Shown: positions 1 to 64,000 of the stretch, piece by piece
How positions within the stretch are numbered: position 1 is the stretch's first letter
Layout: every line of letters starts with the position of its first letter
Assembly (NCBI RefSeq): GCF_000420625.1
Contig: NZ_ATVH01000014.1
Span: 470,348 to 534,347, forward strand
Source: Fodinicurvata sediminis DSM 21159
Lineage (GTDB): Bacteria; Pseudomonadota; Alphaproteobacteria; Kiloniellales; DSM-21159
Direction of reading: 5' to 3'
DNA: 64,000 nucleotides
Made by a program: the position numbers and the translations under genes
Notes under the pieces: model-generated
What the model was told of the DNA's origin: nothing
The model's database searches: none
What the model saw: the letters and a program-made list of their open reading frames with translations, nothing else

Positions 1-564
1 CTTGACGGCCGCACCAATCTGCTTGCCTTCCAGGCCCAGCGCGAAGGCAATCTTGCGCCCCTGATAGGGCATGAAGCCGATGGCCGGATCGATCGCTTCC
101 TTGAAGATCTTCTCCGGGTTTTCGGCGGCCACTTCCTCGATTTCCATGCCGCCCTCGGTGGAGGCAACGATGGTCACCCGCGAAGTGGCACGGTCCAGCA
201 GCATCGAAAGGTAAAGCTCGCGCGCAATGTCGCAACCTTCCTCGATATAAAGCCGCTTGACCTCCTTGCCCTCGGATCCGGTCTGCTTGGTGACGAGCGT
301 AGCGCCCAGCATCTGCTCGGCGTTCTCGCGCACCTCGTCCCTGGATTTGACGACCCGGACGCCACCCTTGCCATCCGGATCTTCCTTGAAGCGGCCGGCG
401 CCTCGTCCGCCCGCATGGATCTGGGATTTCACGACCCAGACGGGTCCGCCCAGTTCGTCAGCTGCCTTCTCGGCCTCCGCCGGCGTATAGGCCACCTGGC
501 CCTTCGGCACGGCAACGCCGAACTTCGCCAGCAGGCTCTTTGCCTGATATTCGTGGATATTCAT
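1..564 (-). CDS. sucC: succinyl-CoA synthetase beta subunit, 5' portion (N-terminal ~188 aa); gene runs off window start
   Basis: Reverse-complement translation from ATG (complement of 562..564) reads [57 protein letters not shown]..., the canonical SucC ATP-grasp N-terminus. It lies immediately downstream of mdh on the same strand, the conserved mdh-sucCD order. It is absent from the ORF track as a single ORF because it leaves the window. Confidence 0.9.
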
Positions 565-742
565 GCTGGTCCGTTCGTGATGTTCGTGATCTTTGTGCTG
601 GTGACGACAAGGCGGGACGGCAGCCCCGCCAAATCCTCTTGCGCACCGGAAGCGCGCGTCACTTTATCACCCTGCCAGTGACACGCAACCGTCGCGGCCG
701 CCTTTTGTGGCGCCCGGTCAACCTTGTGAAGGGCTGGCGGCA

Positions 743-1717
<975 letters not shown>

Positions 1718-2158
1718 CTATGGTCGGGCAACCCGCCCTTGTGAAATTCACGGGCTGTTTACGCCCTTTGCCTCCAGCGGGCAAGGGATCGGCGGGCGCC
1801 TGTGCCTCTTTCCGGGCACTACATCAATCTGCGGTAGATGCTGGCCGGACTCTAGCTCCTACCGCTCGTCGAAAAGCTTTGCATCGGAGCTCCATTGCGC
1901 CAACTCCGGGTTCCCTTGCAGCGCCCACATATACGCTCCCCTGCCCATTCACTTTCGAAAGTATCGCGGCAACGCAGGCACTGCCTGGTCTTGCCTTCAG
2001 CCACATCTGGTCTGTCCCCCAACGGACTGTCACCCGAGGGTTGGAAGAAGGTCATGTCGTGGTTTCCTTGCAGATTCATACACATGCAGCTGTCTGTCCG
2101 GCAGCAATCGCACCGCCGGACAGTCGGGCCCTGAAAAGCCGAAATTCAGCGAGCGGGC

Positions 2159-2290
2159 TTAACGGGCGGGCTTGGAGCCCTTCGCTGCGTCGCTGCTCTT
2201 GGCCGTGCCGGCGGGAGCGTCGGCAGGTTTCGTATCAGCCTTGTCCTCAGGTTTATCTTTTTGCTTCGAGGAAAAATCTTTGAATGACAT
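2159..2290 (-). CDS. hypothetical small Lys/Ala/Pro-rich protein (43 aa), uncertain
   Basis: Own translation MSFKDFSSKQKDKPEDKADTKPADAPAGTAKSSDAAKGSKPAR*. ATG start and clean stop, with a hairpin 2094..2122 just downstream. Low-complexity, so it could be non-coding. Confidence 0.2.
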   Translation of the reverse strand: MSFKDFSSKQKDKPEDKADTKPADAPAGTAKSSDAAKGSKPAR

Positions 2291-2477
2291 TGAAATTTTC
2301 TTTCGTATTTTCCGGCATTAATTCGCCGGTCTTAAATATATGGGTATTATGGAATTGATTCCCAGATTATAATATTTACGTAAAGACTCTACGTTTATTT
2401 CCAAATTCTGCTGGATACACGGTAAGAAGTGACCGAAAAAGACGTGACTTCAATGCACAAGCCCATGAAAGACCATA

Positions 2478-3551
2478 GTGATCCAAGAAAAAGCCATCGG
2501 GGATGCGCCTTCAGCCCAAGCTGAATTTCCGACCCAAGCTGAACTTCAACGTGCCACTGCCCCCTTCCAGACACCGACGCTCCGTGAAAGCTTGAGCCAG
2601 ATTGTCACCTCCTTCGGGGGGTTCATCCTCACCTGCACGGGCATGTATTTGCTGGCAGCACAGTCCTACTGGCTCGCCCTGCTGCCAGCGCCTCTGGCCG
2701 CATTGTTCCTTGTCCGCATCTTCATCATACAACATGACTGCGGCCACTATTCCTTCTTCCGCTCACGCAGGGCCAACAACGTCACCGGGTTTATCTGTGG
2801 CCTTCTGACCCTGACCCCCTACACATCATGGCGCCGCCAGCATGCGGGACACCACGGCATCTGGAACGACCTGGATCGGCGTCAAAGCGGCGCAGACATC
2901 TACTCGTCCTGCCTGACCACCGACGAATACAAGGCCTTGAGTCCGCGCCAGCGTTGGGCTTATCGCACGGCGCGACACCCGCTTGTCGCCAACCTTCTGC
3001 TGCCCCCGCTGATCTTCCTGCTGCTCTATCGCCTGCCCTTCGACATGCCACGCGATTGGCAACGCGAAAGACGCGGTGTCTATTTGACAAACATTGCATT
3101 GCTCGGCCTGCTTACCGGCCTTGGTCTGCTGCTTGGCTTCGAGCGTGTGGTTCTGGTTCAGTTACCGGTCATGATCCTGGCCGCGATCGTCGGGGTCTGG
3201 CTGTTCTCGGTTCAGCATCGCAGCGAGTCCACCCAGTGGTTCCGGCATGATCGCTGGAGTGCGCAGGCCGCTTCAATCGAGGGCTCCACCTTTCTGAACC
3301 TGCCTCGGATCCTGCGCTGGTTCACGGGCAATATCGGCTATCACCATGTCCACCACCTGAATCCGCGAGTCCCCAATTACCGTTTGAAGAGCTGTCATGA
3401 AGCCCTGCCGACCCTGCACGGCGCATCACAACTCAGCTTTCGCGGAGGCATGCGCGCGCTTTGGTACGTCCTCTGGGATGAAGGGCGCGAGAAAATGGTG
3501 ACACTGCGGCAGCTGAATCGAGAACAGCCGCAAGGCAATGCGCCTGCATGA
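2478..3551 (+). CDS. membrane fatty acid desaturase (DesA/sphingolipid-type family)
   Basis: Three His boxes are visible: HDCGH, HAGHHGIWN, HHVHHL. Multiple hydrophobic spans. GTG start directly after an in-frame TAG, preceded by a conspicuously AT-rich upstream region. Confidence 0.85.
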   Translation: MIQEKAIGDAPSAQAEFPTQAELQRATAPFQTPTLRESLSQIVTSFGGFILTCTGMYLLAAQSYWLALLPAPLAALFLVRIFIIQHDCGHYSFFRSRRANNVTGFICGLLTLTPYTSWRRQHAGHHGIWNDLDRRQSGADIYSSCLTTDEYKALSPRQRWAYRTARHPLVANLLLPPLIFLLLYRLPFDMPRDWQRERRGVYLTNIALLGLLTGLGLLLGFERVVLVQLPVMILAAIVGVWLFSVQHRSESTQWFRHDRWSAQAASIEGSTFLNLPRILRWFTGNIGYHHVHHLNPRVPNYRLKSCHEALPTLHGASQLSFRGGMRALWYVLWDEGREKMVTLRQLNREQPQGNAPA

Positions 3552-4642
3552 AGCTCTTCGAGTGCCAGAACTGCAGGCAACGCCTCTATTTCGAGAACAC
3601 GAGGTGCGAGCACTGCGGCATGGCACTGGGCTACATTCCCGAAATAACGACGCTCAGTGCGCTTTCGCCCTCTGGTGACGGCGCCTGGAAGGCACTGGCT
3701 GCCTCCGGCCGGACCTTCCGCTTCTGCGCCAATGCCAGTCACGACGCCTGCAACTGGCTTGTGCCCCAGGGCAGTAAGGATATCTGCAGCAAGGACATCT
3801 ACTGCCACGCCTGTCGACACAACCGGACGATACCTAACCTCTCGGATGCGCGGAACCTGCTGCTATGGCAGAGGATCGAGGGCGCCAAGCATCGGCTCTT
3901 TTACGGCCTGCTGCGCCTTGGCCTGCCATTGGTGGACAAGCGTGCGGATGCCGCGCATGGCCTTGCGTTCGACTTCCTTGGCCAGGCACCCGAGCCGTTC
4001 CAGGAATCTTCCCAGGTCATGACAGGACATGCCGAGGGCCTGATCACCCTGGATATTTCGGAAGCCGACGACGCAGCGCGCGAACGCCACCGCCTGCAGA
4101 TGGCGGAACCCTATCGCACCCTGCTTGGGCACTTTCGCCACGAGATCGGGCATCACTACTGGGAAAGGCTTGTGCGAGGCGGCGTCTGGCACAGCGCTTT
4201 TCGCGAGCTGTTCGGCGATGAGCGCCAGGACTACATGACGGCCCTGCAGAACCACTATTCCCATGGCCCTCCTTCCGACTGGCAGGACCACTACATAAGC
4301 AGCTATGCCAGCGCCCATCCCTGGGAGGACTTCGCCGAGTGCTGGGCACACTATCTGCATATTCTGGACACCCTGGAAACGGCACATGCCTTCCAGTTGC
4401 AGGTTGCGCCGCGCACCGGCCGCGATTTCGAAACCGCCCAAAGCTTTGACATCGATCCCTACGAGGAAGCGGATTTCGACCGTCTGTTCGCAAACTGGCC
4501 GTCCCTGACCTTTGCGATCAACAGCCTAAGTCACAGCATGGGGCAGCCCGACCTCTATCCCTTTGTCCTGACTCCGACTGTCATGGGCAAGCTTCGCTTC
4601 GTGCACGGGCTTGTCCAGGCCAACAGAGGACAGCTTTGCTAG
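3548..4642 (+). CDS. putative zinc-binding metallopeptidase (N-terminal zinc-ribbon + zincin HEIGHH motif)
   Basis: N-terminal CQNCRQ...CEHCG zinc ribbon; FRHEIGHHYWE matches HExxH. Start overlaps the desaturase stop by 4 nt (ATGA), suggesting an operon. Confidence 0.75.
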   Translation: MKLFECQNCRQRLYFENTRCEHCGMALGYIPEITTLSALSPSGDGAWKALAASGRTFRFCANASHDACNWLVPQGSKDICSKDIYCHACRHNRTIPNLSDARNLLLWQRIEGAKHRLFYGLLRLGLPLVDKRADAAHGLAFDFLGQAPEPFQESSQVMTGHAEGLITLDISEADDAARERHRLQMAEPYRTLLGHFRHEIGHHYWERLVRGGVWHSAFRELFGDERQDYMTALQNHYSHGPPSDWQDHYISSYASAHPWEDFAECWAHYLHILDTLETAHAFQLQVAPRTGRDFETAQSFDIDPYEEADFDRLFANWPSLTFAINSLSHSMGQPDLYPFVLTPTVMGKLRFVHGLVQANRGQLC

Positions 4643-4652
4643 CCCCAGAGAG

Positions 4653-5711
4653 CTATCCGCGCCGCGGCATCAGGACGGTATAGTCCAGGTCCAGCACAAC
4701 GCAGGGGTCGGGCTTTCCCTCTTCATCCTTGTCAGGAAACTCGGTACAGGGCCGGTCCTTCGCGCCAACGCTCCGCAGCCTCAAGGCCGCAAGATCGTTG
4801 CGGCCGGGCAGTTCCATCTTCTCCAGAACCTCGGACCAGGCAAAAAGCGTATGGCCTGCAAAGGTGGGCGAAACATGGCGCCCGCCATTGATGGCCGCAA
4901 TCCGGACGGCATTGCCCAACCCGTTGAAACTGAGCGCACGGACCAGGGAGATGACATGTCCACCATAGACGATACGGCGCCCGAAACGGTTGCTGTTGGC
5001 TGCCAATTGGTCGAAATGCACCCGGGCGGTGTTCTGGTAGAGACGGGTTGCCATCTGATGCTCGGCTTCCTCCAGGGTCATGGCGTCACCGTGATCAATC
5101 CGCTCACCAACCGCGTAATCCTCCCAGAAATACGGACTGCCGGCCAACTCGCCATCATAGCCGGCGCAGTTCAGACCTTCGGGCAGCACCAGGTCTTCTG
5201 CCGCGACCGCATCGGCCAACTCCGGGACCTGGGTCTGTGGTGCCGGCGAGTCCGGATCGCGCTTGTTGACCAGAACCCAGCGCTTGAAGTCCAGGACCGG
5301 TTCGCCCAGCTGGTTCACTCCTGTGGTCTGAACATAGACGATCCCGGTATTGCCCGCAGAGGTCTGCTTCAGGCCGATCACCTGCGAATAGGCCGTCAGT
5401 GTATCCCCGGGATAGACCGGAATGCCGAAGCGGCACTCGGCATACCCGAGATTGGCCACGGCATTGAGCGAGATATCCGGCACCGACTTGCCGAAAACCA
5501 CGTGAAAGACCAGCAGGTCATCCAGCGGCGCCTCGTCCAGCCCCAGCGACACGGCAAAGTCCGCCGAGGAATGCAGGGCAAAGCGACTGCCCGTCAGTGC
5601 CATGTAGAGTGCAGCATCCCCCTCCGTCACCGTGCGCGGCGTGGCATGACGGATTTCCTGGCCAAGCGTGAAATCCTCGAAGAAATTGCCCTGAAAGGCC
5701 TTGTCACTCAC
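4653..5711 (-). CDS. mch: mesaconyl-CoA hydratase-like double MaoC/hotdog dehydratase
   Basis: 352 aa with two MaoC-like halves; motifs FHVVFGKSVPDISLNAVANLGYAE, VGERIDH, EEAEH, YGGHVISL, LDLDY resemble Mch of the ethylmalonyl-CoA pathway. Adjacent to a CitE-like gene, as in Rhodobacter mch-mcl2. Confidence 0.65.
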   Translation of the reverse strand: MSDKAFQGNFFEDFTLGQEIRHATPRTVTEGDAALYMALTGSRFALHSSADFAVSLGLDEAPLDDLLVFHVVFGKSVPDISLNAVANLGYAECRFGIPVYPGDTLTAYSQVIGLKQTSAGNTGIVYVQTTGVNQLGEPVLDFKRWVLVNKRDPDSPAPQTQVPELADAVAAEDLVLPEGLNCAGYDGELAGSPYFWEDYAVGERIDHGDAMTLEEAEHQMATRLYQNTARVHFDQLAANSNRFGRRIVYGGHVISLVRALSFNGLGNAVRIAAINGGRHVSPTFAGHTLFAWSEVLEKMELPGRNDLAALRLRSVGAKDRPCTEFPDKDEEGKPDPCVVLDLDYTVLMPRRG

Positions 5712-5755
5712 ATTCTGCTCCTTGTCCGGTCGGAAGGACTGCTCCCGGGTTCACC

Positions 5756-6643
5756 TCAGGACGCCGCCTGGTCCTCCAGCTCCTTGATGGCCTCGGCCAG
5801 GGCCACGGTTCGCTTGGCCGTTTCCACATGCAGGTTCTCGATCAGTTTGCCATCCAGCACGACCACGCCCTTGCCTTCGCGCACGGCTTCGCCATGTGCC
5901 TCGATGATGCGATTGGCCTCGGCCACTTCGTCGCTGGAGGGGGCAAAAACCTCGTTTGCCTTTGCGATCGTCTTGGGGTGGATCAGGGTCTTTCCGTCAA
6001 AGCCAAGCTCCCTGCCCTGGCGGCAATGCTCGGAAAAGCCCGCGTCGTCGCTCAGATCCAGGTGCACGCCATCGACGATCGCCAGACCGGCGGCCCGGGC
6101 AGCCAGGACACAAAGCGACAGCGAGGTCAGGACCGGCAGACGCTGATGGGTATGCTCGGCATTCAATTCCTTCACCAGGTCCGAAGTGCCCATCACCAGA
6201 CAGGTCAGCCGTTTGCTGGCCTGTGCAATCTCGTCCGCATTCAGGATTCCACGCGGGGTCTCCATCATGCACATCAGGCCAACGTCCTCCCCGGCACCGG
6301 CCTTCACCATCAGTTCCTCGGCCTGCCGGACCATGGCTGCCGATTCCACCTTGGGAAGCATCAAGGCATCGGCCCCGCAGGTCGCAAGGGCCTCGATATC
6401 CGCACGGCCCCAATCGCTATCCAGTCCGTTGACGCGGACGATGATTTCACGACGTCCATATCCGCCCTGCTTCACGGCTTCGGCAATGTTCGCGCGCGCC
6501 TCGTCCTTGGCGTCGGGTGCCACGGCATCCTCGAGGTCCAGGATCAGGGCATCCGCCGGCAGGCCGCGGCCCTTATCGAGGGCTCGCGTGTTCGAGCCGG
6601 GCATATAGAGGACACTGCGGCGCGGGCGGAAGGTTTCGGTCAT
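5756..6643 (-). CDS. CitE/HpcH-family (3S)-malyl-CoA lyase/thioesterase-like protein (Mcl2-like)
   Basis: 295 aa, ILDLEDAVAP...ARANI motif typical of the citrate lyase beta / malyl-CoA lyase family. The size matches the ~285-aa CitE-like malyl-CoA thioesterase found next to mch. Confidence 0.65.
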   Translation of the reverse strand: MTETFRPRRSVLYMPGSNTRALDKGRGLPADALILDLEDAVAPDAKDEARANIAEAVKQGGYGRREIIVRVNGLDSDWGRADIEALATCGADALMLPKVESAAMVRQAEELMVKAGAGEDVGLMCMMETPRGILNADEIAQASKRLTCLVMGTSDLVKELNAEHTHQRLPVLTSLSLCVLAARAAGLAIVDGVHLDLSDDAGFSEHCRQGRELGFDGKTLIHPKTIAKANEVFAPSSDEVAEANRIIEAHGEAVREGKGVVVLDGKLIENLHVETAKRTVALAEAIKELEDQAAS

Positions 6644-6798
6644 TCTGCTCTACCTCTCTGTCGTAGGGTCGGTCGAGGCTCTTGCGGCAAGCCTGTCCGA
6701 CGGTCGGTTCTTGCAATCAAAGGAATTCTTGCCGAAGCAGGGCTGCTACAGCAAGTTTGCAGGAAAGAAAAATCGTCAATCCCACTGGAAAGTCCAAA

Positions 6799-7656
6799 AT
6801 GAGCATACTCTCCGTCCAGTCCCATGTCGCCTATGGTTATGTCGGGAACCGCGCCGCCGTATTTCCCTTGCAACGCCTCGGTTTCGACGTCTGGGCCGTC
6901 AACACGGTCCAGTTCTCCAACCATACGGGCTACGGCAGCTGGACCGGAGAAATCTTCACGCCCGAGCATATCTCCTCGGTCCTTTCCGGCATCTTCGAGC
7001 GCGCGCCCCTGGAGTCCTGCGAAGCGGTCCTGTCGGGTTATCTGGGCGCAGCCAAGCTGGGCGAGACCATCCTGTCCACAGTGGACCGCGTTCGCGAAGC
7101 CCGGCCAACAGCGCTCTATACCTGTGATCCGGTCATGGGGGACGTAGGCCGCGGCATTTTCGTCCAGCCGGAAATCCCTGACTTCATGAAACAGCGCGCC
7201 GTCCCGGCCGCCGACATCATCACGCCCAACCAGTTCGAACTGGAACTCTTGACGGGAGAGACGCCAAGCGACCTTGAACACGCCATCGCAGCAGCTCAAA
7301 AGGCACGCGCCCTGGGTCCGGAAGTGGTTGTGGTGACCTCGCTTCAGACCTCGGAAACTCCGGACGACTCCATCGAAATGCTGGCCGTCTCGGGCGAAGG
7401 CGCCTGGCGCGTGCGCACGCCCATGCTGCCACTGGAAATCCCGCCGAACGGCGCCGGGGATGCCGTCACAGCTCTGTTCCTGGCACATTACCTGAAAACG
7501 CACTCGGCGCCCGACAGCCTGGCCGCCATGGCCGCGGCCGTCTTCGAGATCATTTCTGCCACTCTGGAAGCCGGCACACGGGAATTGCAGCTTATCGCTT
7601 CACAAGACCGCTTCGTGAAGCCGGACAAGCGCTTCACGCCGGACAAGGTGGGGTGA
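6799..7656 (+). CDS. pdxY: pyridoxal/pyridoxamine kinase
   Basis: [46 protein letters not shown] is a close match to the PdxY/PdxK ribokinase-family N-terminus. The ATG at 6799 is internal to the longer track ORF 6682..7656. Confidence 0.85.
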
Positions 7657-7693
7657 CAACGCGCTCCCACCCTTCATCCGGCGTTGATATGGC

Positions 7694-8707
7694 TCAGAGG
7701 TAGCTCTCGACCAGCTTCTCTGCGATCTGGACCGTGTTGAGAGCGGCACCTTTGCGCAGGTTGTCGGAGACGACCCACAGGGCCAGGCCGTTGTCGACGG
7801 TCGGATCCTGGCGGATTCGACTGACGAAGACGGAATCCTCGCCGGCGGACTCGACCGGGGTGACATAGCCTTCGTCGACCCGGTGATCGACCACGGAGAC
7901 CCCAGGTGCCTCGCGCAGGATTTCGCGGGCGCGCTCCTCACCCAGCTCATCCATGAACTCGATGTTCACGGCCTCGCCATGGCCCACGAAGACCGGCACG
8001 CGCACACAGGTGGCGTGCAGCTTGATCTGCGGATCCATGATCTTCTTGGTCTCCACTGTCATCTTCCACTCTTCCTTGGTCGAGCCATCGTCCATGAAGA
8101 CGTCGATGTGGGGAATGACGTTGAAGGCGATCTGCTTGGTGAACTGCTCCTTCTTGATCGGATCGTTCACGTAGATGGCGCGGGTCTGGTTGAACAGTTC
8201 GTCCATGCCCTCCTTGCCACTGCCGGAGACCGACTGGTAGGTCGACACCACCACCCGCTCGATGGGCATGACTTCATGCAGCGGCTTCAGTGCCATGACC
8301 AGCTGGATCGTCGAGCAGTTGGGATTGGCTATGATATTCTTGCGGCCATAGCCGGCGATGGCCTCGGGATTGACTTCGGGGACCACCAGCGGGACGTCGG
8401 GATCCATGCGGAACTGCGAGGTGTTGTCGATCACCACGGTTCCGGCACGTGCGGCAATCGGCGCATACTGCTCGGAAACCTTGCCACCCGGCGAAAAGAG
8501 CGCAATATCGACACCGGTGAAGTCGAACTTGGCCAGGTCCTGGACCTTCAGAACCTTGTCCTCGCCGAAGGAAACCTCACTCCCGGCCGAACGCTCGGAG
8601 GCGACGGCGTAGACTTCATCCGCGGGAAATCCACGCTCGGAAAGGATCGTGAGCATTTCGCGACCAACGTTGCCGCTTGCTCCGACGACTGCCACCTTGT
8701 AACCCAT
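7694..8707 (-). CDS. asd: aspartate-semialdehyde dehydrogenase
   Basis: MGYKVAVVGASGNVGREMLTILSERGFP... with the active-site region NPNCSTIQLV. Start moved to the internal ATG (complement of 8705..8707) of track ORF 7694..8776. Confidence 0.9.
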   Translation of the reverse strand: MGYKVAVVGASGNVGREMLTILSERGFPADEVYAVASERSAGSEVSFGEDKVLKVQDLAKFDFTGVDIALFSPGGKVSEQYAPIAARAGTVVIDNTSQFRMDPDVPLVVPEVNPEAIAGYGRKNIIANPNCSTIQLVMALKPLHEVMPIERVVVSTYQSVSGSGKEGMDELFNQTRAIYVNDPIKKEQFTKQIAFNVIPHIDVFMDDGSTKEEWKMTVETKKIMDPQIKLHATCVRVPVFVGHGEAVNIEFMDELGEERAREILREAPGVSVVDHRVDEGYVTPVESAGEDSVFVSRIRQDPTVDNGLALWVVSDNLRKGAALNTVQIAEKLVESYL

Positions 8708-8798
8708 AATAACTATCCATATTTGACTTGCGCCTGAACGGGGCTCGGACTTTAGACCTTTGCTTCCGTTTTGCAAGAGATGCAGATGGACGAAAAAT

Positions 8799-9782
8799 AT
8801 GTCTCAGTCACGCTATGATCACCCCGATTCCTCCCGTCGCGGCTTCCTGAAGGCCAGCGCCTGGACCCTGGCGGCCGGCGCCCTGTTCTCAGGGACACTG
8901 GCCGCTGGCCAGGCCTTTGCCGTGGACGGCACTGCCAGCACTGAAGAAGGCGAACGTCCCGAAAGCCGCCTGGTGGGTGAGCTGCGGTATTACCAGGCCA
9001 GGAAGGACGACACCCTGGTGGACATCGCAACGCGCATGGGCATCGGCTTCGTGGCCCTGCGCGCGGCCAATCCCGACGTGGATGTCTGGTTGCCGGGCGA
9101 GGGAACGGAAATTATCCTTCCGACACAAAGCCTGCTGCCGCCGGCTGAGCACAACGGTATCGTCATCAACCTGCCGGAAATGCGCCTCTATCATTTCCGG
9201 GAGGAAGGCGCCCTGCCCGTCTTCTATCCCATCGGAATCGGCCGCGAAGGCCGCACAACCCCGCTGGGCAGCACGCGGATCGAGCGCAAGACCGAGAATC
9301 CGACCTGGTATCCGCCGGAATCCATCAAGGCCGAAAAACCCGAGCTGCCCGATGTGGTGCCGCCGGGGCCGGACAACCCCCTGGGCACCCGTGCCCTCTA
9401 CCTGGGCTGGCCGGCTTACCTGATCCACGGAACCAACAACCCCTATGGTATCGGACGACGCGCCAGTGCCGGCTGTATCCGCATGTACCCTGACGATGTC
9501 GAGGCACTCTATCCCACCGTGCCCATAGGCACCGGCGTCCAGGTGCTGAACGAACCGGTCAAGATCGCCTGGGTCGGCAAGGCGCTCTATCTGGAAGTCC
9601 ACCCCACACAGCAGCAGGCGGACCAGGTGGAACGAAGCGGCTATTTCGACCGCGTCATGCCTGAGAATCTGGTCGGACGCGTCATGCAGGCCGCCGGCCG
9701 GGACAGGGACCGCCTGAACTGGCAGGCCATCGACAAGGCCGGAATGGAACGCCCGGGCTATCCCATCCAGGTCAACGTATAA
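8799..9782 (+). CDS. L,D-transpeptidase (YkuD domain) with LysM domain and Tat signal
   Basis: Tat motif SRRGFLKASAWTLAAGA, a LysM-like stretch (DDTLVDIATRMGIGFVALRAANP) and YkuD catalytic motifs HGTNNP...SAGCIRM. Confidence 0.85.
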   Translation: MSQSRYDHPDSSRRGFLKASAWTLAAGALFSGTLAAGQAFAVDGTASTEEGERPESRLVGELRYYQARKDDTLVDIATRMGIGFVALRAANPDVDVWLPGEGTEIILPTQSLLPPAEHNGIVINLPEMRLYHFREEGALPVFYPIGIGREGRTTPLGSTRIERKTENPTWYPPESIKAEKPELPDVVPPGPDNPLGTRALYLGWPAYLIHGTNNPYGIGRRASAGCIRMYPDDVEALYPTVPIGTGVQVLNEPVKIAWVGKALYLEVHPTQQQADQVERSGYFDRVMPENLVGRVMQAAGRDRDRLNWQAIDKAGMERPGYPIQVNV

Positions 9783-9845
9783 GCCGATCAGGACCGACCA
9801 GCGCAGGGCTCACACGAGCAATACGGCCTTAAAAAGGGGGCAGCC

Positions 9846-10457
9846 ATGGCCATCACGACCGTCGCGCAACTGGAAGCGCTTTATGACACAAGCGTCTCCC
9901 AAGCCGCGCGCGAGAAGGAAACCGACCGGGTCATCGCGCCCTATGCGCACTTGATCGAAGCCTCCCCCTTCGCGATCCTGGCCACATCGGGCCCTGAAGG
10001 ACTGGACTGCTCCCCGCGCGGCGACCGCCCCGGCTTCTTGAAGCTTCAGGATGACCGCACCCTGATCCTACCCGACCGCAAGGGCAACAACCGCTTGGAC
10101 TCCTTACGCAACATTCTGAATGACCCCCGTGTCGCCCTGCTCTTTCTGATCCCGGGCAGCGGCACGACCCTGCGCGTCAATGGAAGGGCCATCATCTCCG
10201 ACGATCCGGAGTTACTCGACAGCCTGGCCATCGACGGCAAGCCACCGAAAACCGCCCTGGTGATCTCTGTCGAGACGGTCTATTTCCAGTGTGCACGCGC
10301 CGTTCTGCGGGCCGGACTCTGGGACAGCGACAGCCAGGTGGACCCAAAAAGCCTGCCAAGTGCAGGCGACATCCTGGAAGCGGTTTCCCAAGCGCGCATC
10401 AATGGGGAAAGTTTCGATCAGGACTGGAATGAACGTGCCGTAAAGACGCTGTGGTAG
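9846..10457 (+). CDS. pyridoxamine 5'-phosphate oxidase-family FMN-binding protein (MSMEG_1061-like)
   Basis: 203 aa; the split-barrel PPOX-like pattern (RVALLFLIPGSGTTLRVNGRA...LVISVETVYFQCARA) is typical of this flavoprotein family. Confidence 0.7.
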   Translation: MAITTVAQLEALYDTSVSQAAREKETDRVIAPYAHLIEASPFAILATSGPEGLDCSPRGDRPGFLKLQDDRTLILPDRKGNNRLDSLRNILNDPRVALLFLIPGSGTTLRVNGRAIISDDPELLDSLAIDGKPPKTALVISVETVYFQCARAVLRAGLWDSDSQVDPKSLPSAGDILEAVSQARINGESFDQDWNERAVKTLW

Positions 10458-10490
10458 AGTTTCCTGTCCGCAACAGCTACCAGACAGAAT

Positions 10491-10535
10491 AAAAAAAAAC
10501 CCGACCCTGAAGACTGCAGGGCCGGGTTTTTCTTT
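10491..10535. terminator. bidirectional rho-independent terminator between convergent genes
   Basis: aaaaaaaaa-CCCGACCCTG-aagactg-CAGGGCCGGG-tttttcttt. GC stem with an A-run upstream and a T-run downstream, so it serves both the + gene (9846..10457) and the - gene (10553..10798). Confidence 0.8.
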
Positions 10536-10552
10536 GAAAGTTGCCGAAAGGC

Positions 10553-10798
10553 TTACTTGCGGACAGAACTTTCGAAAGCGCGATCGGCGCGGGCTGCCGC
10601 ACCTTCGGCACGCTCGGCCGCAGCTTCCGCGCGCACGGCGGAGTCCTCGGCGGAACGTGCAGCCTGTTCGGCCCGCTCAACCGAAGCCATGACCTGCGAC
10701 TTTTCCTCTTCGCTCATCGCGGTGGAGCAGGCTGCCAGACCGGTTGCGCTCAGCGTGGCGATGCCGACAACGGCGAATGTACGTGCGAACTTGGACAT
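10553..10798 (-). CDS. small Ala/Glu/Arg-rich repeat lipoprotein (hypothetical)
   Basis: Signal peptide plus lipobox (TLSATGLAAC|S), followed by degenerate AxRAExAA repeats (SAERAEQAARSAEDSAVRAEAAAERAEGAAARADRA). Confidence 0.5.
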   Translation of the reverse strand: MSKFARTFAVVGIATLSATGLAACSTAMSEEEKSQVMASVERAEQAARSAEDSAVRAEAAAERAEGAAARADRAFESSVRK

Positions 10799-11058
10799 CT
10801 TGAGTCCCCTTATCCATTGTTCGAAGTTTATAATTCTGCGTCGCCCCTCCTTGCGTCAGGGCTCATCAACAAGGTGTGATGCATTTGGGAATATTGCAAG
10901 TTTGTCGCCTCCAATGTCCCAAAATTGCAACCGCTTACCTCCACAGCACCCTGTTTCGTCCGGAAAGCGTCACAGCCGTTCGGCGAACAGGAGGCATGAT
11001 GCCATTCATTATTGGTGCAGTTTGCGGCAAAGTTGTGGCAAACCGCCTGCCATGACGA

Positions 11059-12180
11059 TCACGCGTTGAGGCGGTTCAGTTCGCTAAGCACGGCATCGCC
11101 CATCTGGATGGTCGAAACCGCCTTGGTGCCCTCGGCCATGATATCAGGCGTGCGCAAACCGGAATCCAGGACATTCTGGACCGCCTGCTCGATCAGGTCG
11201 GCTTCCGTGCCCAGGTCGAAGGTATAGCGCAGGGCCATGGCATAGCTGAGCAGGGTGGCCAGGGGATTGGCCTTGTCTTGTCCCGCAATGTCAGGCGCAG
11301 AGCCATGCACGGGCTCGTACAACGCCTTGCGCCGTCCATTGTCGTCCACATCGCCCAGCGAAGCCGAGGGCAGCATGCCCAGCGAGCCCGTCAGCATGGC
11401 GGCCACGTCCGATAGCAGGTCGCCGAACAGATTGTCCGTCACGATCACGTCGAACTGCTTGGGATTGCGCACCAGTTGCATGCCGGCGTTGTCTGCGTAC
11501 ATGTGGTCAAGCGCGATGTCGCTGTGCTTTTCCTGGTGCAGCTTCGTGATCTCCTGGCGCCAGAGCACGCCGGATTCCATGACGTTGGCCTTTTCACTGG
11601 AGGTCACGCGCCCGCTGCGCTTGCGTGCCAGGTCAAAGGCCACGTCGCCCACACGCCGGATCTCGTTGGTCGTGTAGACCTGGGTATTGATACCGCGGCG
11701 CTGGCCGTCCGGCAGTTCCTCGATGCCGCGCGGCTCGCCGAAATAGACCCCGCCGGTCAGTTCGCGCACGATCATGATATCCAGGCCCGAAACGATTTCC
11801 GGCTTCAGGCTGGAGGCATCGACCAGGGCCTCGAAACAGAGCGCCGGGCGCAGGTTGGCATAGAGCTCCATCTCCTTGCGCAGGCGCAGCAGGCCGCGTT
11901 CCGGCTTCTTCTCGAAGGGCAGGTCGTCCCATTTCGGCCCGCCGACCGCACCCAGCAGGACGGCATCGACGTTGAGCGCCTTGTCCATGGTGGCGTCCGT
12001 CAACGGCACACCGTGGGCGTCGATGGCAGCCCCGCCCACCAGATCCTCGTCCATTTCGAAGGAAACCGAGCGTTCGCGGTCCATCCAGTCGATGACCCGG
12101 CGCACCTGGGTCATGGCCTCGGGCCCGATGCCGTCACCGGGAAGGAAGAGTATCGATTTGTTGGCTGCCATCTTGCTCAC
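11059..12180 (-). CDS. leuB: 3-isopropylmalate dehydrogenase
   Basis: 373 aa, ...[16 protein letters not shown]... and ...NLFGDLLSD...; last gene of a leuC-leuD-leuB run. Confidence 0.95.
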
Positions 12181-12222
12181 TTTGTCCTGTCTGCTTTCAC
12201 GGTGTCTGGAAATACTTCCGGC

Positions 12223-12831
12223 TCAGGCATAGAGCCAGGGTTGCCGGGCCTTCTGTGTATTCTCGAAGCTGTCGATTTCGGCCGCCTTGTTCAGGGTCTG
12301 GCCCACGTCGTCCAGTCCGTTCAGCAGGCAGTGCTTCTTCCAGGGATCGATATCGAAGGTGATGCGCCCGCCGTCGGGCCCCTCGATCGTCTGGCTTTCC
12401 AGGTCGACCGTCAGGGTCGCATTCGCGCCCCGCTCGGCGTCCTCCATCAGCTTGTCGATCTCCTCCTGGGGCAGGACGATCGGCAGGATGCCGTTCTTGA
12501 AGCAGTTGTTGTGAAAGATGTCGGCAAAGGACGGACCTATGACGCAGCGGATGCCCGCGTCCAGCAGCGCCCAGGGCGCATGTTCGCGTGAGGAGCCGCA
12601 ACCGAAGTTGTCTCCAACGATCAGGATCTGTGCAGACTTGTAGGCCGGCCGATCCAGCACGAAGTCCTTGGGATTGCCGTCCTTGTCGTGCCGTAGCGCA
12701 TAGAACAGGCCCTCTGACAGGCCGGTGCGCTTGATGGTCTTCAGGAAGCGCGCCGGGATGATCATGTCGGTGTCCACGTTCACCATGGGCAGCGGCGCGG
12801 CAACGGCGGTCAGCTTGTCGAACTTTTCCAT
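12223..12831 (-). CDS. leuD: 3-isopropylmalate dehydratase small subunit
   Basis: [31 protein letters not shown]... is a classic LeuD. Start set at the internal ATG of track ORF 12223..13035, whose upstream extension is spurious. Confidence 0.95.
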
Positions 12832-12857
12832 TGTCTTCTCTCCTCTTCGCGCCCTGC

Positions 12858-14267
12858 TCAGCAGGCCAGTTCGCGCACGTCGCTCAGATGACCCGAGATC
12901 GCGGCAGCAGCCGCCATGGCCGGGCTCATCAGATGTGTGCGTCCGCCGGGGCCCTGGCGGCCCTCGAAATTGCGGTTGGACGTGGAGGCACAGCGTTCCC
13001 CCGGCTGCAGCTTGTCGGCGTTCATGGCCAGGCACATGGAACAGCCCGGTTCGCGCCAGTCGAATCCGGCCTTGCGGAAGATCTGGTCCAGGCCCTCGGC
13101 CTCGGCCTGTTCCTTCACCAGGCCCGAGCCGGGCACGATCATGGCATAGACGCTGTCGGCCACGCGGCGCCCCTCGGCCACACGCGCCACTTCGCGCAGG
13201 TCCTCGATGCGCCCGTTGGTACAGGAGCCGATGAAGACCTTGTCCACCGGAATGTCCTGCAGCCGCGTGCCGGGCGTCAGGCCCATGTACTCCAGGGAGC
13301 GCTTGATGGCCGCAGACTTGTTCTCGTTGGGAGCGTCCTCGGGCCGCGGAATGGCGCCGGAGATCGGCAACACATCCTCGGGCGAGGTGCCCCAGGTGAC
13401 CAGCGGCTCGATCTCGCTGGTCGAGAGTACGACCTCCTTGTCGTAGCGCGCACCTTCATCGGACGGCAGCGCGCGCCAGAAGGCCTCGGCCTGTTCCCAG
13501 GCGCCCCCCTTGGGCGCATAGGGGCGCCCCTTGATGTATTCGATGGTGGTGTCGTCCGGCGCGATCAGGCCGGCGCGCGCACCGCCCTCGATGGACATGT
13601 TGCAGATCGTCATGCGCCCTTCCATGGAGAGGTCGCGGATCGCCTGCCCGGCATACTCGATGACATGCCCGGTGCCACCGGCCGTGCCGATCTTGCCGAT
13701 GATGGCCAGGATCAGGTCCTTGGCCGTCACGCCGGTGGGCAGGGGACCGTCCACGGTAATGCGCATGTTCTTGGCATGGCTCTGATAGAGTGTCTGGGTG
13801 GCCAGCACATGTTCGACCTCGCTGGTGCCGATGCCAAAGGCCAGCGCCCCGAAGGCCCCATGAGTCGAGGTATGGCTATCGCCGCAGACGATGGTCATGC
13901 CGGGCTGGGTCAGCCCCTGCTCCGGGCCGATGATGTGCACGATTCCCTGGCGTACGTCGTTCATGCGGAAGATCGGCACGCCGAAATCGGCACAGTTCTG
14001 CTCCAGCGTATCGACCTGGATGCGGCTTTCCTCGTCCTCGATGCCGCGCGCGCGGCCTTCCGTCGGCACGTTATGATCCGGCACGGCAAGGGTCGCCTCG
14101 GGCCGGCGCACCTTGCGTCCGGCAAGCCGCAGCCCCTCGAAGGCCTGCGGGCTGGTGACCTCGTGCACCAGATGACGGTCAATGTACAACAGGCAGGTAC
14201 CATCCTCCTGCTGATCCACGAGGTGGCTGTCCCAAATCTTGTCGAACAGCGTGCGCGGCTGAGACAT
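12858..14267 (-). CDS. leuC: 3-isopropylmalate dehydratase large subunit
   Basis: 469 aa, [17 protein letters not shown]..., aconitase-family Fe-S cysteine region (..[11 protein letters not shown]..). Confidence 0.95.
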
Positions 14268-14470
14268 AACTCTCGCTCCTAACCCTTACCGAATGGGGAT
14301 TTGTCCTATATATGGCCCCTGAACCGGGACTTGTCTGCCCCAGGGCGCGCGAGAATAGCGCCGCTCACCGGGAACCGCAATTCACCCCCGGGCTTTTGTC
14401 GCGAAGTTTTTTTTAAGGCTCGGATGCCCCCTGCCGTTCCGAAGCAGCCCCACAACTCAGCGCACGCAAC

Positions 14471-15253
14471 TCAGCGCGCGAAGAATGGCCCGCCCGGTCC
14501 AGGCTGGATCTGCGAGGAGTGCGCAAAGCTCTGGGCCGAAATAGGTTTGGCGGTATAGGGCAGCGTGCTGGCCGGCGCGGACGGATCGCTTTTGTCTGAA
14601 GGGTCGCCATTGTTTGCCGGACGGGACGCCTGCTGCACGGGAAGGAAGGTGTCCTCGTTGCCCGAGGCCATCTTCTGTTGTTCCTTGTTCCAGATATCCA
14701 TGACCTTGGTGCGGTAACGCAGGTTGTACTTGGGTGTTGCCGAGTGATAGCGCCCCACCGCGGCTTCCCAGGAATTGAGTTCGCGATAGTGGTCCAGGAG
14801 GTATTTCGCACTATAGGCCACGTTGTAGGCCGGATCGAAGGCTTGCTCCAGGCTGTCGAAGGCCTGCGGATGATACATCAGGTTGATCTGCATGCAGCCG
14901 ACATCGATGTTGCGCACGCCCTTGGCCTTCAACTGACGCACTTCGTTAACGGCCGCCGTCCGAGTGGGCAGATAGCGCCCCTTACCCTCGGCCATGACCG
15001 TCCAGGGCCAGGCAAAAACTGCCCGCTGTTCCTTGTTGTGCCGCCCGGATTCCGCCATGGAAATGGCCGTCAGCAGCCTGGCCGGCACACCCAGCAGGCG
15101 CTCCGCCTCGGCAACATGTCGCGCACAGAGAGTCCAATCGGACTCGACGCCGGCCGGCGCAGACTGCGGCCCCTGGGCCCTGACCGGCCAGGCCGCGAAG
15201 ACAAGCAGTCCCAGGAACATAAGGGAATAGGTCAATCTGCCAAAAGTGGTCAC
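14471..15253 (-). CDS. lytic transglycosylase (SLT domain) periplasmic protein
   Basis: SLT signature ...AISMAESGRHNKEQ...GCMQINLMYHP...YN. Probable GTG start 7 nt after a perfect AGGAGG, giving the signal peptide MTTFGRLTYSLMFLGLLVFAAWPVRA. Confidence 0.8.
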   Translation of the reverse strand: MTTFGRLTYSLMFLGLLVFAAWPVRAQGPQSAPAGVESDWTLCARHVAEAERLLGVPARLLTAISMAESGRHNKEQRAVFAWPWTVMAEGKGRYLPTRTAAVNEVRQLKAKGVRNIDVGCMQINLMYHPQAFDSLEQAFDPAYNVAYSAKYLLDHYRELNSWEAAVGRYHSATPKYNLRYRTKVMDIWNKEQQKMASGNEDTFLPVQQASRPANNGDPSDKSDPSAPASTLPYTAKPISAQSFAHSSQIQPGPGGPFFAR

Positions 15254-15484
15254 CTTGGAACCTCCTGTGAATTCACAGGGTATAGAAAGCAAACTTCATG
15301 CCACATAAGGCGGAATGATCCAGAATCAGGAGGCAGAGCCAGGTTCATGATTGTGCGTTGCAGCACGAAACAACCACTGCCCCCACACGCATCCTAGTGG
15401 CCAGTAATGGTGGAATATATATGTATTCCAACTAGATATTATTTTCGCTCTTGCACTCTCCAGGGAAATCTTTATATTGTGCAG

Positions 15485-15582
15485 TGCGGCATGCGAAGGA
15501 TTTCCTTCGTACGCCGTACGTCTCTAAGGGCGTTTCCTCCCTAGACTTGGGGCCGTGCCAAGCGCACGGCCCTTTTTTCTTT
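15485..15582 (+). ncRNA. candidate small RNA (orphan promoter + intrinsic terminator, ~100 nt)
   Basis: Near-consensus promoter (TTGCAC 15451..15456, spacer 16, TATATT 15473..15478). Predicted hairpins follow (CGAAGGA-tt-TCCTTCG), then the terminator GGCCGTGC-caag-GCACGGCC + CTTTTTTCTTT at 15548..15582. Both flanking genes are on the minus strand and no + strand gene lies upstream. Confidence 0.3.
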
Positions 15583-15620
15583 CCGGCCAGAAATTTGGGA
15601 CAGTCGGCGCCTCCGTCCTT

Positions 15621-16499
15621 CTACGCAGCGCGCAGATCCAACTGACCGAGACTGCGGATCAGTTCCGGAACCATGCCGGCCAGACGGTCGAGGCCGGCTG
15701 TGCGTTCTATGCGCGTCTCATCCATGTAAAGCCGGCGATTGATCTCGATCTGCAGGCAGTGCAGGCCTTCGCGCGGGCGGCCATAGTGCCGTGTTACAAA
15801 GCCGCCGGAATAGGGTTTGTTGCGGCCCACCCGATAGCCGGCCGCACGCAGCACCTCGGTTGCGCATTCGGTCACCTGCGCCGCACAGGCCGAGCCATGG
15901 CAATCGCCGAGCACAATATCCATCATCGGCAAGCGCGGGTCGTGCCCGCAGTTCTGCGCACTGGACGGCATGGAGTGGCAGTCGAGCAGCAGGCAGGCGC
16001 CGAAGCGCTCCCGCGTATCGCCCAGAAGGTGCGCCAAGGCATCGTGATAAGGCCGATAGCAGCTGTCGATCCGTTTCAGGGCCTCCTCCAGGGTCAGCTT
16101 GCCTTCGTAGATTTCCGCACCGTTCGCGACCACACGGGCCACCGTTCCCAGGCCGGCCGCAACGCGCGGTGAGCTGGTATTGACGTAATCGGGCAGCGGT
16201 TCCTTGAACATTGTCGGATCCAGTTCATAGGGCTCGCGGTTGGGGTCCACATAGGCCCGCGGAAAGAGCGCTCGCAGCAAGGGGGCGCCAAGCTCGGGCG
16301 CGGAAGCGAAGATCTCGTCGACAAAGCTGTCCTCGGACCGGCGCAGCATCAGCGGGTCAAGTCGCGAACGCGCCAGGAAATCGGCCGGATAGCTGTTACC
16401 GCTGTGCGGCGAGGCGACGACAAGCGGCAGGCTCTGGCGCCTGGGACGCAAGACCTCGTGACTCTCGCAGATATCGGTCCTCTGGGCCGGGCCGTCCAT
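15621..16499 (-). CDS. N-formylglutamate amidohydrolase-family protein (HutG-like)
   Basis: 292 aa with the family pattern ...LVVASPHSGNSYPADF... Lies next to cpdR, as in other alphaproteobacteria. Confidence 0.75.
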   Translation of the reverse strand: MDGPAQRTDICESHEVLRPRRQSLPLVVASPHSGNSYPADFLARSRLDPLMLRRSEDSFVDEIFASAPELGAPLLRALFPRAYVDPNREPYELDPTMFKEPLPDYVNTSSPRVAAGLGTVARVVANGAEIYEGKLTLEEALKRIDSCYRPYHDALAHLLGDTRERFGACLLLDCHSMPSSAQNCGHDPRLPMMDIVLGDCHGSACAAQVTECATEVLRAAGYRVGRNKPYSGGFVTRHYGRPREGLHCLQIEINRRLYMDETRIERTAGLDRLAGMVPELIRSLGQLDLRAA

Positions 16500-16793
16500 G
16501 CTGACTCCGCAAAATATCTGACTTCATTGCTCAATGTCCGAATGTTGCCGGCACTTCGCAACGATTTCTTTGACCTGGCACAGATCCGGTCGCTGACAGG
16601 CTTTCCAGGCATCGAAGCGCAATTCGACTCCCCTGCCCGGTCCGAATCCGCTAGTCTGCCCTTTTCAAGGCCGTCCTGACAGGGGTTCATGCTCCGGAAC
16701 GGCGCGCCATAGCAACTGACAAGCGGGACACGCGATCCCTTTGCCTGGGCAGGATGCCCGGGACCGCCCGCTCGGACTGGAGGCAGGAAACCC

Positions 16794-17162
16794 ATGGCGC
16801 GCATACTTCTGGCGGAGGACGACCCGGATCTGCGCCGGGTTCTGGTGCGCGCACTGGGTGCGGCCGGACACTCTGTCGAGGCCACGGGCAACGGCCTGGA
16901 GGCTCTGGAGACTCTTGAGGCGCAGCCGGTGGACCTGCTGCTCGCGGACATCGTCATGCCGGGACTGGACGGCATGGAGCTCTCGCGCCGGGCCGCCGCG
17001 CTCCACCCCGATGTCCGGATCATGTTCATCACCGGCTTTGCCGCAGTCACCATACATGACGGCAGAGTGGAGCACGCCCCGGAAGGCGCGCGCCTGCTGT
17101 CAAAGCCCTTCCATTTACGCGACCTGGTCCGGCAGATCGAGGCCTTGCTGGAAGCCGCGTGA
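16794..17162 (+). CDS. cpdR: single-domain response regulator CpdR (CheY-like receiver)
   Basis: MARILLAEDDPDLRRVLVRALGAAGHSVEATGNGLEALETLEAQPVDLLLADIVMPGLDGMELSRRAAALHPDVRIMFITGFAAV...LSKPFHLRDLV. Near-identical motif order to Caulobacter and Sinorhizobium CpdR. Confidence 0.85.
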   Translation: MARILLAEDDPDLRRVLVRALGAAGHSVEATGNGLEALETLEAQPVDLLLADIVMPGLDGMELSRRAAALHPDVRIMFITGFAAVTIHDGRVEHAPEGARLLSKPFHLRDLVRQIEALLEAA

Positions 17163-17288
17163 CGGCCAACCAGGAATCGCAGCAGCGTCCATCGAAAATG
17201 AAGGCAGAGGAGACTTGTCAAACACGGGCGAGGGTGCTATCTGCCCGCCCTACCGCAGGCGATCATCCCGTGCATCGCCGACCATGGT

Positions 17289-17365
17289 GCGGGCGCGTAG
17301 CTCAGCGGGAGAGCACTACGTTGACATCGTAGGGGTCGCTGGTTCAATCCCAGCCGCGCCCACCA
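17289..17365 (+). tRNA. tRNA-Val (anticodon GAC), CCA encoded
   Basis: GCGGGCGCGTAGCTCAGCGGGAGAGCACTACGTTGACATCGTAGGGGTCGCTGGTTCAATCCCAGCCGCGCCCACCA. Cloverleaf with anticodon loop tTGACAt, T-arm GGTTCAATCC, 77 nt. Confidence 0.9.
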
Positions 17366-17390
17366 TATATTTCAAGGACTTATCATACTT

Positions 17391-17452
17391 TTTTCACCGC
17401 AGGGTTCTCGCTCGTCGCGATTTCGGCATTTTCACCGCAGTTCTCACCGCAG
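17391..17452 (+). repeat. tandem short direct repeats (TTTTCACCGCAG x2 + TCTCACCGCAG) immediately 3' of tRNA-Val
   Basis: Read directly: ttttcaccgcag at 17391 and 17429, tctcaccgcag at ~17442. Non-coding, and sits at the tRNA boundary of the AT-richer segment. Confidence 0.6.
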
Positions 17453-17793
17453 TCTGTTGCAGCCGTCTGAACACGTTCCAGGGACTTTCTCTTGCGAGTT
17501 TTACGCGCTGTCAGCGGAACATGGTCCATGTACTGAGATTGGGAGAAAGCTGCACCAGTGATGGTATAGGGGAGTTGTCAGGCCGTTCTGAACAGAGGGG
17601 CTAAACTGGTGAGGGAAGGAAGCCTGGCTGGCCGCTATAAAGAGGGAAAAGCTGTTCTCCGAATACCGTTCGGACGAACGCATAGGAATGCGAATGGCGG
17701 CTCAACAACCCCGAACTCCAGTCGCAATAAAGCAACTAAAGAAGTGGGTTAAATGCTACATAGGCTGATTGCCCAGGACAGCCCCTGGACATT

Positions 17794-18723
17794 TCAGTAG
17801 CTTTGCTCTTGGAGCCAATCGCGATATCGGATGACCCCTTCATGGATTGATAGTTGCGGCTTGAACGCGAGCTCAGTCTTGATCCGCGTAGGGTCCAGTT
17901 GGCCCTGGTACAGATCTCCGGTATCCGCACTTTCATCAAGCACGACCTCAATGTCAGGCAAAGCATTTTGGAGCGTTTCGCAGACGTCCTTGAGCTGTAA
18001 AAAACGATCACTGCTCAAGTTATAAACCAGCGATGGTGCAGACTTCGCGTCAAGAGCGGCGATAACGCCCCTGACCACATCGTCAACGTATAGGTAGTGG
18101 CACGGAAAATCAGCCGGCCCAGGAATTACGATTTTCTCGCCCCTCAATCCGCTCTTGAGGGCTTCTCGAATCATGCATGCCGTCCGTCGTCCCGGGCCAT
18201 AGACCCAACCTATGCGCAAAGCCAGGCCTTCGAGCCCATGCTGATAGCGATACCCTGCCAGCAGGTGTTCACCAGCTGCCTTGCTGCCCCCATAAACATC
18301 TGTGGGAAAGAGCGGACACTCTTCTGTTATTGGCCCTTCGGAGGTCGGTCCATATGCAGCAATTGAGGAACAGTATATAAAGCGCCGCACCCCATGAATG
18401 CGTGCCGCTTCCAAAAGATTTGCAGTTCCGGTTATATTAGTTTCACAGATCCAGTATGGATTATCATTTGACACCATCGGACCGGATATTGCGCCGCAAT
18501 GTATCAAGGCATCAGCGTTACTCGACTTAAGTATTGCATGCGCGCGCAGACTATCTGTCAGCTCGGCAGCATAGCTTAGGACGTTGTGATGATTAAATTT
18601 CACCTCATCACGATCAAGGGCAATCACCTTAAAACCACGTTCAGCAAGTGCCCGGATCAACGGCCTCCCTATCAAACCTCCGGCACCCGTAACTACTACT
18701 GTTTTCGTCATTTGCATTACCAT
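17794..18723 (-). CDS. NAD-dependent epimerase/dehydratase (extended SDR family)
   Basis: TGAGGLIGRPLIRAL glycine-rich NAD motif, YGGSK catalytic YxxxK. Sits in a visibly lower-GC segment. Confidence 0.8.
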   Translation of the reverse strand: MVMQMTKTVVVTGAGGLIGRPLIRALAERGFKVIALDRDEVKFNHHNVLSYAAELTDSLRAHAILKSSNADALIHCGAISGPMVSNDNPYWICETNITGTANLLEAARIHGVRRFIYCSSIAAYGPTSEGPITEECPLFPTDVYGGSKAAGEHLLAGYRYQHGLEGLALRIGWVYGPGRRTACMIREALKSGLRGEKIVIPGPADFPCHYLYVDDVVRGVIAALDAKSAPSLVYNLSSDRFLQLKDVCETLQNALPDIEVVLDESADTGDLYQGQLDPTRIKTELAFKPQLSIHEGVIRYRDWLQEQSY

Positions 18724-18824
18724 TTATTAATAGCTGCTTACTAAGTGCATGATTCGAAAAGAATTGTGTGATTTCAGTTCGTTGTGGATTCCACGTTGTG
18801 CTGAGAAACAGATGTGACCGTAAT

Positions 18825-19130
18825 ATGTGGACCCAAACCACTCGTTTGAAGTATGACCGCAGTGCCTTGCGGCATGCAAGTGACGTCACCGATGCCAAAT
18901 GGGAACTGATCGCACCGTAACTGCCCAAACTGCTCTCTCTTGAGCAGCCGCACGCCCCCAGAACGCATTCAGTTACGACTGAATCGTTGGTTGATTTTGA
19001 CCTTGGCCCTAAGCTTAGGGCCAAGGTCACGAAGACCCGGCGCGCAATCACCTCTATCTTCGATAGCGAACCCGCATTATCCAGAACAGCCCCGATAATG
19101 AACGAATGGGTCCTGCGGCCAGGCAATGTA
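18825..19130 (+). pseudogene. decayed IS5-family transposase remnant
   Basis: ATG at 18825 gives MWTQTTRLKYDRSALRHASDVTDAKWELIAP* (32 aa). This resembles the conserved IS5/IS427-group transposase N-terminus (..YPSDLTDAEWALIEPLLP..). Reading continues out of frame (LPKLLSLEQPHAPRT...) with stops, and no intact transposase follows. Confidence 0.4.
18998..19029. repeat. perfect 32-bp palindrome
   Basis: tgaccttggccctaag|cttagggccaaggtca is a perfect 16+16 inverted repeat inside the IS remnant. A second hairpin-forming IR (attcagt-n-actgaat) lies at ~18966..18985. Confidence 0.7.
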
Positions 19131-19190
19131 AATTATTGCCAACTCAATTCTTTTTACCCAGTTTGAGCTTGGTTAGGCTGCGGTGGCCCA

Positions 19191-19748
19191 ATGGTCGGAT
19201 CGGGTACGCGGTTTTGCGGCGGAGTGAATTGGTTCATGAAAAGTGAGGGGGATATCCAGAAGTTGCAATCGAGCCGGAGAACTCATCAACTTATCGGAGC
19301 CGGGGTTGCCGCTGGCGTCATCTCGGCATTCGTGAAGTCAGGCGTGGAGACGCTGTTACCCCCCAGATTGCCGAACGTGACTCCCCCGCCCATCAGCCTG
19401 CTCGAACGCCTCGGCTTCGATGCGACGTCAATGACCTACCACTTCTCGGACCAAGTCGTGAACTGGGGCGGAAACGGGGTGCATATTCTGTTCTCGGTGG
19501 TGATTGCCGTGATCTATTGCCTGCTCGTCCATGCCAACACCATCTTTCGCGTATGGCAGGGGATTCCTTTTGGTTTGGCCATGGGTTTGGGGGCACACCT
19601 TATCGTGCTTCCGATCATCGGTGTGGGTCCAATGTTCTGGAATATCCCGTTCGAAGGGTATGTCTCGGAAATCGTCGGCACGATATTCTGGATCTGGACG
19701 ATCGAATGCGTTCGACGTGCCATCCTGGCCGACAGCCAGTCATACTGA
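19191..19748 (+). CDS. YagU-family (DUF1440-like) inner membrane protein
   Basis: ~185 aa with 3-4 hydrophobic helices and an overall YagU-like pattern. True start may be the internal Met at ~19236. Confidence 0.5.
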   Translation: MVGSGTRFCGGVNWFMKSEGDIQKLQSSRRTHQLIGAGVAAGVISAFVKSGVETLLPPRLPNVTPPPISLLERLGFDATSMTYHFSDQVVNWGGNGVHILFSVVIAVIYCLLVHANTIFRVWQGIPFGLAMGLGAHLIVLPIIGVGPMFWNIPFEGYVSEIVGTIFWIWTIECVRRAILADSQSY

Positions 19749-19905
19749 AAACGTTCCGTTTCAGATCCATGTTGCAGGAATACAGGGCTCGTCGGTTCTC
19801 TATCAGCCTCACCCACCCTATTCTTCAAGGGCTTACGCCTGCCCTTCTTCACCGCAACTCTCACAGCAATCATCCAGTGCGCTGTTGTGAATCGGGAACA
19901 TCCAT

Positions 19906-20703
19906 ATGACAGGAGACAAGTGGTTCATGCCCCCACCCGCCGGCAGGGGGTCACGGCACACACGTCTGCGGCTGTTCTGCTTCCCCTTTGCCGGGGGCGG
20001 GGCCGCAGTCTATCGGTCCTGGCAGGACAAGCTGCCTGAAGAAATCGAGGTGCGCCCGGTCTGCCTGCCCGGCCGTGAACAGCGTTTCGGCGAAGCGGCG
20101 TTCGAAGCCATCGACGATGCGGTCGCCGCACTGATCGATGCCATTCGCCCCATGGCGGCCACGCCTTACGCCTTCTTTGGCTATTCCATGGGGGGCATCA
20201 TCGCGCACCATCTGGCTTGCCGTCTCATGGCTGATGGCGCGCCCCTTCCCGCACATCTCTTCATTGCGGCCCTGCGCGGTCCGAACATGACAGCACCGCG
20301 CCGACAGCTTCATTCCCTGCCATCGGATGACTTCTGGTCCGAGGTCGCCGCATATGGCGGAACACCCGCCGAAATCCTCGAAAGCAGCGAGTATCGCACC
20401 CTGTTCGAGCCTTCCCTGCGCGCCGATTTCAAGCTTGCGCAAACGGCCTCCTCGGCCGATCTCCCCCAACTGGCGTGCCCGATCACGGCTTTCGGGGGCA
20501 CCGATGACAGCAACCCTGCACCGACGGATCTGGATGGCTGGCGGCAGGCAACAACAGGGCGGTTCGAGAAGCACATCTATCCCGGTGGGCATTTCTTCAT
20601 GGCCCAGAACGAGGTGCCGATGCTCGAGCTCATCGCGACAAAACTCGGCTGTCCGCCGGTTGCGGGTGGACAGGAAAGCTACTCCCGGACTTCGTCGAAC
20701 TGA
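19906..20703 (+). CDS. type II (editing) thioesterase, alpha/beta hydrolase
   Basis: LFCFPFAGGGAAVYRSW...FGYSMGGIIAHHLA...GGHFF are the classic TEII motifs (GxSxG = GYSMG); ~260 aa. Confidence 0.85.
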   Translation: MTGDKWFMPPPAGRGSRHTRLRLFCFPFAGGGAAVYRSWQDKLPEEIEVRPVCLPGREQRFGEAAFEAIDDAVAALIDAIRPMAATPYAFFGYSMGGIIAHHLACRLMADGAPLPAHLFIAALRGPNMTAPRRQLHSLPSDDFWSEVAAYGGTPAEILESSEYRTLFEPSLRADFKLAQTASSADLPQLACPITAFGGTDDSNPAPTDLDGWRQATTGRFEKHIYPGGHFFMAQNEVPMLELIATKLGCPPVAGGQESYSRTSSN

Positions 20704-22334
20704 CCATCCCGGACATGATAGACCCGGTCTGCGACATGAAACCACCGGTCATCATGGGTGACACAGATCAGGATCTTGCCTTGGTCACGCAGGCTGGGCA
20801 GGATTTCCTCATAGAAAATGGCCCGAAAATGCGGATCCTGGTCCGCCGCCCACTCATCGAGAACCAGGATTGGCTTCTCCTCCAGTTGCGCGACGATCAG
20901 AGCCAGGCGCTTCCTCTGCCCCTGGGAGAGTGCGGTGGTCGAGAATGCGTTGTCCTCAAGCGCAACCTTGTGCTCGACCTCCATCTGGTGGATCAGGGCA
21001 TCGACACGCTCGGGATCGACCGGATCGATGCCATAGAGTTCGCCAAACAGGTGATATCCCGAAAGCACTGTCGCGAACTGATCACGATATGACTGCAACC
21101 GGTCAACAGGCACGGCTATGTCGTTCACGGTGATTTCGCCGCTGTCCACCGCGCGCAGGCCGGTCAGCAGAGCAATGATCGTGGATTTCCCGGCGCCATT
21201 CCCACCTGTAATGAACGTGATTTCACCGCCTTTGAAACCTGCATTCAGAGGACCGACACCGAAGCCTCCGGTTGGTCCCGGATAGGTGAAGTGCACATCC
21301 TTGAGCGCGATTTCCCGGATATCCGAAAGGCTATCCGCGACAGGGTCGGAATGTCCGCTAAGCTCCGTGGTGATACCGCCCCCTACTTCGCGCTGTTTTT
21401 CCAAGGCGTCGCCAAGCCGGTTCTCGAGTTCGGTGATCTTCGAGATCGCCGCGTCGGCATCGTTGAAACTCGGCACCGCCATAATGGTCGATCCGATCGG
21501 GCCCAGAAGAAACAGGGTGGCCGTTGCCGTTTGCACGGCAACATCATGATAGTCCGTCGTGAAGTTCGGGACGATGAACACCATCGCGGCCATCATGAAA
21601 TAGAAGGCCAGCTGGATACTGGCCGTCTCACGCGCCCACTGGGCCTTGGTCGCCGACTTGGTGTCCCGCGCCCGCCCCGAACGCTCATGCAGCTGTGCCA
21701 GCAGCGCATCACGCCGCAGGCTGTTCATCTTGACCTCCTTGAAGCCATCCAGAAGGTCGCTCAGCCCGCCGAACAGCTGGCCTTCGTCCTCCACGGCGGC
21801 GCGGGTAGCGGCGCTGATCCCGCGGACGCGATGCAGATGAATGCCGACAGACAGGACGGCCAGCACGCCCACGATGACGAAGGCGAACAGCGACAGCCAC
21901 GCCAGATAGAGACTGACAAAGACGATTAGCACCAGTTGCTGAACGCCGTTCAGCATCATCGGCAAGGAATTCGAGATGGTCTGCATCTCCTGTGTCAGGG
22001 CGGTCTGGACCGGCCCCTGGCCAACGGAGTCCAGAACCTCGGGACCGGATTTGCGCACACGGTCGAACAGGTTCAGCCGGAATTGGTGCAGCACCCGTTC
22101 GACCTCGGCCGAAACGAGAACATCGGACTTGTGCTGCGCCCAGATGAAGCCCAGCAAGGAAACCGCCATCAGGCTCATCAAGCGCGGGCTGACCTCGCGG
22201 TTCTGAGCCTGCTCGGAGGCAAGGTTGACGATCACCAGAACCATGGTTGTCGAGATCGCCGCCATGACCAGCAGCGCCATGACGGTTCTGAGGTCGATCC
22301 GGGCCCGGGACCGGAGAATGTCGAACAACCGCAT
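20679..22334 (-). CDS. cyclic-peptide/siderophore export ABC transporter, fused permease-ATPase (SyrD/PvdE/YojI family)
   Basis: 551 aa: N-terminal ~6 TM, then Walker A GGNGAGKST, signature LSQGQRKRL, Walker B ILVLDEWAADQD. Confidence 0.85.
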   Translation of the reverse strand: MRLFDILRSRARIDLRTVMALLVMAAISTTMVLVIVNLASEQAQNREVSPRLMSLMAVSLLGFIWAQHKSDVLVSAEVERVLHQFRLNLFDRVRKSGPEVLDSVGQGPVQTALTQEMQTISNSLPMMLNGVQQLVLIVFVSLYLAWLSLFAFVIVGVLAVLSVGIHLHRVRGISAATRAAVEDEGQLFGGLSDLLDGFKEVKMNSLRRDALLAQLHERSGRARDTKSATKAQWARETASIQLAFYFMMAAMVFIVPNFTTDYHDVAVQTATATLFLLGPIGSTIMAVPSFNDADAAISKITELENRLGDALEKQREVGGGITTELSGHSDPVADSLSDIREIALKDVHFTYPGPTGGFGVGPLNAGFKGGEITFITGGNGAGKSTIIALLTGLRAVDSGEITVNDIAVPVDRLQSYRDQFATVLSGYHLFGELYGIDPVDPERVDALIHQMEVEHKVALEDNAFSTTALSQGQRKRLALIVAQLEEKPILVLDEWAADQDPHFRAIFYEEILPSLRDQGKILICVTHDDRWFHVADRVYHVRDGQFDEVRE

Positions 22335-22336
22335 GG

Positions 22337-23989
22337 TCAGATCCTCCCGCGTGCATCGTCAGCCTCGAGTTCAACAAGTTTGCCGGTCTCAAGATGCAAA
22401 CGACGGTCCGGAACATCGAAGTAATGATCGTCATGCGTAACCGCGATGATCGTGGTGCCACGCCTTTTCAGTTCGGGCAGGATCTCGTGATAGAACTTCT
22501 TGCGGAACTGCGGATCCTGGTCGGCCGCCCATTCGTCCAGGACAATAATCGGGCGATGCTCCAGGATCGCCGTAATCAGGCCCAGCCGTTTGCGTTGTCC
22601 GGCCGACAGGTCGATTGTTGTATAGCGCCCATCCTGAATGCTGGTGGCATGGGCCATCTCGAAGCGTTCAAGCCAATAGGCGGCTTCCTCAGGATCAATC
22701 CCATCAATGCCATGCAGATCGGCAAACAGATGGGAGTCCGAGAACACCGTGGCGATCAGGTTGCGATAGGGTGCGATGCTTTGCGGTCCCAACTGAAGCT
22801 GGTCGATCCTGATCGTCCCAGACACCGGCCGGTAAAGCCCGGTCAGCAGCTTGACCAGTGTCGATTTCCCCGCTCCATTGCCCCCAGTTACAAACAGAAG
22901 CTCCCCGCGCTCGATGGAGAGATCGAGGGGACCAAGCACGAAGCCGTGTCGCGGATCGCGACCGGGGTAGGTGAAGGTCACCTGGTCAAAGGTGATGCGG
23001 TTGAACTCGGACGGCAGGGCCGCAGTCCCCTCATCGGCGATCGGTTCGCTGATGGTCGAAAGATCCTTCGACAGTGCCGCCATGCGCTGTGCGGATTGTT
23101 CGGCCAGGCCGAGGACAGTCATGGACTGCACGATGATGCTGATGGGCCCGATCATGAAAAGGACCGCCGTGACGATCTTCGAGATATCGGTGCCAAGGCT
23201 TGCCGTATAGACTGGCACGACAAATACGATCACGGCCAGCAGGACATAGAAGGCCGAAATGCCCATGATCATCTGGCGCGATATCAGGCGATGGGCGGTC
23301 TGGCCGATTTCCATCTTGTCTTCCGACGTACTCGCGAAGGATGCATAGAGCGTGTCGCTGCGCCGCGACCACATCCGGACTTCCTTGATGCCGAAGAACA
23401 GGTCGGCAATCTTCCCGAACAGGACCCCTTCGATCCGGTGAAGCTCGCCGAACCAGTCCGACAGAGTCCGACCCATGCGCAGGTAGATAACGATGCCGAC
23501 CCCGATCACGACAACGATCAGGAAAAAGGCCAGCGCGGAAAGCCAGAAGACATAGACCATCACTGCAACCAGCAACAGCAGGCTGCGGAAGGTCATTCCG
23601 ATCAGGTGCGAGTTCTGGGAAATGACCTGAGTGCTTTGGGTGATGCTGTCATAAAGCCGGGCCTGCCCGAATGTTTCGAGTTGGGCGAAATCGGCCGCCG
23701 CGATCTGCCCGAAAAGCCGCTTGCGAACCTTGTCGATGCCATCCTCGATCTGCCTGGCAATATTGCTCAGCAGATAGACCTCGGCCAGGAAATAGACGAC
23801 GGAAATAAGAATGAAGATGCCGGCCAGAAGCCAGTTGACGCGGTCCAGGCCGTTGTCGCTGATTTCCTCGGCTGCAGAGTTCACGATGCCAAGAAGGGCG
23901 GCACTTCCGATACCGGAAAGCGTTCCCGCAATGGCCAGCCGGAGCATGAACCTGTTATCGCCCCAGGATAACAATTCCAGCAACTTCAT
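22337..23989 (-). CDS. cyclic-peptide export ABC transporter, fused permease-ATPase (paralogue, likely heterodimer partner)
   Basis: 550 aa with the same architecture: GGNGAGKST, LSAGQRKRL, IVLDEWAADQD. Stop is 2 nt from the downstream paralogue. Confidence 0.85.
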   Translation of the reverse strand: MKLLELLSWGDNRFMLRLAIAGTLSGIGSAALLGIVNSAAEEISDNGLDRVNWLLAGIFILISVVYFLAEVYLLSNIARQIEDGIDKVRKRLFGQIAAADFAQLETFGQARLYDSITQSTQVISQNSHLIGMTFRSLLLLVAVMVYVFWLSALAFFLIVVVIGVGIVIYLRMGRTLSDWFGELHRIEGVLFGKIADLFFGIKEVRMWSRRSDTLYASFASTSEDKMEIGQTAHRLISRQMIMGISAFYVLLAVIVFVVPVYTASLGTDISKIVTAVLFMIGPISIIVQSMTVLGLAEQSAQRMAALSKDLSTISEPIADEGTAALPSEFNRITFDQVTFTYPGRDPRHGFVLGPLDLSIERGELLFVTGGNGAGKSTLVKLLTGLYRPVSGTIRIDQLQLGPQSIAPYRNLIATVFSDSHLFADLHGIDGIDPEEAAYWLERFEMAHATSIQDGRYTTIDLSAGQRKRLGLITAILEHRPIIVLDEWAADQDPQFRKKFYHEILPELKRRGTTIIAVTHDDHYFDVPDRRLHLETGKLVELEADDARGRI

Positions 23990-24092
23990 CTATTGAACGC
24001 CCCCCTCAAGGCACCCCCTGTTTTATTGCCTGCAACTGTAACCATGCTGGCCCGGGTGTCCAGCAAGCAGCACAGGAGAACCTGTCCGGATT

Positions 24093-25202
24093 TCAATGAG
24101 ATTCTCCGGGACTGGCCCCTTCACTGTTCACGACCAGCACCCTGCTTCGAGCGGTCAGCCCGAATTTTCCGCGCAACTCCCTGTTCTTCGCTGCATGCCA
24201 CAATCCGGCAATTCCGGAAATGCCGGTATCCCATGTATCCAAGGGTGCATCTCTTAGAAGGCCACAGCACAGCTGTTCCTGCACCTGAGCTGCCGTCGTA
24301 TCATCGATTGCAAGACTGCCCGCACAGACACTCCGAAGAATCTCAAGAGCCGGCAGGCTTGGACAGCCACAGGAAAGTCCCACCATGCGGGTTGATAGCG
24401 TTCCTGGCAGACGGGTCAGCCGGCCGCTCTCCAGGCTGGCTTTCACACAGGCAGCCGTTTCGGGTTCGACCGAATAGACAATCGGCTTGACCCCACTTTC
24501 CTGCCAGAAGCCGATGGCGCAGCCTGCCGCCATTCCGCCCACACCGCATTGCAGAAACAGGCTGTCGATCGCGACAGACTCTGAAGCGATTTGACGCGCA
24601 CACTCCACTCCCAAAAGGGCATAACCGGCCATGATATCGCGTGTGACCTCAAGGTTCCCACGGTAATCGGTATCGGTGACCAGGATCACGTTTGGCGCGT
24701 TCGCATTTTCCTCGGCGGCGGAGACGGCGTCATCATAGGTTCCATCCACCTTGACGATCTCGGCACCGCTTTCACGCAAGCGCTGTATCCGGGCCGTATC
24801 GACTTCGTTGCCGACGAAGATCCGGGCGCAACAGTTGAACTGTCTCGCCGCCCAGGCAAGCGCCAGCCCATGATTGCCGTCCGTTGCTGCAACCGCGATA
24901 TAGTCCCGGCAGCCAGGAGCTCCAGGATAGAGGCCAAGTTTCTGGAACTGCCGGCTCAGACCATAAGGCGCACCGAGAACCTTGACACCCCCCAACCCGA
25001 AACGCCTGCTTTCGTCCTTGATCCAGACCTCTCCCAGCGCCAGTTCGCGTGCAAGGCCGGGCGATGGCAACAGGGGGCTTGGCGCGTAATCCGGCCATGA
25101 GGAGATCTCCGTGACAGCTCGTCGAATCTCTGCAGGTATAACAACAGGGCTGTCAAAGCCACTCATGAGTTGCTCCGGAATGCAATCGACCTTAACAGCC
25201 AC
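24093..25202 (-). CDS. fold-type II PLP-dependent enzyme, diaminopropionate ammonia-lyase (DpaL/YgeX)-like
   Basis: WIKDESRRFGLGGVKVLGAPYG (PLP lysine) and ATDGNHGLALAWAA line up with DpaL KDESKRFGLNAFKMLGGAYA / TTDGNHGRGVAWAA; 369 aa. Confidence 0.65.
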   Translation of the reverse strand: MAVKVDCIPEQLMSGFDSPVVIPAEIRRAVTEISSWPDYAPSPLLPSPGLARELALGEVWIKDESRRFGLGGVKVLGAPYGLSRQFQKLGLYPGAPGCRDYIAVAATDGNHGLALAWAARQFNCCARIFVGNEVDTARIQRLRESGAEIVKVDGTYDDAVSAAEENANAPNVILVTDTDYRGNLEVTRDIMAGYALLGVECARQIASESVAIDSLFLQCGVGGMAAGCAIGFWQESGVKPIVYSVEPETAACVKASLESGRLTRLPGTLSTRMVGLSCGCPSLPALEILRSVCAGSLAIDDTTAAQVQEQLCCGLLRDAPLDTWDTGISGIAGLWHAAKNRELRGKFGLTARSRVLVVNSEGASPGESH

Positions 25203-25357
25203 TCTCGAGAACGAAAGCTATCGAGTTTGCAGCGACTGCCGGCAAACCTGACCGGAGGGAAGGGTCGAGTAAATGTCTGAAAGAATTTGTATTCCTTCAC
25301 AATGAATCTCGACGGTCAGTTGGCAATTCCCTAAGCTGTAACCTGCTGTGCAAACAT

Positions 25358-26650
25358 TTGGTGGTGGGGATAATCTTGCGCGTGTTGGTGTCCCGAGCAG
25401 GAAAGTCGACTGGGTGGATCATCGCAAGCCTGTATCTGGCATGTGGAGTGGCAACCTTTGCGCTGGCACAAGAAGCACCACAGGAATTTCCCCTTCCGCA
25501 AGACGAGGCGCTTGGCAGCATTATCCTCGAAGAGACCGCCAAAGACTCCAATACCGACCGCTTCAAAAGCGGCGCCCTGATGCCTTCACCCCAGGATCAA
25601 CAGAGGGTCGACGGTCTGATCTATGAACCGGATGCCATTCCGCTGTCGCAATATCGTCGCCAGCTCGACGATTCGGCAAGCCTGATCTCCTTCTCCGAAT
25701 ATGACATTGCAAGCGATGGCGAGACCCGCCCGTCCTATTATGCAGCCATCTACAGCGGCAGCACGGGCGGCGCCTACTTCAAGGTTGCCGCAGCCATCTG
25801 CGACATGATGCGCCGAACCTACGAGCGTCACCGTGTTCGCTGCGTTCCGTTGCGCTCGCAAGGGGTTGGCAGCAACATTCAGCTCATGAACGAAGGGCGT
25901 GTTCAGATGGCGCTGGTGCAATCCAACAACAACTGGGAAGCACAGGAAGGGATCAATCCGATCCCCGGGGCCCGGTCCGTCATGTCGCTTCATGACGAAA
26001 TGGGACTTCTGGTCGTGCGCCGTGATTCCGATATTGAAAGCCTAGCCGACCTGCCTGGCAAACGCATCAATATCGGGCCGGAAGGCTCTGCTTCACGTGA
26101 ACTCTGGCTTGAGTTGCTTGAGCAGAACGAGATCGACCTCGATGACTTCGAGACGGTTTACAGTGTCGCCCAGGATTACAATCGGCAGGGTATCTGCAAT
26201 GACTACATCGATGCCTTCGGTCTCTGGATCGGACACCCCGTCCCGGTGATTGAAGAAAGCCTGGCCTGCGATTCCAAGGTCGTTGGCATGGGCGGAGAAT
26301 TGACCCGCGAGCTTGTCGAACAGCACCCCTACTACTTCAATCAGGTTTTGCCGACGGGCACCTACTCCAATCAGAACGAATCCATCGACTCATACGGCTT
26401 CAAGGCCTCCCTGATTGCCTATGAGCCAGCAGATCCCTACGTCGTTTATTGGGTGACACGCATCATTCACGAGAACATCGAAACACTGAGAGCAGAGTAT
26501 CCCACTTTCAGAAGCACAACAGCAGAGGACTTGTCTGAAAAAGGAAACTTCCTACCCTTTCACAGGGGCGCCGCATGCTATTGGCAAATACGCCCGGATG
26601 CCTGTGAATGGCAGGAAACCTACGACTCAGTCGCCCATTCAAGGGAATAG
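25358..26650 (+). CDS. TAXI-family TRAP-type periplasmic solute-binding protein (orphan, no permease nearby)
   Basis: YYAAIYSGSTGGAYFKVAAAICD is the hallmark TAXI motif. Signal-like N-terminus; start codon uncertain. Confidence 0.65.
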   Translation: MVVGIILRVLVSRAGKSTGWIIASLYLACGVATFALAQEAPQEFPLPQDEALGSIILEETAKDSNTDRFKSGALMPSPQDQQRVDGLIYEPDAIPLSQYRRQLDDSASLISFSEYDIASDGETRPSYYAAIYSGSTGGAYFKVAAAICDMMRRTYERHRVRCVPLRSQGVGSNIQLMNEGRVQMALVQSNNNWEAQEGINPIPGARSVMSLHDEMGLLVVRRDSDIESLADLPGKRINIGPEGSASRELWLELLEQNEIDLDDFETVYSVAQDYNRQGICNDYIDAFGLWIGHPVPVIEESLACDSKVVGMGGELTRELVEQHPYYFNQVLPTGTYSNQNESIDSYGFKASLIAYEPADPYVVYWVTRIIHENIETLRAEYPTFRSTTAEDLSEKGNFLPFHRGAACYWQIRPDACEWQETYDSVAHSRE

Positions 26651-26658
26651 GCAACAGG

Positions 26659-27342
26659 CTACCCCTGCATGAACTGGGCGGGCCTCCAACCTATCTCCGG
26701 AACTGTGTCGTCGGACGCCTTGCGGTAAGTCACTCCGACATAGCCAGCCTCGAGCAGTTCCTCGCAGCGCTCAAGATCATTGCACAGGCACCAGGTGCTC
26801 ATTTCCGATGGATCACTTGAGGAGGTCACCGTTCCGCTGTGATCCTCCAGGTCCCGGCGCAACAAGAATCGCTTGCCGCCGAACTTGCTGATCAAGTTGC
26901 GGATGGACAGACCGGCCGACAAGATATTAACAACGCTCGCATAATTTTCCGGAGCAACCGTGCTGAGCGCGATCTTGCGTCCGGCTTCCCTGGCTGCCTG
27001 CAGGCGGTGCTGGACCATCCTGTGCTGCCAACGAAGCCTGCGTTGATCGGCGCGCACCGCAACACCGTCTATATGTGCAACGCCCGCCAGTTCATGATCC
27101 GGAAGTCCATGATCCCTGCCAAAGTTGGGGTCTCCCGGACGGGGCAGGCCCAGGACGCCATAAGCGATCAGCCGATCATGCCTGAAGGCCCCGAAGATCT
27201 GTCCGCAGGCCGCCATGTGATCACGGAAAAACGCATCGGTTTCTCTTGCCACCAACTCAGGCGGAAATTCGCGTACGACTTCATGGTGCAGTGCAATCAC
27301 GGCCTCCAGGTGCGACTCGTTCAGACGGATGATCGGTGTCAT
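26659..27342 (-). CDS. hypothetical protein, possibly an acyl-CoA N-acyltransferase fold, uncertain
   Basis: ATG (MTPIIRLNESHLEAV...) lies 7 nt after the stop of the upstream MFS gene. Weak GNAT-like core (HIDGVAVRADQRRLRW...); no confident family assignment by eye. Confidence 0.35.
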   Translation of the reverse strand: MTPIIRLNESHLEAVIALHHEVVREFPPELVARETDAFFRDHMAACGQIFGAFRHDRLIAYGVLGLPRPGDPNFGRDHGLPDHELAGVAHIDGVAVRADQRRLRWQHRMVQHRLQAAREAGRKIALSTVAPENYASVVNILSAGLSIRNLISKFGGKRFLLRRDLEDHSGTVTSSSDPSEMSTWCLCNDLERCEELLEAGYVGVTYRKASDDTVPEIGWRPAQFMQG

Positions 27343-27349
27343 GAGATAC

Positions 27350-29359
27350 TCAAGAAAGCTCCCCTGAATCGCCGGACTTGGCCGCCTGCTCATTGGGGGC
27401 GATCCGGATCATGAGTTCGAAGGCCGTCACCGCAACAGCGGCAATGATGCCCAGCACAAGGACCGCACCCCCGGTACCGACCCATAGGGTCAATCCTGCT
27501 GCCAGTAACGGACCAAGCGCACCGCCCAATCGTTCAGCAAGGCGCAGCACGGCCAAGACCGGACCGGTCCCGTGACTGCGCGTAAACTCCTCACTGAGTT
27601 TAAGGCTTGCGGAAACCTGGGCAGGAATCGATGTCGCCTGTGCCAGCCCCAGCATTGCAATGGCCACGGCAAAAATCCCGTAGTCCGGCATCCATCCAGC
27701 CAGCAGGAGGCCGACAGCCGTAAGTGCGCCTCCAATACCCACCGCACGGGTTTCGTTCTGCTTGTCATCTGTCCAGCGCGCGATGGCCCAGCCGGTCAGC
27801 AAGGCCACCAGCCCGTAAAGCATGAGGACACGACCTGTCTCAGCCGTAGTGGCGCCGGACTGCAACAGGATAAGCGGGGTCAGATAATAGAGGAACCCGC
27901 TCAGGATCAGCTTGGCGGGAACGGCCGCAAAGAGAATCAGAACCTGAAACCGCCGATTGGACAGCATGGCCCGAAACGCCTCGCGTGTCGGAACCGGGGG
28001 TGTAGCCTGTCCCCGCACCCTGTCATCCATCAGGAAATAGGCCAGTGCCACGGCGAGGCCGGCCACTGTGCCCCCCGCCAGGAATGTGGCCGCTTCTCCG
28101 AAGTGGCCAGCAAGAATGCCCCCTATGGCAGGGCCGCAAATGTCGGCCAGCATGATCCCGCCGACCATCATGGCGGTCCCCTGCGTCCGGTTCTTTTCGT
28201 TGGTGGCGTTCAGCACATAGGACTGGCAAGCCACAAAGGTGGTCGCATAGCCGATCCCGGAGAGCGCCCGCCAGGACAAAAGGTCCCAGAAACCAATCGC
28301 GAAGGCCGTGCCAAACAGACCGACGGTCGCCAGAAACGCCCCTGCAAGATACATCCTCAGCGATCCGACCTGCTCCTGGAACAGGCTGCACAGCGGCATG
28401 GCGACAGCCACCATCAGAAGCTGCAAGGCCATGACAATGCCGGCACCCAACTGCCCGTCCAGGGTGTTCGCGGAAATCTCGCCAAAGAAACTCGGCATGA
28501 TCGGCCGGGCCAATTCCTCAGCCAGCACGAACAGGAATGCCAGCATCCGCACCCCGATCAGTTTTGCCTCCCGCACGCGATGAGGCTCGGTGCCGGCCTT
28601 GCGCGCCATATGGCCGATCATGGAATTCATGCGTTCCATGAAACGGCCGATTTCATCGTGGGTCGACTGGCCGTGCAGAAGGGTGAACTTGCGTGCGCGC
28701 ATGTTCAGCAGGACACGTTTGGCAACCCGCGCAGGCAGAACGACATTCACCGTCAGAACCAACAGGACCAGCTCAAAGGACAAGGCCAATGTAATGAAGA
28801 AGATGACCCCAATATCGTACAGGTTGTCTGTGACCGGGCGCATCAGGGCCGCCCTGTCGTGGCCAACAACGATGTCCAGGTTCTCTGCATTGCCTCCCGT
28901 AGGCTGAACCAGCACACGGGTTACGATATAGGGTGAAGTTTCTGTGTCCCCTGCCGGATCGAGGAGCGGGGCAATTTCCCCGGCCGAAAAGCCACCATTG
29001 TGCAGAATGGATTCATCCTGGACGACAGCGGCAAAGACCAGGTCCGGATCTCCATCCTGCAGCTGGCCAACAACCTCTCCAAAGCCGACGATCTCTTCCA
29101 CCGGGATTTCTAGATGCAGAGCATGCGCGATTCTCTCTGACAGTGTGCGCGCTTCGATTTCAGCCTTCTGGGTGATTTCGGATTGCAGGTCCGCGCGCGC
29201 CAGATCGGCAGCACGCCAGGAAACGGCGACCAGGGTGGCGCAAAGGGCAATGGCACTGAACAGAAGCAGGATCCAGATCTTGCCCCTGGGCAGCAGACGC
29301 CTGCGGGACTCCCTTCCCTTATCGACATTTTCCGAATTCGGCTCGGACAATCGGCTCAT
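27350..29359 (-). CDS. MFS transporter with a ~260-aa N-terminal sensor-like extension (TM-periplasmic domain-TM-cytoplasmic linker)
   Basis: 669 aa. Residues ~28-48 and ~185-210 are TM helices flanking a ~135-aa hydrophilic loop, then a cytoplasmic helical linker, then a 12-TM MFS core with G-rich loops (GPAIGGILAGHFG). Confidence 0.7.
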   Translation of the reverse strand: MSRLSEPNSENVDKGRESRRRLLPRGKIWILLLFSAIALCATLVAVSWRAADLARADLQSEITQKAEIEARTLSERIAHALHLEIPVEEIVGFGEVVGQLQDGDPDLVFAAVVQDESILHNGGFSAGEIAPLLDPAGDTETSPYIVTRVLVQPTGGNAENLDIVVGHDRAALMRPVTDNLYDIGVIFFITLALSFELVLLVLTVNVVLPARVAKRVLLNMRARKFTLLHGQSTHDEIGRFMERMNSMIGHMARKAGTEPHRVREAKLIGVRMLAFLFVLAEELARPIMPSFFGEISANTLDGQLGAGIVMALQLLMVAVAMPLCSLFQEQVGSLRMYLAGAFLATVGLFGTAFAIGFWDLLSWRALSGIGYATTFVACQSYVLNATNEKNRTQGTAMMVGGIMLADICGPAIGGILAGHFGEAATFLAGGTVAGLAVALAYFLMDDRVRGQATPPVPTREAFRAMLSNRRFQVLILFAAVPAKLILSGFLYYLTPLILLQSGATTAETGRVLMLYGLVALLTGWAIARWTDDKQNETRAVGIGGALTAVGLLLAGWMPDYGIFAVAIAMLGLAQATSIPAQVSASLKLSEEFTRSHGTGPVLAVLRLAERLGGALGPLLAAGLTLWVGTGGAVLVLGIIAAVAVTAFELMIRIAPNEQAAKSGDSGELS

Positions 29360-30207
29360 GCGTTCTTGTCCGCAGACGCAGGCACAGTCTTCTCCACTGC
29401 CGCGTCATGGGGCAGCTGATCGCGGATTTCACGATAGAGTTCAACCAGCTCCATCTCGCTTTCGGTCAGGACATCGCCATCATGGGTCGGGCCAGAACCG
29501 GCCTTGCCAGATTCTGCTTGTTCAAGATCCGCATGCAATTCGTCGAAAACGCGGTGGCGTCGGCGCATGAGAACCACTAACAGCCCCAGCACGGGGATGA
29601 TTGCCAGCATACCCATGCTGGCCGACTTCCACATTTTGGCAGAGGCGTTCTCAAGCTTCCGCCGGTATGTTTCGCCGTCAACCTGCAGGTGAAGAAGACC
29701 CGCACACTGGCCGAGACTGTCATACAGCGTGGTCCCTGCCGCCACTGCGTGTTCTCCGAAGTGAACCCAGTATGACTGTTCAATGTTACCGGGCGGAGGC
29801 GTGTCCGGAATACCGTTCGTATCCGGCAGGTCAGTGGTCGCAATCGGCGTTCCCTGGCAATCCAGTACGCTCATCCTTCTGATTTCCGGCGACATTGCGG
29901 CGCGCCGTTCGAGGATCTCCTCCAGGTTTTCCATGCTTTCAAGCCTGAGGCCCAAATCCATGGCCGCATGCAGGTCCTGATTGGTTTCAGAAGCAACGAC
30001 GTTGACCCGCTGCGTTAGCAAGGTTCGAAGCGTCTGCTCAAATCGAAGGTAATTGAGCACAGTCGTCATGCATAAAGCTGTGACGAACACGACGAACAAC
30101 GCCACGCCGATCTTCGTTGCCAGGTTCAAGTTGCAGCTCCAATCATCCCCGAGGCAGCTGGCAGGTTTCCAACAGCAAACTGGTACAGCCTGACTGCAAC
30201 CGATCAA
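29356..30207 (-). CDS. membrane protein with 2 TM helices flanking a periplasmic domain (sensor-like, no output domain)
   Basis: TM1 IGVALFVVFVTALCMTTVL, a ~170-aa hydrophilic domain, TM2 MLAIIPVLGLLVVLM, then a short acidic cytoplasmic tail. Stop overlaps the MFS start by 4 nt; true start codon uncertain. Confidence 0.45.
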   Translation of the reverse strand: MIGCSQAVPVCCWKPASCLGDDWSCNLNLATKIGVALFVVFVTALCMTTVLNYLRFEQTLRTLLTQRVNVVASETNQDLHAAMDLGLRLESMENLEEILERRAAMSPEIRRMSVLDCQGTPIATTDLPDTNGIPDTPPPGNIEQSYWVHFGEHAVAAGTTLYDSLGQCAGLLHLQVDGETYRRKLENASAKMWKSASMGMLAIIPVLGLLVVLMRRRHRVFDELHADLEQAESGKAGSGPTHDGDVLTESEMELVELYREIRDQLPHDAAVEKTVPASADKNA

Positions 30208-30507
30208 AGTTCAATTGCTTCTTGATGAAGGTCAAGCTCTGCATGACTTCCGTTCTGTCAGGGTCAGACACTCGTCTTCCCGCCAATGCGACGCCGAAAA
30301 AAGAAGTGGAGGACAGTGGAGCCTTGCAAAAGGGATGGTGTCCGCCATTCAAGGAATCTCAACAGGCGCTTCAAGCTTGATGGCAGACCTTATCAGACGG
30401 CATTCATAATCTTAATAGAGACCCCTGAAACGATTGCAGTCTATAGTGTTAGCGTTTACGCTTCGCCCCGCTGATGGGGAGAAGAAAAAGAACTGCAGGG
30501 GGACCTA

Positions 30508-31014
30508 TTGGACAGTGAAAAGCTGGAAGCATTGAAGCGCAAGGCACGGCATCGTCGTGCCTCGTCCATTGTTCAGCGCAACACACTCTGGGCCGCCGGT
30601 ACAGGCCTGATACCAATTCCCGTTTTGGATTCGGCGGCGATCGTTGCGGTGCAGCTGAAGATGCTGGCCGAAATCAGCAACGTCTACGGGGTCCATTTCC
30701 AGAAAAGCAGCGGCAGGTCCGTCATTGCAGCGTTGATGACCAGCCTGACCAGCAATGTGCTTGGCAAATCGCTTCTGGGGACAGGTATATTCTCCAGCCT
30801 GTCCAAGACGCTTCCGGTCATTGGCTCGACATTGAGCATCCTGACCATGCCTGGCTTCAACGCGGCGTTCACTTATGCACTGGGCAAGGTCTTCCAACAG
30901 CATTATGCCCTTGGGGGAACCTTGCAGGATTTCGACCCCAAGAAGGCAGAACCCTATTTCCACGAGAAGCTTAAAGAAGGTTTCGTGTTCTCCCAGAAGG
31001 CAAAATCAGCCTGA
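30508..31014 (+). CDS. DUF697-like (YcjF-type) membrane-associated protein, paralogue 1
   Basis: TTG start preceded by GGGGGA. AAGTGLIPIPVLDSAAIVAVQLKMLAEI... matches the DUF697 pattern as I recall it. Clear paralogue of 32808..33383. Confidence 0.45.
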   Translation: MDSEKLEALKRKARHRRASSIVQRNTLWAAGTGLIPIPVLDSAAIVAVQLKMLAEISNVYGVHFQKSSGRSVIAALMTSLTSNVLGKSLLGTGIFSSLSKTLPVIGSTLSILTMPGFNAAFTYALGKVFQQHYALGGTLQDFDPKKAEPYFHEKLKEGFVFSQKAKSA

Positions 31015-31056
31015 CCGGACAAGCCCGACAAACCCAAGGCATCAGGACCTGACCCC

Positions 31057-31254
31057 ATGTATTTGATGGTAATCATGCTTTATATCCTGGCCGCGGTCGT
31101 TTGCGGCCTGCTGGGCCGGCATACTTCTTTCGGATTCCTGGGGCATTTCATTCTGGCGATCTTCATTACGCCGGTTGGGGACTTTCTGGTGCAGCTTGTC
31201 GCGCGACCCTCAAAGGAGATTCGCCGGAGAATCCAGGATATCGATGAGAACTAG
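31057..31254 (+). CDS. small hydrophobic protein (65 aa, 2 predicted TM)
   Basis: MYLMVIMLYILAAVVCGLLG...FILAIFITPVGDFLV. Sits between the DUF697 and SPFH genes on the same strand. Confidence 0.3.
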   Translation: MYLMVIMLYILAAVVCGLLGRHTSFGFLGHFILAIFITPVGDFLVQLVARPSKEIRRRIQDIDEN

Positions 31255-31300
31255 CGTGCAATCGACCCTCCGCATGACGCATACGAAAGTGAAATGACGA

Positions 31301-32701
31301 ATGGTTGACAGCACGGCAACGCCGGCCGGCCGGCCACATGATGATCCCGGCCAGGACGAAAGTCGCTTGCGGGGTAGCTGGTGGCGGTTCGTCGAGAAAT
31401 TCGGCCGCTTCTTCAAGCGTTTCCAGGCAGGCCTGCTAATCACGATCTTCTTTATCCTGATCGCAATGATCGTATTGGCGCCTCAGATCTTCATCACGAT
31501 CCCCGCCGGGCATGTCGGTGTGATGTGGTATCGCTTCTTTGGCGGCACGGTCGTTGATCATACCTATGGCGAAGGCATCCACATGATCTTCCCGTGGGAC
31601 AAGATGTTCGTCTATGACGCGCGCCTGCAGAATCAGGCGCGCATCTATGACACGATCTCGTCGAACGGACTGTCGATGGAAGTCGACATTGCGGTGCGCT
31701 ACCGCATCAACCGTGAAGCCGCCGGCATGCTTCACAAGCTCGTAGGGCCGAACTACCCTGAGATTCTCGTTTATCCTGAAATCGGATCACATGCACGCGA
31801 ACTGATTTCTCGCTATACACCGGAACAGCTCTATACGGAAACCCGCGCCTTCATTCAGGCTGAAATTCTCGAACGCATGGTCAACGAGCTTGGCTCTTCG
31901 CTCTTGAATCAGAGCTTTCAGGGACGCTTGGTAACAGTTGAGGATGTACTCATCCGCTCGGTCAAGCTGCCTGAACGTGTGGCCAACGCGATCGAACGCA
32001 AGGCTGAACAATATCAGATCATGCAGGAATACGACTTCCGCCTGGCGCGCGAAGCCAAGGAAAGGGATCGCAAGAAGATCGAGGCGGAAGGCATCCGTGA
32101 ATTCCAGGACATCGTTGCCAAGACGATCACCGAGGAATATCTGCGCCTGCGTGGCATCGAAGCGACCATGTCGCTGGCAACCTCGAAGAACAGCAAGACC
32201 ATCATCATCGGCGGCAAGGACGGCCTTCCGGTCATTCTCAATACGGGAGAAACCGGGACTCCTTCAGGATCCGCAGCAGGCACTCCCGAATTGACGGGCG
32301 ATTCGGCGGATAGCCTGCCCCTGCCAAACGAAACCAATGCCAATTTCCGTGAAATCTCCCCACACAATTCAGTATCGCCAGGCGTGCGCGAAGAGGGGGG
32401 CGGCGAGTCCAGGACCAGGCCAACAACGACGGACCAGTCCAGGAGTCCGGCGGGCAGCCCTCTCAGGGCTCCGGGCCCCGAGGTGCAGTCCAGCACACCT
32501 ACGGCCAGACCGGCAAACCCTGATAGTGAAGAGGAGACAGCGCCTGGCAATATCGAAAGGGTGATGCGTTCCCTCTCGCCAATTTATGACCCAAGTGCCG
32601 GAAACGCGAGCAAGAATCCTCCTGCACCCCCGGGTACAAGATCACAGCCGGAACATGAACCAGAAGCCCAACCGGAAATGAAAACAGATTCAAAACAATA
32701 G
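31301..32701 (+). CDS. SPFH/band-7 (prohibitin/HflC/flotillin-like) membrane protein with long Pro/Ser/Thr-rich disordered C-terminal tail
   Basis: N-terminal TM (LLITIFFILIAMIVLAP), SPFH core (...VDIAVRYRINREAAGMLHKLVGPNYPEILVYPEIGSHARE...), a coiled-coil (AEQYQIMQEYDFRLAREAKERDRKKIEAEGIREFQ) and a ~170-aa low-complexity tail. Confidence 0.75.
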   Translation: MVDSTATPAGRPHDDPGQDESRLRGSWWRFVEKFGRFFKRFQAGLLITIFFILIAMIVLAPQIFITIPAGHVGVMWYRFFGGTVVDHTYGEGIHMIFPWDKMFVYDARLQNQARIYDTISSNGLSMEVDIAVRYRINREAAGMLHKLVGPNYPEILVYPEIGSHARELISRYTPEQLYTETRAFIQAEILERMVNELGSSLLNQSFQGRLVTVEDVLIRSVKLPERVANAIERKAEQYQIMQEYDFRLAREAKERDRKKIEAEGIREFQDIVAKTITEEYLRLRGIEATMSLATSKNSKTIIIGGKDGLPVILNTGETGTPSGSAAGTPELTGDSADSLPLPNETNANFREISPHNSVSPGVREEGGGESRTRPTTTDQSRSPAGSPLRAPGPEVQSSTPTARPANPDSEEETAPGNIERVMRSLSPIYDPSAGNASKNPPAPPGTRSQPEHEPEAQPEMKTDSKQ

Positions 32702-32807
32702 TTGCTCTTGCAATTTGCGATAGACTACAAATTCGAGTATCTTACACCACCATTTAAAAATCAGAATACCGAGTCCAAAGGCCAACGACACTTGAAAAGG
32801 GGCGAGC

Positions 32808-33383
32808 ATGAGCGAAGAAGAGAACACAGAGCAAACTGAAGAAGTCACTGTCACGGAATCTGACGAACACCACACTCAGGCTCGCGACTGTATCCATCGC
32901 CACAGCGCCTATGCCGCGGTCGGTGGTCTCGTTCCAATTCCCTTCCTCGAAATGGCGGCAAGCAGCACCATTCAGTTGCGGATGATCGCAAAGCTTTGCG
33001 ATATCTTTGGGGTGCCCTTCTCTGAGAACGCGATCAAGAACTCGATTGCAACTCTGGTGGCAACGGTTCTGCCAGCATCCGGCATTGGGCTTGCAACAGC
33101 CAGCCTGATCCGCCGCGTTCCGGTGGTTGGCACAATTTTCGGTGTTGTTGCCATGCCGACCTTTGCAGCGGCCTGTACCTATGCATTGGGGCGCGTTTTT
33201 GCCTGGCATTTTGCCAAAGGCGGTACTGTTGATGATTTCGATGCCGAGGAAATGAAAGGTCGTTTCCAGGACGAGTTTGCCGAGGGCAAGCGCAAGGCTT
33301 CGGATTTCGTCAAGGGAGAGAAGGCCAGTTCAAAGACAAGCGGCACAAAGACTCCAGGGGGCGCAGCAGCTGCCAAAGCCTGA
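32808..33383 (+). CDS. DUF697-like membrane-associated protein, paralogue 2
   Basis: AAVGGLVPIPFLEMAASSTIQLRMIAKLCDIFGVPF... is colinear with paralogue 1 (GxxPIPxxDxAA...QLxMxA...GxxF). Confidence 0.45.
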   Translation: MSEEENTEQTEEVTVTESDEHHTQARDCIHRHSAYAAVGGLVPIPFLEMAASSTIQLRMIAKLCDIFGVPFSENAIKNSIATLVATVLPASGIGLATASLIRRVPVVGTIFGVVAMPTFAAACTYALGRVFAWHFAKGGTVDDFDAEEMKGRFQDEFAEGKRKASDFVKGEKASSKTSGTKTPGGAAAAKA

Positions 33384-33420
33384 CTTCAAGCTTGTTGTCC
33401 AGAACCGACCCGAATTTAGA

Positions 33421-33453
33421 ATGCCCAAAACCTGTTTTGGGCATTCTTTTTTC
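33421..33453 (+). terminator. rho-independent terminator
   Basis: ATGCCCAAA-acctgt-TTTGGGCAT followed by TCTTTTTTC, directly after the stop of 32808..33383. Confidence 0.8.
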
Positions 33454-33492
33454 TCGGGAGACACAAGCCCGGACACTTCGCGGTAAAGCGCG

Positions 33493-34263
33493 ATGAAGCC
33501 TCAAGACGCTGTCCGCGTCCATTCGCTTCAAATGAAACGTGCGAAAGGATCTGTGACCTTCTGCGATGTTACGTATCTGCGTGCGACACTGGTGGTCCTT
33601 GCGCTCGATCAGCTGGATGACGATTGCCTGGACGACTATATGACGTCCTGTTTTCATGCAGAGGAATGGGCCCGGCTGCAGGCGCTGGAACACGACAAAC
33701 GCAAGCAAAGCTACGCCACTGGGCGAATTGCCGCAAAGTTGGCCCTGAAAAGCCATCACGACGGCCTCGACCCACGTGAAATCTCCATTGGATCTGGCGT
33801 ATTCGAACAGCCAGTGATTTGCGTCACGTATCCAGGGATCAGCGAAACGGGCATATCCATTTCGCACTCGGCCAGCTACGCCGCAGCGCTGGTATTCCAT
33901 AGGGCGCATCCGATGGGGATCGATATCGATCTGCCGGCGAAGAAAGACATAGGACCAGTGCTTTCCGGCCTTGCTTCAGAGGAACGGGGTTTGCTCGACG
34001 ATCTGGGTCTCGATGAGTCTGCGGCGGCCACATTGATCTGGGTCGCCCGCGAAAGTCTCGCGAAGACGCTTACCACCGGCATGATGACGCCGCTGTCCAT
34101 CTACGCACCTTCCTCGATCGAGGCAGACAACGGTATTTTCACCCTTCGCTATCGCAATTTCGCCCAGTACCGCACCCTCGTCTGGCAGGGCCTCAAGGGG
34201 TGGCTGGCCGTGACACTTCCAGAACGGACCGCTCTCGACGTATCCAGCCTTCCATGGGCTTGA
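33493..34263 (+). CDS. 4'-phosphopantetheinyl transferase (Sfp/EntD type)
   Basis: GIDID motif (HPMGIDIDL) and WVARESLAKTL (the W/FxxKE[S/A]xxK motif); 256 aa. Confidence 0.8.
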   Translation: MKPQDAVRVHSLQMKRAKGSVTFCDVTYLRATLVVLALDQLDDDCLDDYMTSCFHAEEWARLQALEHDKRKQSYATGRIAAKLALKSHHDGLDPREISIGSGVFEQPVICVTYPGISETGISISHSASYAAALVFHRAHPMGIDIDLPAKKDIGPVLSGLASEERGLLDDLGLDESAAATLIWVARESLAKTLTTGMMTPLSIYAPSSIEADNGIFTLRYRNFAQYRTLVWQGLKGWLAVTLPERTALDVSSLPWA

Positions 34264-34304
34264 AGGCAAAGGCAACTTGAATCAGGCCGCAATGCCGATC
34301 AGCC

Positions 34305-37300
34305 TTACCTTAGCTCATGCCGGATACAGGCAGCGACATTGACTATATCCGGGTCGAACATCATCGATCCGTGCGTGCCCGGAACCCATTCCAGCTTCAC
34401 CTTCTCGCCCGCGAAGCTTTTCCAGCCGTTATAGTCATCGCCTTCAATACCGGGGGCTGCCGAGATTATGGTTTTCGGGCGGATCAACAGTACATCGACA
34501 GTCTCGAGAACTGGTGGAATGTAGTGGACGGCCGCCAGAGCATTGTTCTGAAACACGGCCAGAAGGCGCCGGATCACGCCACGATCGGCTTCCCTGGGCA
34601 GAAGCTTGGAATTCTTTCCCCGTTCAAGCAGTAAATCAATACGACCCTCCGGAGTCAGCGGCCTAAGCTCAGCAGCCTCGACAATGCCGAGTTCGGCGAA
34701 CAGATCTGATAGATACTCGGCCTCATCCTTGCGCAGAAGTTCACGCACGGCATCCGGCACCGCAACTGCGTCGAACAGGAAGACGCCTTGCACCTCCACA
34801 CCGGCCTGCTGCAGGCGGTAGGCGGCCTCGTAGGCAAGCAATCCACCGAAACTCCAGCCGGCAAGGAACACCGGCCCCTCCGGAATGACCTCTCGAACGT
34901 GGGGCATATAGGCCGCCACCATTTCCTCTACGGAAGGGGCAAGTGACTGGCCTTCCTCAAGCCCCTGCGCTTCAACCATGTAGATCGGCTGGTTCGGCCC
35001 TAGTTCCCGGGCCAGGGCCTGGTAACAGAGGATGTTCCCACCAACGGGGTGAAAACAGACCATTGGAACGGCCGATCCCGTCGTATTGACGGGCACGAGC
35101 GGACTCTTGGCGGCTTGTGCCTGTTTTCTTTCCGATATGCGGGCCGCGAGTCTGGCAACGCTTGAGCAGCTGAAGAGATCGCTGAGCGGAATCTTTACAC
35201 CAGTCTCTCGCGTGATCCTGGAAAGAAACTGAACGGCAAGAACGCTGTGCCCGCCAAGCTCGAAGAAATCTGCATCGGCGTCGTCGACAGAAAGATCGAG
35301 CACGTCGGCCATCAGAGCGGCAATCTGATGCTCCATGGCATCCGCCAGCGGCTTTGCCGGTCTCTTCATTCCATCCGGCCGTGTCTTCTCCGGACTCGGC
35401 AGCTTCGCGTAATCGATCTTGCCATTCGCGGTCAGCGGAATCTCGTCGACACAGATGAAACAGCTGGGCAGCATATAGGATGGCAGCGCCTCTTCCAGCT
35501 GAGCGCGACAGGCGGCAGCATCGAACCCGTCTTCTGTCACCAGATAGGCCACGATTCCCGGGCTGCTCTCCTGTCCCTCCTCTGCCATTATGACAGTGGC
35601 CCGGCGAACCAGGGGGTGCCGGGCAATAGCATTCTCGACCTCTCCCAACTCGAGCCGGTTGCCACGGACCTTGACCTGCCTGTCCTCGCGCCCGACGAAG
35701 ACGATTTCCCCATCGCCACGCCGACGGCCCACGTCACCGCTGCGATACCACCGGCTGCCGTCTGCACGCTTGATGAACTTCAGGGCATTCTCGTCGTCTT
35801 CACCCAGATATCCGCGCGCGACACCGGCCCCACCGATACGGATTTCACCGGGTACGCCATCGGGCAAGCTGTTGCCCTGGTCATCACAGATATCGAGGAT
35901 GACACCCTGTATCGCCTGGCCGATCGGTGGGGGCAGGATCTGGCGAAAATTGTAAGCGGTCATCACATACTGAGCCGCAGATACACAGCATTCCGTAGGG
36001 CCATAGGCATTGACCACTCTGATGTCGCTGTGACCGGGAAGCGCGAAGAAGCGTTCCACAAGATCCGTCGACACCACCTCTCCACCCAGCACGACCATAC
36101 GCGCCCCACAGGATTCTCCCATTTCCTCCCAGTAATCCAGCAGCAGCGCGAAGAGGCTCGGCGTTGCATCGAGTTGGTCGATTCCATGTTCGCGGATGAA
36201 ACGGTGCAGAGCCTCGGGGTCACTCCGGGTATCGAAGCCCGGAACATGCAGGCACTGGCCATTCAGGATGGCGGCAAATAACTGCACGATCGAGCCGTCA
36301 AAGCCAAAGGGCGCCACACAGGTCAGATCGAGACAGGCGCCCGGATCGTCCGCCCCAAGAAGCAAAAGCTGAGTATCAAGGACCGACTGGGCAAGATTGA
36401 CGACGGACCCATGCTCGATCATCACTCCTTTCGGACGTCCGGTTGTCCCGCTGGTGAACAGCACATAGGCAAGATCGCCGGCCGAGGTGTCAGCCAGCTG
36501 CGCTCCACTGCTGCAAGCCTCCAACTGCGCTCTCGCGTAGCGTCGTTTCCGAGCGTATCCCGCCGCCACGCTATCATCGGCCGTGAGGAGGAAGTCAAAG
36601 GCATACGGGGCTGGATCGAACCCGGGGGCATCGATTGCCGATCGCTGCGAAGTAAAGCCACCCCTCTCGGCGCGCCAGTCCTGCAGGAAAGCCTCGGGAA
36701 CGAAAAGATCCTCCAGGAAATCGAGGCGGGTGTCATATCCCTTTCCGGCATTCTCACGAGCGAAAGCCGCCAGATCCGCCAGGTAAGCATCACGCCGGTC
36801 GGCATCCCAGACATTGCCAATGAAGATTGCGCCGCCAGGCGCCAGAAGCCGGGCCACCTTGTCCAGCACCTGACGCAGGTAACCAAATCCCGGGAAATTC
36901 TCGATCACGCTGTTGAGGATGACCAGATCGAAGGAACCCGGCTCAAAGACATCCACATCATGGGCGGCCAGCTGGCGCCCCATGACATGGCTCATGCCGG
37001 ATTCGATCGCCAGGATTTCCGTGCGTTCGACATTGCGCCGCGAGATATCGGTCGCAACATACTCGCCGACCAGGGGGGCAACATGCCTCATGGTCACACC
37101 GGAGGCACAGCCAATCTCGAGAACCCGGCTGTCCTGCGAAACGACGCCCGCCACCTTGCTGCGCGCATTGGCGCCGAAGGCTTCCATGACCTTCTGGGGT
37201 ATCTGCTGCCCTGTAAAGGCAGATTTCCAGCCACCGGCAAGAATATCGTCAGCGTCATCGCCGGCAAGATGATCCCAGAGCTCGGCCGACATCAAGGATC

Positions 37301-37799
37301 CGGGCGCCTCGGAGAGTGCGTCGACCTCATCTTGGTCCATACATAGTATGCGGTCGACTGACCCGCAGCGCCATTGCAACTGATGCAGATCCCCGATGTG
37401 GGCGCCATCTCCCACAATTAACGGGAGTCCGGTACTTCGGACGATGGAAAGACGCCGGATCAGCGGCATATTGGGATCGAGCGGGACAAAGGCGCAGCCT
37501 GCCTTGAGGACGCCCAGTATTGTCGTGATGTAGTGCCGCGAACGGCCGGTCATCACGCCGACCAGGGTTTCCTTGCCGAGATCCAGGGCGGCGATGAAAC
37601 GGGCGATCCGGCTGCTTTCGAAATCAAGTTCTCGGTAGGTCAGTTTCCCGTCTTCGTCATGAACGGCCAGGCGCTCGGGATGCTCTGAAAGCCCGTTCGC
37701 AAATCGCTCGACAATGCTGTCGGTCACCACATGCGACGTGGGGGCCGGCGCTTCATGCGAGGCTTCAAGGTCGTCAAAATCGAAATCGCCAATCTTCAT
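34305..37799 (-). CDS. NRPS termination subunit: A domain interrupted by a methyltransferase (between cores a2 and a3) - T - TE
   Basis: a2 LKAGCAFVPLD (aa ~98-108), SAM motif I VLEIGCASG (aa ~226-234), a3 LAYVLFTSGTTGRPKG (aa ~445), A10 NGKIDYAKL, T-domain FFELGGHSV, TE GWSFGG. No C domain. Confidence 0.9.
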   Translation of the reverse strand: MKIGDFDFDDLEASHEAPAPTSHVVTDSIVERFANGLSEHPERLAVHDEDGKLTYRELDFESSRIARFIAALDLGKETLVGVMTGRSRHYITTILGVLKAGCAFVPLDPNMPLIRRLSIVRSTGLPLIVGDGAHIGDLHQLQWRCGSVDRILCMDQDEVDALSEAPGSLMSAELWDHLAGDDADDILAGGWKSAFTGQQIPQKVMEAFGANARSKVAGVVSQDSRVLEIGCASGVTMRHVAPLVGEYVATDISRRNVERTEILAIESGMSHVMGRQLAAHDVDVFEPGSFDLVILNSVIENFPGFGYLRQVLDKVARLLAPGGAIFIGNVWDADRRDAYLADLAAFARENAGKGYDTRLDFLEDLFVPEAFLQDWRAERGGFTSQRSAIDAPGFDPAPYAFDFLLTADDSVAAGYARKRRYARAQLEACSSGAQLADTSAGDLAYVLFTSGTTGRPKGVMIEHGSVVNLAQSVLDTQLLLLGADDPGACLDLTCVAPFGFDGSIVQLFAAILNGQCLHVPGFDTRSDPEALHRFIREHGIDQLDATPSLFALLLDYWEEMGESCGARMVVLGGEVVSTDLVERFFALPGHSDIRVVNAYGPTECCVSAAQYVMTAYNFRQILPPPIGQAIQGVILDICDDQGNSLPDGVPGEIRIGGAGVARGYLGEDDENALKFIKRADGSRWYRSGDVGRRRGDGEIVFVGREDRQVKVRGNRLELGEVENAIARHPLVRRATVIMAEEGQESSPGIVAYLVTEDGFDAAACRAQLEEALPSYMLPSCFICVDEIPLTANGKIDYAKLPSPEKTRPDGMKRPAKPLADAMEHQIAALMADVLDLSVDDADADFFELGGHSVLAVQFLSRITRETGVKIPLSDLFSCSSVARLAARISERKQAQAAKSPLVPVNTTGSAVPMVCFHPVGGNILCYQALARELGPNQPIYMVEAQGLEEGQSLAPSVEEMVAAYMPHVREVIPEGPVFLAGWSFGGLLAYEAAYRLQQAGVEVQGVFLFDAVAVPDAVRELLRKDEAEYLSDLFAELGIVEAAELRPLTPEGRIDLLLERGKNSKLLPREADRGVIRRLLAVFQNNALAAVHYIPPVLETVDVLLIRPKTIISAAPGIEGDDYNGWKSFAGEKVKLEWVPGTHGSMMFDPDIVNVAACIRHELR

Positions 37800-40700
37800 T
37801 CAACTGTCCTTGTGGAAATTCTCGGCTGCTGCGCGGGCAAACCTCTCCAGGAAGCCAAGCCAGCGCTGCATGGTCTGTGCCTCGAAAAGGTCGGTATCAT
37901 ACTCCAGCGTGAAGCGCGCCTGACCGGCCTCTTCAGTCAGGAAAAGAATCAGGTCGTGTTTTGCCGTCGTGTTGTCGACGAATTTGTCCAGATTGCCTGA
38001 CAGCAGGCCTTCCCGTTCGCTGGAAATCGCAGGCAAGCCGCTGTTTTCATCCATGCGAGCCAGCGCATCGAAGCGCTGGTACTCGAAGACCACATTCACA
38101 AGCGGCTGGCGGTTGGCATGGCGTTTGGGCGCCACGGCGCGCACCAGTTCATCAAAGGGATAGTCCTGCCGGTCCAGAGCCGAGGTGATGTTCAGGTGGA
38201 CATCGTCGATCAAGGCCTCCAGATCGGATTCCTCGTCAAGATGCACACGGATCGGCAGGACATTGACGAAGAAGCCGATCAATCCTTCCGTCTCGGTCCT
38301 CTCGCGGCCGGCCACCCCCATACCGATGACCATATCCTGCTGTCGGGTCAGGCGATAAAGCATCGCCGAAAAGATGGCCAGCCCGACAGCCGAAAGCGTC
38401 GTATTGCGGGCCTGCGCCAAGCCATGCAGGCCGCTGAGAACCTCTGGCGCTATAGGCAGATGGACATGAGCCCCGCGATAGGACTGAACCTCCGGCGCCG
38501 GTCGGTCCGTGGGAAGCTTGATCTGCTCAGGCGCCCCCTCCAACTTCGCGCGCCAATACGCGGCCGCCTCCAACCAGTTCTGTTCGACCTGCCAATGGGC
38601 GAAGTCCTTGTAGGTGATGGGCAGTGGCGCCAGATCAGGCGTTTCACCTCCCAATGCTGCTTGATAGAACAGGTTGAGCTCGCGCAACAGAATCCGCGAG
38701 GACCAGCCATCCCCCACGATATGATGTGTTGCCAGGATCAGCAGCTGCTCGTCGGAACCGACCTTGATCATCTGCGCACGGATCAAGGGCGGACGGTCGA
38801 GCGCGACCGGAGTGGCCGCTTCCTCACGCGCCAGGCGCAACGCTTCACGAAGAGGATCGGAATGATCCGAGACATCATTGAAGGCGACAGTCGGTGATGT
38901 GGTTTGGTCAATGCGCTGCACGATACTGCCGTCCTGTTCGATGAAGGCAGTACGCAAGGTTTCATGGCGTTCGACCAGAGCCCGAAGCGCGGATTGCAGG
39001 GCCTCGGCTTTCAGCGCCCCGCTGCACCGCAGCGCAAACAGCATTCCGTAAGCGCCACTGCCGGCCTCCATCTGCGAGAGCAGATACAGCCTTCTTTGCG
39101 CATGACTGGTGGGATAGACATCCATCTTCGGAGCCGGCGGGATGACGGTCCCGGCGGCATGGTTGTCATCTGTGCTCATATCATCGATATGGCGTGCCAG
39201 GCCCGCAATGCTCGGGTTGGCAAAGAAGTCTGCCATGCTGAGACGTTTGCCTGTGCGATCCATGATCCGATTGACAATCCGGATTGCCATCAGACTGTGG
39301 CCGCCAAGGACGGCGAAGCTGGCATTACGGCTCTGGATCGTGGTCTCGAACACTTCACTGAATATATCGGCAACAAGCTGCTCGGTCGGCGCAAGCGCTG
39401 TTTCTTCCTCGTCCGGCCCCTGTGCATCGATCGGGGACTGCATGAGCACCCTGTCCAGCAGTGCCTTGCGATCAACCTTGCCGTTCTCCGTGATCGGGAT
39501 GTCATCGACCAGGTACCATTTCGCCGGCAGCATGTAGCTGGGCAGGCGTTGACCGAGCCAGGCCTGCAGACCTCCCAACCGGCTGTCCGATACGGTACCT
39601 GCTTCATCGCTTTCCTGGATGCAGGCGATGATCTCGCTACCGTTCAGGCCATCAGGGTTGAACAATGCAACGGCATTCCTGATGGAAGGTGCCTGGCGCA
39701 GCTGCTGTTCGATTTCATCCAGTTCGATGCGGAAACCGCGCAGCTTAACCTGGTTGTCCCGGCGGCCGCCAAATTCGATCCGGCCATCACGGGTCCAGCG
39801 TGCCAGGTCGCCGGTCCGGTAGAGTCGTGCACTGGGGCAGTCGGGATCGGGCACGAACCGTTCCGCAGTCAATTCCGGGCGGCCCCAGTATTCGCGCGCC
39901 AGCCTGTCTCCCCCGATCTGCAGTTCTCCCCAGGCCCCGATCGGCACGCGCAATCCGCTTTCGTCACGGATCACCGTCCTGGTGTCCGCAATGGGGCGTC
40001 CAATGACGGTGGAATCCATATTCTCGTCCAGTTCGGACGCCCGGATCCGTGTCACGGTCGTAAAGGTCGTGCTCTCGGTCGGGCCGTAAGCATTCAAAAG
40101 TTGGGTGTCCGGGCAGGCCTCCATGAACCTGCGGGCGTGCGACTTGCTGATGCTGTCGCCGCCGATCATCAGGACCTTCAGTCCCGACAGGCTTGCCGGA
40201 TCATGGTCGATCTGTCGATTGAACAGCCCCACGCTCATGAACATCTTGTCGACACCAAAGCGCTCCAGGGACCTGGCGAAGGCGGCTGGATCGAGCAGCG
40301 TATGGCGATCAATCACGGCGATCTCGGCGCCGCAAAGCAGCGTCGTCCAGATTTCGAAGGTCGCGGCATCGAATGACAATGGCCCGGCCTGGGCCACCAC
40401 ATCACCGGGTGCAACCCAGGCATAGTCCTCGCCCAGGGCCAGGCGCAGGACAGCCCCCTGCTCAATCAGAACCCCCTTGGGCTGACCCGTCGAGCCGGAG
40501 GTGTACATGAGGTAGGCCGGCGCCGCGTGCGGGTCCTGTAATGCCGGGGGCTCGAAACTGCCATCGTCAGGAGGGATTTCGGCGACATGGCAGACCTGTG
40601 CGACACAGTCCGACATCTCTGCGAAGGCAGCTTGTCCGACATCATCGACCAGAACAATTCTGGCGCCACTGTCTTCTAGTATGAAGCGGTTCCGTTCCAC

Positions 40701-43700
40701 TGGATAAGCCGGATCGAGCGGCACATAACCGGCGCCGATTGCAGCGACGCCAAGCATGGCGGCAATTGCCTGACGGCCGCGCTCCACATGCATCGCGATA
40801 AAATCACCCGGCTCGACCCCGGCCGCTGCCAAGTGGCGCGCCACGGCCCGCGCTTCGGCCAGCAATTCGCTGTAGGTCCAGGCGCCCTCGGAATCGCGGG
40901 CGGCGCAGTGCTCTGGCGAAACCGTGACCTTCGACGCAAACAGGCCAAACAGGCTGGTATCATCGGGAACAGTGGCAGCGGGACCGTTCTCCCATACCTG
41001 CAGGTGCCTGGTCTGGTCTTCGGGCAACAGCTCGATGGACCCGACCTGCTGGGCATTGGAGTGGATCAGGCGCTTCAAGGTGTTGGAGAACACCTCGCCA
41101 AGCTGTTCGATACGTGCACGGTCATAAAGGTCCGCATAGTAGTCGAAGGTGATCGCCATCCTCTCGGGCAAATCACGCACGAAGATCGAGATGTCGTTCT
41201 TGCTGTGGCGACGATCGAGGCTGATCACCTTCGGCGCAATGCCGCTGCTGTCCGATCCCGGATTTGCCGCCTGATAGTTCATGTAGGACAGCGTCACTTC
41301 CGACAGCAGAGTTCGATCCGGAGCAGCGGGAGGAGACAGGTCATCGAGAAGCTGGTCCAGGAAATAGGCCCGGTGGCGAAGGGCATTGACATGATGGTGC
41401 TGCATTCGCGCCAGCAGACCCTCGACAGTATCCCTGCCACGGACCTGCATGCGCAAAGGCAACAACGAGACCATCATCCCTGCCACATCCCGGAAACCGG
41501 TAGCATCACGAGCATCCACCGGCACGCCGATGACGAGATCCTCCGTCTCGGCAAGACGCGAGAGAACGACGAACCAGGTCGTCAGGACCAGGGTGAACAT
41601 CGTCACCCGCTGATTTGCGGCAAACTTCCGCGCCTCCCCCAGCAGCTCGGGATCAAGCTCGAACCCGACGATATCTCCCCGGAAGGTGTGATAGGCCGGG
41701 CGACGCCGATCGGCAGGCAGGTCGAGCTTGGGCAGTGAATCGGCATAGAGTGACTGCCAATAGCTCTTCGCCGACGCGAGACGCTGGCGATTGTCATCCG
41801 TGTGGCTCCACCAGGCATAATCGCGCAACTGGTAACGAAGCGGGGCAAGGTCCTCTCCGCAATGAAGTGCAAACAGTTCGCCAAGCAATCGTTCGACACT
41901 AAAGGCGTCGGCAAGTATGTGGTGGATATCGAAGAACAGGGCCGTCTTCCCGGAGGGGTCGGCCAGGAAGCGCCAGCGCACCGGGATCTCATTTTCCAGA
42001 TCGAAGGGCTCCACCAGCGCCGTACAGGCCTCTTCAACCGGCGCGTTGACCTGCGTCACGGGCAGCTCGCTGATGACCTGTGCAGCCGGCAACACCTCCA
42101 TCTGCCAGTCGTCACCATCGGGCAAGATCCGCGTGCGCAAGATTTCATGGCGCTCGGTCAGACTCCGGATTGCGGCCCGTAGACCATCAAGATCACAGTC
42201 TTCGCCAAGCACAAAGGCGTGGGGCAGGTTGAACGCGGTGCCCATGTTGCCCTTCTGCGCGGCATTCATCACCGACAACTGTTCCAGCGCCAAGGGGTAG
42301 CGCGACAACTCCGGTGCACATCGCGGGTCGGCTTCCTCGGGCGGAGCCTGGTCAACCACGTCCGCTGGCGTCTCCGCTTCCGCCTCCAGCGGGGAATCCT
42401 TCACGGCTTCCGCTTCACCGTCCGAAGGCGCCAGTTTCTCCTTCAGTTTCCGGATGCTCGAATGCTCAAACAGGTCGGTGAGGCTCACCTCATGCCCGAG
42501 TTCGCGAACTATGCGATCGGTAATTTCCATACCGGTGATGGAATCTCCGCCAAGCGCATAGAAATCCTCATCTGGATCGACCGCGTCATATCCCAGCGTT
42601 TCGGCCCAGATCGCTGCAAGCGCCTTCTCCAGACCGGCCGCCGGTCGGTCGCCTGTGCCGGCAGCGTCCTCTGGCAGTTCGCCCCCCCTGCCCGCGCCAT
42701 CGGGCGCGCTACGGGCAAGGGCCGCAACTTCCGACACGCTCGAGGCCGTGAAGAGGTCCGAGAGTGTCAAGGAAAGCCCGAGTTCCCCGTTGATCTCGTC
42801 GACGATCTGCATGCCGGTGATGGAATCACCGCCAAGCGCAAAGAAATCATCCTGTGGAGCGACGGAGTCATACCCAAGTACCGCCGCCCAGATCTTCGCG
42901 ATGCGGGCTTCCACATCACTTTCGACAGCGGGTGGCAATGCTGCTTGCGAAGAGACAGATGGGGTTATCGCTTCGGGAACGCTCTGTGGATCATCTTGCA
43001 GAAGGACGGGGTCAAGCATGGTCAGCTGTGCAGTCGAACTGCCCAGTACGCTCCGCCACAGCCTGGCGGCATCTCCCGGACGGATCCAGGCCCCCTCCTG
43101 CATCGGCACATCGTTGCGGGCAGCCATGCCCTGGTCACTGAGCGCACACCAGTCAATCGTCTGGGCTGGCCGCCCTTGGTTTCTGCGCAGCTGTGCAAAA
43201 CCATCCAGGTAGGCGTTCGCTGCCGAATAGGCTGTTTGGCCCGGCGCACCGACCACGGCCGTCAGGCTACCGAACATCATAAAGGCCTGAAGCGGATCAT
43301 TGCGGGTCAGTTGATCAAGGTTCACAGCCCCTGCAACCTTGGCCGATTGCACCGCATCGAACTGTGCCATGTCGCGCAAGGCAAGAAAGCCACCGTCCGC
43401 GATACCGGCGGCATGCACCACCGCCGTGATGGGGCCCAGTTCCTTCCGGATACGATCCAGCGTCTTACCAAGTTCAGCACTGTCGGCAACATCGCAGGCG
43501 AAGAGTGACAGCCCCATCCCCTTGCCACGCAGCGCCTCAAGACCACGCCGTGTGTCCTCGTCCAGGCCCGCTTCATCGCGCCGGCCGAGCAAGGCCAGGT
43601 GCACCTTTCCGCCTGCCGACATTTCCTCGGCCAATGCCAAGGCAAAACCGCCCGTTCCACCGGTGACAAGACATACACCGTAATCCGGCCAGCCGGCGTC

Positions 43701-46700
43701 CTCGCGCCGGTCGCTTTCCTCAAGCGGCACGAGCTTGCGCACGAAACATGATTCATCGCGATAGACAGTGACCGGATCGCGTGCGGGTTTGCAGGCCAGT
43801 TCGGCCCCCAGGCAACTCCGGAGCGTTTCGGGCGTCATGTCGGCATAGCTTATCGCAAGCCTGGGTTCTTCATGTGCAACAGCGGTCACAACGCCTGCTG
43901 TTCCGGATTGATCCGGCGCCATCGCGACATCATCGCCCGCCATCTGGAACGCACCGCACCCCAGGGTGACAAGTCGCAATCCTCCGCTCATGTTGCGCAG
44001 GACACTGCGCAGGGCTTCAGCGTTCCGGCGCGGCGCGTCCGAACCGGGCTGCAGCGCCAGCACCGCATGTGACATGTCCGAGAGAACCCTGCGATCAAGA
44101 TCGTCGGGATGCACCGCCCGGCAGCCGTGTGGCACCGGCCAGAAATCCCCATCCGTGATGAACAGGCACCCCTCGGGGATATCCTGCTGCCGCACGGCTG
44201 TCGTTTCCCAGAGGGTCTTCAGCGGTTCCGGAGCCCCTGTCCTGGCCTCACCGCCTGCGTTACCAAAGCGGATGCCGGTGACCGTCAGGACAGGTTCGAG
44301 GCTGTCGGCATCGAACAGCGTCACATCAAACTTACCGGGAGAATGTAACTGGCCGCACGCAAACACCTCTGCGCTGGATAGCCCATGAACCATGACCCGC
44401 TCTATACCGAGCGGAATGGAGCCTTCAGCCATAATATCCAGGGCCATGCTGCATGCGACATCCGCCAGGGCCGGGTGGAACAGCCAGTCGTCCAGGTCCG
44501 TGTGATACTTGTCGGCCAGTCGCAGATGCTTGATTGCAGAGGTGCTTTCCGGATCGCTCTGGAAGGATAAACTGCAATCCCAGCGCTCACTCATGGCAAC
44601 CGGGCCATACTGTCCGGTGAAGCCTGCAAGAGAGTGTGTAACCGTCGCCTTGCCTCGAATGGATGTCAGATCGGGACCGGGACGGTTGGATGCTATGACG
44701 TGCCTGTTCCATCTGGCCGTAGCAAAGACGCGCCACTTCCCATTCTTCAAACGCCCGGCCAATTCGACTTGGCCGTCCTCGTATATGCTGAGCGTCACCT
44801 TGCCATCAGGCACAGCGGACGCGACCAGTGGGTGATGCCAGGTCAGATCATCTATCCCCACCGTCCGGCCTCCGCCGTCAAGCTGCTTGACTGCCTGGGC
44901 GATCAGTGCCGGCACCGCCATGCCGACAAGAGTCGGCTGGCCGTTCAGCTTGTGCTCATTGACCGGCCAGAAGTCGGGATCACTGATGGCAAGGCTGAAG
45001 CACTGTGCCGTTGCGGTTTCCACCGGCCCCCGCAGCCAGGTTTCTAATGTTCGCTGCCCTGCCTTGAAATCCGGCTTGCAGGGCTTCTTGACGAAGGGGG
45101 CAGACGGCAAGGACACGCGCCGCGCCTGCCGCCCATCGGGCCAGCCGAGCGGCGCACCGTCAAGATAACGGATGATATGACCCTGCGCTTCTGCCGCCGT
45201 GGTGGCAGAGGCACTCCCTGCCTTGCCTTCGCCGGGAGTCTTGGCGAAACCTGCCTGACGTCGGCCATCTGCAAGCTGCGTCAGCTGGTCCAGCAATTCC
45301 TCGCGATTCTGAACTGCGACGGCAAAGCGATACTTCAGGTCATCGCGGCCTGTGGCCAGCGTGAAGGCGATATCGCGCACGGCAAGGCTGTCGTCGGACC
45401 GGATACGCTGATGAAGTTTTGCGGCATAGTCGCGCAATGCCGCCTCGCTGCCCGCTGAAAGAGCAACCACGTGGATTAAACCTGCATCGGTGTGAGCACT
45501 AATTGTGTCGATGAAGGCTTGGGCTGCTTCGACCACCATGTGCGCATTGATTCCGCTCAGGCCAAAGGAGCTGACACCCGCACGCCGTGCCTGGCCACGA
45601 TCGGGCAGTTTCTCCAACCGCTCGGGCACACGAACCGGTGAGCGGTCGAAATCGATCTTCGGATTGGGGTTTTCGAAGAAAGGTTGCGGCGGGGCGCGAT
45701 CATGGCGAAGTGCCAGGATCGCCCGCGCCAAGCCCAACGCACCGGCGGCACCGTCCAGGTGTCCGTAATTGCCCTTCCCCGATCCGATAAAGGCGGATTC
45801 AAACAGCTGATCCCTTCCTTCGAAGGCACGGGTGATGCCATCGATCTCGATCGGATCGCCGAGCGATGTCCCCGTTCCATGCGCCTCGAAATAGGAGAGG
45901 CTTGAAAGATCGATATCGGCGGATTCCGCCGCCTGTCGAATGACCTCCGCTTGCTGCATCGGGTTCGGTGCGGCCGCACCGCTGGAGGCGCCGTCTTGGT
46001 TGACTGCACTGCCGCGAATGACGGCGTGGACGGGGTCTCCATCCTTCATCGCCGCGTCGAGCGGCTTCAGGACAAAGACGGCACTGCCTTCGCCCACCCC
46101 CGTCCCATCGGCATCTGCGTCAAAGGCACGCGTGCGTGCGGTCGAGGAGTCGATTGTGAAAGCGCTGTCCGCATCGGACGGACAGGGCAGCAGCTTTGCG
46201 CCGCCGGCGATGGCGATCCTGCTGCTGCCATCACGCAAACTCTGACAGGCATCGTGGACGGCGACGAGCGAGGAGGAGCACGCCGTATCGATCACCCGGG
46301 CAGGACCATGCCAGTCCTTCAGGTAGGAAAGGCGCGCGACGATGTTGGACGGCACATTGAGGGCGAAGGCCTGCTCGGCCTTCCCGCTCGCCGCATGCTC
46401 CATGACAAGCCGCCAGGCCGGATTGGCACCACCGCCGGCAAACACGCCAACTCTCTGGCCGCGCAGGGCGTTGCCGCCATAACCGGCATTCTCCAGCGCC
46501 ATCAGGGCGGTTTCCATGAACAACCGCTGTTCGGGATCCAACAGGCTGGCGTCCGCGGGTGCCATGCGGAAACGCTGGGCATCGAAATCGAAGATGCTTT
46601 CAAGGTAGGCGGCTTCACGGAAGTGCTTGGGTGCCTTAATGCCGATGGCGGAGAGGAGAGCACGTGTTTCCGCTTCGCGTGTCACCGGAAGCGGGCGGAC

Positions 46701-49700
46701 ATGATCCTGCCCCTCTGCGATATCACGCCAGAAGGCATCCAGATCCTCGGCGCCGGCAAGCTGGACCCCCATGCCGATCACGGCAATCGGTGCAAACTCG
46801 GCCAGCTTCACTTCTGCCGCCTCGGCCAAGTCGCCCGATTTCGCATCGGCAGACTGACCGGCAAGCAGTTCGGCCTGGCGCGCAATCGAGGGGTTGGCAA
46901 AGAGGTCGGCGATCCGAAGCTTTCCCGGCCAGCGCGCCTCGATCTTCTCGAACAGTCGCAGCAACAGAAGGGAGTTTCCGCCTACATCGAAGAAGCCATC
47001 TTCGCGTGCTGGCGCAACATCCGGCAGCACCTCCTGCCAGAACCGGGTAAGTTGCGCTTCAAGCAGGCCTGCCTGCGGGTCATCCTTTTCTGTCGATTCC
47101 ACTGCGGCTTCGGCCGATCTATCGGCGGCATTCGGTGAAGCCGCCAGAGGTGCCCCGGCAAGAGCCTTGCGATCGATCTTGCCGCTGCTCGTCAGCGGCA
47201 GATGCTCGATGACGAAGAAACGGGCGGGCATCATGTACTCAGGCAAGCGACCACGCAGATAGTCACGCAAGCCAAGGGGAGTCAGGTCGTCGCTGCCCAG
47301 GATGAAGGCATGCAATTCGTCGAGTTCGCCGATCTTGACGGCCTTGACCGGCGCGCGCTCCACGGAAGGATGGCTTTCTAGGGCGGCTTCGACCTCACCG
47401 CATTCGATGCGGAAACCGCGAATCTTGACCTGATGATCGATGCGGCCGAGATACTCGATCGTCCCGTCCCGGCGCCATCGCCCCAGGTCACCGGTACGAT
47501 AGAGGCGTTGCCCGGGATTGCATGGATCTTCGGGGAATTTTTCGGCACTCAGTTCGGGACGGTTGCGGTATCCCCGTGCAACCTGAACACCGCCCAGGAC
47601 AATCTCACCGGTCACGCCGATCGGCAGCGGCTGCAGCTCCTCTGTCAGGATCTGAACCGTCGTATTGGCAATCGGTTTGCCAATCGGCACCACAGATCTG
47701 CCCGGACTGGGCGAACAGGGCTGCCAGGTCACATCCACCGTCGCCTCTGTCGGACCATAGAGATTGTGCAGTTCGGTCCCGAATCTCTCGTACAGTAGAT
47801 CGTTGAAACGCTCCACGATCGGAGCGTCCAGGGCTTCACCGCTGGCAAAGACGCGTCTGAGGCTGGACAGCTTGTCGATAGCGACCATGCCGCTTTCGAT
47901 GGCGAACAGGAAGGTCGCAAGCATCGATGGCACGAAATGCAGTGTCGTGACCCCATTGTCGTGGATTGTTTCAGCAAGCTGCTGGGGATCACGCTCGGCC
48001 CCAGGGGGCGGCAGAACGAGTTTCGCACCGGTCCACGACCACCAGAAGAGTTCCCAGACCGACACATCGAAGGTGATCGGGGTTTTCTGCAGGACAACGT
48101 CATCCGGTCCGATCGGGAAGGCGTCCTGCATCCACAGGATCCGGTTCAGGACCCCCCGATGCGCAATCTCGACTCCCTTGGGACGCCCCGTCGACCCGGA
48201 GGTAAACAGCACATAGGCAAGGTCATCCGGTCCGCCGGCGAGCTCCGGGATATCGGTATCCTCATGACCCTCGACAACGAGGACCCGGCCGTCATCGAAC
48301 AGCTCGACAAGATCCGGCGTCGTCAGCACCGGACCATCGCCAAGATCTTCAAGCATCTCCCGACGGCGCTGTTCGGGATGGTCGGGGTCGAGCGGGCTAT
48401 AAGCCGCCCCAGCCAGAAGGATGCCGTGGATAGCAGCCAGCATGTCGACGGAACGCCGCATGGCCAGGCCGACCACCTGACCGGGCCGAACGGACCTTTC
48501 CGCCAGTTTCGTGGCGATTCCGGAGGCGCGCCGCGCAAACTCCGTGTAGGTCAGGCTTTCCCGGCCATCCTGGAGCGCGACTGCATCCGGTGTCCTGCGG
48601 ACCTGATCGAGAAAGGGTTCTGGAATGCTGCGCTCGATTGGCAGATCCTGCGTGGTCGCATTGAACCGGTCGAGCTCGTCCCTTTCGCCCTCCGGCATCA
48701 TGGGCAGGCGCGAAACCGCTGTCGTGGCGCCGGAGGCAAGGGCACTGCGGCAGAGGATGTTCAGTCGTTCGACCAGAGCCGCGATGGTTTCGCGATCGAA
48801 CAGGTCGCTGTCGAACTCGATCTGACCCTGCAGGCGCCCATGACGGCGCCAGAAATAGAAGCCCAGATCGAACTTGGAGAAGGGGAACGCGGTCTCGACC
48901 AGAGAGAGCTCTGCGTCACCCAGTTTGCCCATCTCCGGGATGCCGTCCTGCCAGGCGACCAGGACGTCAAAAAGCGGATTTCGCGAAAGCTCGCGCGGTG
49001 CATTGACCGCACTTACGATGTCCTCAAAGGGCACGGCCTGATCGGACAGTGCATCCATGATCGTCCTGCTGGTGACGGCCAGATGGTCGTCGAACCGCAT
49101 CCCGGGATCGACCGACTGGCGCAGCAGCACAGTGTTGACGAAGAACCCTATGACACTGTCGAGGGCGCTATGCTCGCGCCCGGCAACCAGCATGCCCAGT
49201 GGAATGTCAGTCTGCCCGCAATGGCGATGGAGCAGGAGTTGCACAAGTGCCGTCAGGATACTGAAGGCGGTCGTGCCGCTACGCTCTGCTTTTTCCTCGA
49301 TGAGTTGGGTTGTTTCCGCGTCAAACGTGAAGTCATGGAAACCTCCGGCAAAGCGCCGTTCAGCCCCGCGCGGCCGATCCGTTGGCAGATCAAGCGGTTC
49401 GGGCAAAGGCGTCAAGCGATCTTTCCAGCGTGCGAGCGCCTCCTTGCCGGCATCGCTTTCCAGATAGGCCCGCTGCCAGCTTGCGAAATCTTCATAATGA
49501 CGCTCCAGCTCTGGCAGGACGGCGGCTTCGCTGGCCGCTTCAGCTTGATACAGAGCCGTCAGTTCCTGCAAAAGAATCGGCATGGACCAGCCGTCACAGA
49601 TCGCATGGTGCAGTGAGATCATCAGCCAGTGACGATCGCTAGCCAGGGTGATCAGGTCTGCACGCGCCATTGGCACATCATCGAGGTCGAAAGGCCGCGC

Positions 49701-52700
49701 AGCTTCACATGCAATGAAGCTGCGCGCCGATGCCTCATCCATTCGATGGCGGCGCAAGCTCCAGGACCCGCCGGGGGCTAGATACTGGCTGACTCCATCC
49801 GGATGTCCGGGGTCGCTCCTGAAGCGTAGGCGCAGTGCATGCTGGCGCTCTTCCAAGGCATGAAGCGCGCGCTGCAGGGCCTCGGCATCAACGGAACCAT
49901 CGATCTGGAGCGTTGCCGGAACCGAATAAACGGCAAGATCCGGCTGCATGCGCTGCAGGACCCAAAGCCGGGCCTGACCGCTTGAAAGCGGGAAGCGCTC
50001 GCCGCGTGCCCTGGGCAAGCTGCTAGAGCCCGTTGTCCCTCCCTGGCTATCCACAAGTGCCGCCAGGTTCGCAACTGTGCGTGACGTGAAGATATCCTGA
50101 AGCTTTGGACGGAAACCGGTTTCCTTTTCGATCAGGCCGGCAAGCCGCATGGCGATCAGGCTATGCCCGCCAAGGGCGAAGAAATCGGAAGCCGGCGTGA
50201 TCTCGTTACCGGCGAACAGGCTTTCAAACAGGGCGAGGACGAGCTGTTCTGAAGCGCTATTCGCAGTGGCTGCCTGTACCGGGGTGTCCTCGGCACTTGC
50301 GATCATGGAATGCAGCGCCTTGCGATCCACCTTGCCATTGGCATTGACCGGCAGGTGGTCCAGCACAACGACCCGTTCCGGGATCATGTACTCGGGAAGC
50401 GCGCGCGCCGCTGCGGCAATCCATGAATCGCGATGGTCGCAATCAGCGGCGATTGCAGCGCCAAGAAAGGCATCGGCACCTTTGCCCATAGTCAGGACGC
50501 AGATATTTCGGATGCCCTCCAATTCGGAGAACTTCTGCTCTACCGCCGCAAGCTCGATCCGGTGTCCACGGATCTTGACTTGGCCATCCCCGCGTCCACC
50601 GAATTCGATGGTGCCATCGCTACGCCAGCGGGCCCGATCCCCGGTTCTGTATAGCCGCTCCTCGGCGATATTGCCGTACTGCACGAAGGATCTGGCTGTT
50701 CGTTCGGGAGCGCCACTGTACCCCAGTGCCAGGCCATCACCCGCAGCATGAAGCGTGCCCCAGCAGTCGGTTGGCGCCACTTGGCTCCTGCTGTCCAGAA
50801 CGTAGACCCGGGTATTGCCGATTGGCCTGCCGATGGGGATGTTGCTGGCGGAAACATCCTGCCCGGTGATCCTGTGCGTGCAGGTGAATGTCGTGTTCTC
50901 GGTCGGGCCATAGCCGTTGATCAGCGTCAGATTGGGACAGGCCTGCATGACCTTCATGACATGCGCAGGGCTCAGCGCCTCTCCTCCGGTCATGAGGCGC
51001 TCCAAGGACGCGAAGGCTGTCGGAAGATCGTCGGCTATGCGGTTGAACAGGCTGGACGTCAGCCACAGGCTCGTCACCCCGCACGTATCAAGAGTGTCCT
51101 TCAGTGCGTTGGGATCGAATAGCGTATCATCCTCGATGACTTGAAGCCGCCCACCATTGAGAAGCGGCGCCCAGATCTCGAGCGTCGAAGCATCGAAGCC
51201 AAGAGACGCCGCTTGAGCGATCACATCCTCCGGCCCGAAAGGCAAAGCCACATTGTTCAGAACAAGGCGCGCAACAGCCCGGTTCGGCACCAGAACGCCC
51301 TTGGGCTTTCCGGTCGAACCCGAAGTGAACATGACATAGGCCAGGTCATGCCCCCTGCGCTTTGCAGGAACGGCGTCCCGTGCCCTGCCGTCCTGGTCCT
51401 CGCCACCGCCTTTCGGAAGCGACGTGACCTGGAAGCTGTCTTCAAGTTCGGACAGGCGCGCGCGTTCGCGCGGATCACATAGCAGTGTCCGCGCGTCGCA
51501 CTCGTTCATGAGGTCGGCAACCGTCCTGGCAGGCAGGGACCGGTCAATCGGCAGATAGGCCGCCCCATGCCAGACCAGACCCAGGATCGTAAGGATGCTG
51601 TCCAGACCACGCGCGGCGGCCAGGCCGACGGTCTCCCCCGCCCTGACGCCGCTTTCGTCGAGTTCCGCAGAAATCGCAGCCAGCCGGTTTCCCAGCTCAC
51701 GATAGGTGATCCGGGACCTGCCATCCTCAAGAGCCACCCGCTCAGCAGAATCCGGATGGTTGATGCGCTGTGCCAGCAGTTCGCCAAGACCGGAATCTCT
51801 TGGATAATCCGATTGCGTCGCGTTGAACGCCGTTTCCAGAAGGTGCTTTTCATCTGCCGGAATCAGGTCGACATCGCCGATCGGTTGCGAGGGATCCCTG
51901 GCAAGAGCGCAGGCAAAGTTCAGGAAACGATCCGTAAAACGTTTCACCCAGTCGACGCTGAAGGCGGCTGTTTGATGTTCCACCGCCAGATAGGTACCGG
52001 ATGCGAATTTGACCAGCGCGATCAGCAGCGGGAACTTCCCGGCGCCAACATCGATGTCGGTGACATCCTCCACGTCCTCATGAATTTCGATGACGCTGAC
52101 GGCATCGAACGGCAAATCGGCAGGGCCTTGCGCGTGTTTCGAGAGCCCCTGGATCAGGCGCGTAAGCGGATAGTCCTGCACATCCATAATCGAGAGGATT
52201 TCGCGCCCGACCTGCTTCAGCAGCACATCAAAACCTGCGTCCATATCAGGCGTAATGGCAATCGGCAGGACATTTGCAAAACAACCAAGCGCATGCAGGC
52301 TTTCGCGATCCGCACGCCCGGAAAACGGTAGGCCAAGACAGGCTGCGCCATCCTCTCTGTGGCGCGCGATGACTGCAATCACAAGTGCCATCCAAAGCGC
52401 TGATTGGGTCGCTTTCTCGGCATGGCGCGCTAGTGTCTCCAGCGCTTCGGCTTGGGCTGGTGTCAACTCGACCAGATGGCGTTTGGCCCGATCCTCCTTT
52501 TCCGCAAAGGGGTCGCTTGGCAAGCCCTCGGCCAGAAGCTGGTCGTACCGCTGTTCCCAGAATTCGACAGCCTTGCGTCCACGCTCGCCGGCCAGTTCCC
52601 GGTGAGCGCGCCGGGATAGAGCCTCGGCACTGGATGGGGTTTGCGGCTGCCCGCCTGATAGCTCCTCGAGCAGTTCCTTGCGCAACAACGCGATGGATTG

Positions 52701-53333
52701 ACCATCGAAGCACAAATGGTCAGCGACAAGCCCCAGAAAGGGTGAGTGTGTTTCGGACGGCTCGATATAGCCGAACCTGATGAGCGGGCCGTTCTGAATG
52801 TCGAACACCCTGCTCTGGATATCGTCGAATTGGGCAATTCGAGTGATCGAAACTGGCATTTGCTCGTGCACGCGCTGGATCAACTGGCCATCACGCTCGA
52901 CAAAGGTGGAGCGCAGCGCATCGTTCCGGGCAATGATTCGCCCCAGCGCCCGTTTCACGGCATCGAAGGCGGTATCGTCCGGAAGCCGGAAATGCGTGGC
53001 GATATGGTAATCGTCGCCTGCCGGTATATCGCGGCGGGCCAGCCATTGCCCTTCGACCGCAGGATGAGCTGGGAAACTGGCGACTACGGCGCCAATGTCA
53101 CGATCACGTCCGACTGTCTCTTGCCCATCCGTGCCGTCCCGCAGGATCTCGATGATCTCGTGCTTAAGGGCACGAACCTGCATCTTGAGGTCTTCGTCGA
53201 AGGCCCCGCTTGGCGCATCGAAGACAAGATCGCCTCCATTCTCATGCAGCGAGAGCTGGATATCTCGCGATGCTAGGATCTCAAGCAGCTCGAAGACATC
53301 CGGCTTCCGGTGAATTGGGCTTTCGACATTCAT
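37800..53333 (-). CDS. hybrid NRPS-PKS megasynthetase (5177 aa): dock-C-A-T-C-A-T-KS-(DH-like)-KR-ACP-ACP-C-A-T-C
   Basis: N-terminal TubC-like docking segment (ELLEILASRDIQLSLHENGGDLVFDAP...LKHEIIEIL). C1 DHLCFDG, C2 HHAICDGWS, C3 HHILADAFS, C4 HHIVGDGWS. A domains: FTSGSTGKPKG, FTSGSTGRPKG, YTSGSTGQPKG. T domains: GGHS, GGNS, GGHS. KS: DTACSSS, HGTGT, GHLDGAAG. KR: TGGTGG, YSAAN. ACPs: LGGDS x2. No AT or TE domain. Confidence 0.9.
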   Translation of the reverse strand: MNVESPIHRKPDVFELLEILASRDIQLSLHENGGDLVFDAPSGAFDEDLKMQVRALKHEIIEILRDGTDGQETVGRDRDIGAVVASFPAHPAVEGQWLARRDIPAGDDYHIATHFRLPDDTAFDAVKRALGRIIARNDALRSTFVERDGQLIQRVHEQMPVSITRIAQFDDIQSRVFDIQNGPLIRFGYIEPSETHSPFLGLVADHLCFDGQSIALLRKELLEELSGGQPQTPSSAEALSRRAHRELAGERGRKAVEFWEQRYDQLLAEGLPSDPFAEKEDRAKRHLVELTPAQAEALETLARHAEKATQSALWMALVIAVIARHREDGAACLGLPFSGRADRESLHALGCFANVLPIAITPDMDAGFDVLLKQVGREILSIMDVQDYPLTRLIQGLSKHAQGPADLPFDAVSVIEIHEDVEDVTDIDVGAGKFPLLIALVKFASGTYLAVEHQTAAFSVDWVKRFTDRFLNFACALARDPSQPIGDVDLIPADEKHLLETAFNATQSDYPRDSGLGELLAQRINHPDSAERVALEDGRSRITYRELGNRLAAISAELDESGVRAGETVGLAAARGLDSILTILGLVWHGAAYLPIDRSLPARTVADLMNECDARTLLCDPRERARLSELEDSFQVTSLPKGGGEDQDGRARDAVPAKRRGHDLAYVMFTSGSTGKPKGVLVPNRAVARLVLNNVALPFGPEDVIAQAASLGFDASTLEIWAPLLNGGRLQVIEDDTLFDPNALKDTLDTCGVTSLWLTSSLFNRIADDLPTAFASLERLMTGGEALSPAHVMKVMQACPNLTLINGYGPTENTTFTCTHRITGQDVSASNIPIGRPIGNTRVYVLDSRSQVAPTDCWGTLHAAGDGLALGYSGAPERTARSFVQYGNIAEERLYRTGDRARWRSDGTIEFGGRGDGQVKIRGHRIELAAVEQKFSELEGIRNICVLTMGKGADAFLGAAIAADCDHRDSWIAAAARALPEYMIPERVVVLDHLPVNANGKVDRKALHSMIASAEDTPVQAATANSASEQLVLALFESLFAGNEITPASDFFALGGHSLIAMRLAGLIEKETGFRPKLQDIFTSRTVANLAALVDSQGGTTGSSSLPRARGERFPLSSGQARLWVLQRMQPDLAVYSVPATLQIDGSVDAEALQRALHALEERQHALRLRFRSDPGHPDGVSQYLAPGGSWSLRRHRMDEASARSFIACEAARPFDLDDVPMARADLITLASDRHWLMISLHHAICDGWSMPILLQELTALYQAEAASEAAVLPELERHYEDFASWQRAYLESDAGKEALARWKDRLTPLPEPLDLPTDRPRGAERRFAGGFHDFTFDAETTQLIEEKAERSGTTAFSILTALVQLLLHRHCGQTDIPLGMLVAGREHSALDSVIGFFVNTVLLRQSVDPGMRFDDHLAVTSRTIMDALSDQAVPFEDIVSAVNAPRELSRNPLFDVLVAWQDGIPEMGKLGDAELSLVETAFPFSKFDLGFYFWRRHGRLQGQIEFDSDLFDRETIAALVERLNILCRSALASGATTAVSRLPMMPEGERDELDRFNATTQDLPIERSIPEPFLDQVRRTPDAVALQDGRESLTYTEFARRASGIATKLAERSVRPGQVVGLAMRRSVDMLAAIHGILLAGAAYSPLDPDHPEQRRREMLEDLGDGPVLTTPDLVELFDDGRVLVVEGHEDTDIPELAGGPDDLAYVLFTSGSTGRPKGVEIAHRGVLNRILWMQDAFPIGPDDVVLQKTPITFDVSVWELFWWSWTGAKLVLPPPGAERDPQQLAETIHDNGVTTLHFVPSMLATFLFAIESGMVAIDKLSSLRRVFASGEALDAPIVERFNDLLYERFGTELHNLYGPTEATVDVTWQPCSPSPGRSVVPIGKPIANTTVQILTEELQPLPIGVTGEIVLGGVQVARGYRNRPELSAEKFPEDPCNPGQRLYRTGDLGRWRRDGTIEYLGRIDHQVKIRGFRIECGEVEAALESHPSVERAPVKAVKIGELDELHAFILGSDDLTPLGLRDYLRGRLPEYMMPARFFVIEHLPLTSSGKIDRKALAGAPLAASPNAADRSAEAAVESTEKDDPQAGLLEAQLTRFWQEVLPDVAPAREDGFFDVGGNSLLLLRLFEKIEARWPGKLRIADLFANPSIARQAELLAGQSADAKSGDLAEAAEVKLAEFAPIAVIGMGVQLAGAEDLDAFWRDIAEGQDHVRPLPVTREAETRALLSAIGIKAPKHFREAAYLESIFDFDAQRFRMAPADASLLDPEQRLFMETALMALENAGYGGNALRGQRVGVFAGGGANPAWRLVMEHAASGKAEQAFALNVPSNIVARLSYLKDWHGPARVIDTACSSSLVAVHDACQSLRDGSSRIAIAGGAKLLPCPSDADSAFTIDSSTARTRAFDADADGTGVGEGSAVFVLKPLDAAMKDGDPVHAVIRGSAVNQDGASSGAAAPNPMQQAEVIRQAAESADIDLSSLSYFEAHGTGTSLGDPIEIDGITRAFEGRDQLFESAFIGSGKGNYGHLDGAAGALGLARAILALRHDRAPPQPFFENPNPKIDFDRSPVRVPERLEKLPDRGQARRAGVSSFGLSGINAHMVVEAAQAFIDTISAHTDAGLIHVVALSAGSEAALRDYAAKLHQRIRSDDSLAVRDIAFTLATGRDDLKYRFAVAVQNREELLDQLTQLADGRRQAGFAKTPGEGKAGSASATTAAEAQGHIIRYLDGAPLGWPDGRQARRVSLPSAPFVKKPCKPDFKAGQRTLETWLRGPVETATAQCFSLAISDPDFWPVNEHKLNGQPTLVGMAVPALIAQAVKQLDGGGRTVGIDDLTWHHPLVASAVPDGKVTLSIYEDGQVELAGRLKNGKWRVFATARWNRHVIASNRPGPDLTSIRGKATVTHSLAGFTGQYGPVAMSERWDCSLSFQSDPESTSAIKHLRLADKYHTDLDDWLFHPALADVACSMALDIMAEGSIPLGIERVMVHGLSSAEVFACGQLHSPGKFDVTLFDADSLEPVLTVTGIRFGNAGGEARTGAPEPLKTLWETTAVRQQDIPEGCLFITDGDFWPVPHGCRAVHPDDLDRRVLSDMSHAVLALQPGSDAPRRNAEALRSVLRNMSGGLRLVTLGCGAFQMAGDDVAMAPDQSGTAGVVTAVAHEEPRLAISYADMTPETLRSCLGAELACKPARDPVTVYRDESCFVRKLVPLEESDRREDAGWPDYGVCLVTGGTGGFALALAEEMSAGGKVHLALLGRRDEAGLDEDTRRGLEALRGKGMGLSLFACDVADSAELGKTLDRIRKELGPITAVVHAAGIADGGFLALRDMAQFDAVQSAKVAGAVNLDQLTRNDPLQAFMMFGSLTAVVGAPGQTAYSAANAYLDGFAQLRRNQGRPAQTIDWCALSDQGMAARNDVPMQEGAWIRPGDAARLWRSVLGSSTAQLTMLDPVLLQDDPQSVPEAITPSVSSQAALPPAVESDVEARIAKIWAAVLGYDSVAPQDDFFALGGDSITGMQIVDEINGELGLSLTLSDLFTASSVSEVAALARSAPDGAGRGGELPEDAAGTGDRPAAGLEKALAAIWAETLGYDAVDPDEDFYALGGDSITGMEITDRIVRELGHEVSLTDLFEHSSIRKLKEKLAPSDGEAEAVKDSPLEAEAETPADVVDQAPPEEADPRCAPELSRYPLALEQLSVMNAAQKGNMGTAFNLPHAFVLGEDCDLDGLRAAIRSLTERHEILRTRILPDGDDWQMEVLPAAQVISELPVTQVNAPVEEACTALVEPFDLENEIPVRWRFLADPSGKTALFFDIHHILADAFSVERLLGELFALHCGEDLAPLRYQLRDYAWWSHTDDNRQRLASAKSYWQSLYADSLPKLDLPADRRRPAYHTFRGDIVGFELDPELLGEARKFAANQRVTMFTLVLTTWFVVLSRLAETEDLVIGVPVDARDATGFRDVAGMMVSLLPLRMQVRGRDTVEGLLARMQHHHVNALRHRAYFLDQLLDDLSPPAAPDRTLLSEVTLSYMNYQAANPGSDSSGIAPKVISLDRRHSKNDISIFVRDLPERMAITFDYYADLYDRARIEQLGEVFSNTLKRLIHSNAQQVGSIELLPEDQTRHLQVWENGPAATVPDDTSLFGLFASKVTVSPEHCAARDSEGAWTYSELLAEARAVARHLAAAGVEPGDFIAMHVERGRQAIAAMLGVAAIGAGYVPLDPAYPVERNRFILEDSGARIVLVDDVGQAAFAEMSDCVAQVCHVAEIPPDDGSFEPPALQDPHAAPAYLMYTSGSTGQPKGVLIEQGAVLRLALGEDYAWVAPGDVVAQAGPLSFDAATFEIWTTLLCGAEIAVIDRHTLLDPAAFARSLERFGVDKMFMSVGLFNRQIDHDPASLSGLKVLMIGGDSISKSHARRFMEACPDTQLLNAYGPTESTTFTTVTRIRASELDENMDSTVIGRPIADTRTVIRDESGLRVPIGAWGELQIGGDRLAREYWGRPELTAERFVPDPDCPSARLYRTGDLARWTRDGRIEFGGRRDNQVKLRGFRIELDEIEQQLRQAPSIRNAVALFNPDGLNGSEIIACIQESDEAGTVSDSRLGGLQAWLGQRLPSYMLPAKWYLVDDIPITENGKVDRKALLDRVLMQSPIDAQGPDEEETALAPTEQLVADIFSEVFETTIQSRNASFAVLGGHSLMAIRIVNRIMDRTGKRLSMADFFANPSIAGLARHIDDMSTDDNHAAGTVIPPAPKMDVYPTSHAQRRLYLLSQMEAGSGAYGMLFALRCSGALKAEALQSALRALVERHETLRTAFIEQDGSIVQRIDQTTSPTVAFNDVSDHSDPLREALRLAREEAATPVALDRPPLIRAQMIKVGSDEQLLILATHHIVGDGWSSRILLRELNLFYQAALGGETPDLAPLPITYKDFAHWQVEQNWLEAAAYWRAKLEGAPEQIKLPTDRPAPEVQSYRGAHVHLPIAPEVLSGLHGLAQARNTTLSAVGLAIFSAMLYRLTRQQDMVIGMGVAGRERTETEGLIGFFVNVLPIRVHLDEESDLEALIDDVHLNITSALDRQDYPFDELVRAVAPKRHANRQPLVNVVFEYQRFDALARMDENSGLPAISSEREGLLSGNLDKFVDNTTAKHDLILFLTEEAGQARFTLEYDTDLFEAQTMQRWLGFLERFARAAAENFHKDS

Positions 53334-56300
53334 TAAAGCGCCCCGTGCTCACGTCCTCGCGAGCCATTCGTCGTCAGAGCAGTCGACGCCCCGTCCGCAT
53401 GCGCTGTACGCTCAGAAAGGAATTTCGCCACAGCTTCTGGCGTCTGGTACTCAATCATCACCGAGGCCGGGACTTCGACCTTGAACACCTCGGAGATGCG
53501 TGACGCGATCCGCACCGCCAACAGGGAATCCCCGCCCAGGTCAGTAAAGTCCTGATCTGCCGTGATGCCCGAATTCCCGAACATCTCGCTCCAGATTCTA
53601 AGAACCTTGAAAAGATGCATCTGCTCCGCGGACGCGGTCTGTCCATCGTTGACGATTTCCGGAGTGCCCGTTTCCAGTGTGCCCGCCGTATCCTCGGCGC
53701 GCAGCGAAGCGGGATGCAGGCGCTCTTTGCCTGTCCGGCTCGACTGTTCAGCACTTGATCTCGCCCAATGGCGTCGCCGGTCAAATGCATAAGTCGGCAC
53801 CGGAATGCGACGCACCATGTCACTCGGCACGACAGTTCCGAAATCAAGCTTCACGCCCTGAACCCACATCTGCGCCAACGCGGTCTGCAGGGCGACGTGA
53901 CCGGCATCGACTTCACTGCCAGTTTGTTCTGACATTTGCCGTGGATGGGTTGCAATGCAGAGCTTGGCATCCGCACCGTTCGCGGCGGCGAGCCGGCAGG
54001 CGATGTCACCATGACCACAGTCCACCATCAGGGCTCCGGGCATGGCCGCCTGCAGTCCTTTGATGTTATCGGCGAAGCGGACCGAGTTGCGCATGTGCTG
54101 CACCCAGTAATCGGGATTGACCGCCTCAGCATCACGCAGCCACTGACCGGTCAGATTGGACTGTATCGGAATGCCGGGCGGGGACAACGCGATCTGGCCA
54201 ACAGCTTTCCGAAAGTCCGCGAGCACCGATTCCATCAAGGCGGAATGGAAGGCGCGTGAAACCATGAGCCGCCGTCCGACCTTGCCTTCTTGCTGCAGAC
54301 GCTTCTCGAAATCGTCGATCGCTTTGATCGAGCCGGAAACCACGCACTGCCGCGGGCTGTTGATCGCGGCAAGCGAGAGCTCTGGACCATGGGCCTCCAG
54401 AAGTGCTCCGACTTCCGCCTCACCGGCCGCGAGCGCATACATGGCACCAGGGTTTGTCGAGGCCATCAGCCGCCCGCGTATCACCATGAGACGCAAGGCA
54501 TCCTCGAACGACATGACACCGGCCAGGCAGGCCGCGACATATTCCCCGATGCTGTGCCCAGCCAGCGCGGCCGGTTGGACACCGCAGGCCATCAGGTGGC
54601 GGGCCATGGCATATTCACAAATGAACAGAGCCGGCTGCGCATGGTCGGTTTGCGCAAGACGTTCCGCAGATTCGGATGTCGGCTCAGTTGCAAGAAGCAG
54701 GGATCTGAGATCTTCAGGACCGGAAAAATGCGCTACAGTTTCACAGGCCTGATCGATCAGTTCGGCAGAGGCCGCGTCGGCAGAATGGAGCATGCGTGCC
54801 ATACCCGGTTGCTGCGCCCCCTGCCCCGGAAAGAGGAATGCGGTGATCGCCTCGCTGCTGTCCGCCAACCCTTCGACACGCGCAGGAGACTTCGCATCGG
54901 CAAGAGCCCAGCCGGCAGCTTGGATTGTCTTGGCAACGATGGCGGCACGGTAGGGATATTGTCGCCGCCTGGAAAGGCTGTAGGCCAGATCGCGAATATC
55001 GGCATCCGCCCCTTTGTGCGACAACCAAACAGATGTTCGCGCCATCAAGGATGTCAGCGCCCCCGGGGTGGCTGCGGAAAAACACAGCAAGTGGGGGATC
55101 GGATCGGCAATGCGCTCATCACGCGTTGTCGTTTCCGGGGCGGCTTCAAGAACGACATGCGCGTTGGTGCCGCCAATCCCGAAACTGCTGACACCCGCGC
55201 GAAGTGGTGTCGCTCCGTCCCCTGCCAACGCGACAGGCTGGCCGTTGATCTGGAAGGGCCCATCCTCAAGCGGCAGGCGCGGATTGGGCTCCTCGAAATG
55301 GCAGGTCGGCGGCAGCGTACGGTATTTCAGCGCCAGCAGCGCTTTGATGAGTCCGACCATTCCCGCCGCAGCATCCAGATGCCCGAAATTCCCCTTGACC
55401 GATCCCAGCCAGATTGGGGCTTTGCCTGATGTATCGCCGCTGCCGAAAACCTGATTGAGCGCCGATACCTCGATCGGATCGCCAAGAGGGGTTCCGGTGC
55501 CGTGCCCCTCGATGAAGCGGATGCTTTCCGGGGCGACCTTCCCATCGGCCAGAGCTGTCCGGATAGCACTGGCCTGGCCATTTGCAGTCGGGGCGCTGAA
55601 AGCCGCCTTCGCTGTGCCATCGTTGGAAAGCCCGACCCCCTTGATAACGCCATGAATGGTATCCCCGTCGGCGACGGCATCGCTTAGCTTTTTCAGGACA
55701 ACGACCGCGCCACCACTGGCGCCAACAACACCGTCTGAGCGATGGTCGAAGGGGCGGCATATACCACTGCGCGACCCGATTCCGCCTTCAGTGAAGTAGT
55801 ACCCACCTGAAGGCGCAAGCCCCAAGGAAGCAGCCCCCGCAAGGGCAACGCGGCACTGCCCCGCGCGCAGGGCCTGCACGGCAAGTGCAATGTTGACCAG
55901 ACCGGTTGAGCATGCGGTGGACGTGGACAGTGCCGGGCCAGTCAGGTTCAGCTTGTAGGCCAGCCGACTGGCCGCATAATCCTTGTCATTGGCGATTGCG
56001 AACCCGTACCGCACGGCCCCCGAACCCGTGCCCGCTTCTGCGCGGCCGAGAACATCGAGCATATAGCTGTTGAAACCAACGCCCACATAGACCCCAACCG
56101 GGCCGTCCTGCTCCGGCTGGCAGCCGCTGTCTTCCATGGCGGTCAACGCCGTCTCGAGCAGCAGGCGATGCTGCGGATCGGTTTCGCGCGCCTCCCGATC
56201 CGTCATGGAGAACAGGGTTGCATCAAAGGAATCCACGTCATCGAGAATGCCATGACGTGCGACAAAGGCCGGATCCTCCAGCTGTGAAGGATCCCCACCC

Positions 56301-58213
56301 AGGCTTTCCAGGCGGGCCGCATCGATCTCGCGAATCATGTCCGTCCCGCTTTCCAGCAGCGACCAAAGCGCATCGCGATCCTCTGCACCCGGCAGGCGGA
56401 TCCCCATGCCGACAATGGCGATGTCGGATGTATCGGTTTCAGCGCCCTCGGCCCGCTGTTTCGTGTCCAGATCCGCTAGAGGGATAGCCGGGCTCGCTTG
56501 CCCCAGAAGATAGCGCGCGAAATCCTTGACGGAAGGGTGCTCGAATATCTCGACGGATCTGATCTCGCGTCCGGCCAGTTTCGTCAGGGCAAACTGCGCC
56601 CGTGGAACGAGCAGAGAATGTGCACCGATTTCGAACAGATTGGCATCCACCGGGATATCATCACTCTGAAGGAGCTCGGCCCAGACAGCCTTGACCTTCT
56701 GCGTGAAATCACGCTCGGCCAGCTTGCCAACCGTTGAGTCTTGGGCCATACGCTCCTGTGAAGTCGGCGTCGTTGCCTGTACCGGAGGATCCTGCAGCTG
56801 TACCCCGCTACCCGCTACGATGCCACCGCCCGGACGCAGCTCTTCGCCCGCATCGCCGACCAGAGCCGCAAGGGCGGCTATCTCCTGCTCAGGATCCGCG
56901 ATGACGGCATCGAGGATATGGCGAAAGCATTCAGCGATTCTTACGACCGTTTCGTGTTCCAGGCGGTCGGCATTGTATTGCCAGATCAGTTCGGCTTCGT
57001 TCTCGGTTTCGCTGAGCGCTTGGGCAAAGTAGACCAGTCCAAGGTCATTGACTGGCGCGTTATAGATATTCATCCGCTTGGCTTTGGTGTCGTCAAACTC
57101 CAGCGGTGTCATCGAATCCAGGCTGTTGAAGAATGCCCCGCCGCCAAGGAGGCTGTGCCCCCCCAGGCGCGCCGCACGCATGCGTGCCGGCCCGAGACGA
57201 ATGTGACGGACATCCCGGCGCACACGTCCGAAGATATCCTTGGCCAGTTCCGAAATGCGTTGATGCTTGTTCAGGTCGATATCTAGGGGAACGACACAGG
57301 AAAAGGCACCGGGGGTATTCCGCTCGTCACGGCCGATCCGGTTCAGCATCGGCACAGTCAGGATGGGGTGACTTTCTCCTGAAATCTGGCCAAGCAGAAC
57401 TGCAAACGTGGCCATCATCAACGAAGGCGAAGAGGTGCCGGCTTTCTTGGCTGCACCGATAATGGCATCCAGCTCATCGCCGCTCAGACTTTGCGGGAAT
57501 TGCCTGTGGTGCGACTGCGCACTGTCTGGGCGCGCAGAAAAACGTGTGACCGGCCTGCCGTCTGCCAGGCGATACTTCCAATAGGCCAGGTCCCGTGTGT
57601 AGGCATCACTCTCGGGATAGGCCGCGTCCGATAGGATGAAGTTCCGATAGGAGCGGAAGGAACAGTCCGGAATCGCCGTATTCGAACCCAGCGCGCGATA
57701 GATCTCCTGCACGCGCTCGGCCAGCAGATGCCCGGCAAAACCGTCGCAAACAAGGTGGTGGTACACCCGAACCCACCAACAGACCTTGTCCTCGAGACGG
57801 AACAGGCGGTGACGGCAAAGAAACCCGTTTTCGGGATCAAGAAGACGCGTACGGGTGGCTTCGAGTTCCTGATAGGCAGCCGCCTCGACATCATCGGCAA
57901 ATCGAAGATCGATTACGCTGAAATCGGTGGCACGAACTTCCGAAGCAAAATGCTGCCTCACGTCTCCATCGACGTTGGAAAAGCGCAGTCGAAGGGCATC
58001 GTTCTCGCGGTCTGCCTTTACAATGGCCTGCCAGAGCCTGTCGACATCAAGGTTGCCCTCGAATTGGATGACATTGCAGATATTGTAGCTGGACGGATCT
58101 TGCTCTTTTTTCCAGTCGAGCCAGATACCTGCCTGTATTGTTGTCAGTGCGAACTGTTCATTCGTGTCACTATTTGCTGAGTCACTGGATTCCTGCGAAT
58201 TGATCGCTTTCAA
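53333..58213 (-). CDS. hybrid loading/extension subunit (1626 aa): C - T - KS - AT - ACP, no A domain
   Basis: C domain with HHLVCDG (aa ~151-157), carrier EIGAHSL (~530), KS TACSTG/EGHGTGT/GHLDAAAG, AT GQGAQ/GHSIGE/RAFHS (malonyl-type motifs), ACP LGGDSL. Stop overlaps the megasynthetase start (TAATG). Confidence 0.9.
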   Translation of the reverse strand: MKAINSQESSDSANSDTNEQFALTTIQAGIWLDWKKEQDPSSYNICNVIQFEGNLDVDRLWQAIVKADRENDALRLRFSNVDGDVRQHFASEVRATDFSVIDLRFADDVEAAAYQELEATRTRLLDPENGFLCRHRLFRLEDKVCWWVRVYHHLVCDGFAGHLLAERVQEIYRALGSNTAIPDCSFRSYRNFILSDAAYPESDAYTRDLAYWKYRLADGRPVTRFSARPDSAQSHHRQFPQSLSGDELDAIIGAAKKAGTSSPSLMMATFAVLLGQISGESHPILTVPMLNRIGRDERNTPGAFSCVVPLDIDLNKHQRISELAKDIFGRVRRDVRHIRLGPARMRAARLGGHSLLGGGAFFNSLDSMTPLEFDDTKAKRMNIYNAPVNDLGLVYFAQALSETENEAELIWQYNADRLEHETVVRIAECFRHILDAVIADPEQEIAALAALVGDAGEELRPGGGIVAGSGVQLQDPPVQATTPTSQERMAQDSTVGKLAERDFTQKVKAVWAELLQSDDIPVDANLFEIGAHSLLVPRAQFALTKLAGREIRSVEIFEHPSVKDFARYLLGQASPAIPLADLDTKQRAEGAETDTSDIAIVGMGIRLPGAEDRDALWSLLESGTDMIREIDAARLESLGGDPSQLEDPAFVARHGILDDVDSFDATLFSMTDREARETDPQHRLLLETALTAMEDSGCQPEQDGPVGVYVGVGFNSYMLDVLGRAEAGTGSGAVRYGFAIANDKDYAASRLAYKLNLTGPALSTSTACSTGLVNIALAVQALRAGQCRVALAGAASLGLAPSGGYYFTEGGIGSRSGICRPFDHRSDGVVGASGGAVVVLKKLSDAVADGDTIHGVIKGVGLSNDGTAKAAFSAPTANGQASAIRTALADGKVAPESIRFIEGHGTGTPLGDPIEVSALNQVFGSGDTSGKAPIWLGSVKGNFGHLDAAAGMVGLIKALLALKYRTLPPTCHFEEPNPRLPLEDGPFQINGQPVALAGDGATPLRAGVSSFGIGGTNAHVVLEAAPETTTRDERIADPIPHLLCFSAATPGALTSLMARTSVWLSHKGADADIRDLAYSLSRRRQYPYRAAIVAKTIQAAGWALADAKSPARVEGLADSSEAITAFLFPGQGAQQPGMARMLHSADAASAELIDQACETVAHFSGPEDLRSLLLATEPTSESAERLAQTDHAQPALFICEYAMARHLMACGVQPAALAGHSIGEYVAACLAGVMSFEDALRLMVIRGRLMASTNPGAMYALAAGEAEVGALLEAHGPELSLAAINSPRQCVVSGSIKAIDDFEKRLQQEGKVGRRLMVSRAFHSALMESVLADFRKAVGQIALSPPGIPIQSNLTGQWLRDAEAVNPDYWVQHMRNSVRFADNIKGLQAAMPGALMVDCGHGDIACRLAAANGADAKLCIATHPRQMSEQTGSEVDAGHVALQTALAQMWVQGVKLDFGTVVPSDMVRRIPVPTYAFDRRRHWARSSAEQSSRTGKERLHPASLRAEDTAGTLETGTPEIVNDGQTASAEQMHLFKVLRIWSEMFGNSGITADQDFTDLGGDSLLAVRIASRISEVFKVEVPASVMIEYQTPEAVAKFLSERTAHADGASTALTTNGSRGREHGAL

Positions 58214-58582
58214 AAGCCTTGCCCCTCAACAGCGAACTGTCATTGGTATTCTTTCACCCCTGCATTGTGGTCCACAGGGTTGTTCCTTGGTCTCATGCCT
58301 GCAGCAGAGCGGAGAGCAATTTCGTGGCAAATATGCCCTTCATTGATACGCTATTGCAAGCTGCAACCTGATCTGTTTTGGCAAAATCTGCGCGAGGTCA
58401 ATTACCGCCACAGGAGTTGTTTCTTCCGATATTCTGAGTGTGATTGCGCCAACGACACGCCCCTTGGCACACTATTGTGAACACCGGCATGTGTTCTCCT
58501 TCCGGCGAACTGGTCGCAGTGCACATCTTTCGTGAAGTCGATCTGAATGGTCTGCTGGCTGCCCGGCTTCAACCGCGTGTGT

Positions 58583-58945
58583 CTACAGGCGGCGTCTTCT
58601 TGCCGAGAGCACGGCCACGAGCAGGAAGGCTAGGATCGCAGCGACGGCACCTGGAACAAGCGCCAGGGCGACGGCGGCGAGAATATCGACGATGGAGCCC
58701 AGCGCGCCCAGATCGGCGTGGGTCCAGGCCGGGGCCAGCAGGGTTGCAACGAAGGTTGTCACGGCTCCAAGCGCCAGGGCAATCAGGATCGGTCGGCCGA
58801 AGGGCTGGCCCTTACGGCGCAGCAAAACAAAGCCGACGATGATCCCGGCCAGAAACAGCAGTGCCAGGATGACGGCCGGCCAGAACCAGGACCCGAAACT
58901 CTCGTAAAGGATGAAGAAAAGGCTGACGGGATCGAATTCGCTCAT
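58583..58945 (-). CDS. small integral membrane protein (3-4 TM), hypothetical
   Basis: 120 aa, almost entirely hydrophobic helices. Lies 16 nt downstream of the SQR-like gene on the same strand. Confidence 0.45.
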   Translation of the reverse strand: MSEFDPVSLFFILYESFGSWFWPAVILALLFLAGIIVGFVLLRRKGQPFGRPILIALALGAVTTFVATLLAPAWTHADLGALGSIVDILAAVALALVPGAVAAILAFLLVAVLSARRRRL

Positions 58946-58961
58946 TGTTCCATCCTTACCC

Positions 58962-60257
58962 TCAGGCGCGCCCGCGCAGCATGGCCAGATAGGCGCCCTT
59001 CAGCCCCTTTTCCTCGATCAGCCAGGAGACCCAGCGCTCTTCCAGAGGCTCGATGAAAGGGAAGGACTGGATCAGGTTGCCTTCGTAATCGAACTCGATC
59101 AGCATGGCCGTGCCATAGGCCGTCACCATCGGGCAGGAGGTATAGCCGTTGTAGGCCGCCACCGGCTCCTCGCCCCGTGTTTCCGCCACGAAGTTGTCGG
59201 CCACTACCGGGACCTGCCACTTCACGCTGGCCGCCGTCTTGCCGCGCGGCACGCCGGCCACATCCCCCAGGGCGAAGACATTGGGATAGCGAGGATGGCG
59301 CAGGGTTTCCCGATCTGCCTCGATCCAGCCGTCGGCCGCAAGCGGCCCTTCTTGCCATGGCAGAGGGCTGTTGCGCACAGGGTCGGGCGCGCGCATCGGC
59401 GGGACCACATGGATGAAGTCATAATCCAGGACAACCTCGCCCTCCACGGTTTCGTAGACGGCCTGCCGTCGGCCGGGTTCCAAGGCTTTCAGGACATGTC
59501 CATAATTCACCTGCACATCACGCGCGGCGAAAAGCTCCTCCACCTTGTCATTGACGGGCGGGATGGCGAAAAGGCTATCGTTGTGGGCGTTATAGACCAG
59601 TTCCACGTTGCCCCGACGCCCCTGGCGCCGCGCCTTGTCCTCGGTGATGAAGGTCATCTTCAGCGGCGCGCCGGCACACTTGATTTCCGTGGCCGAACGT
59701 CCGAAGAGGCCCGTCCCGCCACTTTCAAGGAAACGATCCATTGCTGCCGATGAAGCTGCCGCAGCCTCCGGACCGGCATAGACACTGGCGATGCCCTCCT
59801 TGCCGATCAGCGAGGTCTCCATCCCTTCGATCGCAGCATAATCCAGCTTCAGTCCGGTCGTTACGAAGAGATAATCATAGTCCAGCCGCTGACCGCCACT
59901 GGTGGTGATGCTGTTGGACTCGGGATCGAATTCGGCGACCGCCTCTTCGACCCACTCCACATCCCGCGGCATGTACTCGGCATTACTTTCAGTCACATCC
60001 CCGGGCTGCCAGAGGCCAGCCATGATCAAGGTGAAGCCCGGCTGGAAATGGTGTTCGCGCTTGGCATCAACGATCGTGATCCGCGCCTTGCCCATGCTGC
60101 GGCGCAGCCTGCTGGCAAGGGACAGGCCGGCCGCCCCGGCTCCCGCAATCACGATCTTGACCGCTGCATCCGATGTCTGCGCCACTGTTCCCGGCACCCT
60201 CAGCGACAATGCTGCGAGCGCTGATGAACTGCCCAGCAGGAAAGTTCTACGGTTCAC
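58962..60257 (-). CDS. Tat-exported FAD-dependent sulfide dehydrogenase / sulfide:quinone oxidoreductase-family flavoprotein
   Basis: GTG start; Tat signal MNRRTFLLGSSSALAALS; FAD motif KIVIAGAGAAGLSLA; second nucleotide-binding segment ALGDVAG; 431 aa. Confidence 0.7.
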   Translation of the reverse strand: MNRRTFLLGSSSALAALSLRVPGTVAQTSDAAVKIVIAGAGAAGLSLASRLRRSMGKARITIVDAKREHHFQPGFTLIMAGLWQPGDVTESNAEYMPRDVEWVEEAVAEFDPESNSITTSGGQRLDYDYLFVTTGLKLDYAAIEGMETSLIGKEGIASVYAGPEAAAASSAAMDRFLESGGTGLFGRSATEIKCAGAPLKMTFITEDKARRQGRRGNVELVYNAHNDSLFAIPPVNDKVEELFAARDVQVNYGHVLKALEPGRRQAVYETVEGEVVLDYDFIHVVPPMRAPDPVRNSPLPWQEGPLAADGWIEADRETLRHPRYPNVFALGDVAGVPRGKTAASVKWQVPVVADNFVAETRGEEPVAAYNGYTSCPMVTAYGTAMLIEFDYEGNLIQSFPFIEPLEERWVSWLIEEKGLKGAYLAMLRGRA

Positions 60258-60286
60258 GGCAGTCCCACCCTTTCCAAGGCCATAAT

Positions 60287-60314
60287 TTACACTGATTCAG
60301 TGTAACTTACACTA
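60287..60314. promoter_or_regulatory. palindromic candidate operator TTACACTGA-T-TCAGTGTAA plus a third TTACACT copy, ~30-55 bp upstream of the SQR-like gene start
   Basis: A perfect 9-1-9 inverted repeat read directly, followed by ...cTTACACTag. Confidence 0.4.
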
Positions 60315-60435
60315 GCCAGTAAAAAGGAGAATTGCTCTGCGCGAATTGTCACGTGTTCAAGGGCCATGGACCGTCCTGTCAGAAGGCCGCCTGCCCTGCC
60401 TTGGACAGGGCAGGCCCTTGCAAAGGACTCAAATC

Positions 60436-60557
60436 TATTGCGTTTCTTCCTCGGCTTTCTTCTTGGCGGCATCCTCCATCAACTCGAACCACATCGCGTT
60501 GAGGATGGCAAAGGCCGCAGCCAACGGAAGTCCCAGCAACCAGGCAAAATACCACAT
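60436..60557 (-). CDS. cydX: cytochrome bd oxidase small subunit CydX (40 aa)
   Basis: Own translation MWYFAWLLGLPLAAAFAILNAMWFELMEDAAKKKAEEETQ*. N-terminus MWYFAW matches E. coli CydX MWYFAWILG. Lies directly downstream of cydB. Absent from the ORF track because it is short. Confidence 0.7.
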
Positions 60558-60578
60558 TCTATGCTCCTTCCTGCGGCG

Positions 60579-61733
60579 TCAGTAGGAATGACTGCTTTCG
60601 TCTCGTATCTCCTCCTCATCGATCTTGCCCCACAGGACCTTGTAGACCCAGCTTGTGTAGAGCGCGATCAGCGGCAGGAAGATGGCGGTCGAAACCAGCA
60701 TGATGAACAGGGTCAGGTGGCTAGAGGAGGAGTCCCATACCGTCAGACTGGCGTCCGGCTGAATCGAGGACGGCAGAATGAAGGGAAACATCGACAGTCC
60801 GACCGTCGAGATGATGCCGAAAATCGACAGCTTACTGAGCAGCAGGGTTAGGACTTCACGCCCGCCACGCATTGCCAGCAGGGCGCCGAAAGCGCCCAGG
60901 AAACCGAACAGTGGAGCAAGCATCGTCCAGGGATGTTCGCCATAGTTCGCAAACCAGGCGCCTCCATCACGCACCACCTCGGACCTCAGTGGATTGGACG
61001 GGCCCGTCATCTCGGGCGCGGACACGAAGCGATAACCGTCGACGCCCAACCAAAGTGCGATTCCCCCCAACGCAAACAGCAGTATCGTCAAGATGGCCGA
61101 GATGCTGCCGAACCGCAGGGAACGCTCCGCCACCCTGCCACTGGTCTTGAGGACGAGCCAGGCGGCCCCGTGCATCACCAGCATGGCCACCGACAGCAGC
61201 CCGCAGAGCAGCGCAAAGGGATTGAGCAGCGCGAGGAAACTGCCCTCGTAGAAAATGCGCAGATCCGCATCCAGTCGGAAGGGCACACCCTGCAGAACGT
61301 TCCCGACAGCAACCCCGAAGATCAGCGCGGGCACGAAACCGCCTATGAACAGGGCCCAGTCCCAGCTGCTGCGCCAGGTCGGGTCTTCCAGTTTCGAGCG
61401 ATACTTGAAACCCACCGGACGTAGTATCAGGGCGGCCAGGATGGCGAACATCGCAAGATAGAAGCCCGAGAAGGAAACTGCATAAAGCTGTGGCCAGGCG
61501 GCGAAGATCGCGCCGCCGCCCAGGATCAGCCAGACCTGGTTGCCTTCCCACACGGGACCGATGGTGTTGATGGCAACCCGCCGCTCGACATCGCTGCGCG
61601 CCACAAAGGGAAGAAGTGCACCGACACCCAGGTCGAAACCGTCGGTAACCGCGAAGCCGATCAGCAACACGCCCAGCAGCAGCCACCAGATCACGCGCAA
61701 GGTTTCGTAGTCGATCAATTCATGCAGGATCAT
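60579..61733 (-). CDS. cydB: cytochrome bd ubiquinol oxidase subunit II
   Basis: 384 aa multi-TM, MILHELIDYETLRVIWWLLLGVLLIGFAVTDGFDLGVG... is a typical CydB. Confidence 0.95.
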   Translation of the reverse strand: MILHELIDYETLRVIWWLLLGVLLIGFAVTDGFDLGVGALLPFVARSDVERRVAINTIGPVWEGNQVWLILGGGAIFAAWPQLYAVSFSGFYLAMFAILAALILRPVGFKYRSKLEDPTWRSSWDWALFIGGFVPALIFGVAVGNVLQGVPFRLDADLRIFYEGSFLALLNPFALLCGLLSVAMLVMHGAAWLVLKTSGRVAERSLRFGSISAILTILLFALGGIALWLGVDGYRFVSAPEMTGPSNPLRSEVVRDGGAWFANYGEHPWTMLAPLFGFLGAFGALLAMRGGREVLTLLLSKLSIFGIISTVGLSMFPFILPSSIQPDASLTVWDSSSSHLTLFIMLVSTAIFLPLIALYTSWVYKVLWGKIDEEEIRDESSHSY

Positions 61734-61738
61734 GGCTC

Positions 61739-63316
61739 TTACTCCGCCGGTACAATACGGGAGGAAATCAGTTCAGCTTCAGGCGCATCGTCGGGATCCG
61801 GTCCCTTGCGAATGGCCCGGAGCATCAATCCCATCTCGATCACGATCAAAACCGTGTAGATCAGCACGAAACCGATGATCGTCATCAGCACGGTCGAAGC
61901 CCCAAGGCTGGACACCGCCGCGGCCGTCGGAAGGATGCCCTCGATAATCCAGGGCTGGCGGCCGAACTCGGCCACGATCCACCCCAGCTCGGCTGCAATC
62001 CAGGGCAGGGGAATGGCGAAAACGGCCACGCGCAGCAGGAAAGGGTACTTGTCCAGGGCCCGCCGCGCCGAGAGCACGAAGAAGGTGCCCGTCAGCAGGA
62101 TGAAGAAGAAGCCCAGTCCCACCATGATCCGGAACGACCAGAAAAGCGTCGGCACGTGCGGAACGGTATCCCAGGCCGCCGCCTCGATCTGTTCCTCCGA
62201 GGCTTCCCGCGGATCATCCAGATAACGCTGCAGCAGCAGGGCATATCCCATGTTGGCGCCGTTCTCCTCAAAAGCCTGGCGCACATCCTCGGGCACGTTC
62301 TCGCTGCTGCCGGCGGCGCGGATATCCAGCAACGCCTCATAACCGCGAATGCCGCTGCGGATACGCTCCTCAGCTCCCTCGACCAGGTTCTCAATGCCCG
62401 GTATCTCGGAAGTCAACGAGCGTGTCCCGATCAGGCCCATGACCCAGGGGATCTTGACGGCGAAGTGTGTCTCGCGCGCTTCCTGGTCGGGGAAGCCGAT
62501 CACGGTGAAGGCCGCCGGAGCCGGCTCGGTTTCCCACATACCTTCCATGGCCGCGAGCTTCATCTTCTGATGTTCGGTCGAGAGATAGCCGCTTTCATCG
62601 CCGAGCACGACCACCGACAGCGAGGCGGCAAGGCCGAAGGAGGCAGCCACTGTCATCGAGCGCTTGGCCAGATCGGTATGGCGCCCCTTTAGAAGGTACC
62701 AGGCCGAAACACCCAGAACGAAGACCGATGCCGTCACATAGCCTGCGGAAACGGTATGCACGAACTTCGCTTGCGCCACGGGATTGAAGAGCACATCAAA
62801 GAAGTTCGTGACTTCCATGCGCATGGTTTCCGGGTTGAAAGTCGAGCCGATCGGGTTCTGCATCCAGCCGTTGGCGATCAAAATCCACAGCGCCGAGAAG
62901 TTCGAACCCAAGGCGACGGCCCAGGTCGTGGCCAGGTGGCCGACCTTGGACAGCTTGTCCCAGCCGAAGAAGAAAAGGCCGACAAAGGTGGCTTCCAGGA
63001 AGAAGGCCATCAGACCTTCGATCGCCAGAGGTGCCCCGAATATGTCGCCGACATAATGGCTGTAATAGCTCCAGTTCATCCCGAACTGGAACTCCATGAC
63101 GATTCCCGTGGCCACCCCCAGAACGAAGTTGATGCCGAACAGCACGCCCCAGAACTTGGTCATCTGCCGCCAGATCTGACGGCCGGTCATGACATAGACC
63201 GTTTCCATGATGGCCAGCAGCATGGACAGACCAAGTGTCAGCGGAACGAACAGGAAGTGATACAAGGCTGTTATCGCGAACTGCAGACGCGACAGCGAAA
63301 CGATATCAAGTTCCAT
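61739..63316 (-). CDS. cydA: cytochrome bd ubiquinol oxidase subunit I
   Basis: 525 aa, MELDIVSLSRLQFAITALYHFLFVPLTLGLS... with the Q-loop and haem ligand region. Confidence 0.95.
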   Translation of the reverse strand: MELDIVSLSRLQFAITALYHFLFVPLTLGLSMLLAIMETVYVMTGRQIWRQMTKFWGVLFGINFVLGVATGIVMEFQFGMNWSYYSHYVGDIFGAPLAIEGLMAFFLEATFVGLFFFGWDKLSKVGHLATTWAVALGSNFSALWILIANGWMQNPIGSTFNPETMRMEVTNFFDVLFNPVAQAKFVHTVSAGYVTASVFVLGVSAWYLLKGRHTDLAKRSMTVAASFGLAASLSVVVLGDESGYLSTEHQKMKLAAMEGMWETEPAPAAFTVIGFPDQEARETHFAVKIPWVMGLIGTRSLTSEIPGIENLVEGAEERIRSGIRGYEALLDIRAAGSSENVPEDVRQAFEENGANMGYALLLQRYLDDPREASEEQIEAAAWDTVPHVPTLFWSFRIMVGLGFFFILLTGTFFVLSARRALDKYPFLLRVAVFAIPLPWIAAELGWIVAEFGRQPWIIEGILPTAAAVSSLGASTVLMTIIGFVLIYTVLIVIEMGLMLRAIRKGPDPDDAPEAELISSRIVPAE

Positions 63317-63400
63317 TTTCTACCCCTGGCCCTCTCAGGCCTCCTTCAGTTTTGCCCCGACAGGAAATTCAGTCGGAAGGGGCAAGATCGGCAAGCGGCC

Positions 63401-64000
63401 TCAGTCAGGTCGCAAACCACCCAGTATTGATGCAAAGGCTTCCGTACCTCGTTCCGCCGAGGCAACAATGCGGCCCGCATCCAGGACAAAGAGACGATCC
63501 GCCAGCTCGGCTTCACGCTTGATGTGCGTAGCGATCACAAGGCTTCGGCCTTCCGCACATTTTCGAATCCGACCCAGAACATCCCGCGCAATCTCGCCAT
63601 CGAGGCCCTGGGTCGGCTCATCGAGCAGCCAGATGGGCGAGTCGCGAAGCAGGAGACGTGCCAGCGCCAGGCGCCGCGCCTGCCCGCCCGAAAGACCGGA
63701 ACCACCTTCGCCCAGGGCTGTATCCAGCCCGTATCCGAACAACCTGTCACGCGCGTCCAACCCGGACATCGCCAGCACCTGATTCAGACAGTCGTCATTG
63801 GCATCCGGTCTGGCAAGGCGCAGATTGTCGCGCAGGCTGCCCCGAAACAGCTCGGTTCGCTGGGGCAGCAAACAGGTCTCGCGCGTTTCGACCTGTCCTT
63901 CACTTGGGCGAAGCTCACCAGCAAGGGCGCCGAGCAGGGTCGACTTCCCGGAACCGCTCGTGCCCACAAGTGCCACATGCTCTCCAGGGCTCACCTCCAG
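63401..64000 (-). CDS. cydC: thiol-reductant ABC exporter subunit CydC (C-terminal ATPase part; 5' end beyond window)
   Basis: Walker A GTSGSGKST, signature LSGGQARRLALA, Walker B IWLLDEPTQGLD. The frame stays open to the window edge. Taken as CydC because it is the ABC gene directly upstream of cydA. Confidence 0.75.
   Translation of the reverse strand: MEVSPGEHVALVGTSGSGKSTLLGALAGELRPSEGQVETRETCLLPQRTELFRGSLRDNLRLARPDANDDCLNQVLAMSGLDARDRLFGYGLDTALGEGGSGLSGGQARRLALARLLLRDSPIWLLDEPTQGLDGEIARDVLGRIRKCAEGRSLVIATHIKREAELADRLFVLDAGRIVASAERGTEAFASILGGLRPD

What the first reader, a model, noticed from the sequence alone, without database searches (positions are those of the whole stretch)
17289..58582. 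Accessory island at tRNA-Val carrying a ~38 kb hybrid NRPS-PKS gene cluster
Backbone synteny (cpdR, tRNA-Val) stops at the tRNA 3' end. It is followed by an AT-richer stretch with tandem repeats, an SDR epimerase, an IS5 transposase remnant and a YagU-like gene. Then comes a complete-looking biosynthetic cluster with a TEII, two peptide exporters, a PPTase and three translationally coupled synthetase genes with 4 A domains, 2 KS, 1 cis AT and a TE. No integrase remains, so this is an old or decayed integration. The domain order predicts a tetrapeptide/diketide hybrid with one N- or O-methylation. I do not recognise this exact subunit and domain order as any characterised pathway.
Basis: partly seen in the sequence, partly recalled or inferred. 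Interest (0 to 1): 0.8.

Follow-up and report, generated by a model that had tools for sequence, protein, structure and literature searches.

The report
Known thalassospiramide gene cluster, Fodinicurvata sediminis
The big peptide/polyketide gene cluster is real, but it is the Fodinicurvata sediminis copy of the already studied thalassospiramide (protease-inhibitor lipopeptide) assembly line, lacking one loading domain, and it shows no sign of classical integration at the neighbouring tRNA gene.

Summary
The sequence features are confirmed. tRNA-Val(GAC) lies at 17291-17365. A type II thioesterase (TEII), two cyclic-peptide ABC exporters and an Sfp-type PPTase are present. Three translationally coupled synthetase genes on the minus strand (34305-58213) carry 4 A, 2 KS, 1 AT, 1 MT and a TE.

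The claim that the cluster is unrecognised is wrong. The window is Fodinicurvata sediminis (proteins WP_022728593.1 and WP_022728591.1). The genes are colinear orthologues of TtcA/B/C/D of Thalassospira (54-69% identity) and of TtmA/B of Tistrella mobilis (43-52%), the thalassospiramide assembly lines validated by heterologous expression. The A-domain codes match: Val, Ser, Val, Tyr. "D-V-W" is the Ser code, not an aromatic one. The only architectural difference from Ttc is the missing A1a domain, so module 1 is C-T, as in Ttm. A review reports that a Fodinicurvata thalassospiramide cluster was described in 2016 with no product detected.

The island idea is partly supported. Synteny with two sister species ends at the tRNA 3' end, and no orthologue of TtcA or TtcC turned up from them. 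The cluster and about 10 neighbouring genes are syntenic with Thalassospira. However, there is no integrase and no att repeat, the SDR gene is shared with F. halophila, and the right end is undefined.

Interest is low: this is a known system.

The parts
17291..17365 (+). tRNA-Val(GAC). This is the last element colinear with F. fenggangensis.
   Evidence: ARAGORN. The blastn alignment to L002 ends at window 17366.
17366..17793 (.). Non-coding, lower-GC spacer with three TCACCGCAG copies (17394-17452). It is unique to F. sediminis; F. halophila has hipBA in this position.
17794..18723 (-). SDR/NAD-dependent epimerase. It is shared with F. halophila (88% nt identity), so it is probably not part of any insertion.
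   Evidence: Pfam PF01370; blastn to L001; GC3 0.50.
18757..18918 (+). Probable IS5-family (DUF4096) left-end remnant with an in-frame stop. Synteny with F. halophila ends here, at 18737.
   Evidence: Translation. No Pfam hit. About 70% nt match to pNGR234a next to a DUF4096 fragment. The support is weak.
19191..19748 (+). DUF1440 (YagU-family) membrane protein.
   Evidence: Pfam PF07274, E = 2e-44.
19906..20703 (+). Type II thioesterase. The inferred role is editing of mis-primed carrier domains.
   Evidence: Pfam PF00975, E = 5e-42.
20679..23989 (-). Two cyclic-peptide export ABC transporters (551 and 550 aa).
   Evidence: TIGR01194 scores 299 and 322 bits against a cut-off of 286.
24093..33383 (.). 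Block that travels with ttc in other genera. It holds a PALP enzyme (diaminopropionate ammonia-lyase-like), a TAXI-TRAP binding protein, a GNAT, a 669-aa MFS transporter, a hypothetical protein, DUF697, SPFH/Band7 and a second DUF697.
   Evidence: Pfam and NCBIfam. The gene order is the same in MAG L083 and in Thalassospira sp. HF15 L086.
33493..34263 (+). Sfp-type PPTase, the TtcD counterpart.
   Evidence: Pfam ACPS and 4PPT_N. It is 49% identical to the gene in the same position in Thalassospira HF15. The role of TtcD is described in bioRxiv 10.1101/560987.
34305..37799 (-). TtcC orthologue (WP_022728591.1): A6 with embedded MT, then T6 and TE. It is predicted to add N-Me-Tyr and to close the macrolactone.
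   Evidence: Pfam. Identity is 64-69% to Thalassospira and 52% to TtmB. The code DGVDVGAVSK is identical to Thalassospira A6. Motifs are intact.
37800..53333 (-). TtcB orthologue (5177 aa): TubC-type dock, C2-A2(Val)-T2, C3-A3(Ser)-T3, KS4-DH4-KR4-T4a-T4b (AT-less), C5-A5(Val)-T5, C6.
   Evidence: Pfam on overlapping pieces. Identity is 61% to T. xianhensis TtcB over 3335 aa, 60% to T. profundimaris, and 44% colinear to TtmA.
53333..58213 (-). TtcA orthologue (WP_022728593.1, 1626 aa): starter C1a, T1a with no A domain, then KS1b-AT1b-T1b.
   Evidence: Pfam. 100% match to the F. sediminis protein. Thalassospira residues 447-982 (A1a) have no counterpart.
58383..58582 (.). 200 nt with no match in the 90% relative. 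That relative carries a 3.66-kb segment with an extra C-A-T gene at this position.
   Evidence: blastn; gene table of L082.

Best explanation
Window 34.3-58.2 kb, together with the PPTase at 33.5-34.3 kb, is the Fodinicurvata sediminis member of the thalassospiramide (ttc/ttm-type) hybrid NRPS/trans-AT-PKS family.

The mechanism below is inferred from the characterised homologues.
1. The TtcD-like PPTase primes the eight carrier domains.
2. The starter C domain of TtcA attaches a fatty acyl group to the amino acid on T1a. T1a has no A domain of its own, so it is loaded by A3 (Ser) or A2 (Val) of the next protein. This is what happens in Ttm and in A1a-inactivated Ttc.
3. PKS module 1b (KS-AT-T) optionally adds a C2 unit.
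4. Modules 2 and 3 add Val and Ser.
5. The AT-less module 4 (KS-DH-KR-T-T) is served by a housekeeping acyltransferase. It converts Ser into the vinylogous residue 4-amino-5-hydroxy-pent-2-enoate.
6. Pass-back to module 2 may add extra Ser-C2-Val units.
7. Module 5 adds Val and module 6 adds N-methyl-Tyr.
8. The TE closes the 12-membered lactone. Its enone is the protease-inhibiting warhead.

The cluster is accessory within the genus. It probably arrived by old horizontal transfer as a block of at least 34 kb, not by a recognisable tRNA-targeted integrase event.
For: Identity of the window:
- TtcA-like is 100% identical to WP_022728593.1 and TtcC-like is WP_022728591.1, both F. sediminis.

Colinear orthology:
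- TtcA is 54-55% identical to Thalassospira TtcA in two blocks flanking the absent A1a.
- TtcB is 61% identical over 3335 aa to T. xianhensis, 60% to T. profundimaris, and 44% over 4094 aa to TtmA.
- TtcC is 64-69% identical to Thalassospira, 52% to TtmB and 51% to the deposited 'TtbB'.

Domain order and specificity:
- Domain order equals the published Ttc order except for A1a.
- Specificity codes are DALWMGGTFK, DVWHFSLVDK, DAFFMGATFK and DGVDVGAVSK. They match Thalassospira and Ttm almost residue for residue.

Integrity:
- The T-domain serines are intact, as are the KS Cys/His, AT GHSIG, KR, MT and TE GWSFG motifs and the C-domain His motifs. The family-typical DHLCFDG motif in C2 is also present.
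- There are no frameshifts over 24 kb, and the genes are coupled.

Precedent for the A-less module 1:
- TtmA module 1 is also C-T. Ttm is productive in a heterologous host (bioRxiv 10.1101/560987).
- A1a-dead Ttc still makes Ser-first analogues.

Literature:
- A Fodinicurvata ttc-type cluster has been reported (PMC5577590).

Accessory status:
- The only named TtcA and TtcC orthologues in Fodinicurvata are from F. sediminis.
- F. halophila has other genes after tRNA-Val.
- The flanking block is syntenic with Thalassospira, a different family.
- GC3 is 0.66-0.69 in the ttc genes against 0.75-0.85 in core genes.
Against: - No product has been shown. The review says no thalassospiramide was detected from Fodinicurvata.
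- AT1b reads RAFH instead of HAFH.
- I could not read the primary 2016 paper. Which Fodinicurvata strain and which architecture it described is therefore inferred.
- Absence from the sister species rests on database searches, on one 9-kb flank, and on a contig that ends 1.4 kb after the tRNA. It does not rest on whole-genome alignment.
- Overall GC and tetranucleotide usage of the synthetase genes do not differ from the right flank.
Confidence: 0.9

Rival explanations
1. The cluster is a decaying, non-functional relic. Loss of A1a, and possibly other regulatory or partner genes, has silenced it, which would explain why no compound was found.
For: - A1a is missing, with possible remnants of its N-terminus in the 23-aa linker.
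- AT1b carries an H-to-R change in the HAFH motif.
- A review reports no detectable production in Fodinicurvata.
- The 90% relative has an extra C-A-T gene that F. sediminis lacks.
Against: - About 24 kb of reading frame is open, with coupled start and stop codons.
- All checked catalytic motifs are intact and match functional homologues.
- Ttm works with the same A-less module 1, and A1a-dead Ttc still produces.
- The A-less architecture is conserved at 90% identity in a second organism, which suggests selection.
Confidence: 0.25
2. The region is a classical genomic island integrated site-specifically into the 3' end of tRNA-Val and covering 17.3-58.6 kb. Its integrase has since been lost.
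For: - The synteny break with F. fenggangensis falls exactly at the tRNA 3' end.
- A different cargo (hipBA) sits at the same tRNA in F. halophila.
- Decayed genes follow the tRNA in F. fenggangensis.
- There is a lower-GC stretch and an IS-like remnant.
Against: - No copy of the tRNA 3' end occurs elsewhere in the window, even with 3 mismatches allowed.
- None of the ORFs scanned between 17.3 and 34.3 kb hits an integrase family.
- The SDR gene just after the tRNA is shared with F. halophila at higher identity than the backbone.
- The SQR gene to the right lacks a close sister-species orthologue, so 58.58 kb is not a demonstrated backbone junction.
- The 17.4-24 kb, 24-34 kb and 34-58 kb parts differ in composition and conservation, which suggests a mosaic.
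Confidence: 0.15
3. The cluster is a new, uncharacterised NRPS-PKS pathway making a tetrapeptide/diketide unrelated to known products.
For: Identity to the nearest characterised proteins is below 70%, and the subunit split and domain set are not identical to Ttc or Ttm.
Against: - Alignment is colinear over all three proteins.
- Specificity codes, the trans-AT module, the tandem T domains, the MT embedded between A2 and A3, and the adjacent PPTase are the same as in Ttc and Ttm.
- The flanking genes are syntenic with Thalassospira.
Confidence: 0.03

Closest known systems
Ttc thalassospiramide assembly line of Thalassospira (TtcA-D; strain CNJ-328 was characterised by heterologous expression and domain knock-outs, bioRxiv 10.1101/560987)
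   Same: - Three-gene split plus an adjacent PPTase.
- All modules 1b-6 are present, including cis-AT PKS module 1b, AT-less KS-DH-KR-T-T module 4, A5, C6 at the end of TtcB, and A(MT)-T-TE.
- A codes are Val, Ser, Val, Tyr.
- The downstream block DUF697-SPFH-DUF697-MFS-TAXI-PALP is shared.
- Identity is 54-69%.
   Different: - A1a (about 535 aa, Phe/Tyr-activating) is absent, so Phe- or Tyr-first 'B-like' products are not expected.
- AT1b reads RAFH, not HAFH.
- The upstream flank is different.
- TEII and two ABC exporters lie 10 kb away.
Ttm thalassospiramide assembly line of Tistrella mobilis KA081020-065 (TtmA/TtmB on megaplasmid pTM1, NC_017957.2)
   Same: - Module 1 is A-less (C-T) and is loaded by a downstream A domain.
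- Modules 2-4 and the terminal A(MT)-T-TE protein are the same.
- The Ser code is identical and the Val and Tyr codes are near-identical.
   Different: - Ttm has two genes, no PKS module 1b, no A5 and no clustered PPTase.
- It is plasmid-borne in an unrelated context.
- Identity is only 43-52%.
tRNA-associated genomic islands (integrase-mediated)
   Same: The variable DNA starts at the 3' end of a tRNA gene, and the content differs between species.
   Different: There is no integrase, no flanking direct repeat and no defined distal end. The content is a mosaic.

Membership tests
Thalassospiramide (Ttc/Ttm-type) NRPS/trans-AT PKS | Module order: starter C-[A]-T, [KS-AT-T], C-A-T, C-A-T, AT-less KS-DH-KR-T(-T), C-[A]-T, C, then a separate A(MT)-T-TE | tested here: met
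   Pfam on whole proteins and overlapping pieces. The published order is taken from bioRxiv 10.1101/560987. A1a is absent, as in Ttm.
Thalassospiramide (Ttc/Ttm-type) NRPS/trans-AT PKS | Full-length colinear sequence homology to TtcA/B/C and TtmA/B | tested here: met
   Identity is 54-69% to Thalassospira and 43-52% to T. mobilis pTM1 proteins.
Thalassospiramide (Ttc/Ttm-type) NRPS/trans-AT PKS | A-domain specificity: Val (A2), Ser (A3), Val (A5), Tyr (A6) | tested here: met
   Ten-residue codes were extracted against GrsA-PheA. The reference fragment was recalled from memory and reproduces the known code DAWTIAAICK. The codes match Thalassospira and Ttm.
Thalassospiramide (Ttc/Ttm-type) NRPS/trans-AT PKS | Module 4 lacks an AT, and no discrete AT gene is in the cluster | tested here: met
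   No Acyl_transf_1 hit in TtcB. No AT was found among the genes annotated between 17 and 60 kb.
Thalassospiramide (Ttc/Ttm-type) NRPS/trans-AT PKS | Catalytic residues intact in every domain | tested here: met
   Motif and alignment checks. The one deviation is RAFH in AT1b.
Thalassospiramide (Ttc/Ttm-type) NRPS/trans-AT PKS | Produces thalassospiramide lipodepsipeptides | not testable with these tools
   A review states that no production was detected in Fodinicurvata (PMC5577590).
tRNA-integrated genomic island | Synteny with relatives breaks at the tRNA 3' end | tested here: met
   The alignment to F. fenggangensis ends at 17366. F. halophila differs after the tRNA.
tRNA-integrated genomic island | Integrase gene next to the tRNA | tested here: not met
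   None of the ORFs scanned between 17.3 and 34.3 kb hits an integrase family.
tRNA-integrated genomic island | Direct repeat of the tRNA 3' end at the distal boundary | tested here: not met
   The 25-nt 3' end occurs only once with up to 3 mismatches. No suitable direct repeat was found.
tRNA-integrated genomic island | Composition distinct from the backbone | tested here: inconclusive
   GC and GC3 are lower at 17.4-19.9 kb and 24-34 kb. The ttc genes have backbone-like GC but GC3 of 0.66-0.69 against 0.75-0.85.
tRNA-integrated genomic island | Absent from close relatives, with an identifiable empty site | tested here: inconclusive
   No named Fodinicurvata orthologues apart from F. sediminis. 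No empty site was recovered. The 90% relative has the same right junction.

The most novel reading that the evidence does not exclude
F. sediminis carries a natural 'intermediate' thalassospiramide line: A-less module 1 as in Ttm, but with PKS module 1b and A5 as in Ttc. Its product spectrum would be restricted to Ser- or Val-first analogues, optionally with an N-terminal statine-like unit. In this reading the neighbour block of about 10 genes (PPTase, DUF697, SPFH, DUF697, MFS, GNAT, TAXI, PALP), conserved across two bacterial families, is an unrecognised functional companion of the pathway in native hosts, for example for export, self-protection or regulation. The extra C-A-T gene in the 90% relative would be an alternative loader.
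Probability: 0.2. Interest if true: 0.35.

Novelty: already known. Interest (0 to 1): 0.2.

Why it matters
Thalassospiramides are nanomolar calpain inhibitors. Their assembly lines are a textbook case of non-colinear biosynthesis, with trans loading, module skipping and pass-back. The F. sediminis copy is a naturally A1a-less version and so mirrors a laboratory knock-out. It is useful for comparison but opens no new question. For genome scanning, the lesson is that a naive colinear reading of the domains gives the wrong product. A tRNA-adjacent position also does not by itself show integrase-type insertion.

Tried and rejected
- Megablast of the 24-kb synthetase region against plasmids found nothing useful, only 70-105-nt NRPS motifs.\n- Exact look-up of the TtcC ORF failed. 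It was later explained: the protein is a member of a 90% cluster and corresponds to WP_022728591.1.\n- The primary papers PMC5207150 and PMC3563429 are not held.\n- Look-up of P0129 failed.\n- T. profundimaris proved a poor reference, because its TtcC is cut by Tn3.\n- I searched SQR homologues to find the sister-genome right flank. No Fodinicurvata sister orthologue appeared, so the right boundary stayed undefined.\n- Pfam on the putative IS5 peptide gave nothing. The DNA search gave only weak, unannotated matches.\n- TRF found no tandem repeat near the tRNA.\n- The promoter and terminator scan upstream of ttcA found nothing.\n- I tested whether the extra C-A-T gene of the 90% relative is the displaced module 1a. 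I rejected this: it is only 26-30% identical to any Ttc module.\n- Tetranucleotide correlation does not separate the ttc genes from the right flank.
Full report
**Observation**

The window contains one tRNA gene, tRNA-Val(GAC), at 17291-17365. It is preceded by cpdR at 16794-17162, which passes its NCBIfam cut-off, and by leuBDC. Downstream genes were annotated with Pfam and NCBIfam:
- SDR epimerase, 17794-18723 (-).
- DUF1440/YagU protein, 19191-19748 (+).
- Type II thioesterase, 19906-20703 (+).
- Two ABC proteins, 20679-23989 (-). Both pass the TIGR01194 'cyclic peptide export' cut-off.
- PALP enzyme, TAXI-TRAP binding protein, GNAT, a 669-aa MFS transporter, two DUF697 genes around an SPFH/Band7 gene.
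- Sfp-type PPTase, 33493-34263 (+).

Three large minus-strand genes follow:
- 53333-58213 (1626 aa): C-T-KS-AT-T.
- 37800-53333 (5177 aa): TubC-dock-C-A-T-C-A-T-KS-DH-KR-T-T-C-A-T-C.
- 34305-37799 (1164 aa): A with an embedded methyltransferase, then T and TE.

The gene junctions read TAATG and TGAATG.

Some smaller claims are weaker:
- The 'tandem repeats' are three TCACCGCAG copies within 59 nt. TRF does not report them.
- The 'IS5 remnant' has no Pfam hit. Its support is a roughly 70% nucleotide match to an unannotated stretch of pNGR234a that runs into a DUF4096 fragment.

**Source organism**

The first synthetase is 100% identical to WP_022728593.1 of Fodinicurvata sediminis, on a 551,509-bp contig. 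The third is WP_022728591.1. The backbone left of the tRNA is 85% identical at the nucleotide level to F. fenggangensis and 82% to F. halophila.

**What the cluster is**

Homologues of the terminal protein led to Thalassospira (64-70% identity) and to 'TtbB' of Tistrella bauzanensis. These are the thalassospiramide systems. The published Ttc line is as follows (bioRxiv 10.1101/560987):
- TtcA: C1a-A1a-T1a-KS1b-AT1b-T1b.
- TtcB: C2-A2-T2-C3-A3-T3-KS4-DH4-KR4-T4a-T4b-C5-A5-T5-C6.
- TtcC: A6-MT6-T6-TE.
- TtcD: the PPTase.

Direct comparisons with the window proteins:
- The TtcA-like protein aligns to T. xianhensis TtcA in two blocks. Residues 7-450 match 2-446, and 474-1600 match 983-2094, at 54-55% identity. 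The roughly 535-aa A1a domain has no counterpart.
- The TtcB-like protein is 61% identical over 3335 aa to T. xianhensis and 60% to T. profundimaris.
- It is 44% identical and colinear with TtmA of T. mobilis pTM1, which lacks only the A5 core.
- The TtcC-like protein is 64-69% identical to Thalassospira and 52% to TtmB.

The A-domain specificity codes were extracted against a GrsA-PheA fragment. I recalled that fragment from memory, and it reproduces the known code DAWTIAAICK. The codes, all:

| Domain | Window code | Closest homologue code | Predicted substrate |
|---|---|---|---|
| A2 | DALWMGGTFK | DALWLGGTFK (Thalassospira) | Val |
| A3 | DVWHFSLVDK | identical in Ttc and Ttm | Ser |
| A5 | DAFFMGATFK | DAFFMGGTFK (Thalassospira) | Val |
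| A6 | DGVDVGAVSK | identical in Thalassospira | Tyr |

Catalytic motifs are intact and match the functional homologues. This covers all eight carrier serines, KS Cys/His, AT GHSIG, KR, the MT motif I glycine, TE GWSFG, and the family-typical DHLCFDG motif of C2. The only deviation seen is RAFH in place of HAFH in AT1b. TtmA module 1 is also C-linker-T. The F. sediminis line is thus an intermediate architecture, with Ttm-like module 1 plus Ttc-like module 1b and A5.

**Mechanism (inferred from the homologues)**

1. The PPTase primes the carriers.
2. Starter C1a N-acylates the residue on T1a. T1a must be loaded by A3 (Ser) or A2 (Val), as shown for A1a-dead Ttc and for Ttm.
3. Module 1b optionally extends by C2.
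4. Modules 2 and 3 add Val and Ser.
5. The AT-less module 4 builds the vinylogous Ser residue, with possible pass-back to module 2.
6. Modules 5 and 6 add Val and N-Me-Tyr.
7. The TE closes the 12-membered lactone.

Without A1a, Phe- or Tyr-first analogues should be absent. The review PMC5577590 states that a thalassospiramide cluster was found in Fodinicurvata and that no product was detected. Whether the cluster is silent or dead is open. The intact frames and motifs argue against decay, as does the same A-less TtcA in a 90%-identical relative.

**Island question**

Evidence for an accessory region:
- Colinearity with F. fenggangensis ends exactly at 17366. Decayed, unrelated genes and a contig end follow there.
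- F. halophila has tRNA-Val, then hipBA, a frameshifted SDR, and unrelated AspDH/AldDH/Liv genes.
- The only named TtcA and TtcC orthologues in the genus are from F. sediminis.
- ttcA-D and the next roughly 10 genes are syntenic in the MAG GCA_051747365.1 and in Thalassospira sp. HF15, which belongs to a different family.
- GC3 of the ttc genes (0.66-0.69) is below that of core genes (0.75-0.85).

Evidence against a classical tRNA-integrated island:
- There is no integrase and no repeat of the tRNA 3' end.
- SDR is shared with F. halophila at 88% nucleotide identity. Homology ends at 18737, next to the IS-like remnant.
- The right flank (cydAB-SQR-DUF5368) adjoins ttcA in the 90% relative too.
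- SQR has no close sister-species orthologue, so 58582 is not a proven backbone junction.
- Overall GC and tetranucleotide usage of the ttc genes resemble the flanks.

The region looks like a mosaic variable locus holding an old horizontally acquired block.

**Verdict**

The cluster is real and complete-looking, but it belongs to a known, experimentally dissected family. The literature has already noted such a cluster in this genus. The accessory nature is plausible. Integration at the tRNA is not shown. Interest is low.

Noticed in passing
L082 4350-8013 (Logan SRR25395514); corresponds to window 58383-58582: A roughly 90%-identical relative carries an extra, divergently transcribed stand-alone C-A-T NRPS gene (1088 aa) and a 66-aa HTH-like ORF between DUF5368 and ttcA. 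F. sediminis has 200 unmatched nt at this position. The extra module is only 26-30% identical to any Ttc module.
   Followed up: partly
window 24093-34263; L083 12102-22036; L086 13566-23504: The block PPTase-DUF697-SPFH/Band7-small ORF-DUF697-hypothetical-MFS-(GNAT)-TAXI binding protein-PALP next to ttcC keeps the same order in F. sediminis, in a MAG and in Thalassospira sp. HF15 (49-82% aa identity). This holds although the genes next to ttcC were dispensable in the heterologous host.
   Followed up: partly
window 54190-54210 region (TtcA aa ~1320): The AT1b specificity motif reads RAFH instead of HAFH, both here and in the 90% relative. The catalytic His and the malonyl-type Phe are kept.
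   Followed up: partly
window 58962-60257: The best hits of the sulfide:quinone oxidoreductase-like gene are 92% (an uncultured relative) and then 75% or less, from Hyphomicrobiales. No sister-species orthologue was seen, so the variable region may extend beyond the reported end.
   Followed up: partly
L085 13040-16569; L086 1-9988: Thalassospira shows several cluster variants. In T. profundimaris (JPWH01) TtcC is truncated by a Tn3-family transposon. In strain HF15 the first gene is 5355 aa (C, AT, C, A...), and a separate 240-aa C-domain fragment precedes TtcC.
   Followed up: no
L001 7330-8604; L089 5178-6685: HipA/HipB toxin-antitoxin genes sit between tRNA-Val and SDR in F. halophila. A HipA pair also lies about 4 kb upstream of ttmA on Tistrella plasmid pTM1. 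This is probably coincidence.
   Followed up: no
window 34305-37799 (TtcC aa 98-450): The methyltransferase is embedded between A-domain core motifs A2 and A3, not at the more usual A8-A9 position. This placement is conserved in all TtcC-type proteins aligned.
   Followed up: partly
one search hit list (P0019-P0098): Stand-alone A(MT)-T-TE proteins of the same architecture, at 41-57% identity, occur in distant taxa: Magnetovirga, Telmatospirillum, Pleomorphomonas, Nitrospirillum, Chlorobium, Acidobacteria and Desulfovibrionaceae. This hints at a wider family of related assembly lines.
   Followed up: no
window 53183-53333: An automatic gene call for TtcB in the Logan assembly starts 150 nt downstream (5127 aa). 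The longer ORF, which overlaps the ttcA stop, encodes a TubC-type docking domain (aa 15-65, E = 6e-9) and matches the start used in relatives.
   Followed up: yes

Follow-up and report, generated by a model that had tools for sequence, protein, structure and literature searches.

Four membrane genes in a thalassospiramide-type locus

The question raised by this locus is what a membrane scaffold is doing inside a biosynthetic gene cluster. The window, the whole 64,000-nucleotide stretch of Fodinicurvata sediminis DNA that was analysed, is a thalassospiramide-type (ttc-like) NRPS-PKS locus. The four plus-strand ORFs claimed by an earlier note on this DNA are all present, at 30508-31014 (168 aa), 31057-31254 (65 aa), 31301-32701 (466 aa) and 32808-33383 (191 aa), and an independent gene caller gave the same four genes on the identical public contig. 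They form a single operon with intergenic gaps of 42, 46 and 106 nt. Together they represent one form of a three-part membrane module, so far uncharacterised, that consists of a DUF697 protein, a small two-helix protein (p65) and a prohibitin-like SPFH scaffold. The annotation agrees with the position described earlier, embedded in the cluster between exporter/sensor genes and a PPTase: MFS and ABC exporter genes lie on one side, the PPTase and NRPS-PKS genes on the other.

The left edge of the cassette and of the BGC island is a type II thioesterase gene (19906..20703, plus strand; Thioesterase 145 bits), with housekeeping genes to its left. Two adjoining ABC half-transporters of the cyclic-peptide-export type (20679..23989, minus strand; 551 and 550 aa) score 299.2 and 321.6 bits on TIGR01194, above its cut-off of 286.2. 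The MFS fusion (27350..29359, minus strand; 669 aa), which corresponds to ttc +6, matches MFS_1 with 116 bits over aa 273-596, and its N-terminus is a sensor-like region of about 270 aa in which hydropathy marks a TM helix, a periplasmic domain, a second TM helix and a linker. TM257 (29356..30129, minus strand; 257 aa), corresponding to ttc +5 and divergent from the module, has a TM helix, about 145 periplasmic residues, another TM helix and a cytoplasmic tail; a family search with it gave no match. Directly after the module terminator comes a gene for an Sfp-type, TtcD-like PPTase (33493..34263, plus strand), followed by the NRPS-PKS genes (34305-58213, minus strand).

Both ends of the operon carry signals. 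A block 5' of the first gene (30424..30462, plus strand; CCTGAA..TTGCAG, a 17-nt spacer, TACGCT) is a putative promoter/operator, resembling a sigma-70-type -35/-10 pair with extra conserved bases. It is at least 80% conserved between Fodinicurvata and Thalassospira, the remainder of the divergent intergenic region having diverged. The motif TTGCAGTN8TTAGCGNTTAYG has a single match in the window, where chance would give 0.05, and is not found at the other cassette or BGC promoters there. In 15 of the fetched loci, namely 14 genome loci from Fodinicurvata/Thalassospira and L001, the public copy of the window, it likewise has one match each, always at the same position. The strong terminator reported earlier is indeed there (33418-33447, or 33418..33455 as annotated, plus strand): AGAATGCCCAAAACC-TGTT-TTGGGCATTCT forms a 13-bp stem with a 4-nt loop, followed by a T-run. 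This hairpin occurs once in the window, its sequence is kept in 13 of 15 related loci, including one without NRPS (L020), and the remaining two carry another strong hairpin; an Rfam search with it returned no family match. The operon's own promoter element and terminator suggest separate regulation.

Architecture of the module proteins

DUF697a (30508..31014, plus strand; 168 aa) is a short DUF697-domain membrane protein scoring 47.6 bits on PF05128 (gathering score 27.7). DUF697b (32808..33383, plus strand; 191 aa), whose N-terminus is acidic and whose C-terminus is basic, scores 36.6 bits. Thus the Pfam check suggested in the earlier note comes out above the gathering scores for both DUF697 proteins, as it does for Band_7 in the SPFH protein (85.8 bits against 23.6). 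The two flanking proteins share 38% identity over 159 aa (E=1e-36) and by this alignment are paralogues, as had been claimed. DUF697a is all-helical, with 2-3 weakly hydrophobic segments by hydropathy; its AF2 model has 6-7 helices (pLDDT 75.7, pTM 0.72), and no relative of solved structure was found. The domain is shared with the YcjX-YcjF system, a P-loop NTPase and a DUF697 membrane protein often encoded next to the psp operon in Enterobacteria. Like YcjX-YcjF, other versions of the cassette have a DUF697 gene adjoining one for a P-loop protein, ParA-like or IcmF-N-like. The DUF697 proteins of the module, however, have roughly half YcjF's size and reach 17.5 bits on the YcjF-type model TIGR01620, whose cut-off is 160, and the module is accompanied by neither a YcjX gene nor psp genes.

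The second gene encodes p65 (31057..31254, plus strand; 65 aa), a hairpin of two TM helices that ends in a basic C-terminal tail. The TM peptide of the earlier note thus proves to have two hydrophobic helices by hydropathy. Its conservation in three proteobacterial classes, with twelve invariant residues (L8, Y9, G17, G20, R21, T23, G26, F27, G29, F31, P39 and R50), indicates that the short ORF is a real gene. A Pfam search with p65 found no family match. SPFH-NfeD operons (stomatin/NfeD, QmcA-YbbJ, YqiK-YqiJ) likewise have a small membrane-protein gene immediately 5' of the SPFH gene, but p65 lacks the NfeD OB-fold. An NfeD/YqiJ-like identity was rejected: hhalign detected no similarity to YqiJ (probability 0.4%), and Pfam gave no NfeD match.

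The SPFH protein (31301..32701, plus strand; 466 aa) is prohibitin-like. A predicted N-terminal cytoplasmic stretch (aa 1-42) leads into a single TM helix identified by hydropathy (aa 43-65; DNA 31427-31495, plus strand), the SPFH domain with a long helix (aa 66-293), a conserved motif, IIIGGKDGLPVILNT (aa 301-315), and a disordered P/S/T/E-rich tail (aa 316-466). Proline makes up 16% of this tail of about 150 aa, serine 13%, glutamate 11% and threonine 10%, and its pLDDT is below 50 in an AF2 model that is of low confidence, in keeping with the long disordered Pro/Ser/Thr tail noticed before. An alignment of 24 orthologues shows a tail motif, NANFREISPHNSVSP in the window (32336..32380, plus strand; aa 346-360), with the family consensus NAR..D[IV].P.NA..P in most of them, the rest of the tail being unalignable.

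The earlier label "SPFH/flotillin-like" holds in its first half only. Among solved SPFH structures, searches with the single sequence and with the family profile matched prohibitin-1/2 alone, in alignments that cover the SPFH domain and extend through the coiled coil, and a flotillin-like identity was therefore rejected. The protein is 100% identical to an F. sediminis database entry named "prohibitin family protein". Its TM helix is preceded by 5 K/R in 20 residues and followed by 1, and relatives carry C-terminal peptidoglycan-binding domain fusions. The SPFH domain probably faces the periplasm, and docking of a cytoplasmic megasynthetase by this domain is for that reason unlikely. PHB1/PHB2 rings and bacterial HflK/HflC cages share this layout: an N-terminal membrane anchor is followed by an SPFH domain, then by a long coiled coil and finally by a conserved C-terminal segment. 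Their bulk is on the non-cytoplasmic face, as predicted here. They differ in being heteromeric pairs that enclose an AAA+ protease, whereas the module has one SPFH gene and no protease nearby. The module family has in addition a disordered tail of 70-155 aa with the conserved short motif, and its partners, unlike those of PHB1/PHB2 or HflK/HflC, are DUF697 proteins, p65 and ABC half-transporters.

Conservation and linkage to exporter and megasynthase genes

A close set of 52 species-level loci of the SPFH clade, from Alpha-, Beta- and Gammaproteobacteria, was compared, 40 of them with full flanks, together with a distant set of 13 relatives at 35-50% identity. In the close set p65 lies immediately 5' of the SPFH gene in 49/52 loci, and a DUF697 gene directly 5' of p65/SPFH in 31/52. 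DUF697 is found in 35 of the 40 full-flank loci, TM257 and the MFS fusion in 33 each, and NRPS/PKS genes within 10 kb in 27, with assembly lines of at least four different architectures. The ABC pair, present in 35/40, is the most consistent non-module partner. All 13 distant loci have a p65 homologue, found by profile search and adjoining DUF697 in 12; an ABC gene is present in 8 and megasynthase genes in 9. Prohibitin genes from outside the clade lack the p65, DUF697, ABC exporter and NRPS/PKS partners altogether. The idea that the scaffold module is tied to the biosynthetic cluster, and is no chance neighbour, is supported by these counts, and the SPFH clade is tied more tightly to cyclic-peptide-type ABC exporter genes than to NRPS/PKS genes.

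The gene orders bring exporter and module together in many ways. In Magnetospirillum ABC-ABC-TE-SBP-DUF697-p65-SPFH lie on one strand; Roseibium and Ruegeria have p65-SPFH-ABC-ABC, and Azospirillum has NRPS-TauD-ABC-ABC-TE-DUF697-p65-SPFH as well as DUF697-p65-SBP-ABC-SPFH-ABC, the latter with gaps of 1 nt and 7 nt. In Skermanella, Rhodobacteraceae SC52 and a metagenomic contig the ABC and SPFH genes share 4 nt, one locus has SPFH-ABC-SPFH, and in distant relatives ABC half-transporter genes are translationally coupled to SPFH. Periplasmic binding proteins of the TAXI, ABC_sub_bind and SBP_bac_3 kinds are conserved in the cassettes. In Endothiovibrio an NRPS termination module begins 24 nt after the triad. 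Exceptions occur on both sides. The fetched flank contains no ABC half-transporter gene in 5/13 distant and 5/40 close loci, where the triad still adjoins NRPS genes, so the exporter may not be an obligate client. NRPS/PKS genes are absent within 10 kb in 13/40 close loci; some of these belong to Thalassospira species, in which the genes directly after the module encode a sensor kinase and a sigma-54 regulator.

The neighbourhood comparison suggested earlier was framed around DUF697-SPFH-DUF697. What recurs is the core of DUF697, p65 and SPFH; the exact four-gene order is lineage-specific. DUF697b lies 3' of SPFH only in Thalassospira and Fodinicurvata, and elsewhere the second DUF697 copy is 5.7-8 kb off on the opposite strand, often adjoining a ParA-like ATPase gene. 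Nor is the arrangement unusual, as had been supposed, since it recurs in more than 60 loci and was already tabulated as ttc +1..+4 for Thalassospira. Neither a failure of the flanking proteins to match DUF697 or each other, nor a wide occurrence outside BGCs with a known function, was seen.

In Thalassospira sp. CNJ-328 the genes ttc +1..+6 adjoin the PPTase TtcD and TtcC/B/A, and are listed as DUF697 (186 aa), prohibitin family (420 aa), a 63-aa hypothetical, DUF697, a 260-aa hypothetical and MFS (bioRxiv 10.1101/560987). There these genes are labelled merely "hypothetical", without analysis (Zhang et al., Supplementary Table 2, bioRxiv 10.1101/560987). Judged by sequence, the window module is the counterpart of ttc +1..+4: gene order and sizes are alike, and Thalassospira loci show 64-84% protein identity to the window genes. 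An ABC_sub_bind gene is present in the Thalassospira cassette but absent from Fodinicurvata, which is reported to make no detectable product. TonB-receptor and FhuF genes adjoin ttc in CNJ-328. The adjacency of ABC and prohibitin genes by an NRPS/PKS cluster has also been remarked in one paper on Thalassobaculum sp., another Rhodospirillales genus, in a single remark and a speculative sentence, without DUF697, the small protein or comparative analysis.

A proposed role on the export side

With a probability of about 0.5, the module would be an inner-membrane scaffold on the export or handling side of NRPS/PKS clusters and not part of the chemistry. Against this reading stand the loci that lack ABC or NRPS/PKS genes nearby, the operon's promoter motif, which no other cassette or BGC promoter of the window has, and the periplasmic binding proteins, which would suit uptake or sensing no less than export. 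In a published experiment, deletion of ttc +1..+4 left thalassospiramide titre and product spectrum unchanged in the heterologous host P. putida; the module is thus no biosynthetic requirement, which agrees with a non-biosynthetic role. The cloned ttc fragment stopped within the MFS gene (ttc +6, given as 324 aa; bioRxiv 10.1101/560987). In related Thalassospira loci the ABC exporter genes are farther out than the MFS gene; they were thus apparently outside the clone, and the assay would then have been blind to an exporter-related role.

The same deletion result suits another explanation, that the triad is a Psp-like envelope-stress device for self-protection or membrane repair that would keep the inner membrane intact during synthesis and secretion of an amphiphilic lipopeptide or polyketide, without specific exporter contact. 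SPFH proteins are general membrane-organising factors, YcjF, the prototype DUF697 protein, has recurrent links to the phage-shock operon and a sigma-32 promoter, and the dedicated promoter element and terminator, as well as the triads beside NRPS genes with no ABC exporter nearby, speak in its favour. It is nevertheless unlikely: in several lineages the SPFH gene overlaps an ABC half-transporter gene by 4 nt or is sandwiched between two of them, which speaks for a stoichiometric partnership and not for a generic stress function, and psp genes or stress regulators are not conserved in the cassette. More doubtful is a docking platform, in which the DUF697 termini, the p65 tail and the SPFH N-terminus would tether the megasynthetase to the membrane by the exporter. 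The strong association with NRPS/PKS genes whatever the assembly-line architecture, the close spacing in Endothiovibrio and the repeated pairing of DUF697 genes with cytoplasmic P-loop proteins, which may make DUF697 an adaptor to partners in the cytoplasm, are set against the predicted periplasmic bulk of the SPFH protein, the unchanged titre and spectrum in P. putida and the Tistrella thalassospiramide clusters, which work without the module. Such docking was the first of the roles suggested in the earlier note.

Slightly more improbable still is the opposite transport direction, in which the ABC pair, binding proteins and MFS fusion would import or sense the product or a precursor, the SPFH module organising the complex. 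Three kinds of solute-binding protein without cognate permeases, the sensor-like periplasmic domains of the MFS fusion and TM257, and the TonB-receptor and FhuF genes by ttc would fit this, but both ABC proteins exceed the threshold of a curated cyclic-peptide-export model, the type II thioesterase and PPTase neighbours suit an export or biosynthesis context, and thalassospiramides are not known to be metallophores. Very unlikely is protease regulation by a complex of the HflK/C-FtsH or prohibitin-m-AAA kind, found near BGCs merely by descent. Prohibitins are the closest solved relatives and "regulator of protease activity HflC" is among the database names, yet no cassette examined contains a protease gene, each module has one SPFH paralogue in place of an HflK/HflC or PHB1/PHB2 pair, and the ABC and NRPS linkage holds across classes despite many rearrangements, more than descent alone would account for.

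A precedent for the preferred reading, a scaffold serving an exporter, is the ABC-type heme permease IsdF of Staphylococcus aureus, whose function depends on the flotillin FloA (eLife 2023, PMC10147376). The likeness is that of an SPFH scaffold needed by an ABC-type transporter; FloA, however, faces the cytoplasm, and the importer is encoded elsewhere, outside any shared operon, neither DUF697 nor p65 being part of the system.

Prohibitin-type SPFH proteins assemble into rings or cages. In the proposed export-side scaffold the SPFH protein, anchored by its one N-terminal helix, would likewise form a cage with the SPFH and coiled-coil body at the periplasmic face and the disordered tail reaching into the periplasm. 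p65 and one or two DUF697 proteins would be integral-membrane partners with cytoplasmic soluble ends. The client contacted would be the heterodimeric cyclic-peptide-type ABC exporter that the cassette also encodes, perhaps with the MFS fusion as well. Within a defined membrane patch the module would confine, stabilise or gate this exporter, and a further task might be to protect the membrane against the amphiphilic product.

The four-gene module and its transcription signals

Four genes on the + strand form the module: DUF697a (30508-31014; 168 aa), p65 (31057-31254; 65 aa), the SPFH gene (31301-32701; 466 aa) and DUF697b (32808-33383; 191 aa). They are separated by intergenic gaps of 42, 46 and 106 nt. 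The ORF map and the gene calls on the identical public contig (L001) place the same four genes on the strand and at the positions assigned in the earlier note, and the family assignments made there also held up. Both outer proteins match Pfam DUF697 (PF05128) with 47.6 bits for DUF697a and 36.6 bits for DUF697b against a gathering score of 27.7, and they are indeed paralogues, with 38% identity over 159 residues (E=1e-36). The SPFH protein matches Band_7 (PF01145) over aa 66-245 with 85.8 bits against 23.6.

The module is part of an island of about 38 kb that extends from a type II thioesterase gene (19906-20703, +) to three NRPS-PKS genes (34305-58213, -), with housekeeping genes on either side. 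Between the thioesterase gene and the module lie genes for two cyclic-peptide-export-type ABC half-transporters (20679-23989, -; TIGR01194 299.2 and 321.6 bits, cut-off 286.2), a diaminopropionate-ammonia-lyase-like PLP enzyme (24093-25202, -; 267.8 bits, slightly under the curated cut-off of 276), a TAXI-family binding protein anchored to the membrane at its N-terminus (25358-26650, +), a 244-aa GNAT-like protein (26659-27393, -), an MFS transporter of 669 aa extended at its N-terminus by a sensor-like region (27350-29359, -) and TM257, a 257-aa two-TM protein (29356-30129, -). An Sfp-type PPTase gene (33493-34263, +) follows the module, which thus sits between exporter/sensor genes and the PPTase, as first described. 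No TRAP permease gene was found near the TAXI binding protein.

The extension of the MFS protein is about 270 aa long and consists of a TM segment, a periplasmic domain of about 135 aa, another TM segment and a linker. TM257, encoded upstream of the MFS fusion (27350-30129 region, - strand), has the same TM-periplasmic-TM layout and matches no family; both look sensor-like. That TM257 is a paralogue of the N-terminal domain of the fusion was considered and rejected; the layouts agree, but no sequence similarity was detected (E 0.28). The G+C content of the module region (30001-34000) is 0.54-0.55, lower than the 0.58-0.61 of its surroundings. An anti-phage defence system was rejected because the PADLOC models returned nothing above noise: four of five proteins had no match, and DUF697b had only a noise-level one (E 0.0056, 14 bits).

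A block of about 40 nt 5' of DUF697a (30424-30462) contains the hexamers TTGCAG and TACGCT, a 17-nt spacer and extra conserved flanking bases. The block is kept from Fodinicurvata to Thalassospira and the remainder of the divergent intergenic region is not conserved. Fifteen of the fetched loci (L001 and 14 genome loci) each have one copy of the motif, always at the same position. A single copy occurs in the window, which argues against an operator common to the whole cassette (the module with its neighbouring conserved exporter and binding-protein genes) or to the biosynthetic gene cluster (BGC). Conservation reaches beyond the -35/-10 hexamers, with CCTGAA upstream and TTAGCG within the spacer; a regulator-binding site may therefore overlap the putative promoter. 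No conserved regulator gene was found in the cassette. Control by sigma-54, an idea raised by the sigma-54 activator genes that adjoin the module in Thalassospira, was rejected, as 30208-30507 contains no -24/-12 motif and window-wide matches were not above chance.

At the other end, the strong terminator reported after the module was located at 33418-33447, a 13-bp hairpin followed by a T-run. The hairpin, GAATGCCCAAAGC...GCTTTGGGCATTC, is conserved in primary sequence after DUF697b (L009-L026, L057); 13 of the 15 loci compared keep it, and another strong hairpin takes its place in the remaining two. This conservation spans two families with proteins only 65-80% identical, which exceeds the needs of a terminator. 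The hairpin is unique in the window, hence not a dispersed repeat, and Rfam gave only sub-threshold chance matches, hence not a known RNA. With its own promoter motif and terminator, the module is a discrete transcription unit with its own cis-elements.

A prohibitin-like SPFH protein and its two small partners

The SPFH protein, which is 100% identical to a "prohibitin family protein" of Fodinicurvata sediminis, had been called flotillin-like. A phmmer search with its sequence alone and a search with a profile built from 24 orthologues (best E=1.3e-12 and 5e-10) matched prohibitin-1/2 and nothing else among all PDB chains. Residues 62-298 align with residues 39-269 of PHB2, a stretch that starts just past the membrane helix and takes in the SPFH domain and the coiled coil. 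No PDB chain of flotillin, stomatin, HflK/C or QmcA was matched at E<=0.01 by phmmer or the family profile, and no flotillin-domain match was found in Pfam. The likeness to flotillin is therefore unsupported and that description was wrong.

Hydropathy shows a single hydrophobic helix at aa 43-61 (about aa 43-65). Five K/R residues lie within the 20 residues before it and one after. From this bias the N-terminus is predicted to be cytoplasmic and the SPFH body periplasmic, and independent support for the predicted location comes from the C-terminal PG_binding_1 domain carried by some relatives. The orientation would be like that of HflK/C and, topologically, like that of prohibitins. Prohibitins and HflK-HflC, however, form a two-subunit heteromeric ring, whereas the module has one SPFH gene, as do nearly all related loci. 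The only locus seen with a PHB1/PHB2-like pair is a metagenomic one (L068:5049-9293), in which two SPFH paralogues flank one ABC half-transporter gene and the second ends in PG_binding_1.

P, S, T and E abound in the C-terminal ~150 residues of the SPFH protein, where the AF2 pLDDT is below 50, in agreement with the disordered Pro/Ser/Thr tail described before; the monomer model as a whole is of low confidence (pLDDT 53). A conserved segment, IIIGGKDGLPVILNT, at aa 301-315 precedes the tail, whose length after this segment varies from 71 to 156 residues among orthologues. One short motif is conserved in the otherwise unalignable tail, NAR..D[IV].P.NA..P (aa 346-360; window 32336-32380), and it could be a binding motif. 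In some relatives the tail ends in a peptidoglycan-binding domain instead.

The p65 protein is, by hydropathy, a two-helix hairpin with a basic C-terminal tail. Its family ranges from 57 to 75 aa, and 12 residues, among them G20, R21, T23, G26 and F27 in the loop, are invariant in members from Alpha-, Beta- and Gammaproteobacteria. Pfam returned zero matches for the window p65. A truncated NfeD/YqiJ partner was considered and rejected; YqiJ_N matched weakly in only 6 of 18 orthologues (best E 0.066), and hhalign against E. coli YqiJ gave a probability of 0.4%.

DUF697a gave a usable, all-helical AF2 model (pLDDT 75.7, pTM 0.72) with 2-3 weakly hydrophobic segments, and a Foldseek search of the PDB with this model found no resembling structure (best E 0.78, TM <= 0.34). 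TIGR01620, the YcjF type, scores 17.5 bits against DUF697a with a cut-off of 160 and does not match DUF697b; E. coli YcjF is about twice as long as the two proteins (168 and 191 aa), and no YcjX-like gene was found in the window. Sequence comparison thus places DUF697a and DUF697b as DUF697-domain proteins, not YcjF orthologues. In 11 related loci a second DUF697 gene lies directly downstream of a gene for a 220-aa ParA/CbiA/MipZ-like P-loop ATPase (L007:3832-5096, - strand; equivalent positions in L030, L033, L037, L038, L040, L042, L043, L045, L047, L048 and L058), an ATPase-DUF697 pairing that recalls YcjX-YcjF. In one Azospirillum locus (L063) a gene for an IcmF-N-like P-loop protein precedes DUF697. 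Judging by these neighbourhoods, DUF697 proteins may partner P-loop NTPases at the membrane. No P-loop ATPase of the ParA-like or IcmF-N-like kind was found in the window.

Recurrence in close and distant relatives

One genome per species was taken for the scan of close relatives, yielding 52 loci against all of which the window proteins were searched by tblastn; 40 of these have at least 9 kb on either side (full-flank loci). The 52 loci come from Alphaproteobacteria (Thalassospira, Fodinicurvata, Magnetospirillum, Telmatospirillum, Pleomorphomonas, Roseibium, Ruegeria, Rubricella and Agaricicola), Betaproteobacteria (Rhodocyclaceae and Methyloversatilis) and Gammaproteobacteria (Pokkaliibacter). 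p65 lies immediately upstream of SPFH in 49 of the 52. Among the 40 full-flank loci a DUF697 gene is present in 35, the ABC pair in 35, and the MFS fusion and TM257 in 33 each, and NRPS/PKS genes occur within 10 kb in 27. Linkage of DUF697, p65 and SPFH thus recurs, and the exact order DUF697-p65-SPFH-DUF697 is limited to Thalassospira and Fodinicurvata; elsewhere the second DUF697 gene, which in 11 loci is the one beside the ParA-like ATPase, is 5.7-8 kb away on the opposite strand. The adjoining assembly lines vary in architecture: C-T-KS-AT-T and so on in the type found with thalassospiramide, C-A-KS-AT-T in Pleomorphomonas, AT-KS-AT-T-aminotransferase-C in Rhodocyclaceae, A-KS-AT-T in Telmatospirillum and C-A-T-TE in Roseibium.

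The TAXI and PLP-enzyme genes are also conserved members of the cassette (37/40 and 32/40 loci). In 32 of 40 related loci the GNAT-like gene and the MFS fusion are separated by an ABC_sub_bind (TrpX-like) binding-protein gene (for example L002:5203-6246), which both Fodinicurvata species lack (window 26650-27393 compared).

The module is present, without being singled out, in the published table of genes flanking ttcA-D, the thalassospiramide (ttc) cluster of Thalassospira sp. CNJ-328 (Zhang et al., bioRxiv 10.1101/560987, Supplementary Table 2). Listed there are a DUF697 protein of 186 aa (+1), a prohibitin family protein of 420 aa (+2), a hypothetical protein of 63 aa (+3), a DUF697 protein (+4), a hypothetical protein of 260 aa (+5) and an MFS protein (+6). 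Comparison of this table with the gene map shows that the window block is the ttc +1 to +6 block, with the order of +1 to +4 next to the TtcD PPTase and TtcC/B/A in agreement; 16 of the 40 full-flank loci are syntenic and have the PPTase. The view that such a module inside an NRPS-PKS cluster is unusual proved wrong, as the arrangement recurs across the loci surveyed and sits in the ttc table. A paper on Thalassobaculum speculates about an interaction from ABC-prohibitin adjacency beside NRPS/PKS genes; no systematic description of the module was found in the literature.

Thalassospira loci differ in whether the ttc NRPS-PKS block lies between DUF697b and a sensor-kinase/sigma-54-regulator pair (L002/L020:12220-15316 versus L010:12169 onward); the difference is an indel of about 30 kb, and the cassette itself is not disrupted. 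The TonB-receptor and FhuF genes belong to the present/absent block according to the published table (10.1101/560987). Some Thalassospira have the whole cassette and then the sensor kinase and sigma-54 regulator, replacing the PPTase and NRPS, so the cassette can exist without ttc genes at this site. According to a review, Fodinicurvata has a thalassospiramide cluster with no detectable product, because efflux, signalling or amino-acid genes are missing.

Thirteen distant loci, with SPFH proteins 35-50% identical to the window protein, were searched with p65 and DUF697 profiles built here. A p65 homologue was found in all 13 and DUF697 in 12, in which p65 is directly beside DUF697. An ABC half-transporter gene is adjacent in 8 of the 13. 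Megasynthase genes are clear in 9, NRPS accessory genes only are seen in 2, and neither in 2. Azospirillum has NRPS-TauD-ABC-ABC-hydrolase-DUF697-p65-SPFH on one strand at one locus (L062) and DUF697-p65-SBP-ABC-SPFH-ABC with 1-nt and 7-nt gaps at another (L063); ABC proteins of the Azospirillum paralogue locus score 198 and 267 bits with TIGR01194, under the cut-off. ABC and SPFH genes overlap by 4 nt in Skermanella (L064, ABC-SPFH adjoining MbtH and NRPS genes), in Rhodobacteraceae SC52 (L065, ABC-SPFH-DUF697-p65) and in a metagenomic contig (L073, DUF697-p65-ABC-SPFH beside TauD and a 4772-aa NRPS). The metagenomic contig with paired SPFH genes (L068) has SPFH-ABC-SPFH(PG-binding) with PPTase, thioesterase, p65 and DUF697 genes nearby. 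In Endothiovibrio (L070) DUF697-p65-SPFH is followed 24 nt further on by an NRPS gene (C-A-T-TE), and in Hyphomicrobium (L069) the triad of DUF697, p65 and SPFH is beside thioesterase, PPTase and a PKS beta-branching cassette. Tistrella mobilis pTM3 (L066, 656419-677369) has DUF697-p65-ABC-SPFH near NRPS genes and a type II thioesterase gene; the thalassospiramide clusters of Tistrella are without the module, yet this megaplasmid carries the four genes beside other NRPS genes. One exception is Burkholderia, with no ABC gene, no DUF697, NRPS genes 3 kb away and p65 after SPFH.

None of these partners accompanies the prohibitin/SPFH genes from outside the clade that were examined in Hymenobacter, Halobacterium and Bacillus (26-30% identity). 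On a Halobacterium plasmid (L076:6758-14540) the archaeal prohibitin gene and a 47-aa ORF are directly upstream of an IucA/IucC-type siderophore cluster. This neighbourhood may be coincidence, or a wider tendency of prohibitins toward secreted-metabolite clusters.

A proposed exporter-side role and its alternatives

The deep, rearrangement-proof unit is DUF697, p65 and the prohibitin-like SPFH protein. Its closest genomic partner is the cyclic-peptide-type ABC half-transporter, because of the translational coupling and the sandwiching seen between their genes, and the setting in which it usually occurs is an NRPS/PKS cluster. Reasoning from other SPFH-client systems, we give a probability of about one half to an exporter-centred scaffold or protection module. 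The SPFH protein would form a periplasm-facing ring or cage around a membrane patch containing the exporter, with p65 and DUF697 as membrane subunits of the assembly. The module would stabilise, confine or gate the export of an amphiphilic product, or shield the membrane from it.

The published deletions of ttc +1 to +4 left product formation unchanged in a heterologous host, where the readout was production, not export or self-protection. Since flanking synteny with ttc is also absent from the Tistrella clusters, the module appears dispensable for the biosynthesis chemistry, which fits an exporter-side role. The cloned ttc fragment ends inside the MFS gene and the ABC exporter genes lie past this gene in related Thalassospira loci, so the cassette exporters were apparently missing from that host. 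The negative deletion result is then easier to interpret. An exporter-side role also fits the finding that an ABC-type permease needs an SPFH protein in FloA-IsdF (PMC10147376).

Part of the original proposal, a scaffold localising the megasynthetase or exporter, stands: the census links the module to BGCs and probably to exporters. Docking of the megasynthetase by the SPFH domain itself fared less well; the synthetase is cytoplasmic and the domain is predicted to be periplasmic, which makes direct docking unlikely. Docking through DUF697 shares the remaining weight with generic membrane protection, with uptake or sensing, and with regulation of a protease. Uptake, or a different direction of transport, draws on the binding proteins, which are conserved in the cassette too. 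Membrane proteases are the known clients of SPFH cages. No protease gene was found in the window cassette or in any of the related loci examined, a comparison at locus level, as an AAA+ membrane protease could be encoded elsewhere. That the module is a mere syntenic neighbour of an inserted BGC, a view taken from two Thalassospira loci (L002 and L020), is weakened by the wider census and the distant relatives. About a third of the close loci, among them ones from Magnetospirillum, Pokkaliibacter and T. profundimaris, have no NRPS/PKS genes within 10 kb and some triads have no nearby ABC gene; the client of the triad may therefore not be unique.

A more specific form of the exporter-centred reading, which we consider rather doubtful, is that the triad provides the structural subunits of a previously unrecognised transporter assembly. 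A periplasm-facing SPFH cage would surround heterodimeric cyclic-peptide ABC exporters and offer amphiphilic NRPS/PKS products a protected exit chamber, the disordered or PG-binding tail may tie the chamber to the cell wall, and DUF697 would link the platform to cytoplasmic partners. If true, SPFH cages would gain ABC exporters as a new class of client, and in proteobacterial genomes the triad would mark pathways for secreted lipopeptides or polyketides.

To our knowledge bacterial prohibitin homologues have no established function. What emerges is a distinct clade of SPFH proteins in Proteobacteria, accompanied by a DUF697 protein and a two-helix protein of 57-75 aa, both uncharacterised, and found repeatedly in operons with cyclic-peptide ABC exporters beside NRPS/PKS assembly lines; new here are the partner set of the SPFH scaffold and, probably, its client. 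The finding is of moderate to good interest, since it places bacterial prohibitins, DUF697 and a small protein so far without annotation in a concrete and testable setting, the export of natural products. Should the link prove functional, it would give a bacterial prohibitin a concrete, testable client, provide the first functional context for DUF697 and p65, and reveal a neglected export/self-protection layer of natural-product clusters. Such a layer could matter for heterologous yields, and the triad could mark clusters in genome mining.

Follow-up and report, generated by a model that had tools for sequence, protein, structure and literature searches.

A thalassospiramide-type terminal module in Fodinicurvata sediminis with a predicted backbone N-methyltransferase between a2 and a3 of its adenylation domain

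A split terminal module and its gene neighborhood

By its domain order, the site of an insertion, the methyltransferase (MT) type indicated by motifs and fold, orthology, and synteny, the gene at 34305..37799 (-) very probably encodes module 6, the terminal module, of a thalassospiramide-type hybrid NRPS/PKS line with a type V backbone N-MT in its A domain. With its MT between core motifs a2 and a3, A6 follows the already described N-methylating design of the TtcC/TtbB type, and hence known biology. The features on which this reading is based are listed below; the window is the whole stretch of 64,000 nucleotides from F. sediminis analyzed here.

34305..37799 (-): TtcC orthologue, A6 (MT-interrupted)-T-TE, 1164 aa (ORF list, Pfam, identity)
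37314..37721 (-): A6 core, N-terminal piece, about aa 27-162, with a1 LTYRELD and a2 LKAGCAFVPLD (aa 98-108) (alignment to LgrA and GrsA A-domain N-termini; motif position)
36516..37313 (-): inserted, predicted type V (backbone N-) MT, about aa 163-428, boundaries approximate; Pfam core aa 221-352 (Pfam, motifs, best PDB match 5WMM)
37098..37124 (-): SAM-binding motif I, VLEIGCASG, aa 226-234 (motif position)
35400..36515 (-): rest of A6, about aa 429-800, a3-a10 (motifs, alignment; superposition of the AF2 model on complete A domains)
35136..35327 (-): T (carrier) domain, aa 825-888, phosphopantetheine-site motif LGGHSV (Pfam, motif)
34320..35066 (-): thioesterase (TE) domain, aa 912-1160, nucleophile motif GWSFGG (aa 981) (Pfam, motif)
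37815..39122 (-): C6, last domain of the TtcB-like megasynthetase and condensation domain of the split module 6; HHIVGDG motif at ORF_B aa 4870 (Pfam, motifs)
37800..53333 (-): TtcB-like megasynthetase (ORF_B), 5177 aa: TubC_N dock, C2-A2-T, C3-A3-T, KS-(DH)-KR-T-T without AT, C5-A5-T, C6 (Pfam, motifs, specificity codes)
53333..58213 (-): TtcA-like protein (ORF_A), 1626 aa: C1-T-KS-AT-T (Pfam, motifs)
33493..34263 (+): Sfp-type phosphopantetheinyl transferase (PPTase; TtcD-like), convergent with the terminal gene (Pfam ACPS, 4PPT_N)

In the product of the terminal gene, Pfam detected AMP-binding in two stretches (E 7e-71), the second of which (aa 434-665) covers profile positions 155-384. Methyltransf_12, 11, 23, 25, and 31 matched aa 221-352 (E 3e-14 to 3e-10), in line with the initial annotation, which had proposed a scan of the insert with the 11, 12, and 23 profiles. 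AMP-binding_C (720-794), PP-binding (825-888), and Thioesterase (912-1044) followed, and no Condensation domain was found by Pfam in the 1164-aa protein. In F. sediminis, the identical protein (100%) is WP_022728591.1, whose RefSeq label reads 'alpha/beta fold hydrolase' only, so that the A(MT)-T-TE termination module is hidden.

The C-terminal Condensation domain of ORF_B spans residues 4738-5173 of 5177, and no TE was found in ORF_B by Pfam or motif searches. The TGA stop of ORF_B is followed by the ATG of the terminal gene with no gap. Pfam, motifs, and this TGA/ATG junction bear out the initial annotation of a megasynthetase ending in a C domain without a TE, a next gene without a C domain, and a terminal module split into C6 on one polypeptide and A-T-TE on the next. 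Upstream, the TAA stop of ORF_A, which is 100% identical to a protein of F. sediminis, overlaps the ATG of ORF_B (TAATG). The PPTase gene occupies the same position at the Fodinicurvata fenggangensis and Thalassospira australica loci.

Position and size of the insertion in A6

SAM motif I (VLEIGCASG, aa 226) lies between a2 (LKAGCAFVPLD, aa 98) and a3 (LAYVLFTSGTTGRPKG, aa 443), just where an MT had initially been placed. The a3 motif is followed by FDGS, NAYGPTE, GEIRIGGAGVARGY, YRSGD, GREDRQVKVRGNRLELGEVE, LPSYMLP, and NGKID, completing a3-a10. The distance from a2 to a3 is 334 aa, as against 55-66 aa in GrsA-PheA and in the cluster's three A domains without an insertion; the net insertion is therefore about 270 aa, which upholds the insertion as annotated but revises its estimated length of ~290 aa. 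Both a6-a7 (20 aa) and a8-a9 (49 aa) are uninterrupted in A6, and the site was rightly recognized as the rarer a2-a3 one.

The published size of type V M domains is 270 +/- 6 aa (Lundy et al. 2020, PMC8341866). The A6 insert has this size and contains neither motif v nor the ~120-aa C-terminal extension found in type I. The A(MT)-T-TE architecture recurs in over 90 full-length homologues, whose MT motif residues are invariant or nearly so, indicating that the MT insertion is not a chance match.

Type of the inserted methyltransferase

Type V motifs i-iv are present in exact form in the insert: LAGGWKSAF (187), VLEIGCASG (226), EYVATDIS (246), and DLVILNSVIENFPGFGYL (291). Pattern search of the insert gave no exact match to type V motif vi, and alignment with TtbB, which reads FDLAPYVY, within a set of 94 full-length proteins (MAFFT, fast mode) revealed it as FDPAPYAF, with one substitution relative to the consensus (Leu to Pro) that is common to the Thalassospira orthologues. 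A degenerate MT or A domain was considered and rejected, all motifs being intact and conserved.

By sequence, the best PDB match of the insert was 5WMM, the N-methylating A-M-A structure of TioS (E 1e-16; runner-up 8e-8). An AF2 model of the A6 didomain (pLDDT 89.2, pTM 0.89), a prediction that the initial annotation had called for, retains the complete A fold, with a TM-score of 0.87 (target-normalised) to ApnA A1. Since Foldseek with the whole didomain returned A-domain structures only, the insert was modelled by itself for the MT question (pLDDT 94.3), and its best fold match was again 5WMM (E 1.6e-17; runner-up 4e-11). The PDB matches of the terminal protein, whether by sequence or by fold, included no experimentally solved family 4 interrupted A domain; a high-confidence predicted model of such a domain is now at hand.

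TioS(A4-M-A4) of 5WMM, the nearest solved structure to the insert by both sequence and fold, belongs to family 1 (A8-Mb-A9) and has a type I backbone N-MT. It has motifs i-iv and vi in common with the insert, and its chemistry, N-methylation of a carrier-bound aminoacyl thioester, is predicted for the insert as well. By contrast, the TioS insertion is at a8-a9, in the small C-terminal subdomain, whereas that of F. sediminis A6 is at a2-a3, in the core; and the TioS M domain is ~390 aa long, including a C-terminal extension of ~120 aa that is missing from the F. sediminis insert.

The initial annotation had assigned the a2-a3 insertion to a 'KtzH-type O-methylating architecture'. If the embedded MT were a KtzH-like side-chain O-MT, the terminal residue would be O-methylated, for example to O-methyl-tyrosine. 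The generic Pfam MT families match a class I SAM MT domain, many O-MTs are among the weaker structural matches, and the Tyr phenol is a possible methyl acceptor. Like A6, KtzH(A4), which O-methylates serine by a type II O-MT, is an A domain from a late or terminal NRPS module with a class I MT inside it. However, Lundy et al. 2020 (PMC8341866) place the KtzH interruption at a8-a9 in their notation A8-MII-A9 (family 2a, A8-Ms(O)-A9), where F. sediminis has 49 uninterrupted aa, and they state that side-chain O-MTs are absent from a2-a3. In a pattern search with type II motifs iv-vi and the type III and VI motifs, no O-MT motif matched the terminal protein, whereas those of the type V N-MT are present; the suggested comparison with KtzH A4 thus found agreement in neither site nor type II motifs iv-vi. 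Moreover, the N-methylating TioS is nearest to the insert by a margin of 8 orders of magnitude in sequence and 6 in fold, and an orthologue makes a product with N-methyl-Tyr that loses the methyl group upon MT inactivation (bioRxiv 10.1101/560987). A side-chain O-MT is accordingly very unlikely.

We also considered a TioN-like type IV S-MT (family 3, A2-Ms(S)-A3). Lundy et al. 2020 (PMC8341866) give a2-a3 only two kinds of occupant, the type IV S-MTs of family 3 (TioN) and the type V backbone N-MTs of family 4 (TtbB), and describe the two types as close relatives in sequence and size; TioN accordingly shares with the F. sediminis insert the site, a similar size, and a related MT lineage. Against an S-MT, none of the three type IV motifs i-iii matched the insert in a pattern search, and the SAM-binding Asn, which the same paper reports to be replaced by Ala in type IV S-MTs, is retained in the LNSVIE stretch of DLVILNSVIE. 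Orthologues that incorporate tyrosine share the A6 specificity code, which is no code for cysteine, whereas TioN acts on cysteine. In addition, family 3 proteins, TioN among them, are stand-alone A domains almost without exception, again according to PMC8341866, while the F. sediminis protein is A-T-TE. The probability of an S-MT is therefore negligible. A6 is best described as a predicted family 4 interrupted A domain (A2-Mb-A3) with a type V backbone N-MT, in which methylation itself is suggested by the published TtcC-G234D mutant, described below, and the 5WMM match.

The value of the present result lies mainly in this correction: O-methylation is not to be read from the insertion site alone, and the a2-a3 site is assigned to N- and S-methyltransferases in the literature (PMC8341866).

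Orthology with thalassospiramide terminal modules

Over its full length, the terminal protein is 80% identical to that of F. fenggangensis and 64-70% identical to Thalassospira proteins; its match to TtbB of Tistrella bauzanensis (P0090), the protein that represents family 4, covers 100% of the query at 50% identity (1199 bits). The 64-70% refers to TtcC-like proteins of Thalassospira species other than sp. CNJ-328, the source of TtcC, and the Tistrella figure to TtbB. TtcC, TtbB, and TtmB are A(MT)-T-TE four-domain proteins preceded by a megasynthetase bearing C6, as here. The TtcC/TtbB type likewise has an a2-a3 insertion of ~270 aa and shares its motifs with A6, among them VLEIGCASG, which ends in a glycine at 234, and the thalassospiramide lines have the same neighboring genes as F. 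sediminis, the PPTase included. The host differs, being of the genus Fodinicurvata (Rhodovibrionaceae). This sequence evidence clearly points to 34305..37799 (-) as a ttcC/ttbB orthologue.

The last glycine of VLEIGCASG is at position 234 in F. sediminis and also in several Thalassospira orthologues. This is the residue number of the published TtcC-G234D mutation; our alignment covered Thalassospira orthologues other than CNJ-328 TtcC. TtcC-G234D, in which MT6 is inactivated, yields desmethyl thalassospiramide A, and the terminal tyrosine of thalassospiramides is N-methylated by this MT (bioRxiv 10.1101/560987). TtbB is cited as N-methylating L-Tyr by Lundy et al. 2020 (PMC8341866).

In A6, the specificity code reads DGVDVGAVSK, as it does in 17 Fodinicurvata and Thalassospira orthologues, and differs at three positions from that of TtbB (DAIDVGAVGK). 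It is atypical for Tyr, which is suggested as the A6 substrate by the identity of the code with that of the orthologues.

Proposed function of the terminal module

We propose that A6 would adenylate L-tyrosine and load it onto T6, and that the embedded MT would transfer a methyl group from SAM to the alpha-amino nitrogen of Tyr-S-T6. C6, on the preceding polypeptide, would then condense the upstream Val-terminated chain onto N-Me-Tyr-S-T6. From the type V motifs and the orthology with TtcC/TtbB, the predicted mark is a backbone N-methyl rather than an O-methyl group. Finally, the TE would release the chain by macrolactonisation. The Tyr carboxyl is presumably the group esterified by the TE, judging from the TE domain and the structure of thalassospiramides. 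Of the methylated C-terminal residue initially predicted, methylation of the last residue is retained as a prediction, but a free C-terminus is not, the expected product being a macrocycle. In thalassospiramides, which are cyclic lipodepsipeptides, N-Me-Tyr is part of the conserved macrocycle at the C-terminal end (bioRxiv 10.1101/560987; PMC5577590).

Cluster layout and a first module without an A domain

The Ttc line, including TtcD, has been described (bioRxiv 10.1101/560987). Pfam and motifs revealed the same layout in F. sediminis: the order TtcA-TtcB-TtcC, a trans-AT PKS module 4, a C6 ending TtcB, a four-domain TtcC, and the PPTase TtcD. The cluster is syntenic with the Thalassospira and F. 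fenggangensis loci. Specificity codes extracted relative to GrsA were DALWMGGTFK for A2, DVWHFSLVDK for A3, and DAFFMGATFK for A5, which, as Stachelhaus codes, we take to be Val-like, Ser, and Val/Ile-like, respectively. Together with that of A6, these codes appear to fit the thalassospiramide logic Val-Ser-(C2)-Val-Tyr.

The first module departs from this layout. No AMP-binding domain was found by Pfam or motifs in the 1626-aa ORF_A, whereas Thalassospira TtcA homologues, of 2121-2163 aa, have one; the C-A-T arrangement of module 1a, with A1a, is thus not present in F. sediminis. Among the matches listed, the 1626-aa form occurred only in the F. sediminis genome and one 90%-identical relative, and no close ORF_A homologue from F. 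fenggangensis was found among the best matches listed. Since the Tistrella Ttm line is also without A domains in some modules (bioRxiv 10.1101/560987), the A1-less ORF_A can be regarded as a variant inside the thalassospiramide family. ORF_A keeps the cis-AT PKS module 1b, whereas the Ttm line, on our reading of the paper's text, apparently does without it. In C2, the active-site motif is a variant, DHLCFDG, in which the second, catalytic His is kept.

With no A domain in its first module, the pathway may behave unlike Ttc. It is possible, though doubtful, that Fodinicurvata has a cryptic or non-productive pathway in which the MT has no observable chemical effect, even with the module intact in sequence; this would be compatible with our assignment of a type V backbone N-MT. 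Fodinicurvata strains carry the cluster, and thalassospiramide was not detected in them (review PMC5577590); the loss of the module 1 A domain and the variant C2 motif point the same way. On the other hand, A6, MT, T, TE, and C6 all have intact catalytic motifs, the cluster genes are uninterrupted and translationally coupled, and C2 retains its catalytic His. In addition, the Tistrella Ttm line is productive without some A domains, because other A domains load those carriers.

We tentatively suggest, as a rather unlikely proposition, that the F. sediminis line is an architectural intermediate between Ttc and Ttm, with module 1b kept and A1a lost. With A1a lost, T1 would depend for its loading on an A domain further downstream, as it does in Ttm, and the line, if active, could make thalassospiramide congeners of its own. 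Domain sharing and pass-back chain extension are known from this pathway, and the F. sediminis cluster, as a natural variant without A1, could serve as a test case for such behavior, a modest advance. MT6, which is placed N-terminally and lies next to C6 and T5, could also act in trans on the valine of module 5, a methylation reported for Ttc.

Architecture of the terminal module

The assembly line and the genes beyond its terminal gene are arranged as follows:

27350-29359, minus strand: MFS transporter beside the cluster, 669 aa
31301-32701 and 32808-33383, plus strand: SPFH/Band 7 protein and DUF697 protein beside the cluster
33493-34263, plus strand: Sfp-type PPTase, TtcD-like, convergent
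34305-37799, minus strand: terminal ORF (ORF_C), 1164 aa
37800-53333, minus strand: ORF_B, TubC_N dock, C-A-T, C-A-T, KS-(DH)-KR-T-T, C-A-T, C
53333-58213, minus strand: ORF_A, TtcA-like first protein, C-T-KS-AT-T, 1626 aa

In the terminal protein, Pfam detected AMP-binding as two stretches and five generic class I methyltransferase (MT) families at residues 221-352 (E 3e-14 to 3e-10), followed by AMP-binding_C, PP-binding and Thioesterase, in that order; the same scan found no Condensation domain. The ten A-domain motifs are all intact, as are the carrier serine motif and GxSxG of the TE. ORF_B (5177 aa) directly adjoins this gene, TGA then ATG; it ends in a C domain with HHIVGDG and contains no TE. 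The last module is indeed split across two polypeptides as C / A-T-TE, and the initial annotation, which had assigned C to the megasynthetase and A-T-TE to the next gene, was borne out by the Pfam domains and the TGA/ATG junction. Stop and start lie back to back here (TGAATG, 37797-37802), and the stop of ORF_A overlaps the start of ORF_B (TAATG, 53330-53336); these junctions suggest translational coupling of ORF_A, ORF_B and ORF_C.

The terminal protein was aligned to GrsA-PheA, verified residue by residue against 1AMU and yielding the published code DAWTIAAICK, and to the cluster's three uninterrupted A domains. The initial annotation's three motifs were all located: a2 at residue 98, SAM motif I at residue 226 and a3 at residue 443. 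The a2-a3 spacing is 334 aa, versus 55-66 aa in the uninterrupted A domains (net insertion about 270 aa), and the a6-a7 and a8-a9 spacings are normal (20 and 49 aa). The MT thus lies between a2 and a3, as initially proposed, and a8-a9 is uninterrupted. An AlphaFold2 model of residues 1-810 (67 sequences; pLDDT 89.2, pTM 0.89) superposed on complete A domains with a target-normalised TM-score of up to 0.87-0.88.

The inserted methyltransferase is of type V

The classification of interrupted A domains by Lundy, Mori and Garneau-Tsodikova (2020, PMC8341866) describes family 1 (TioS, a8-a9, type I, backbone N-MT), family 2a (KtzH, a8-a9, type II, O-MT), family 3 (TioN, a2-a3, type IV, S-MT) and family 4 (TtbB, a2-a3, type V, backbone N-MT), and its authors state that a2-a3 harbours no O-MTs. 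The initial annotation had called the a2-a3 insert a KtzH-type O-methylating architecture; by this scheme KtzH belongs to a8-a9, and the assignment fails. Among its published motif patterns, type V motifs i-iv were matched exactly (LAGGWKSAF, VLEIGCASG, EYVATDIS and DLVILNSVIENFPGFGYL); DLVILNSVIENFPGFGYL retains the SAM-binding Asn, a position taken by Ala in type IV. No type II, III, IV or VI motif was matched, type II being represented by iv-vi. Motif vi reads FDPAPYAF (FDLAPYVY in TtbB). The best PDB match by sequence was the N-methylating TioS domain 5WMM (E 1e-16; next MitM, 8e-8); modelled separately (pLDDT 94.3), the insert again matched 5WMM best by fold (E 1.6e-17; next 4e-11). Motifs, sequence and fold all argue against O-methylation.

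Orthologues and predicted chemistry

The terminal protein is 100% identical to WP_022728591.1 of Fodinicurvata sediminis, and its full-length identity is 80% to the F. fenggangensis protein, 64-70% to those of many Thalassospira species and 50% to Tistrella bauzanensis TtbB. Two other loci, from F. fenggangensis (L001) and from Thalassospira australica (L003), share the arrangement of the window: the terminal gene begins at the end of the megasynthetase gene, and beyond it lie a convergent PPTase gene, an SPFH/Band 7 gene and an MFS gene, recognised in those loci by ORF size, order and relative orientation. Because such ORFs flank the terminal gene in both loci, the cluster may extend past it. 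The family 4 design and the TtcC-G234D test are already published, and review PMC5577590 reports both that the genus Fodinicurvata carries the cluster and that no product was detected from it.

Specificity codes were as follows:

A2: DALWMGGTFK
A3: DVWHFSLVDK
A5: DAFFMGATFK
A6: DGVDVGAVSK, identical in 17 Fodinicurvata/Thalassospira orthologues

We take the Stachelhaus codes of A2, A3 and A5 to be Val-like, Ser and Val/Ile-like, respectively. The A6 code differs from that of TtbB (DAIDVGAVGK). As read from sequence, the codes would fit the family's Ser-C2-Val linker and Val/N-Me-Tyr macrocycle.

The terminal tyrosine of thalassospiramide is N-methylated, and MT inactivation in TtcC-G234D abolished or strongly reduced methylated products, with formation of desmethyl thalassospiramide A (bioRxiv 10.1101/560987). 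VLEIGCASG ends with Gly 234, both in the window protein and in several Thalassospira orthologues. Anatomy and orthology of the terminal module are shown here. We infer substrate, methyl position and step order from what is published on the characterised orthologue and, more generally, from the observation reported in PMC8341866 that loading precedes methylation in interrupted A domains. A6 would load L-Tyr on T6, the embedded MT would N-methylate Tyr-S-T6 with SAM, C6 on the other polypeptide would make the last peptide bond, and TE would cyclise and release the chain. The expected mark is N-methyl. The predicted methylation of the last residue holds; the wording 'C-terminal' does not, as this residue would be a macrolactone member and not a free C-terminus.

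Stand-alone A(MT)-T-TE proteins also occur well beyond Thalassospira and Tistrella: about 95 (P0019-P0098; 40-57% identity), from sources that include Magnetovirga (M. frankeli, locus L009), Telmatospirillum, Pleomorphomonas, Nitrospirillum, Chlorobiaceae (a MAG, locus L010), Acidobacteria and Desulfovibrionaceae. Their codes differ, the commonest being DGHDIGQVCK (22 proteins), and in Magnetovirga a 5128-aa TtcB-like protein precedes the A(MT)-T-TE gene. They are apparently relatives, so far uncharacterised, of the thalassospiramide termination module.

Upstream proteins and probable cluster border

ORF_A has a 100%-identical counterpart in F. sediminis, named 'type I polyketide synthase'. 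It contains no A domain, in contrast to Thalassospira TtcA homologues (2121-2163 aa with AMP-binding); on this difference, the F. sediminis architecture would be intermediate between Ttc and Ttm (Thalassospira and Tistrella lines). Among the best 120 matches in 5.8 billion proteins, the A-less form was confined to this F. sediminis protein and a single protein from a Logan contig (90% identity), and no close F. fenggangensis homologue appeared. The A-less ORF_A, which lies upstream of the terminal-module finding, is the sole feature that stands out; it is a variant inside a pathway family that is already known. The RefSeq names say little about either protein: A(MT)-T-TE is listed as 'alpha/beta fold hydrolase' and the C-T-KS-AT-T hybrid as 'type I polyketide synthase'.

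ORF_B carries tandem carrier domains (LGGDSI twice, residues 3500 and 3594) after the KR of its AT-less PKS module, and Pfam placed three PP-binding stretches in that half of ORF_B. The active-site motif of C2, the domain proposed for pass-back chain extension in characterised lines, is DHLCFDG (residue 205), with Asp replacing the first His; that of C5 is HHILADA (residue 3804). Upstream of the cluster, 58962-63316 (minus strand) encodes a pyridine nucleotide-disulphide oxidoreductase and cytochrome bd oxidase subunits II and I (cydB, cydA), probably unrelated housekeeping genes marking the cluster border.

Follow-up and report, generated by a model that had tools for sequence, protein, structure and literature searches.

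The window, a 64-kb stretch within a 551-kb contig, comes from Fodinicurvata sediminis and holds a locus that sequence comparison assigns to the thalassospiramide (ttc/ttm) family of NRPS-PKS assembly lines. Three synthetase genes lie on the minus strand. The ttcA-like subunit (1626 amino acids; 53333..58213) matches the F. sediminis protein WP_022728593 exactly. Its Pfam domains form a lipoinitiation module in which a C domain, putatively of the starter subtype, leads directly to a T domain with no intervening A domain (A1a is absent), followed by PKS module 1b, a KS-AT-ACP unit without a KR; the C motif HHLVCDG and the carrier serines are present. The acyltransferase of this subunit, AT1b (54038..54838, minus strand; amino acids 1126-1392; Acyl_transf_1, 163 bits), carries malonyl-type motifs (GHSIG and RAFHS). 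The ttcB-like megaprotein (5177 amino acids; 37800..53333) is encoded by a single intact ORF, and Pfam gives its order as a TubC_N docking domain, C-A-T, C-A-T, KS-DH-KR-T-T, C-A-T and a final C. The terminal module is thus split, with A(MT)-T-TE supplied by a ttcC-like half-module (34305..37799) that is recognized by Pfam and by identity to homologues, and the MT domain sits within the A domain, close to the latter's N-terminus.

A clustered PPTase gene (33493..34263, plus strand; Pfam ACPS/4PPT_N) takes a position like that of TtcD; in Thalassospira, a gene for a 257-residue protein that has no recorded Pfam match occupies the matching position adjoining ttcC. The interval 19906..33383, listed without a strand, contains accessory genes identified by Pfam: a TEII, two ABC exporters, a PALP enzyme, an NMT1_3 binding protein, a GNAT, an MFS protein and a DUF697-Band_7-DUF697 protein. 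These genes are syntenic with two loci from relatives (L080 and L083).

Residues ∼2180-3640 of the megaprotein form module 4, whose order of KS, flanking-subdomain linker, DH, KR and ACP-ACP had been given in a preliminary description and is confirmed by Pfam and a motif scan. All of its features lie on the minus strand. KS4 (amino acids 2182-2550; 45684..46790) has Cys2351, EAHGTGT and GNYGH, and by these motifs is condensation-competent. The KS flanking subdomain and return linker (amino acids 2551-2744; 45102..45683) end in LPSAPF and include a KS C-terminal extension and a RhiE-like linker at amino acids ∼2556-2691 according to Pfam. DH4 (amino acids 2745-3040; 44214..45101) is followed by the catalytic subdomain of KR4 (amino acids 3219-3399; 43137..43679; Pfam KR, 165 bits), which carries TGGTGG, HAAGIADG and YSAAN. 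The HAAGIADG sequence is a B-type-like xxD motif, and B-type motifs fit a dehydratable D-hydroxy product. Each of the carrier domains T4a (42699..42914) and T4b (42429..42632) has a GGDS motif, with Ser3504 and Ser3598, respectively, and the two are identical at 39 of 87 aligned positions. The Trp flag of beta-branching carriers is not present downstream of either serine, and Pfam detects no HMGS or ECH genes of a beta-branching cassette within the 64-kb window.

Module 4 has no acyltransferase of its own. Acyl_transf_1 does not match the 5177-residue protein, a GHSxG motif is absent across its entire length, and only RhiE-like_linker, CurL-like_PKS_C and KAsynt_C_assoc match amino acids 2551-2800 even at E≤10, so the profile search that had been proposed for residues 2610-2810 leaves the AT-less call standing. 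Moreover, only ∼195 residues separate the end of the KS from LPSAPF at the start of the DH, which leaves no room for an AT. A six-frame tblastn search of the window, using as queries its cis-AT and an approximate sequence of Escherichia coli FabD, finds a single AT (53954-54883, in the upstream subunit), with all other matches at E>0.09. The earlier statements that the module lacks an AT and that the line has just one, in cis in the upstream subunit, therefore hold. A search for a discrete AT and for beta-branching genes had also been suggested; within the 64-kb part of the genome that was covered, there is neither a discrete AT nor a stand-alone A gene (∼24 kb on the downstream side of the synthetase genes and ∼6 kb on the upstream side). 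Nor does a discrete AT occur in the examined stretches of relatives' loci. KS4 was not found to fall firmly among cis-AT KS domains. In a crude ranking by score it groups with AT-less ones, which make up all of the best 38 of 238 KS domains in a set preselected by whole-module similarity. Scores against the PDB do not discriminate, with 314 bits for CurL versus 295-309 bits for AT-less KSs.

Orthology to the thalassospiramide lines of Thalassospira and Tistrella is evident at several levels. The ttcC-like protein shares 64-70% identity with Thalassospira proteins at 98-100% coverage (85% for one truncated match) and 50% with a Tistrella protein that UniRef names TtbB. Module 4 aligns in a single colinear HSP with each of Thalassospira sp. 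HF15 (56% identity) and Tistrella bauzanensis (44%), and flanking genes are syntenic with those of Thalassospira. Adenylation-domain codes were extracted against an approximate GrsA segment. The A3 code, DVWHFSLV-K, with a gap at position 9 in the window, matches Thalassospira and Tistrella at all nine aligned positions, and the A6 code, DGVDVGAVSK, is identical to that of Thalassospira. We take A2 (DALWMGGFTK) and A5 (DAFGMGATFK) to be Val-like and A3 to be of the Ser type; the window codes agree with the family specificities Val (A2), Ser (A3), Val (A5) and Tyr (A6). The window also shares with the family the split terminal module, the order of a ∼5200-residue megaprotein, the AT-less module 4 and the putative starter C followed by T.

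The closest named counterpart is Ttc (TtcA-TtcB-TtcC) of Thalassospira sp. CNJ-328, although our Thalassospira sequence comparisons were made with strain HF15 and other database entries rather than with CNJ-328 itself. Ttc has the same three-protein layout, with a cis-AT in module 1b only, no KR in that module, an AT-less module 4 and a clustered PPTase, and the window carrier serines Ser3504 and Ser3598 fall at the site of the published TtcB tandem-T deletion (residues 3511-3596). It differs in that TtcA has an active A1a, whereas module 1a of the window passes directly from C to T. The Ttm and Ttb lines of Tistrella mobilis and T. bauzanensis share the AT-less DH-KR tandem-T module 4, the terminal A(MT)-T-TE and a first module that lacks a working A domain; Tistrella A1 has been reported to be non-functional (PMC5577590, bioRxiv 10.1101/560987). 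In contrast to the window, which has both, Ttm lacks module 1b (and hence a cis-AT) and A5 according to its authors' lists of missing domains, and the genomic context of the Tistrella lines is unlike that of the window.

Published work on these orthologues documents that they do not depend on a cognate AT, what their tandem T domains do, and that their DH is used conditionally. For Ttc and Ttm, AT4 figures among the missing domains; DH4 was annotated late, tandem T domains were reported, and no stand-alone AT lies nearby, yet both clusters are productive in Pseudomonas putida without a co-transferred cognate AT (bioRxiv 10.1101/560987). The same study proposes, as a hypothesis, that FabD loads module 4. 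We consider it very probable that the Fodinicurvata module is module 4 of a thalassospiramide-type line and that its carriers, by analogy, are malonylated in trans by a housekeeping FabD-type AT rather than by AT1b. Of the two sources proposed earlier, AT1b acting in trans or a discrete AT encoded elsewhere, the orthologous Ttc and Ttm work favors the second and disfavors the first.

If the AT lies elsewhere in the genome of F. sediminis, it might instead be a dedicated, pathway-specific trans-AT, as in classical trans-AT PKSs. KS4 and the RhiE-like flanking subdomain do resemble those systems: bacillaene PksJ/PksN and rhizoxin RzxB likewise combine a KS and flanking subdomain with no AT and have tandem carriers, and the DH domains most similar to DH4 are those of RzxB and PksJ. 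However, classical clusters come with discrete ATs of their own and, as a rule, numerous AT-less modules, whereas the window has just one AT-less module, set within an NRPS, with no clustered AT and no beta-branching cassette or Trp-flagged ACP. The absence of such a gene from both flanks of the synthetase genes and from the examined loci of relatives, together with heterologous production by Ttc and Ttm when no AT is transferred with them, makes a dedicated enzyme improbable. A further parallel is FK228 (romidepsin), whose AT-less PKS modules sit in an NRPS with no clustered AT and are thought to be served by the FAS malonyltransferase. The didemnin line is described in similar terms (PMC5577590). 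Judged by their descriptions, both are set apart by unrelated products, other module orders and the lack of a cis-AT module in the line.

A self-sufficient line, in which AT1b reaches over to malonylate the module-4 carriers, is slightly less probable still. The 64 kb contain no AT besides AT1b, whose motifs are of the malonyl type; a cis-AT module 1b and an AT-less module 4 co-occur in at least one distant relative, and thalassospiramide lines share domains widely between modules (A3 loads T1a, and MT6 acts in module 5; bioRxiv 10.1101/560987). Nevertheless, Ttm yields thalassospiramides despite having no cis-AT module 1b, and inactivation of AT1b in Ttc leaves B-like products, all of which require module 4, at 8-24% of wild type (bioRxiv 10.1101/560987). 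Those authors conclude that complementation runs in the opposite direction, from the module-4 trans-AT to AT1b.

The preliminary description also held that DH4 is probably degenerate, on the ground that its signature reads HPLVASAVP with the conserved Gly replaced by Ala. This call is unsupported because the wrong motif was picked. HPLVASAVP (amino acids 2834-2842; 44808..44834, minus strand) varies from homologue to homologue and, in alignment, falls on a strand of the RzxB DH that is not catalytic. The catalytic motif, EH2794KLNGQPTLVG, sits 40 residues upstream (His2794 codon, 44952-44954) and retains the Gly of HxxxGxxxxP as G2798; only the final Pro is changed, to Val, and the solved RzxB DH also lacks this Pro, with Ala in its place. 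The partner of H2794 is D2958 in HPALAD (codon 44460-44462), although the +4 position of DxxxQ/H is Ser. H2794, G2798 and D2958 are invariant across the homologue alignment, the His and Asp in eight homologues that include Thalassospira, Tistrella and five metagenomic relatives. A DH4 profile matched 30 distinct sequences in the PDB, nearly all of them PKS DH domains, and the comparison with known DHs that had been called for speaks against degeneracy: the catalytic His and Asp coincide with those of solved domains in the three alignments inspected, with D2958 opposite the Asp of the RzxB, PksJ and MAS-like DHs. Of GYxYGPxF, which is poorly conserved across the family, only GQYGPV is present.

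A structural model supports the same view. The AlphaFold2 prediction for DH4, built on a six-sequence alignment, has a moderate pLDDT of 71.9 and a pTM of 0.76, and the predicted fold is the PKS double hotdog. The best Foldseek matches are the DH domains of AlnB, RzxB, CurK, CurF and PksJ (E about 1e-15), with TM-scores of 0.67-0.73 normalized to the target and 0.63-0.66 normalized to the query. By sequence, DH4 looks intact and should be annotated with His2794 and Asp2958. That it is degenerate, so that the module gives only a beta-hydroxy (statine-like) unit, is the least likely of the alternatives: the Pfam scores are marginal (PKS_DH_N, 28.5 bits; PS-DH, 22.3 bits) and conservation does not extend to the consensus Pro, the Q/H or most of GYxYGPxF, but the invariant His-Asp pair matches solved catalytic residues, RzxB likewise lacks the Pro, the model predicts a double hotdog, and the KR motif suits dehydration. 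The Ttc/Ttm module does free non-dehydrated Ser-C2 linker units during pass-back (bioRxiv 10.1101/560987), but the products of the family bear an alpha,beta-unsaturated carbonyl (PMC4350077, PMC3705361).

We infer that what has been learned from the orthologues also holds in Fodinicurvata, with FabD as the loading enzyme. KS4 would take a peptidyl chain ending in Ser, as read from the A3 code, from the preceding T domain and condense it with malonate carried on either T4a or T4b. Both carriers most likely receive malonate in trans from a housekeeping malonyl-CoA:ACP transacylase of the FabD type that is encoded outside the cluster, and not from AT1b. KR4 would then reduce the beta-keto group, and DH4, with its His/Asp pair intact, could dehydrate the product to a gamma-amino-alpha,beta-enoyl unit, the warhead of the thalassospiramide 12-membered ring. 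The chain would move on to C5-A5-T5 and then to the split terminal module, C6 and A6(MT)-T-TE. The tandem carriers presumably raise flux and leave the chemistry unchanged, given that collapsing the two T domains to one in the orthologous line lowered yield and changed nothing else (bioRxiv 10.1101/560987).

The line had been called atypical. That is a reasonable label among PKSs at large but not within this described and experimentally studied family, which has exactly this design: the mixture of cis-AT and AT-less modules, the cryptic DH and the tandem carriers are published thalassospiramide hallmarks. The Fodinicurvata cluster itself has been noted before, in a review that records no product from the genus (PMC5577590); because no thalassospiramide has been detected, it may be a silent or impaired cluster. 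The main outcome is thus corrective, in that the DH appears intact (His2794/Asp2958) and the module need not be viewed as an orphan in want of a missing AT. The thalassospiramide family is a good model for a housekeeping malonyltransferase serving a single AT-less module within an NRPS. More tentatively, the Fodinicurvata line, which joins a Tistrella-like lack of A1a to Thalassospira-like retention of module 1b and A5, might yield analogues not yet described if it is expressed, and the housekeeping-AT-dependent design may extend far beyond the four genera of Rhodospirillales that the consulted literature names. TtcC-like proteins with 48-57% identity are encoded in Magnetovirga, Telmatospirillum, Pleomorphomonas, Nitrospirillum, Chlorobiaceae and Acidobacteria genomes or MAGs, as well as on many metagenome contigs.

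The locus belongs to the thalassospiramide (ttc/ttm) family. A single intact minus-strand ORF (37800-53333) encloses the whole region flagged in the preliminary description and encodes a ttcB-like megaprotein of 5177 aa. Pfam places in it, in order, a TubC_N docking domain, two C-A-T modules, a KS, a KS C-terminal extension/RhiE-like linker, a weak DH, a KR, two carriers, a further C-A-T module and a C domain. The upstream gene (53333-58213, minus strand) encodes a ttcA-like subunit of 1626 aa with the Pfam order C-T-KS-AT-ACP, and the downstream gene (34305-37799, minus strand) a ttcC-like A(MT)-T-TE protein of 1164 aa. Along almost its entire length the latter shares 64-70% identity with Thalassospira proteins, and it is 50% identical to a Tistrella bauzanensis protein named TtbB in UniRef. 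Module 4 (KS4-DH4-KR4-T4a-T4b) gives a single colinear alignment spanning about 1470 residues, with 56% identity to the Thalassospira megaprotein and 44% to that of Tistrella, the orthologue sequences being taken from DNA upstream of ttcC-like genes. The order downstream (PPTase, DUF697-Band_7-DUF697, MFS, NMT1_3 binding protein, PALP enzyme) is also common to Thalassospira. The A3 specificity code, DVWHFSLV-K, agrees with both relatives at the nine positions that align (in the window, position 9 falls in an alignment gap). Thalassospira has exactly the same A6 code, and the codes of A2 and A5 are Val-like. Fodinicurvata has been reported to have a thalassospiramide cluster, with the product undetected (review PMC5577590).

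These orthologues were reached through the short TtcC-like protein and the contigs that encode it. When GTDB species genomes were scanned with the module-4 protein, every match was to an unrelated PKS, at no more than 42% identity. Neither Thalassospira nor Tistrella was recovered, a failure probably due to the Fodinicurvata-specific nature of the six peptide patterns used. Similarly, a protein search with module 4 gave no TtcB orthologue among the listed matches, all of them 2557 aa or shorter; very long proteins may be missing from the index searched.

As the preliminary description had proposed, module 4 contains no AT domain. Pfam detects no AT profile in the 5177-aa megaprotein, the GHSxG motif is absent from its entire length, and a separate scan of aa 2551-2800 with a cutoff of E≤10 yields KS-extension and KS-AT-linker families and nothing else. 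The stretch from the end of the KS to the LPSAPF that opens the DH is only about 195 residues long. A six-frame tblastn search with cis-AT and E. coli FabD queries finds a single AT across the 64 kb (53954-54883) and nothing further scoring better than E 0.09. The claim that the line has just one cis-AT, in the upstream subunit, is thus also confirmed. We considered a split or hidden AT inside the linker and rejected it on the tblastn search, the E≤10 scan and the missing GHSxG. The one AT present, AT1b of PKS module 1b, carries GHSIG and RAFHS, which by a motif rule we take to mark malonyl specificity.

An AT-less module 4 is a family trait that has already been described and experimentally dissected. 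AT4 is given as a missing domain, and stand-alone AT or A genes are found near neither the ttc nor the ttm cluster (Zhang JJ et al., bioRxiv 10.1101/560987). In the same study, the full product suite was made in Pseudomonas putida with zero AT transferred, and the authors propose that an AT of host primary metabolism supplies module 4 there (bioRxiv 10.1101/560987). Malonyl loading of module 4 by a non-clustered FabD-type enzyme is, in our view, very probably the explanation here. A dedicated discrete AT encoded elsewhere in the genome is an unlikely alternative; heterologous expression shows no need for one in the orthologues. Two observations speak against loading by AT1b: Ttm is built without any cis-AT, and B-like products remain at 8-24% of wild type when AT1b is inactivated, a result the authors read as the module-4 trans-AT complementing AT1b (bioRxiv 10.1101/560987). 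In the proposed mechanism, the chain elongated through A3 (Ser) would pass to KS4 and be extended with malonate carried by T4a or T4b. KR4 would then reduce the extended chain and DH4 would optionally dehydrate it, before module 5 and the split module 6 take it over in turn and the TE releases it.

A degenerate DH4, which the preliminary description thought probable after taking HPLVASAVP for the DH signature, is disfavored by the family's chemistry and by conservation of the catalytic dyad. The stretch HPLVASAVP (aa 2834-2842) falls on the strand after the catalytic motif in a phmmer search of the PDB, where EH2794KLNGQPTLVG pairs with EHRVNGQAVLAG of the solved RzxB dehydratase. In this single-sequence search RzxB is the one match, and a weak one (E 0.002). 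We therefore relied on an alignment of the window with Thalassospira sp. HF15, Tistrella bauzanensis and five metagenomic or MAG homologues, in which His2794, Gly2798 and Asp2958 (in HPALAD) are invariant and the HPLVASAVP stretch is variable. The resulting eight-homologue profile finds 30 different PDB sequences, almost all of them PKS dehydratases, including RzxB (1e-13), PksJ DH1, MAS-like DH, CurF and CurK; in each of the three profile alignments printed, the catalytic His and the Asp of HPALLD line up with their counterparts, which argues against degeneracy. A dehydratase fold is likewise predicted: an AlphaFold2 model built on a six-sequence alignment (pLDDT 71.9, pTM 0.76) matches the AlnB, RzxB, CurK, CurF and PksJ dehydratases with Foldseek E values of about 1e-15 and TM scores of 0.67-0.73 (target-normalized) or 0.63-0.66 (query-normalized). 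DH4 does depart from consensus: HxxxGxxxxP has Val for Pro (Ala in RzxB), the Q/H expected after the Asp is Ser, and the GYxYGPxF motif is weak. These deviations leave the catalytic dyad untouched. In the characterized lines the domain acts conditionally, such that Ser-C2 units passed back to module 2 keep their hydroxyl and the last such unit is dehydrated to give the enoyl warhead (bioRxiv 10.1101/560987). The initial observation is thus real except for its DH motif, and its interpretation is half right: the AT-less assignment stands and, of the loading options offered, that of an AT encoded elsewhere is to be preferred, whereas the degenerate DH is not upheld.

KS4 has the Cys-His-His set (DTACSSS, EAHGTGT, GNYGH), and KR4 shows TGGTGG, YSAAN and HAAGIADG, of B-type character. 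All 38 top-scoring neighbors of KS4 among 238 KS domains are AT-less in a crude ranking, the set having been drawn from the 120 best database matches and relatives and picked by similarity to the whole module; KS1b, of module 1b, has mixed neighbors. For typing from sequence we regard this ranking as supportive only, and comparison of KS4 and KS1b with the PDB did not separate cis-AT and trans-AT affinities. The tandem carriers reported at the outset are present. They are identical at 39 of 87 aligned positions and both keep the GGDS serine (Ser3504 and Ser3598), with no Trp following in either. A beta-branching role was rejected, as neither the cassette nor the Trp flag was found. When the two T domains were merged into one, all yields fell equally, and Oceanibaculum has a single T (bioRxiv 10.1101/560987).

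The line differs from the characterized ones in module 1a, where C is joined straight to T. Within aa 1-560 of the 1626-aa protein there is neither an A domain nor an A remnant, and about 80 residues lie between the end of the Pfam C match (aa 449) and the carrier Ser (aa 533). In this respect the line is similar to Tistrella, whose A1 is non-functional, yet it retains PKS module 1b and a full A5, as in Thalassospira CNJ-328. By analogy with A3, which loads T1a in Ttc, and with the A-less module 1 of Ttm, we infer that the T of module 1a must receive its substrate from the A domain of another module. The C2 domain, which mediates pass-back in Ttc/Ttm, reads DHLCFDG and not HHxxxDG (megaprotein aa ~205-211, window ~52700-52730, minus strand); the first His is substituted and the catalytic second His retained. 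The C5 motif is HHILADA. A6, in the ttcC-like protein (34305-37799, minus strand), is an unusual type of interrupted A domain, broken close to its N-terminus by a methyltransferase (Pfam, aa 221-352). Its main AMP-binding stretch (aa 434-665) covers only profile positions 155-384, and the A-domain core therefore lies after the MT, which according to the literature also methylates the module-5 residue.

A DUF697-Band_7/SPFH-DUF697 cassette (30508-33383, plus strand) lies between the MFS gene and the PPTase gene at 33493-34263. Because the same genes adjoin the cluster in Thalassospira sp. HF15, and DUF697 and Band_7 do so in a distant relative (L083), a conserved, uncharacterized accessory function is suggested. 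The cluster probably also includes a type II thioesterase gene and a pair of "cyclic peptide export" ABC transporter genes (19906-23989), located about 10-14 kb away from those of the synthetase, since thioesterase and ABC exporter genes come directly after the ttcC-like gene in L083. That locus retains the design of cis-AT 1b plus AT-less module 4; in a Chlorobiaceae locus (L085) the gene order is rearranged. TtcC-like A(MT)-T-TE proteins with 48-57% identity are encoded in genomes or MAGs of Magnetovirga frankeli, Telmatospirillum, Pleomorphomonas, Nitrospirillum, Chlorobiaceae and Acidobacteria and on many metagenome contigs; judging by these matches, the family appears to extend well beyond the four genera given in the literature consulted. 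Logan read-archive contigs and a "Pseudomonadota bacterium" MAG (P0125, P0126, P0147) carry near-identical (95%) and 80% identical ttcC-like copies, so close relatives of the Fodinicurvata cluster occur in environmental data.

The megaprotein sequence of Thalassospira sp. HF15 differs: over the final 3328 residues it shows A3 as the only A domain, with A5 absent. The NCBI assembly of this strain (L080) has the last C domain of the megaprotein as a separate 240-aa gene (9266-9988), the upstream gene ending at 9265. A Logan contig with the same TtcC protein (L081, 1-9988) has one continuous gene there, and the split call may reflect a frameshift or an error in the assembly.
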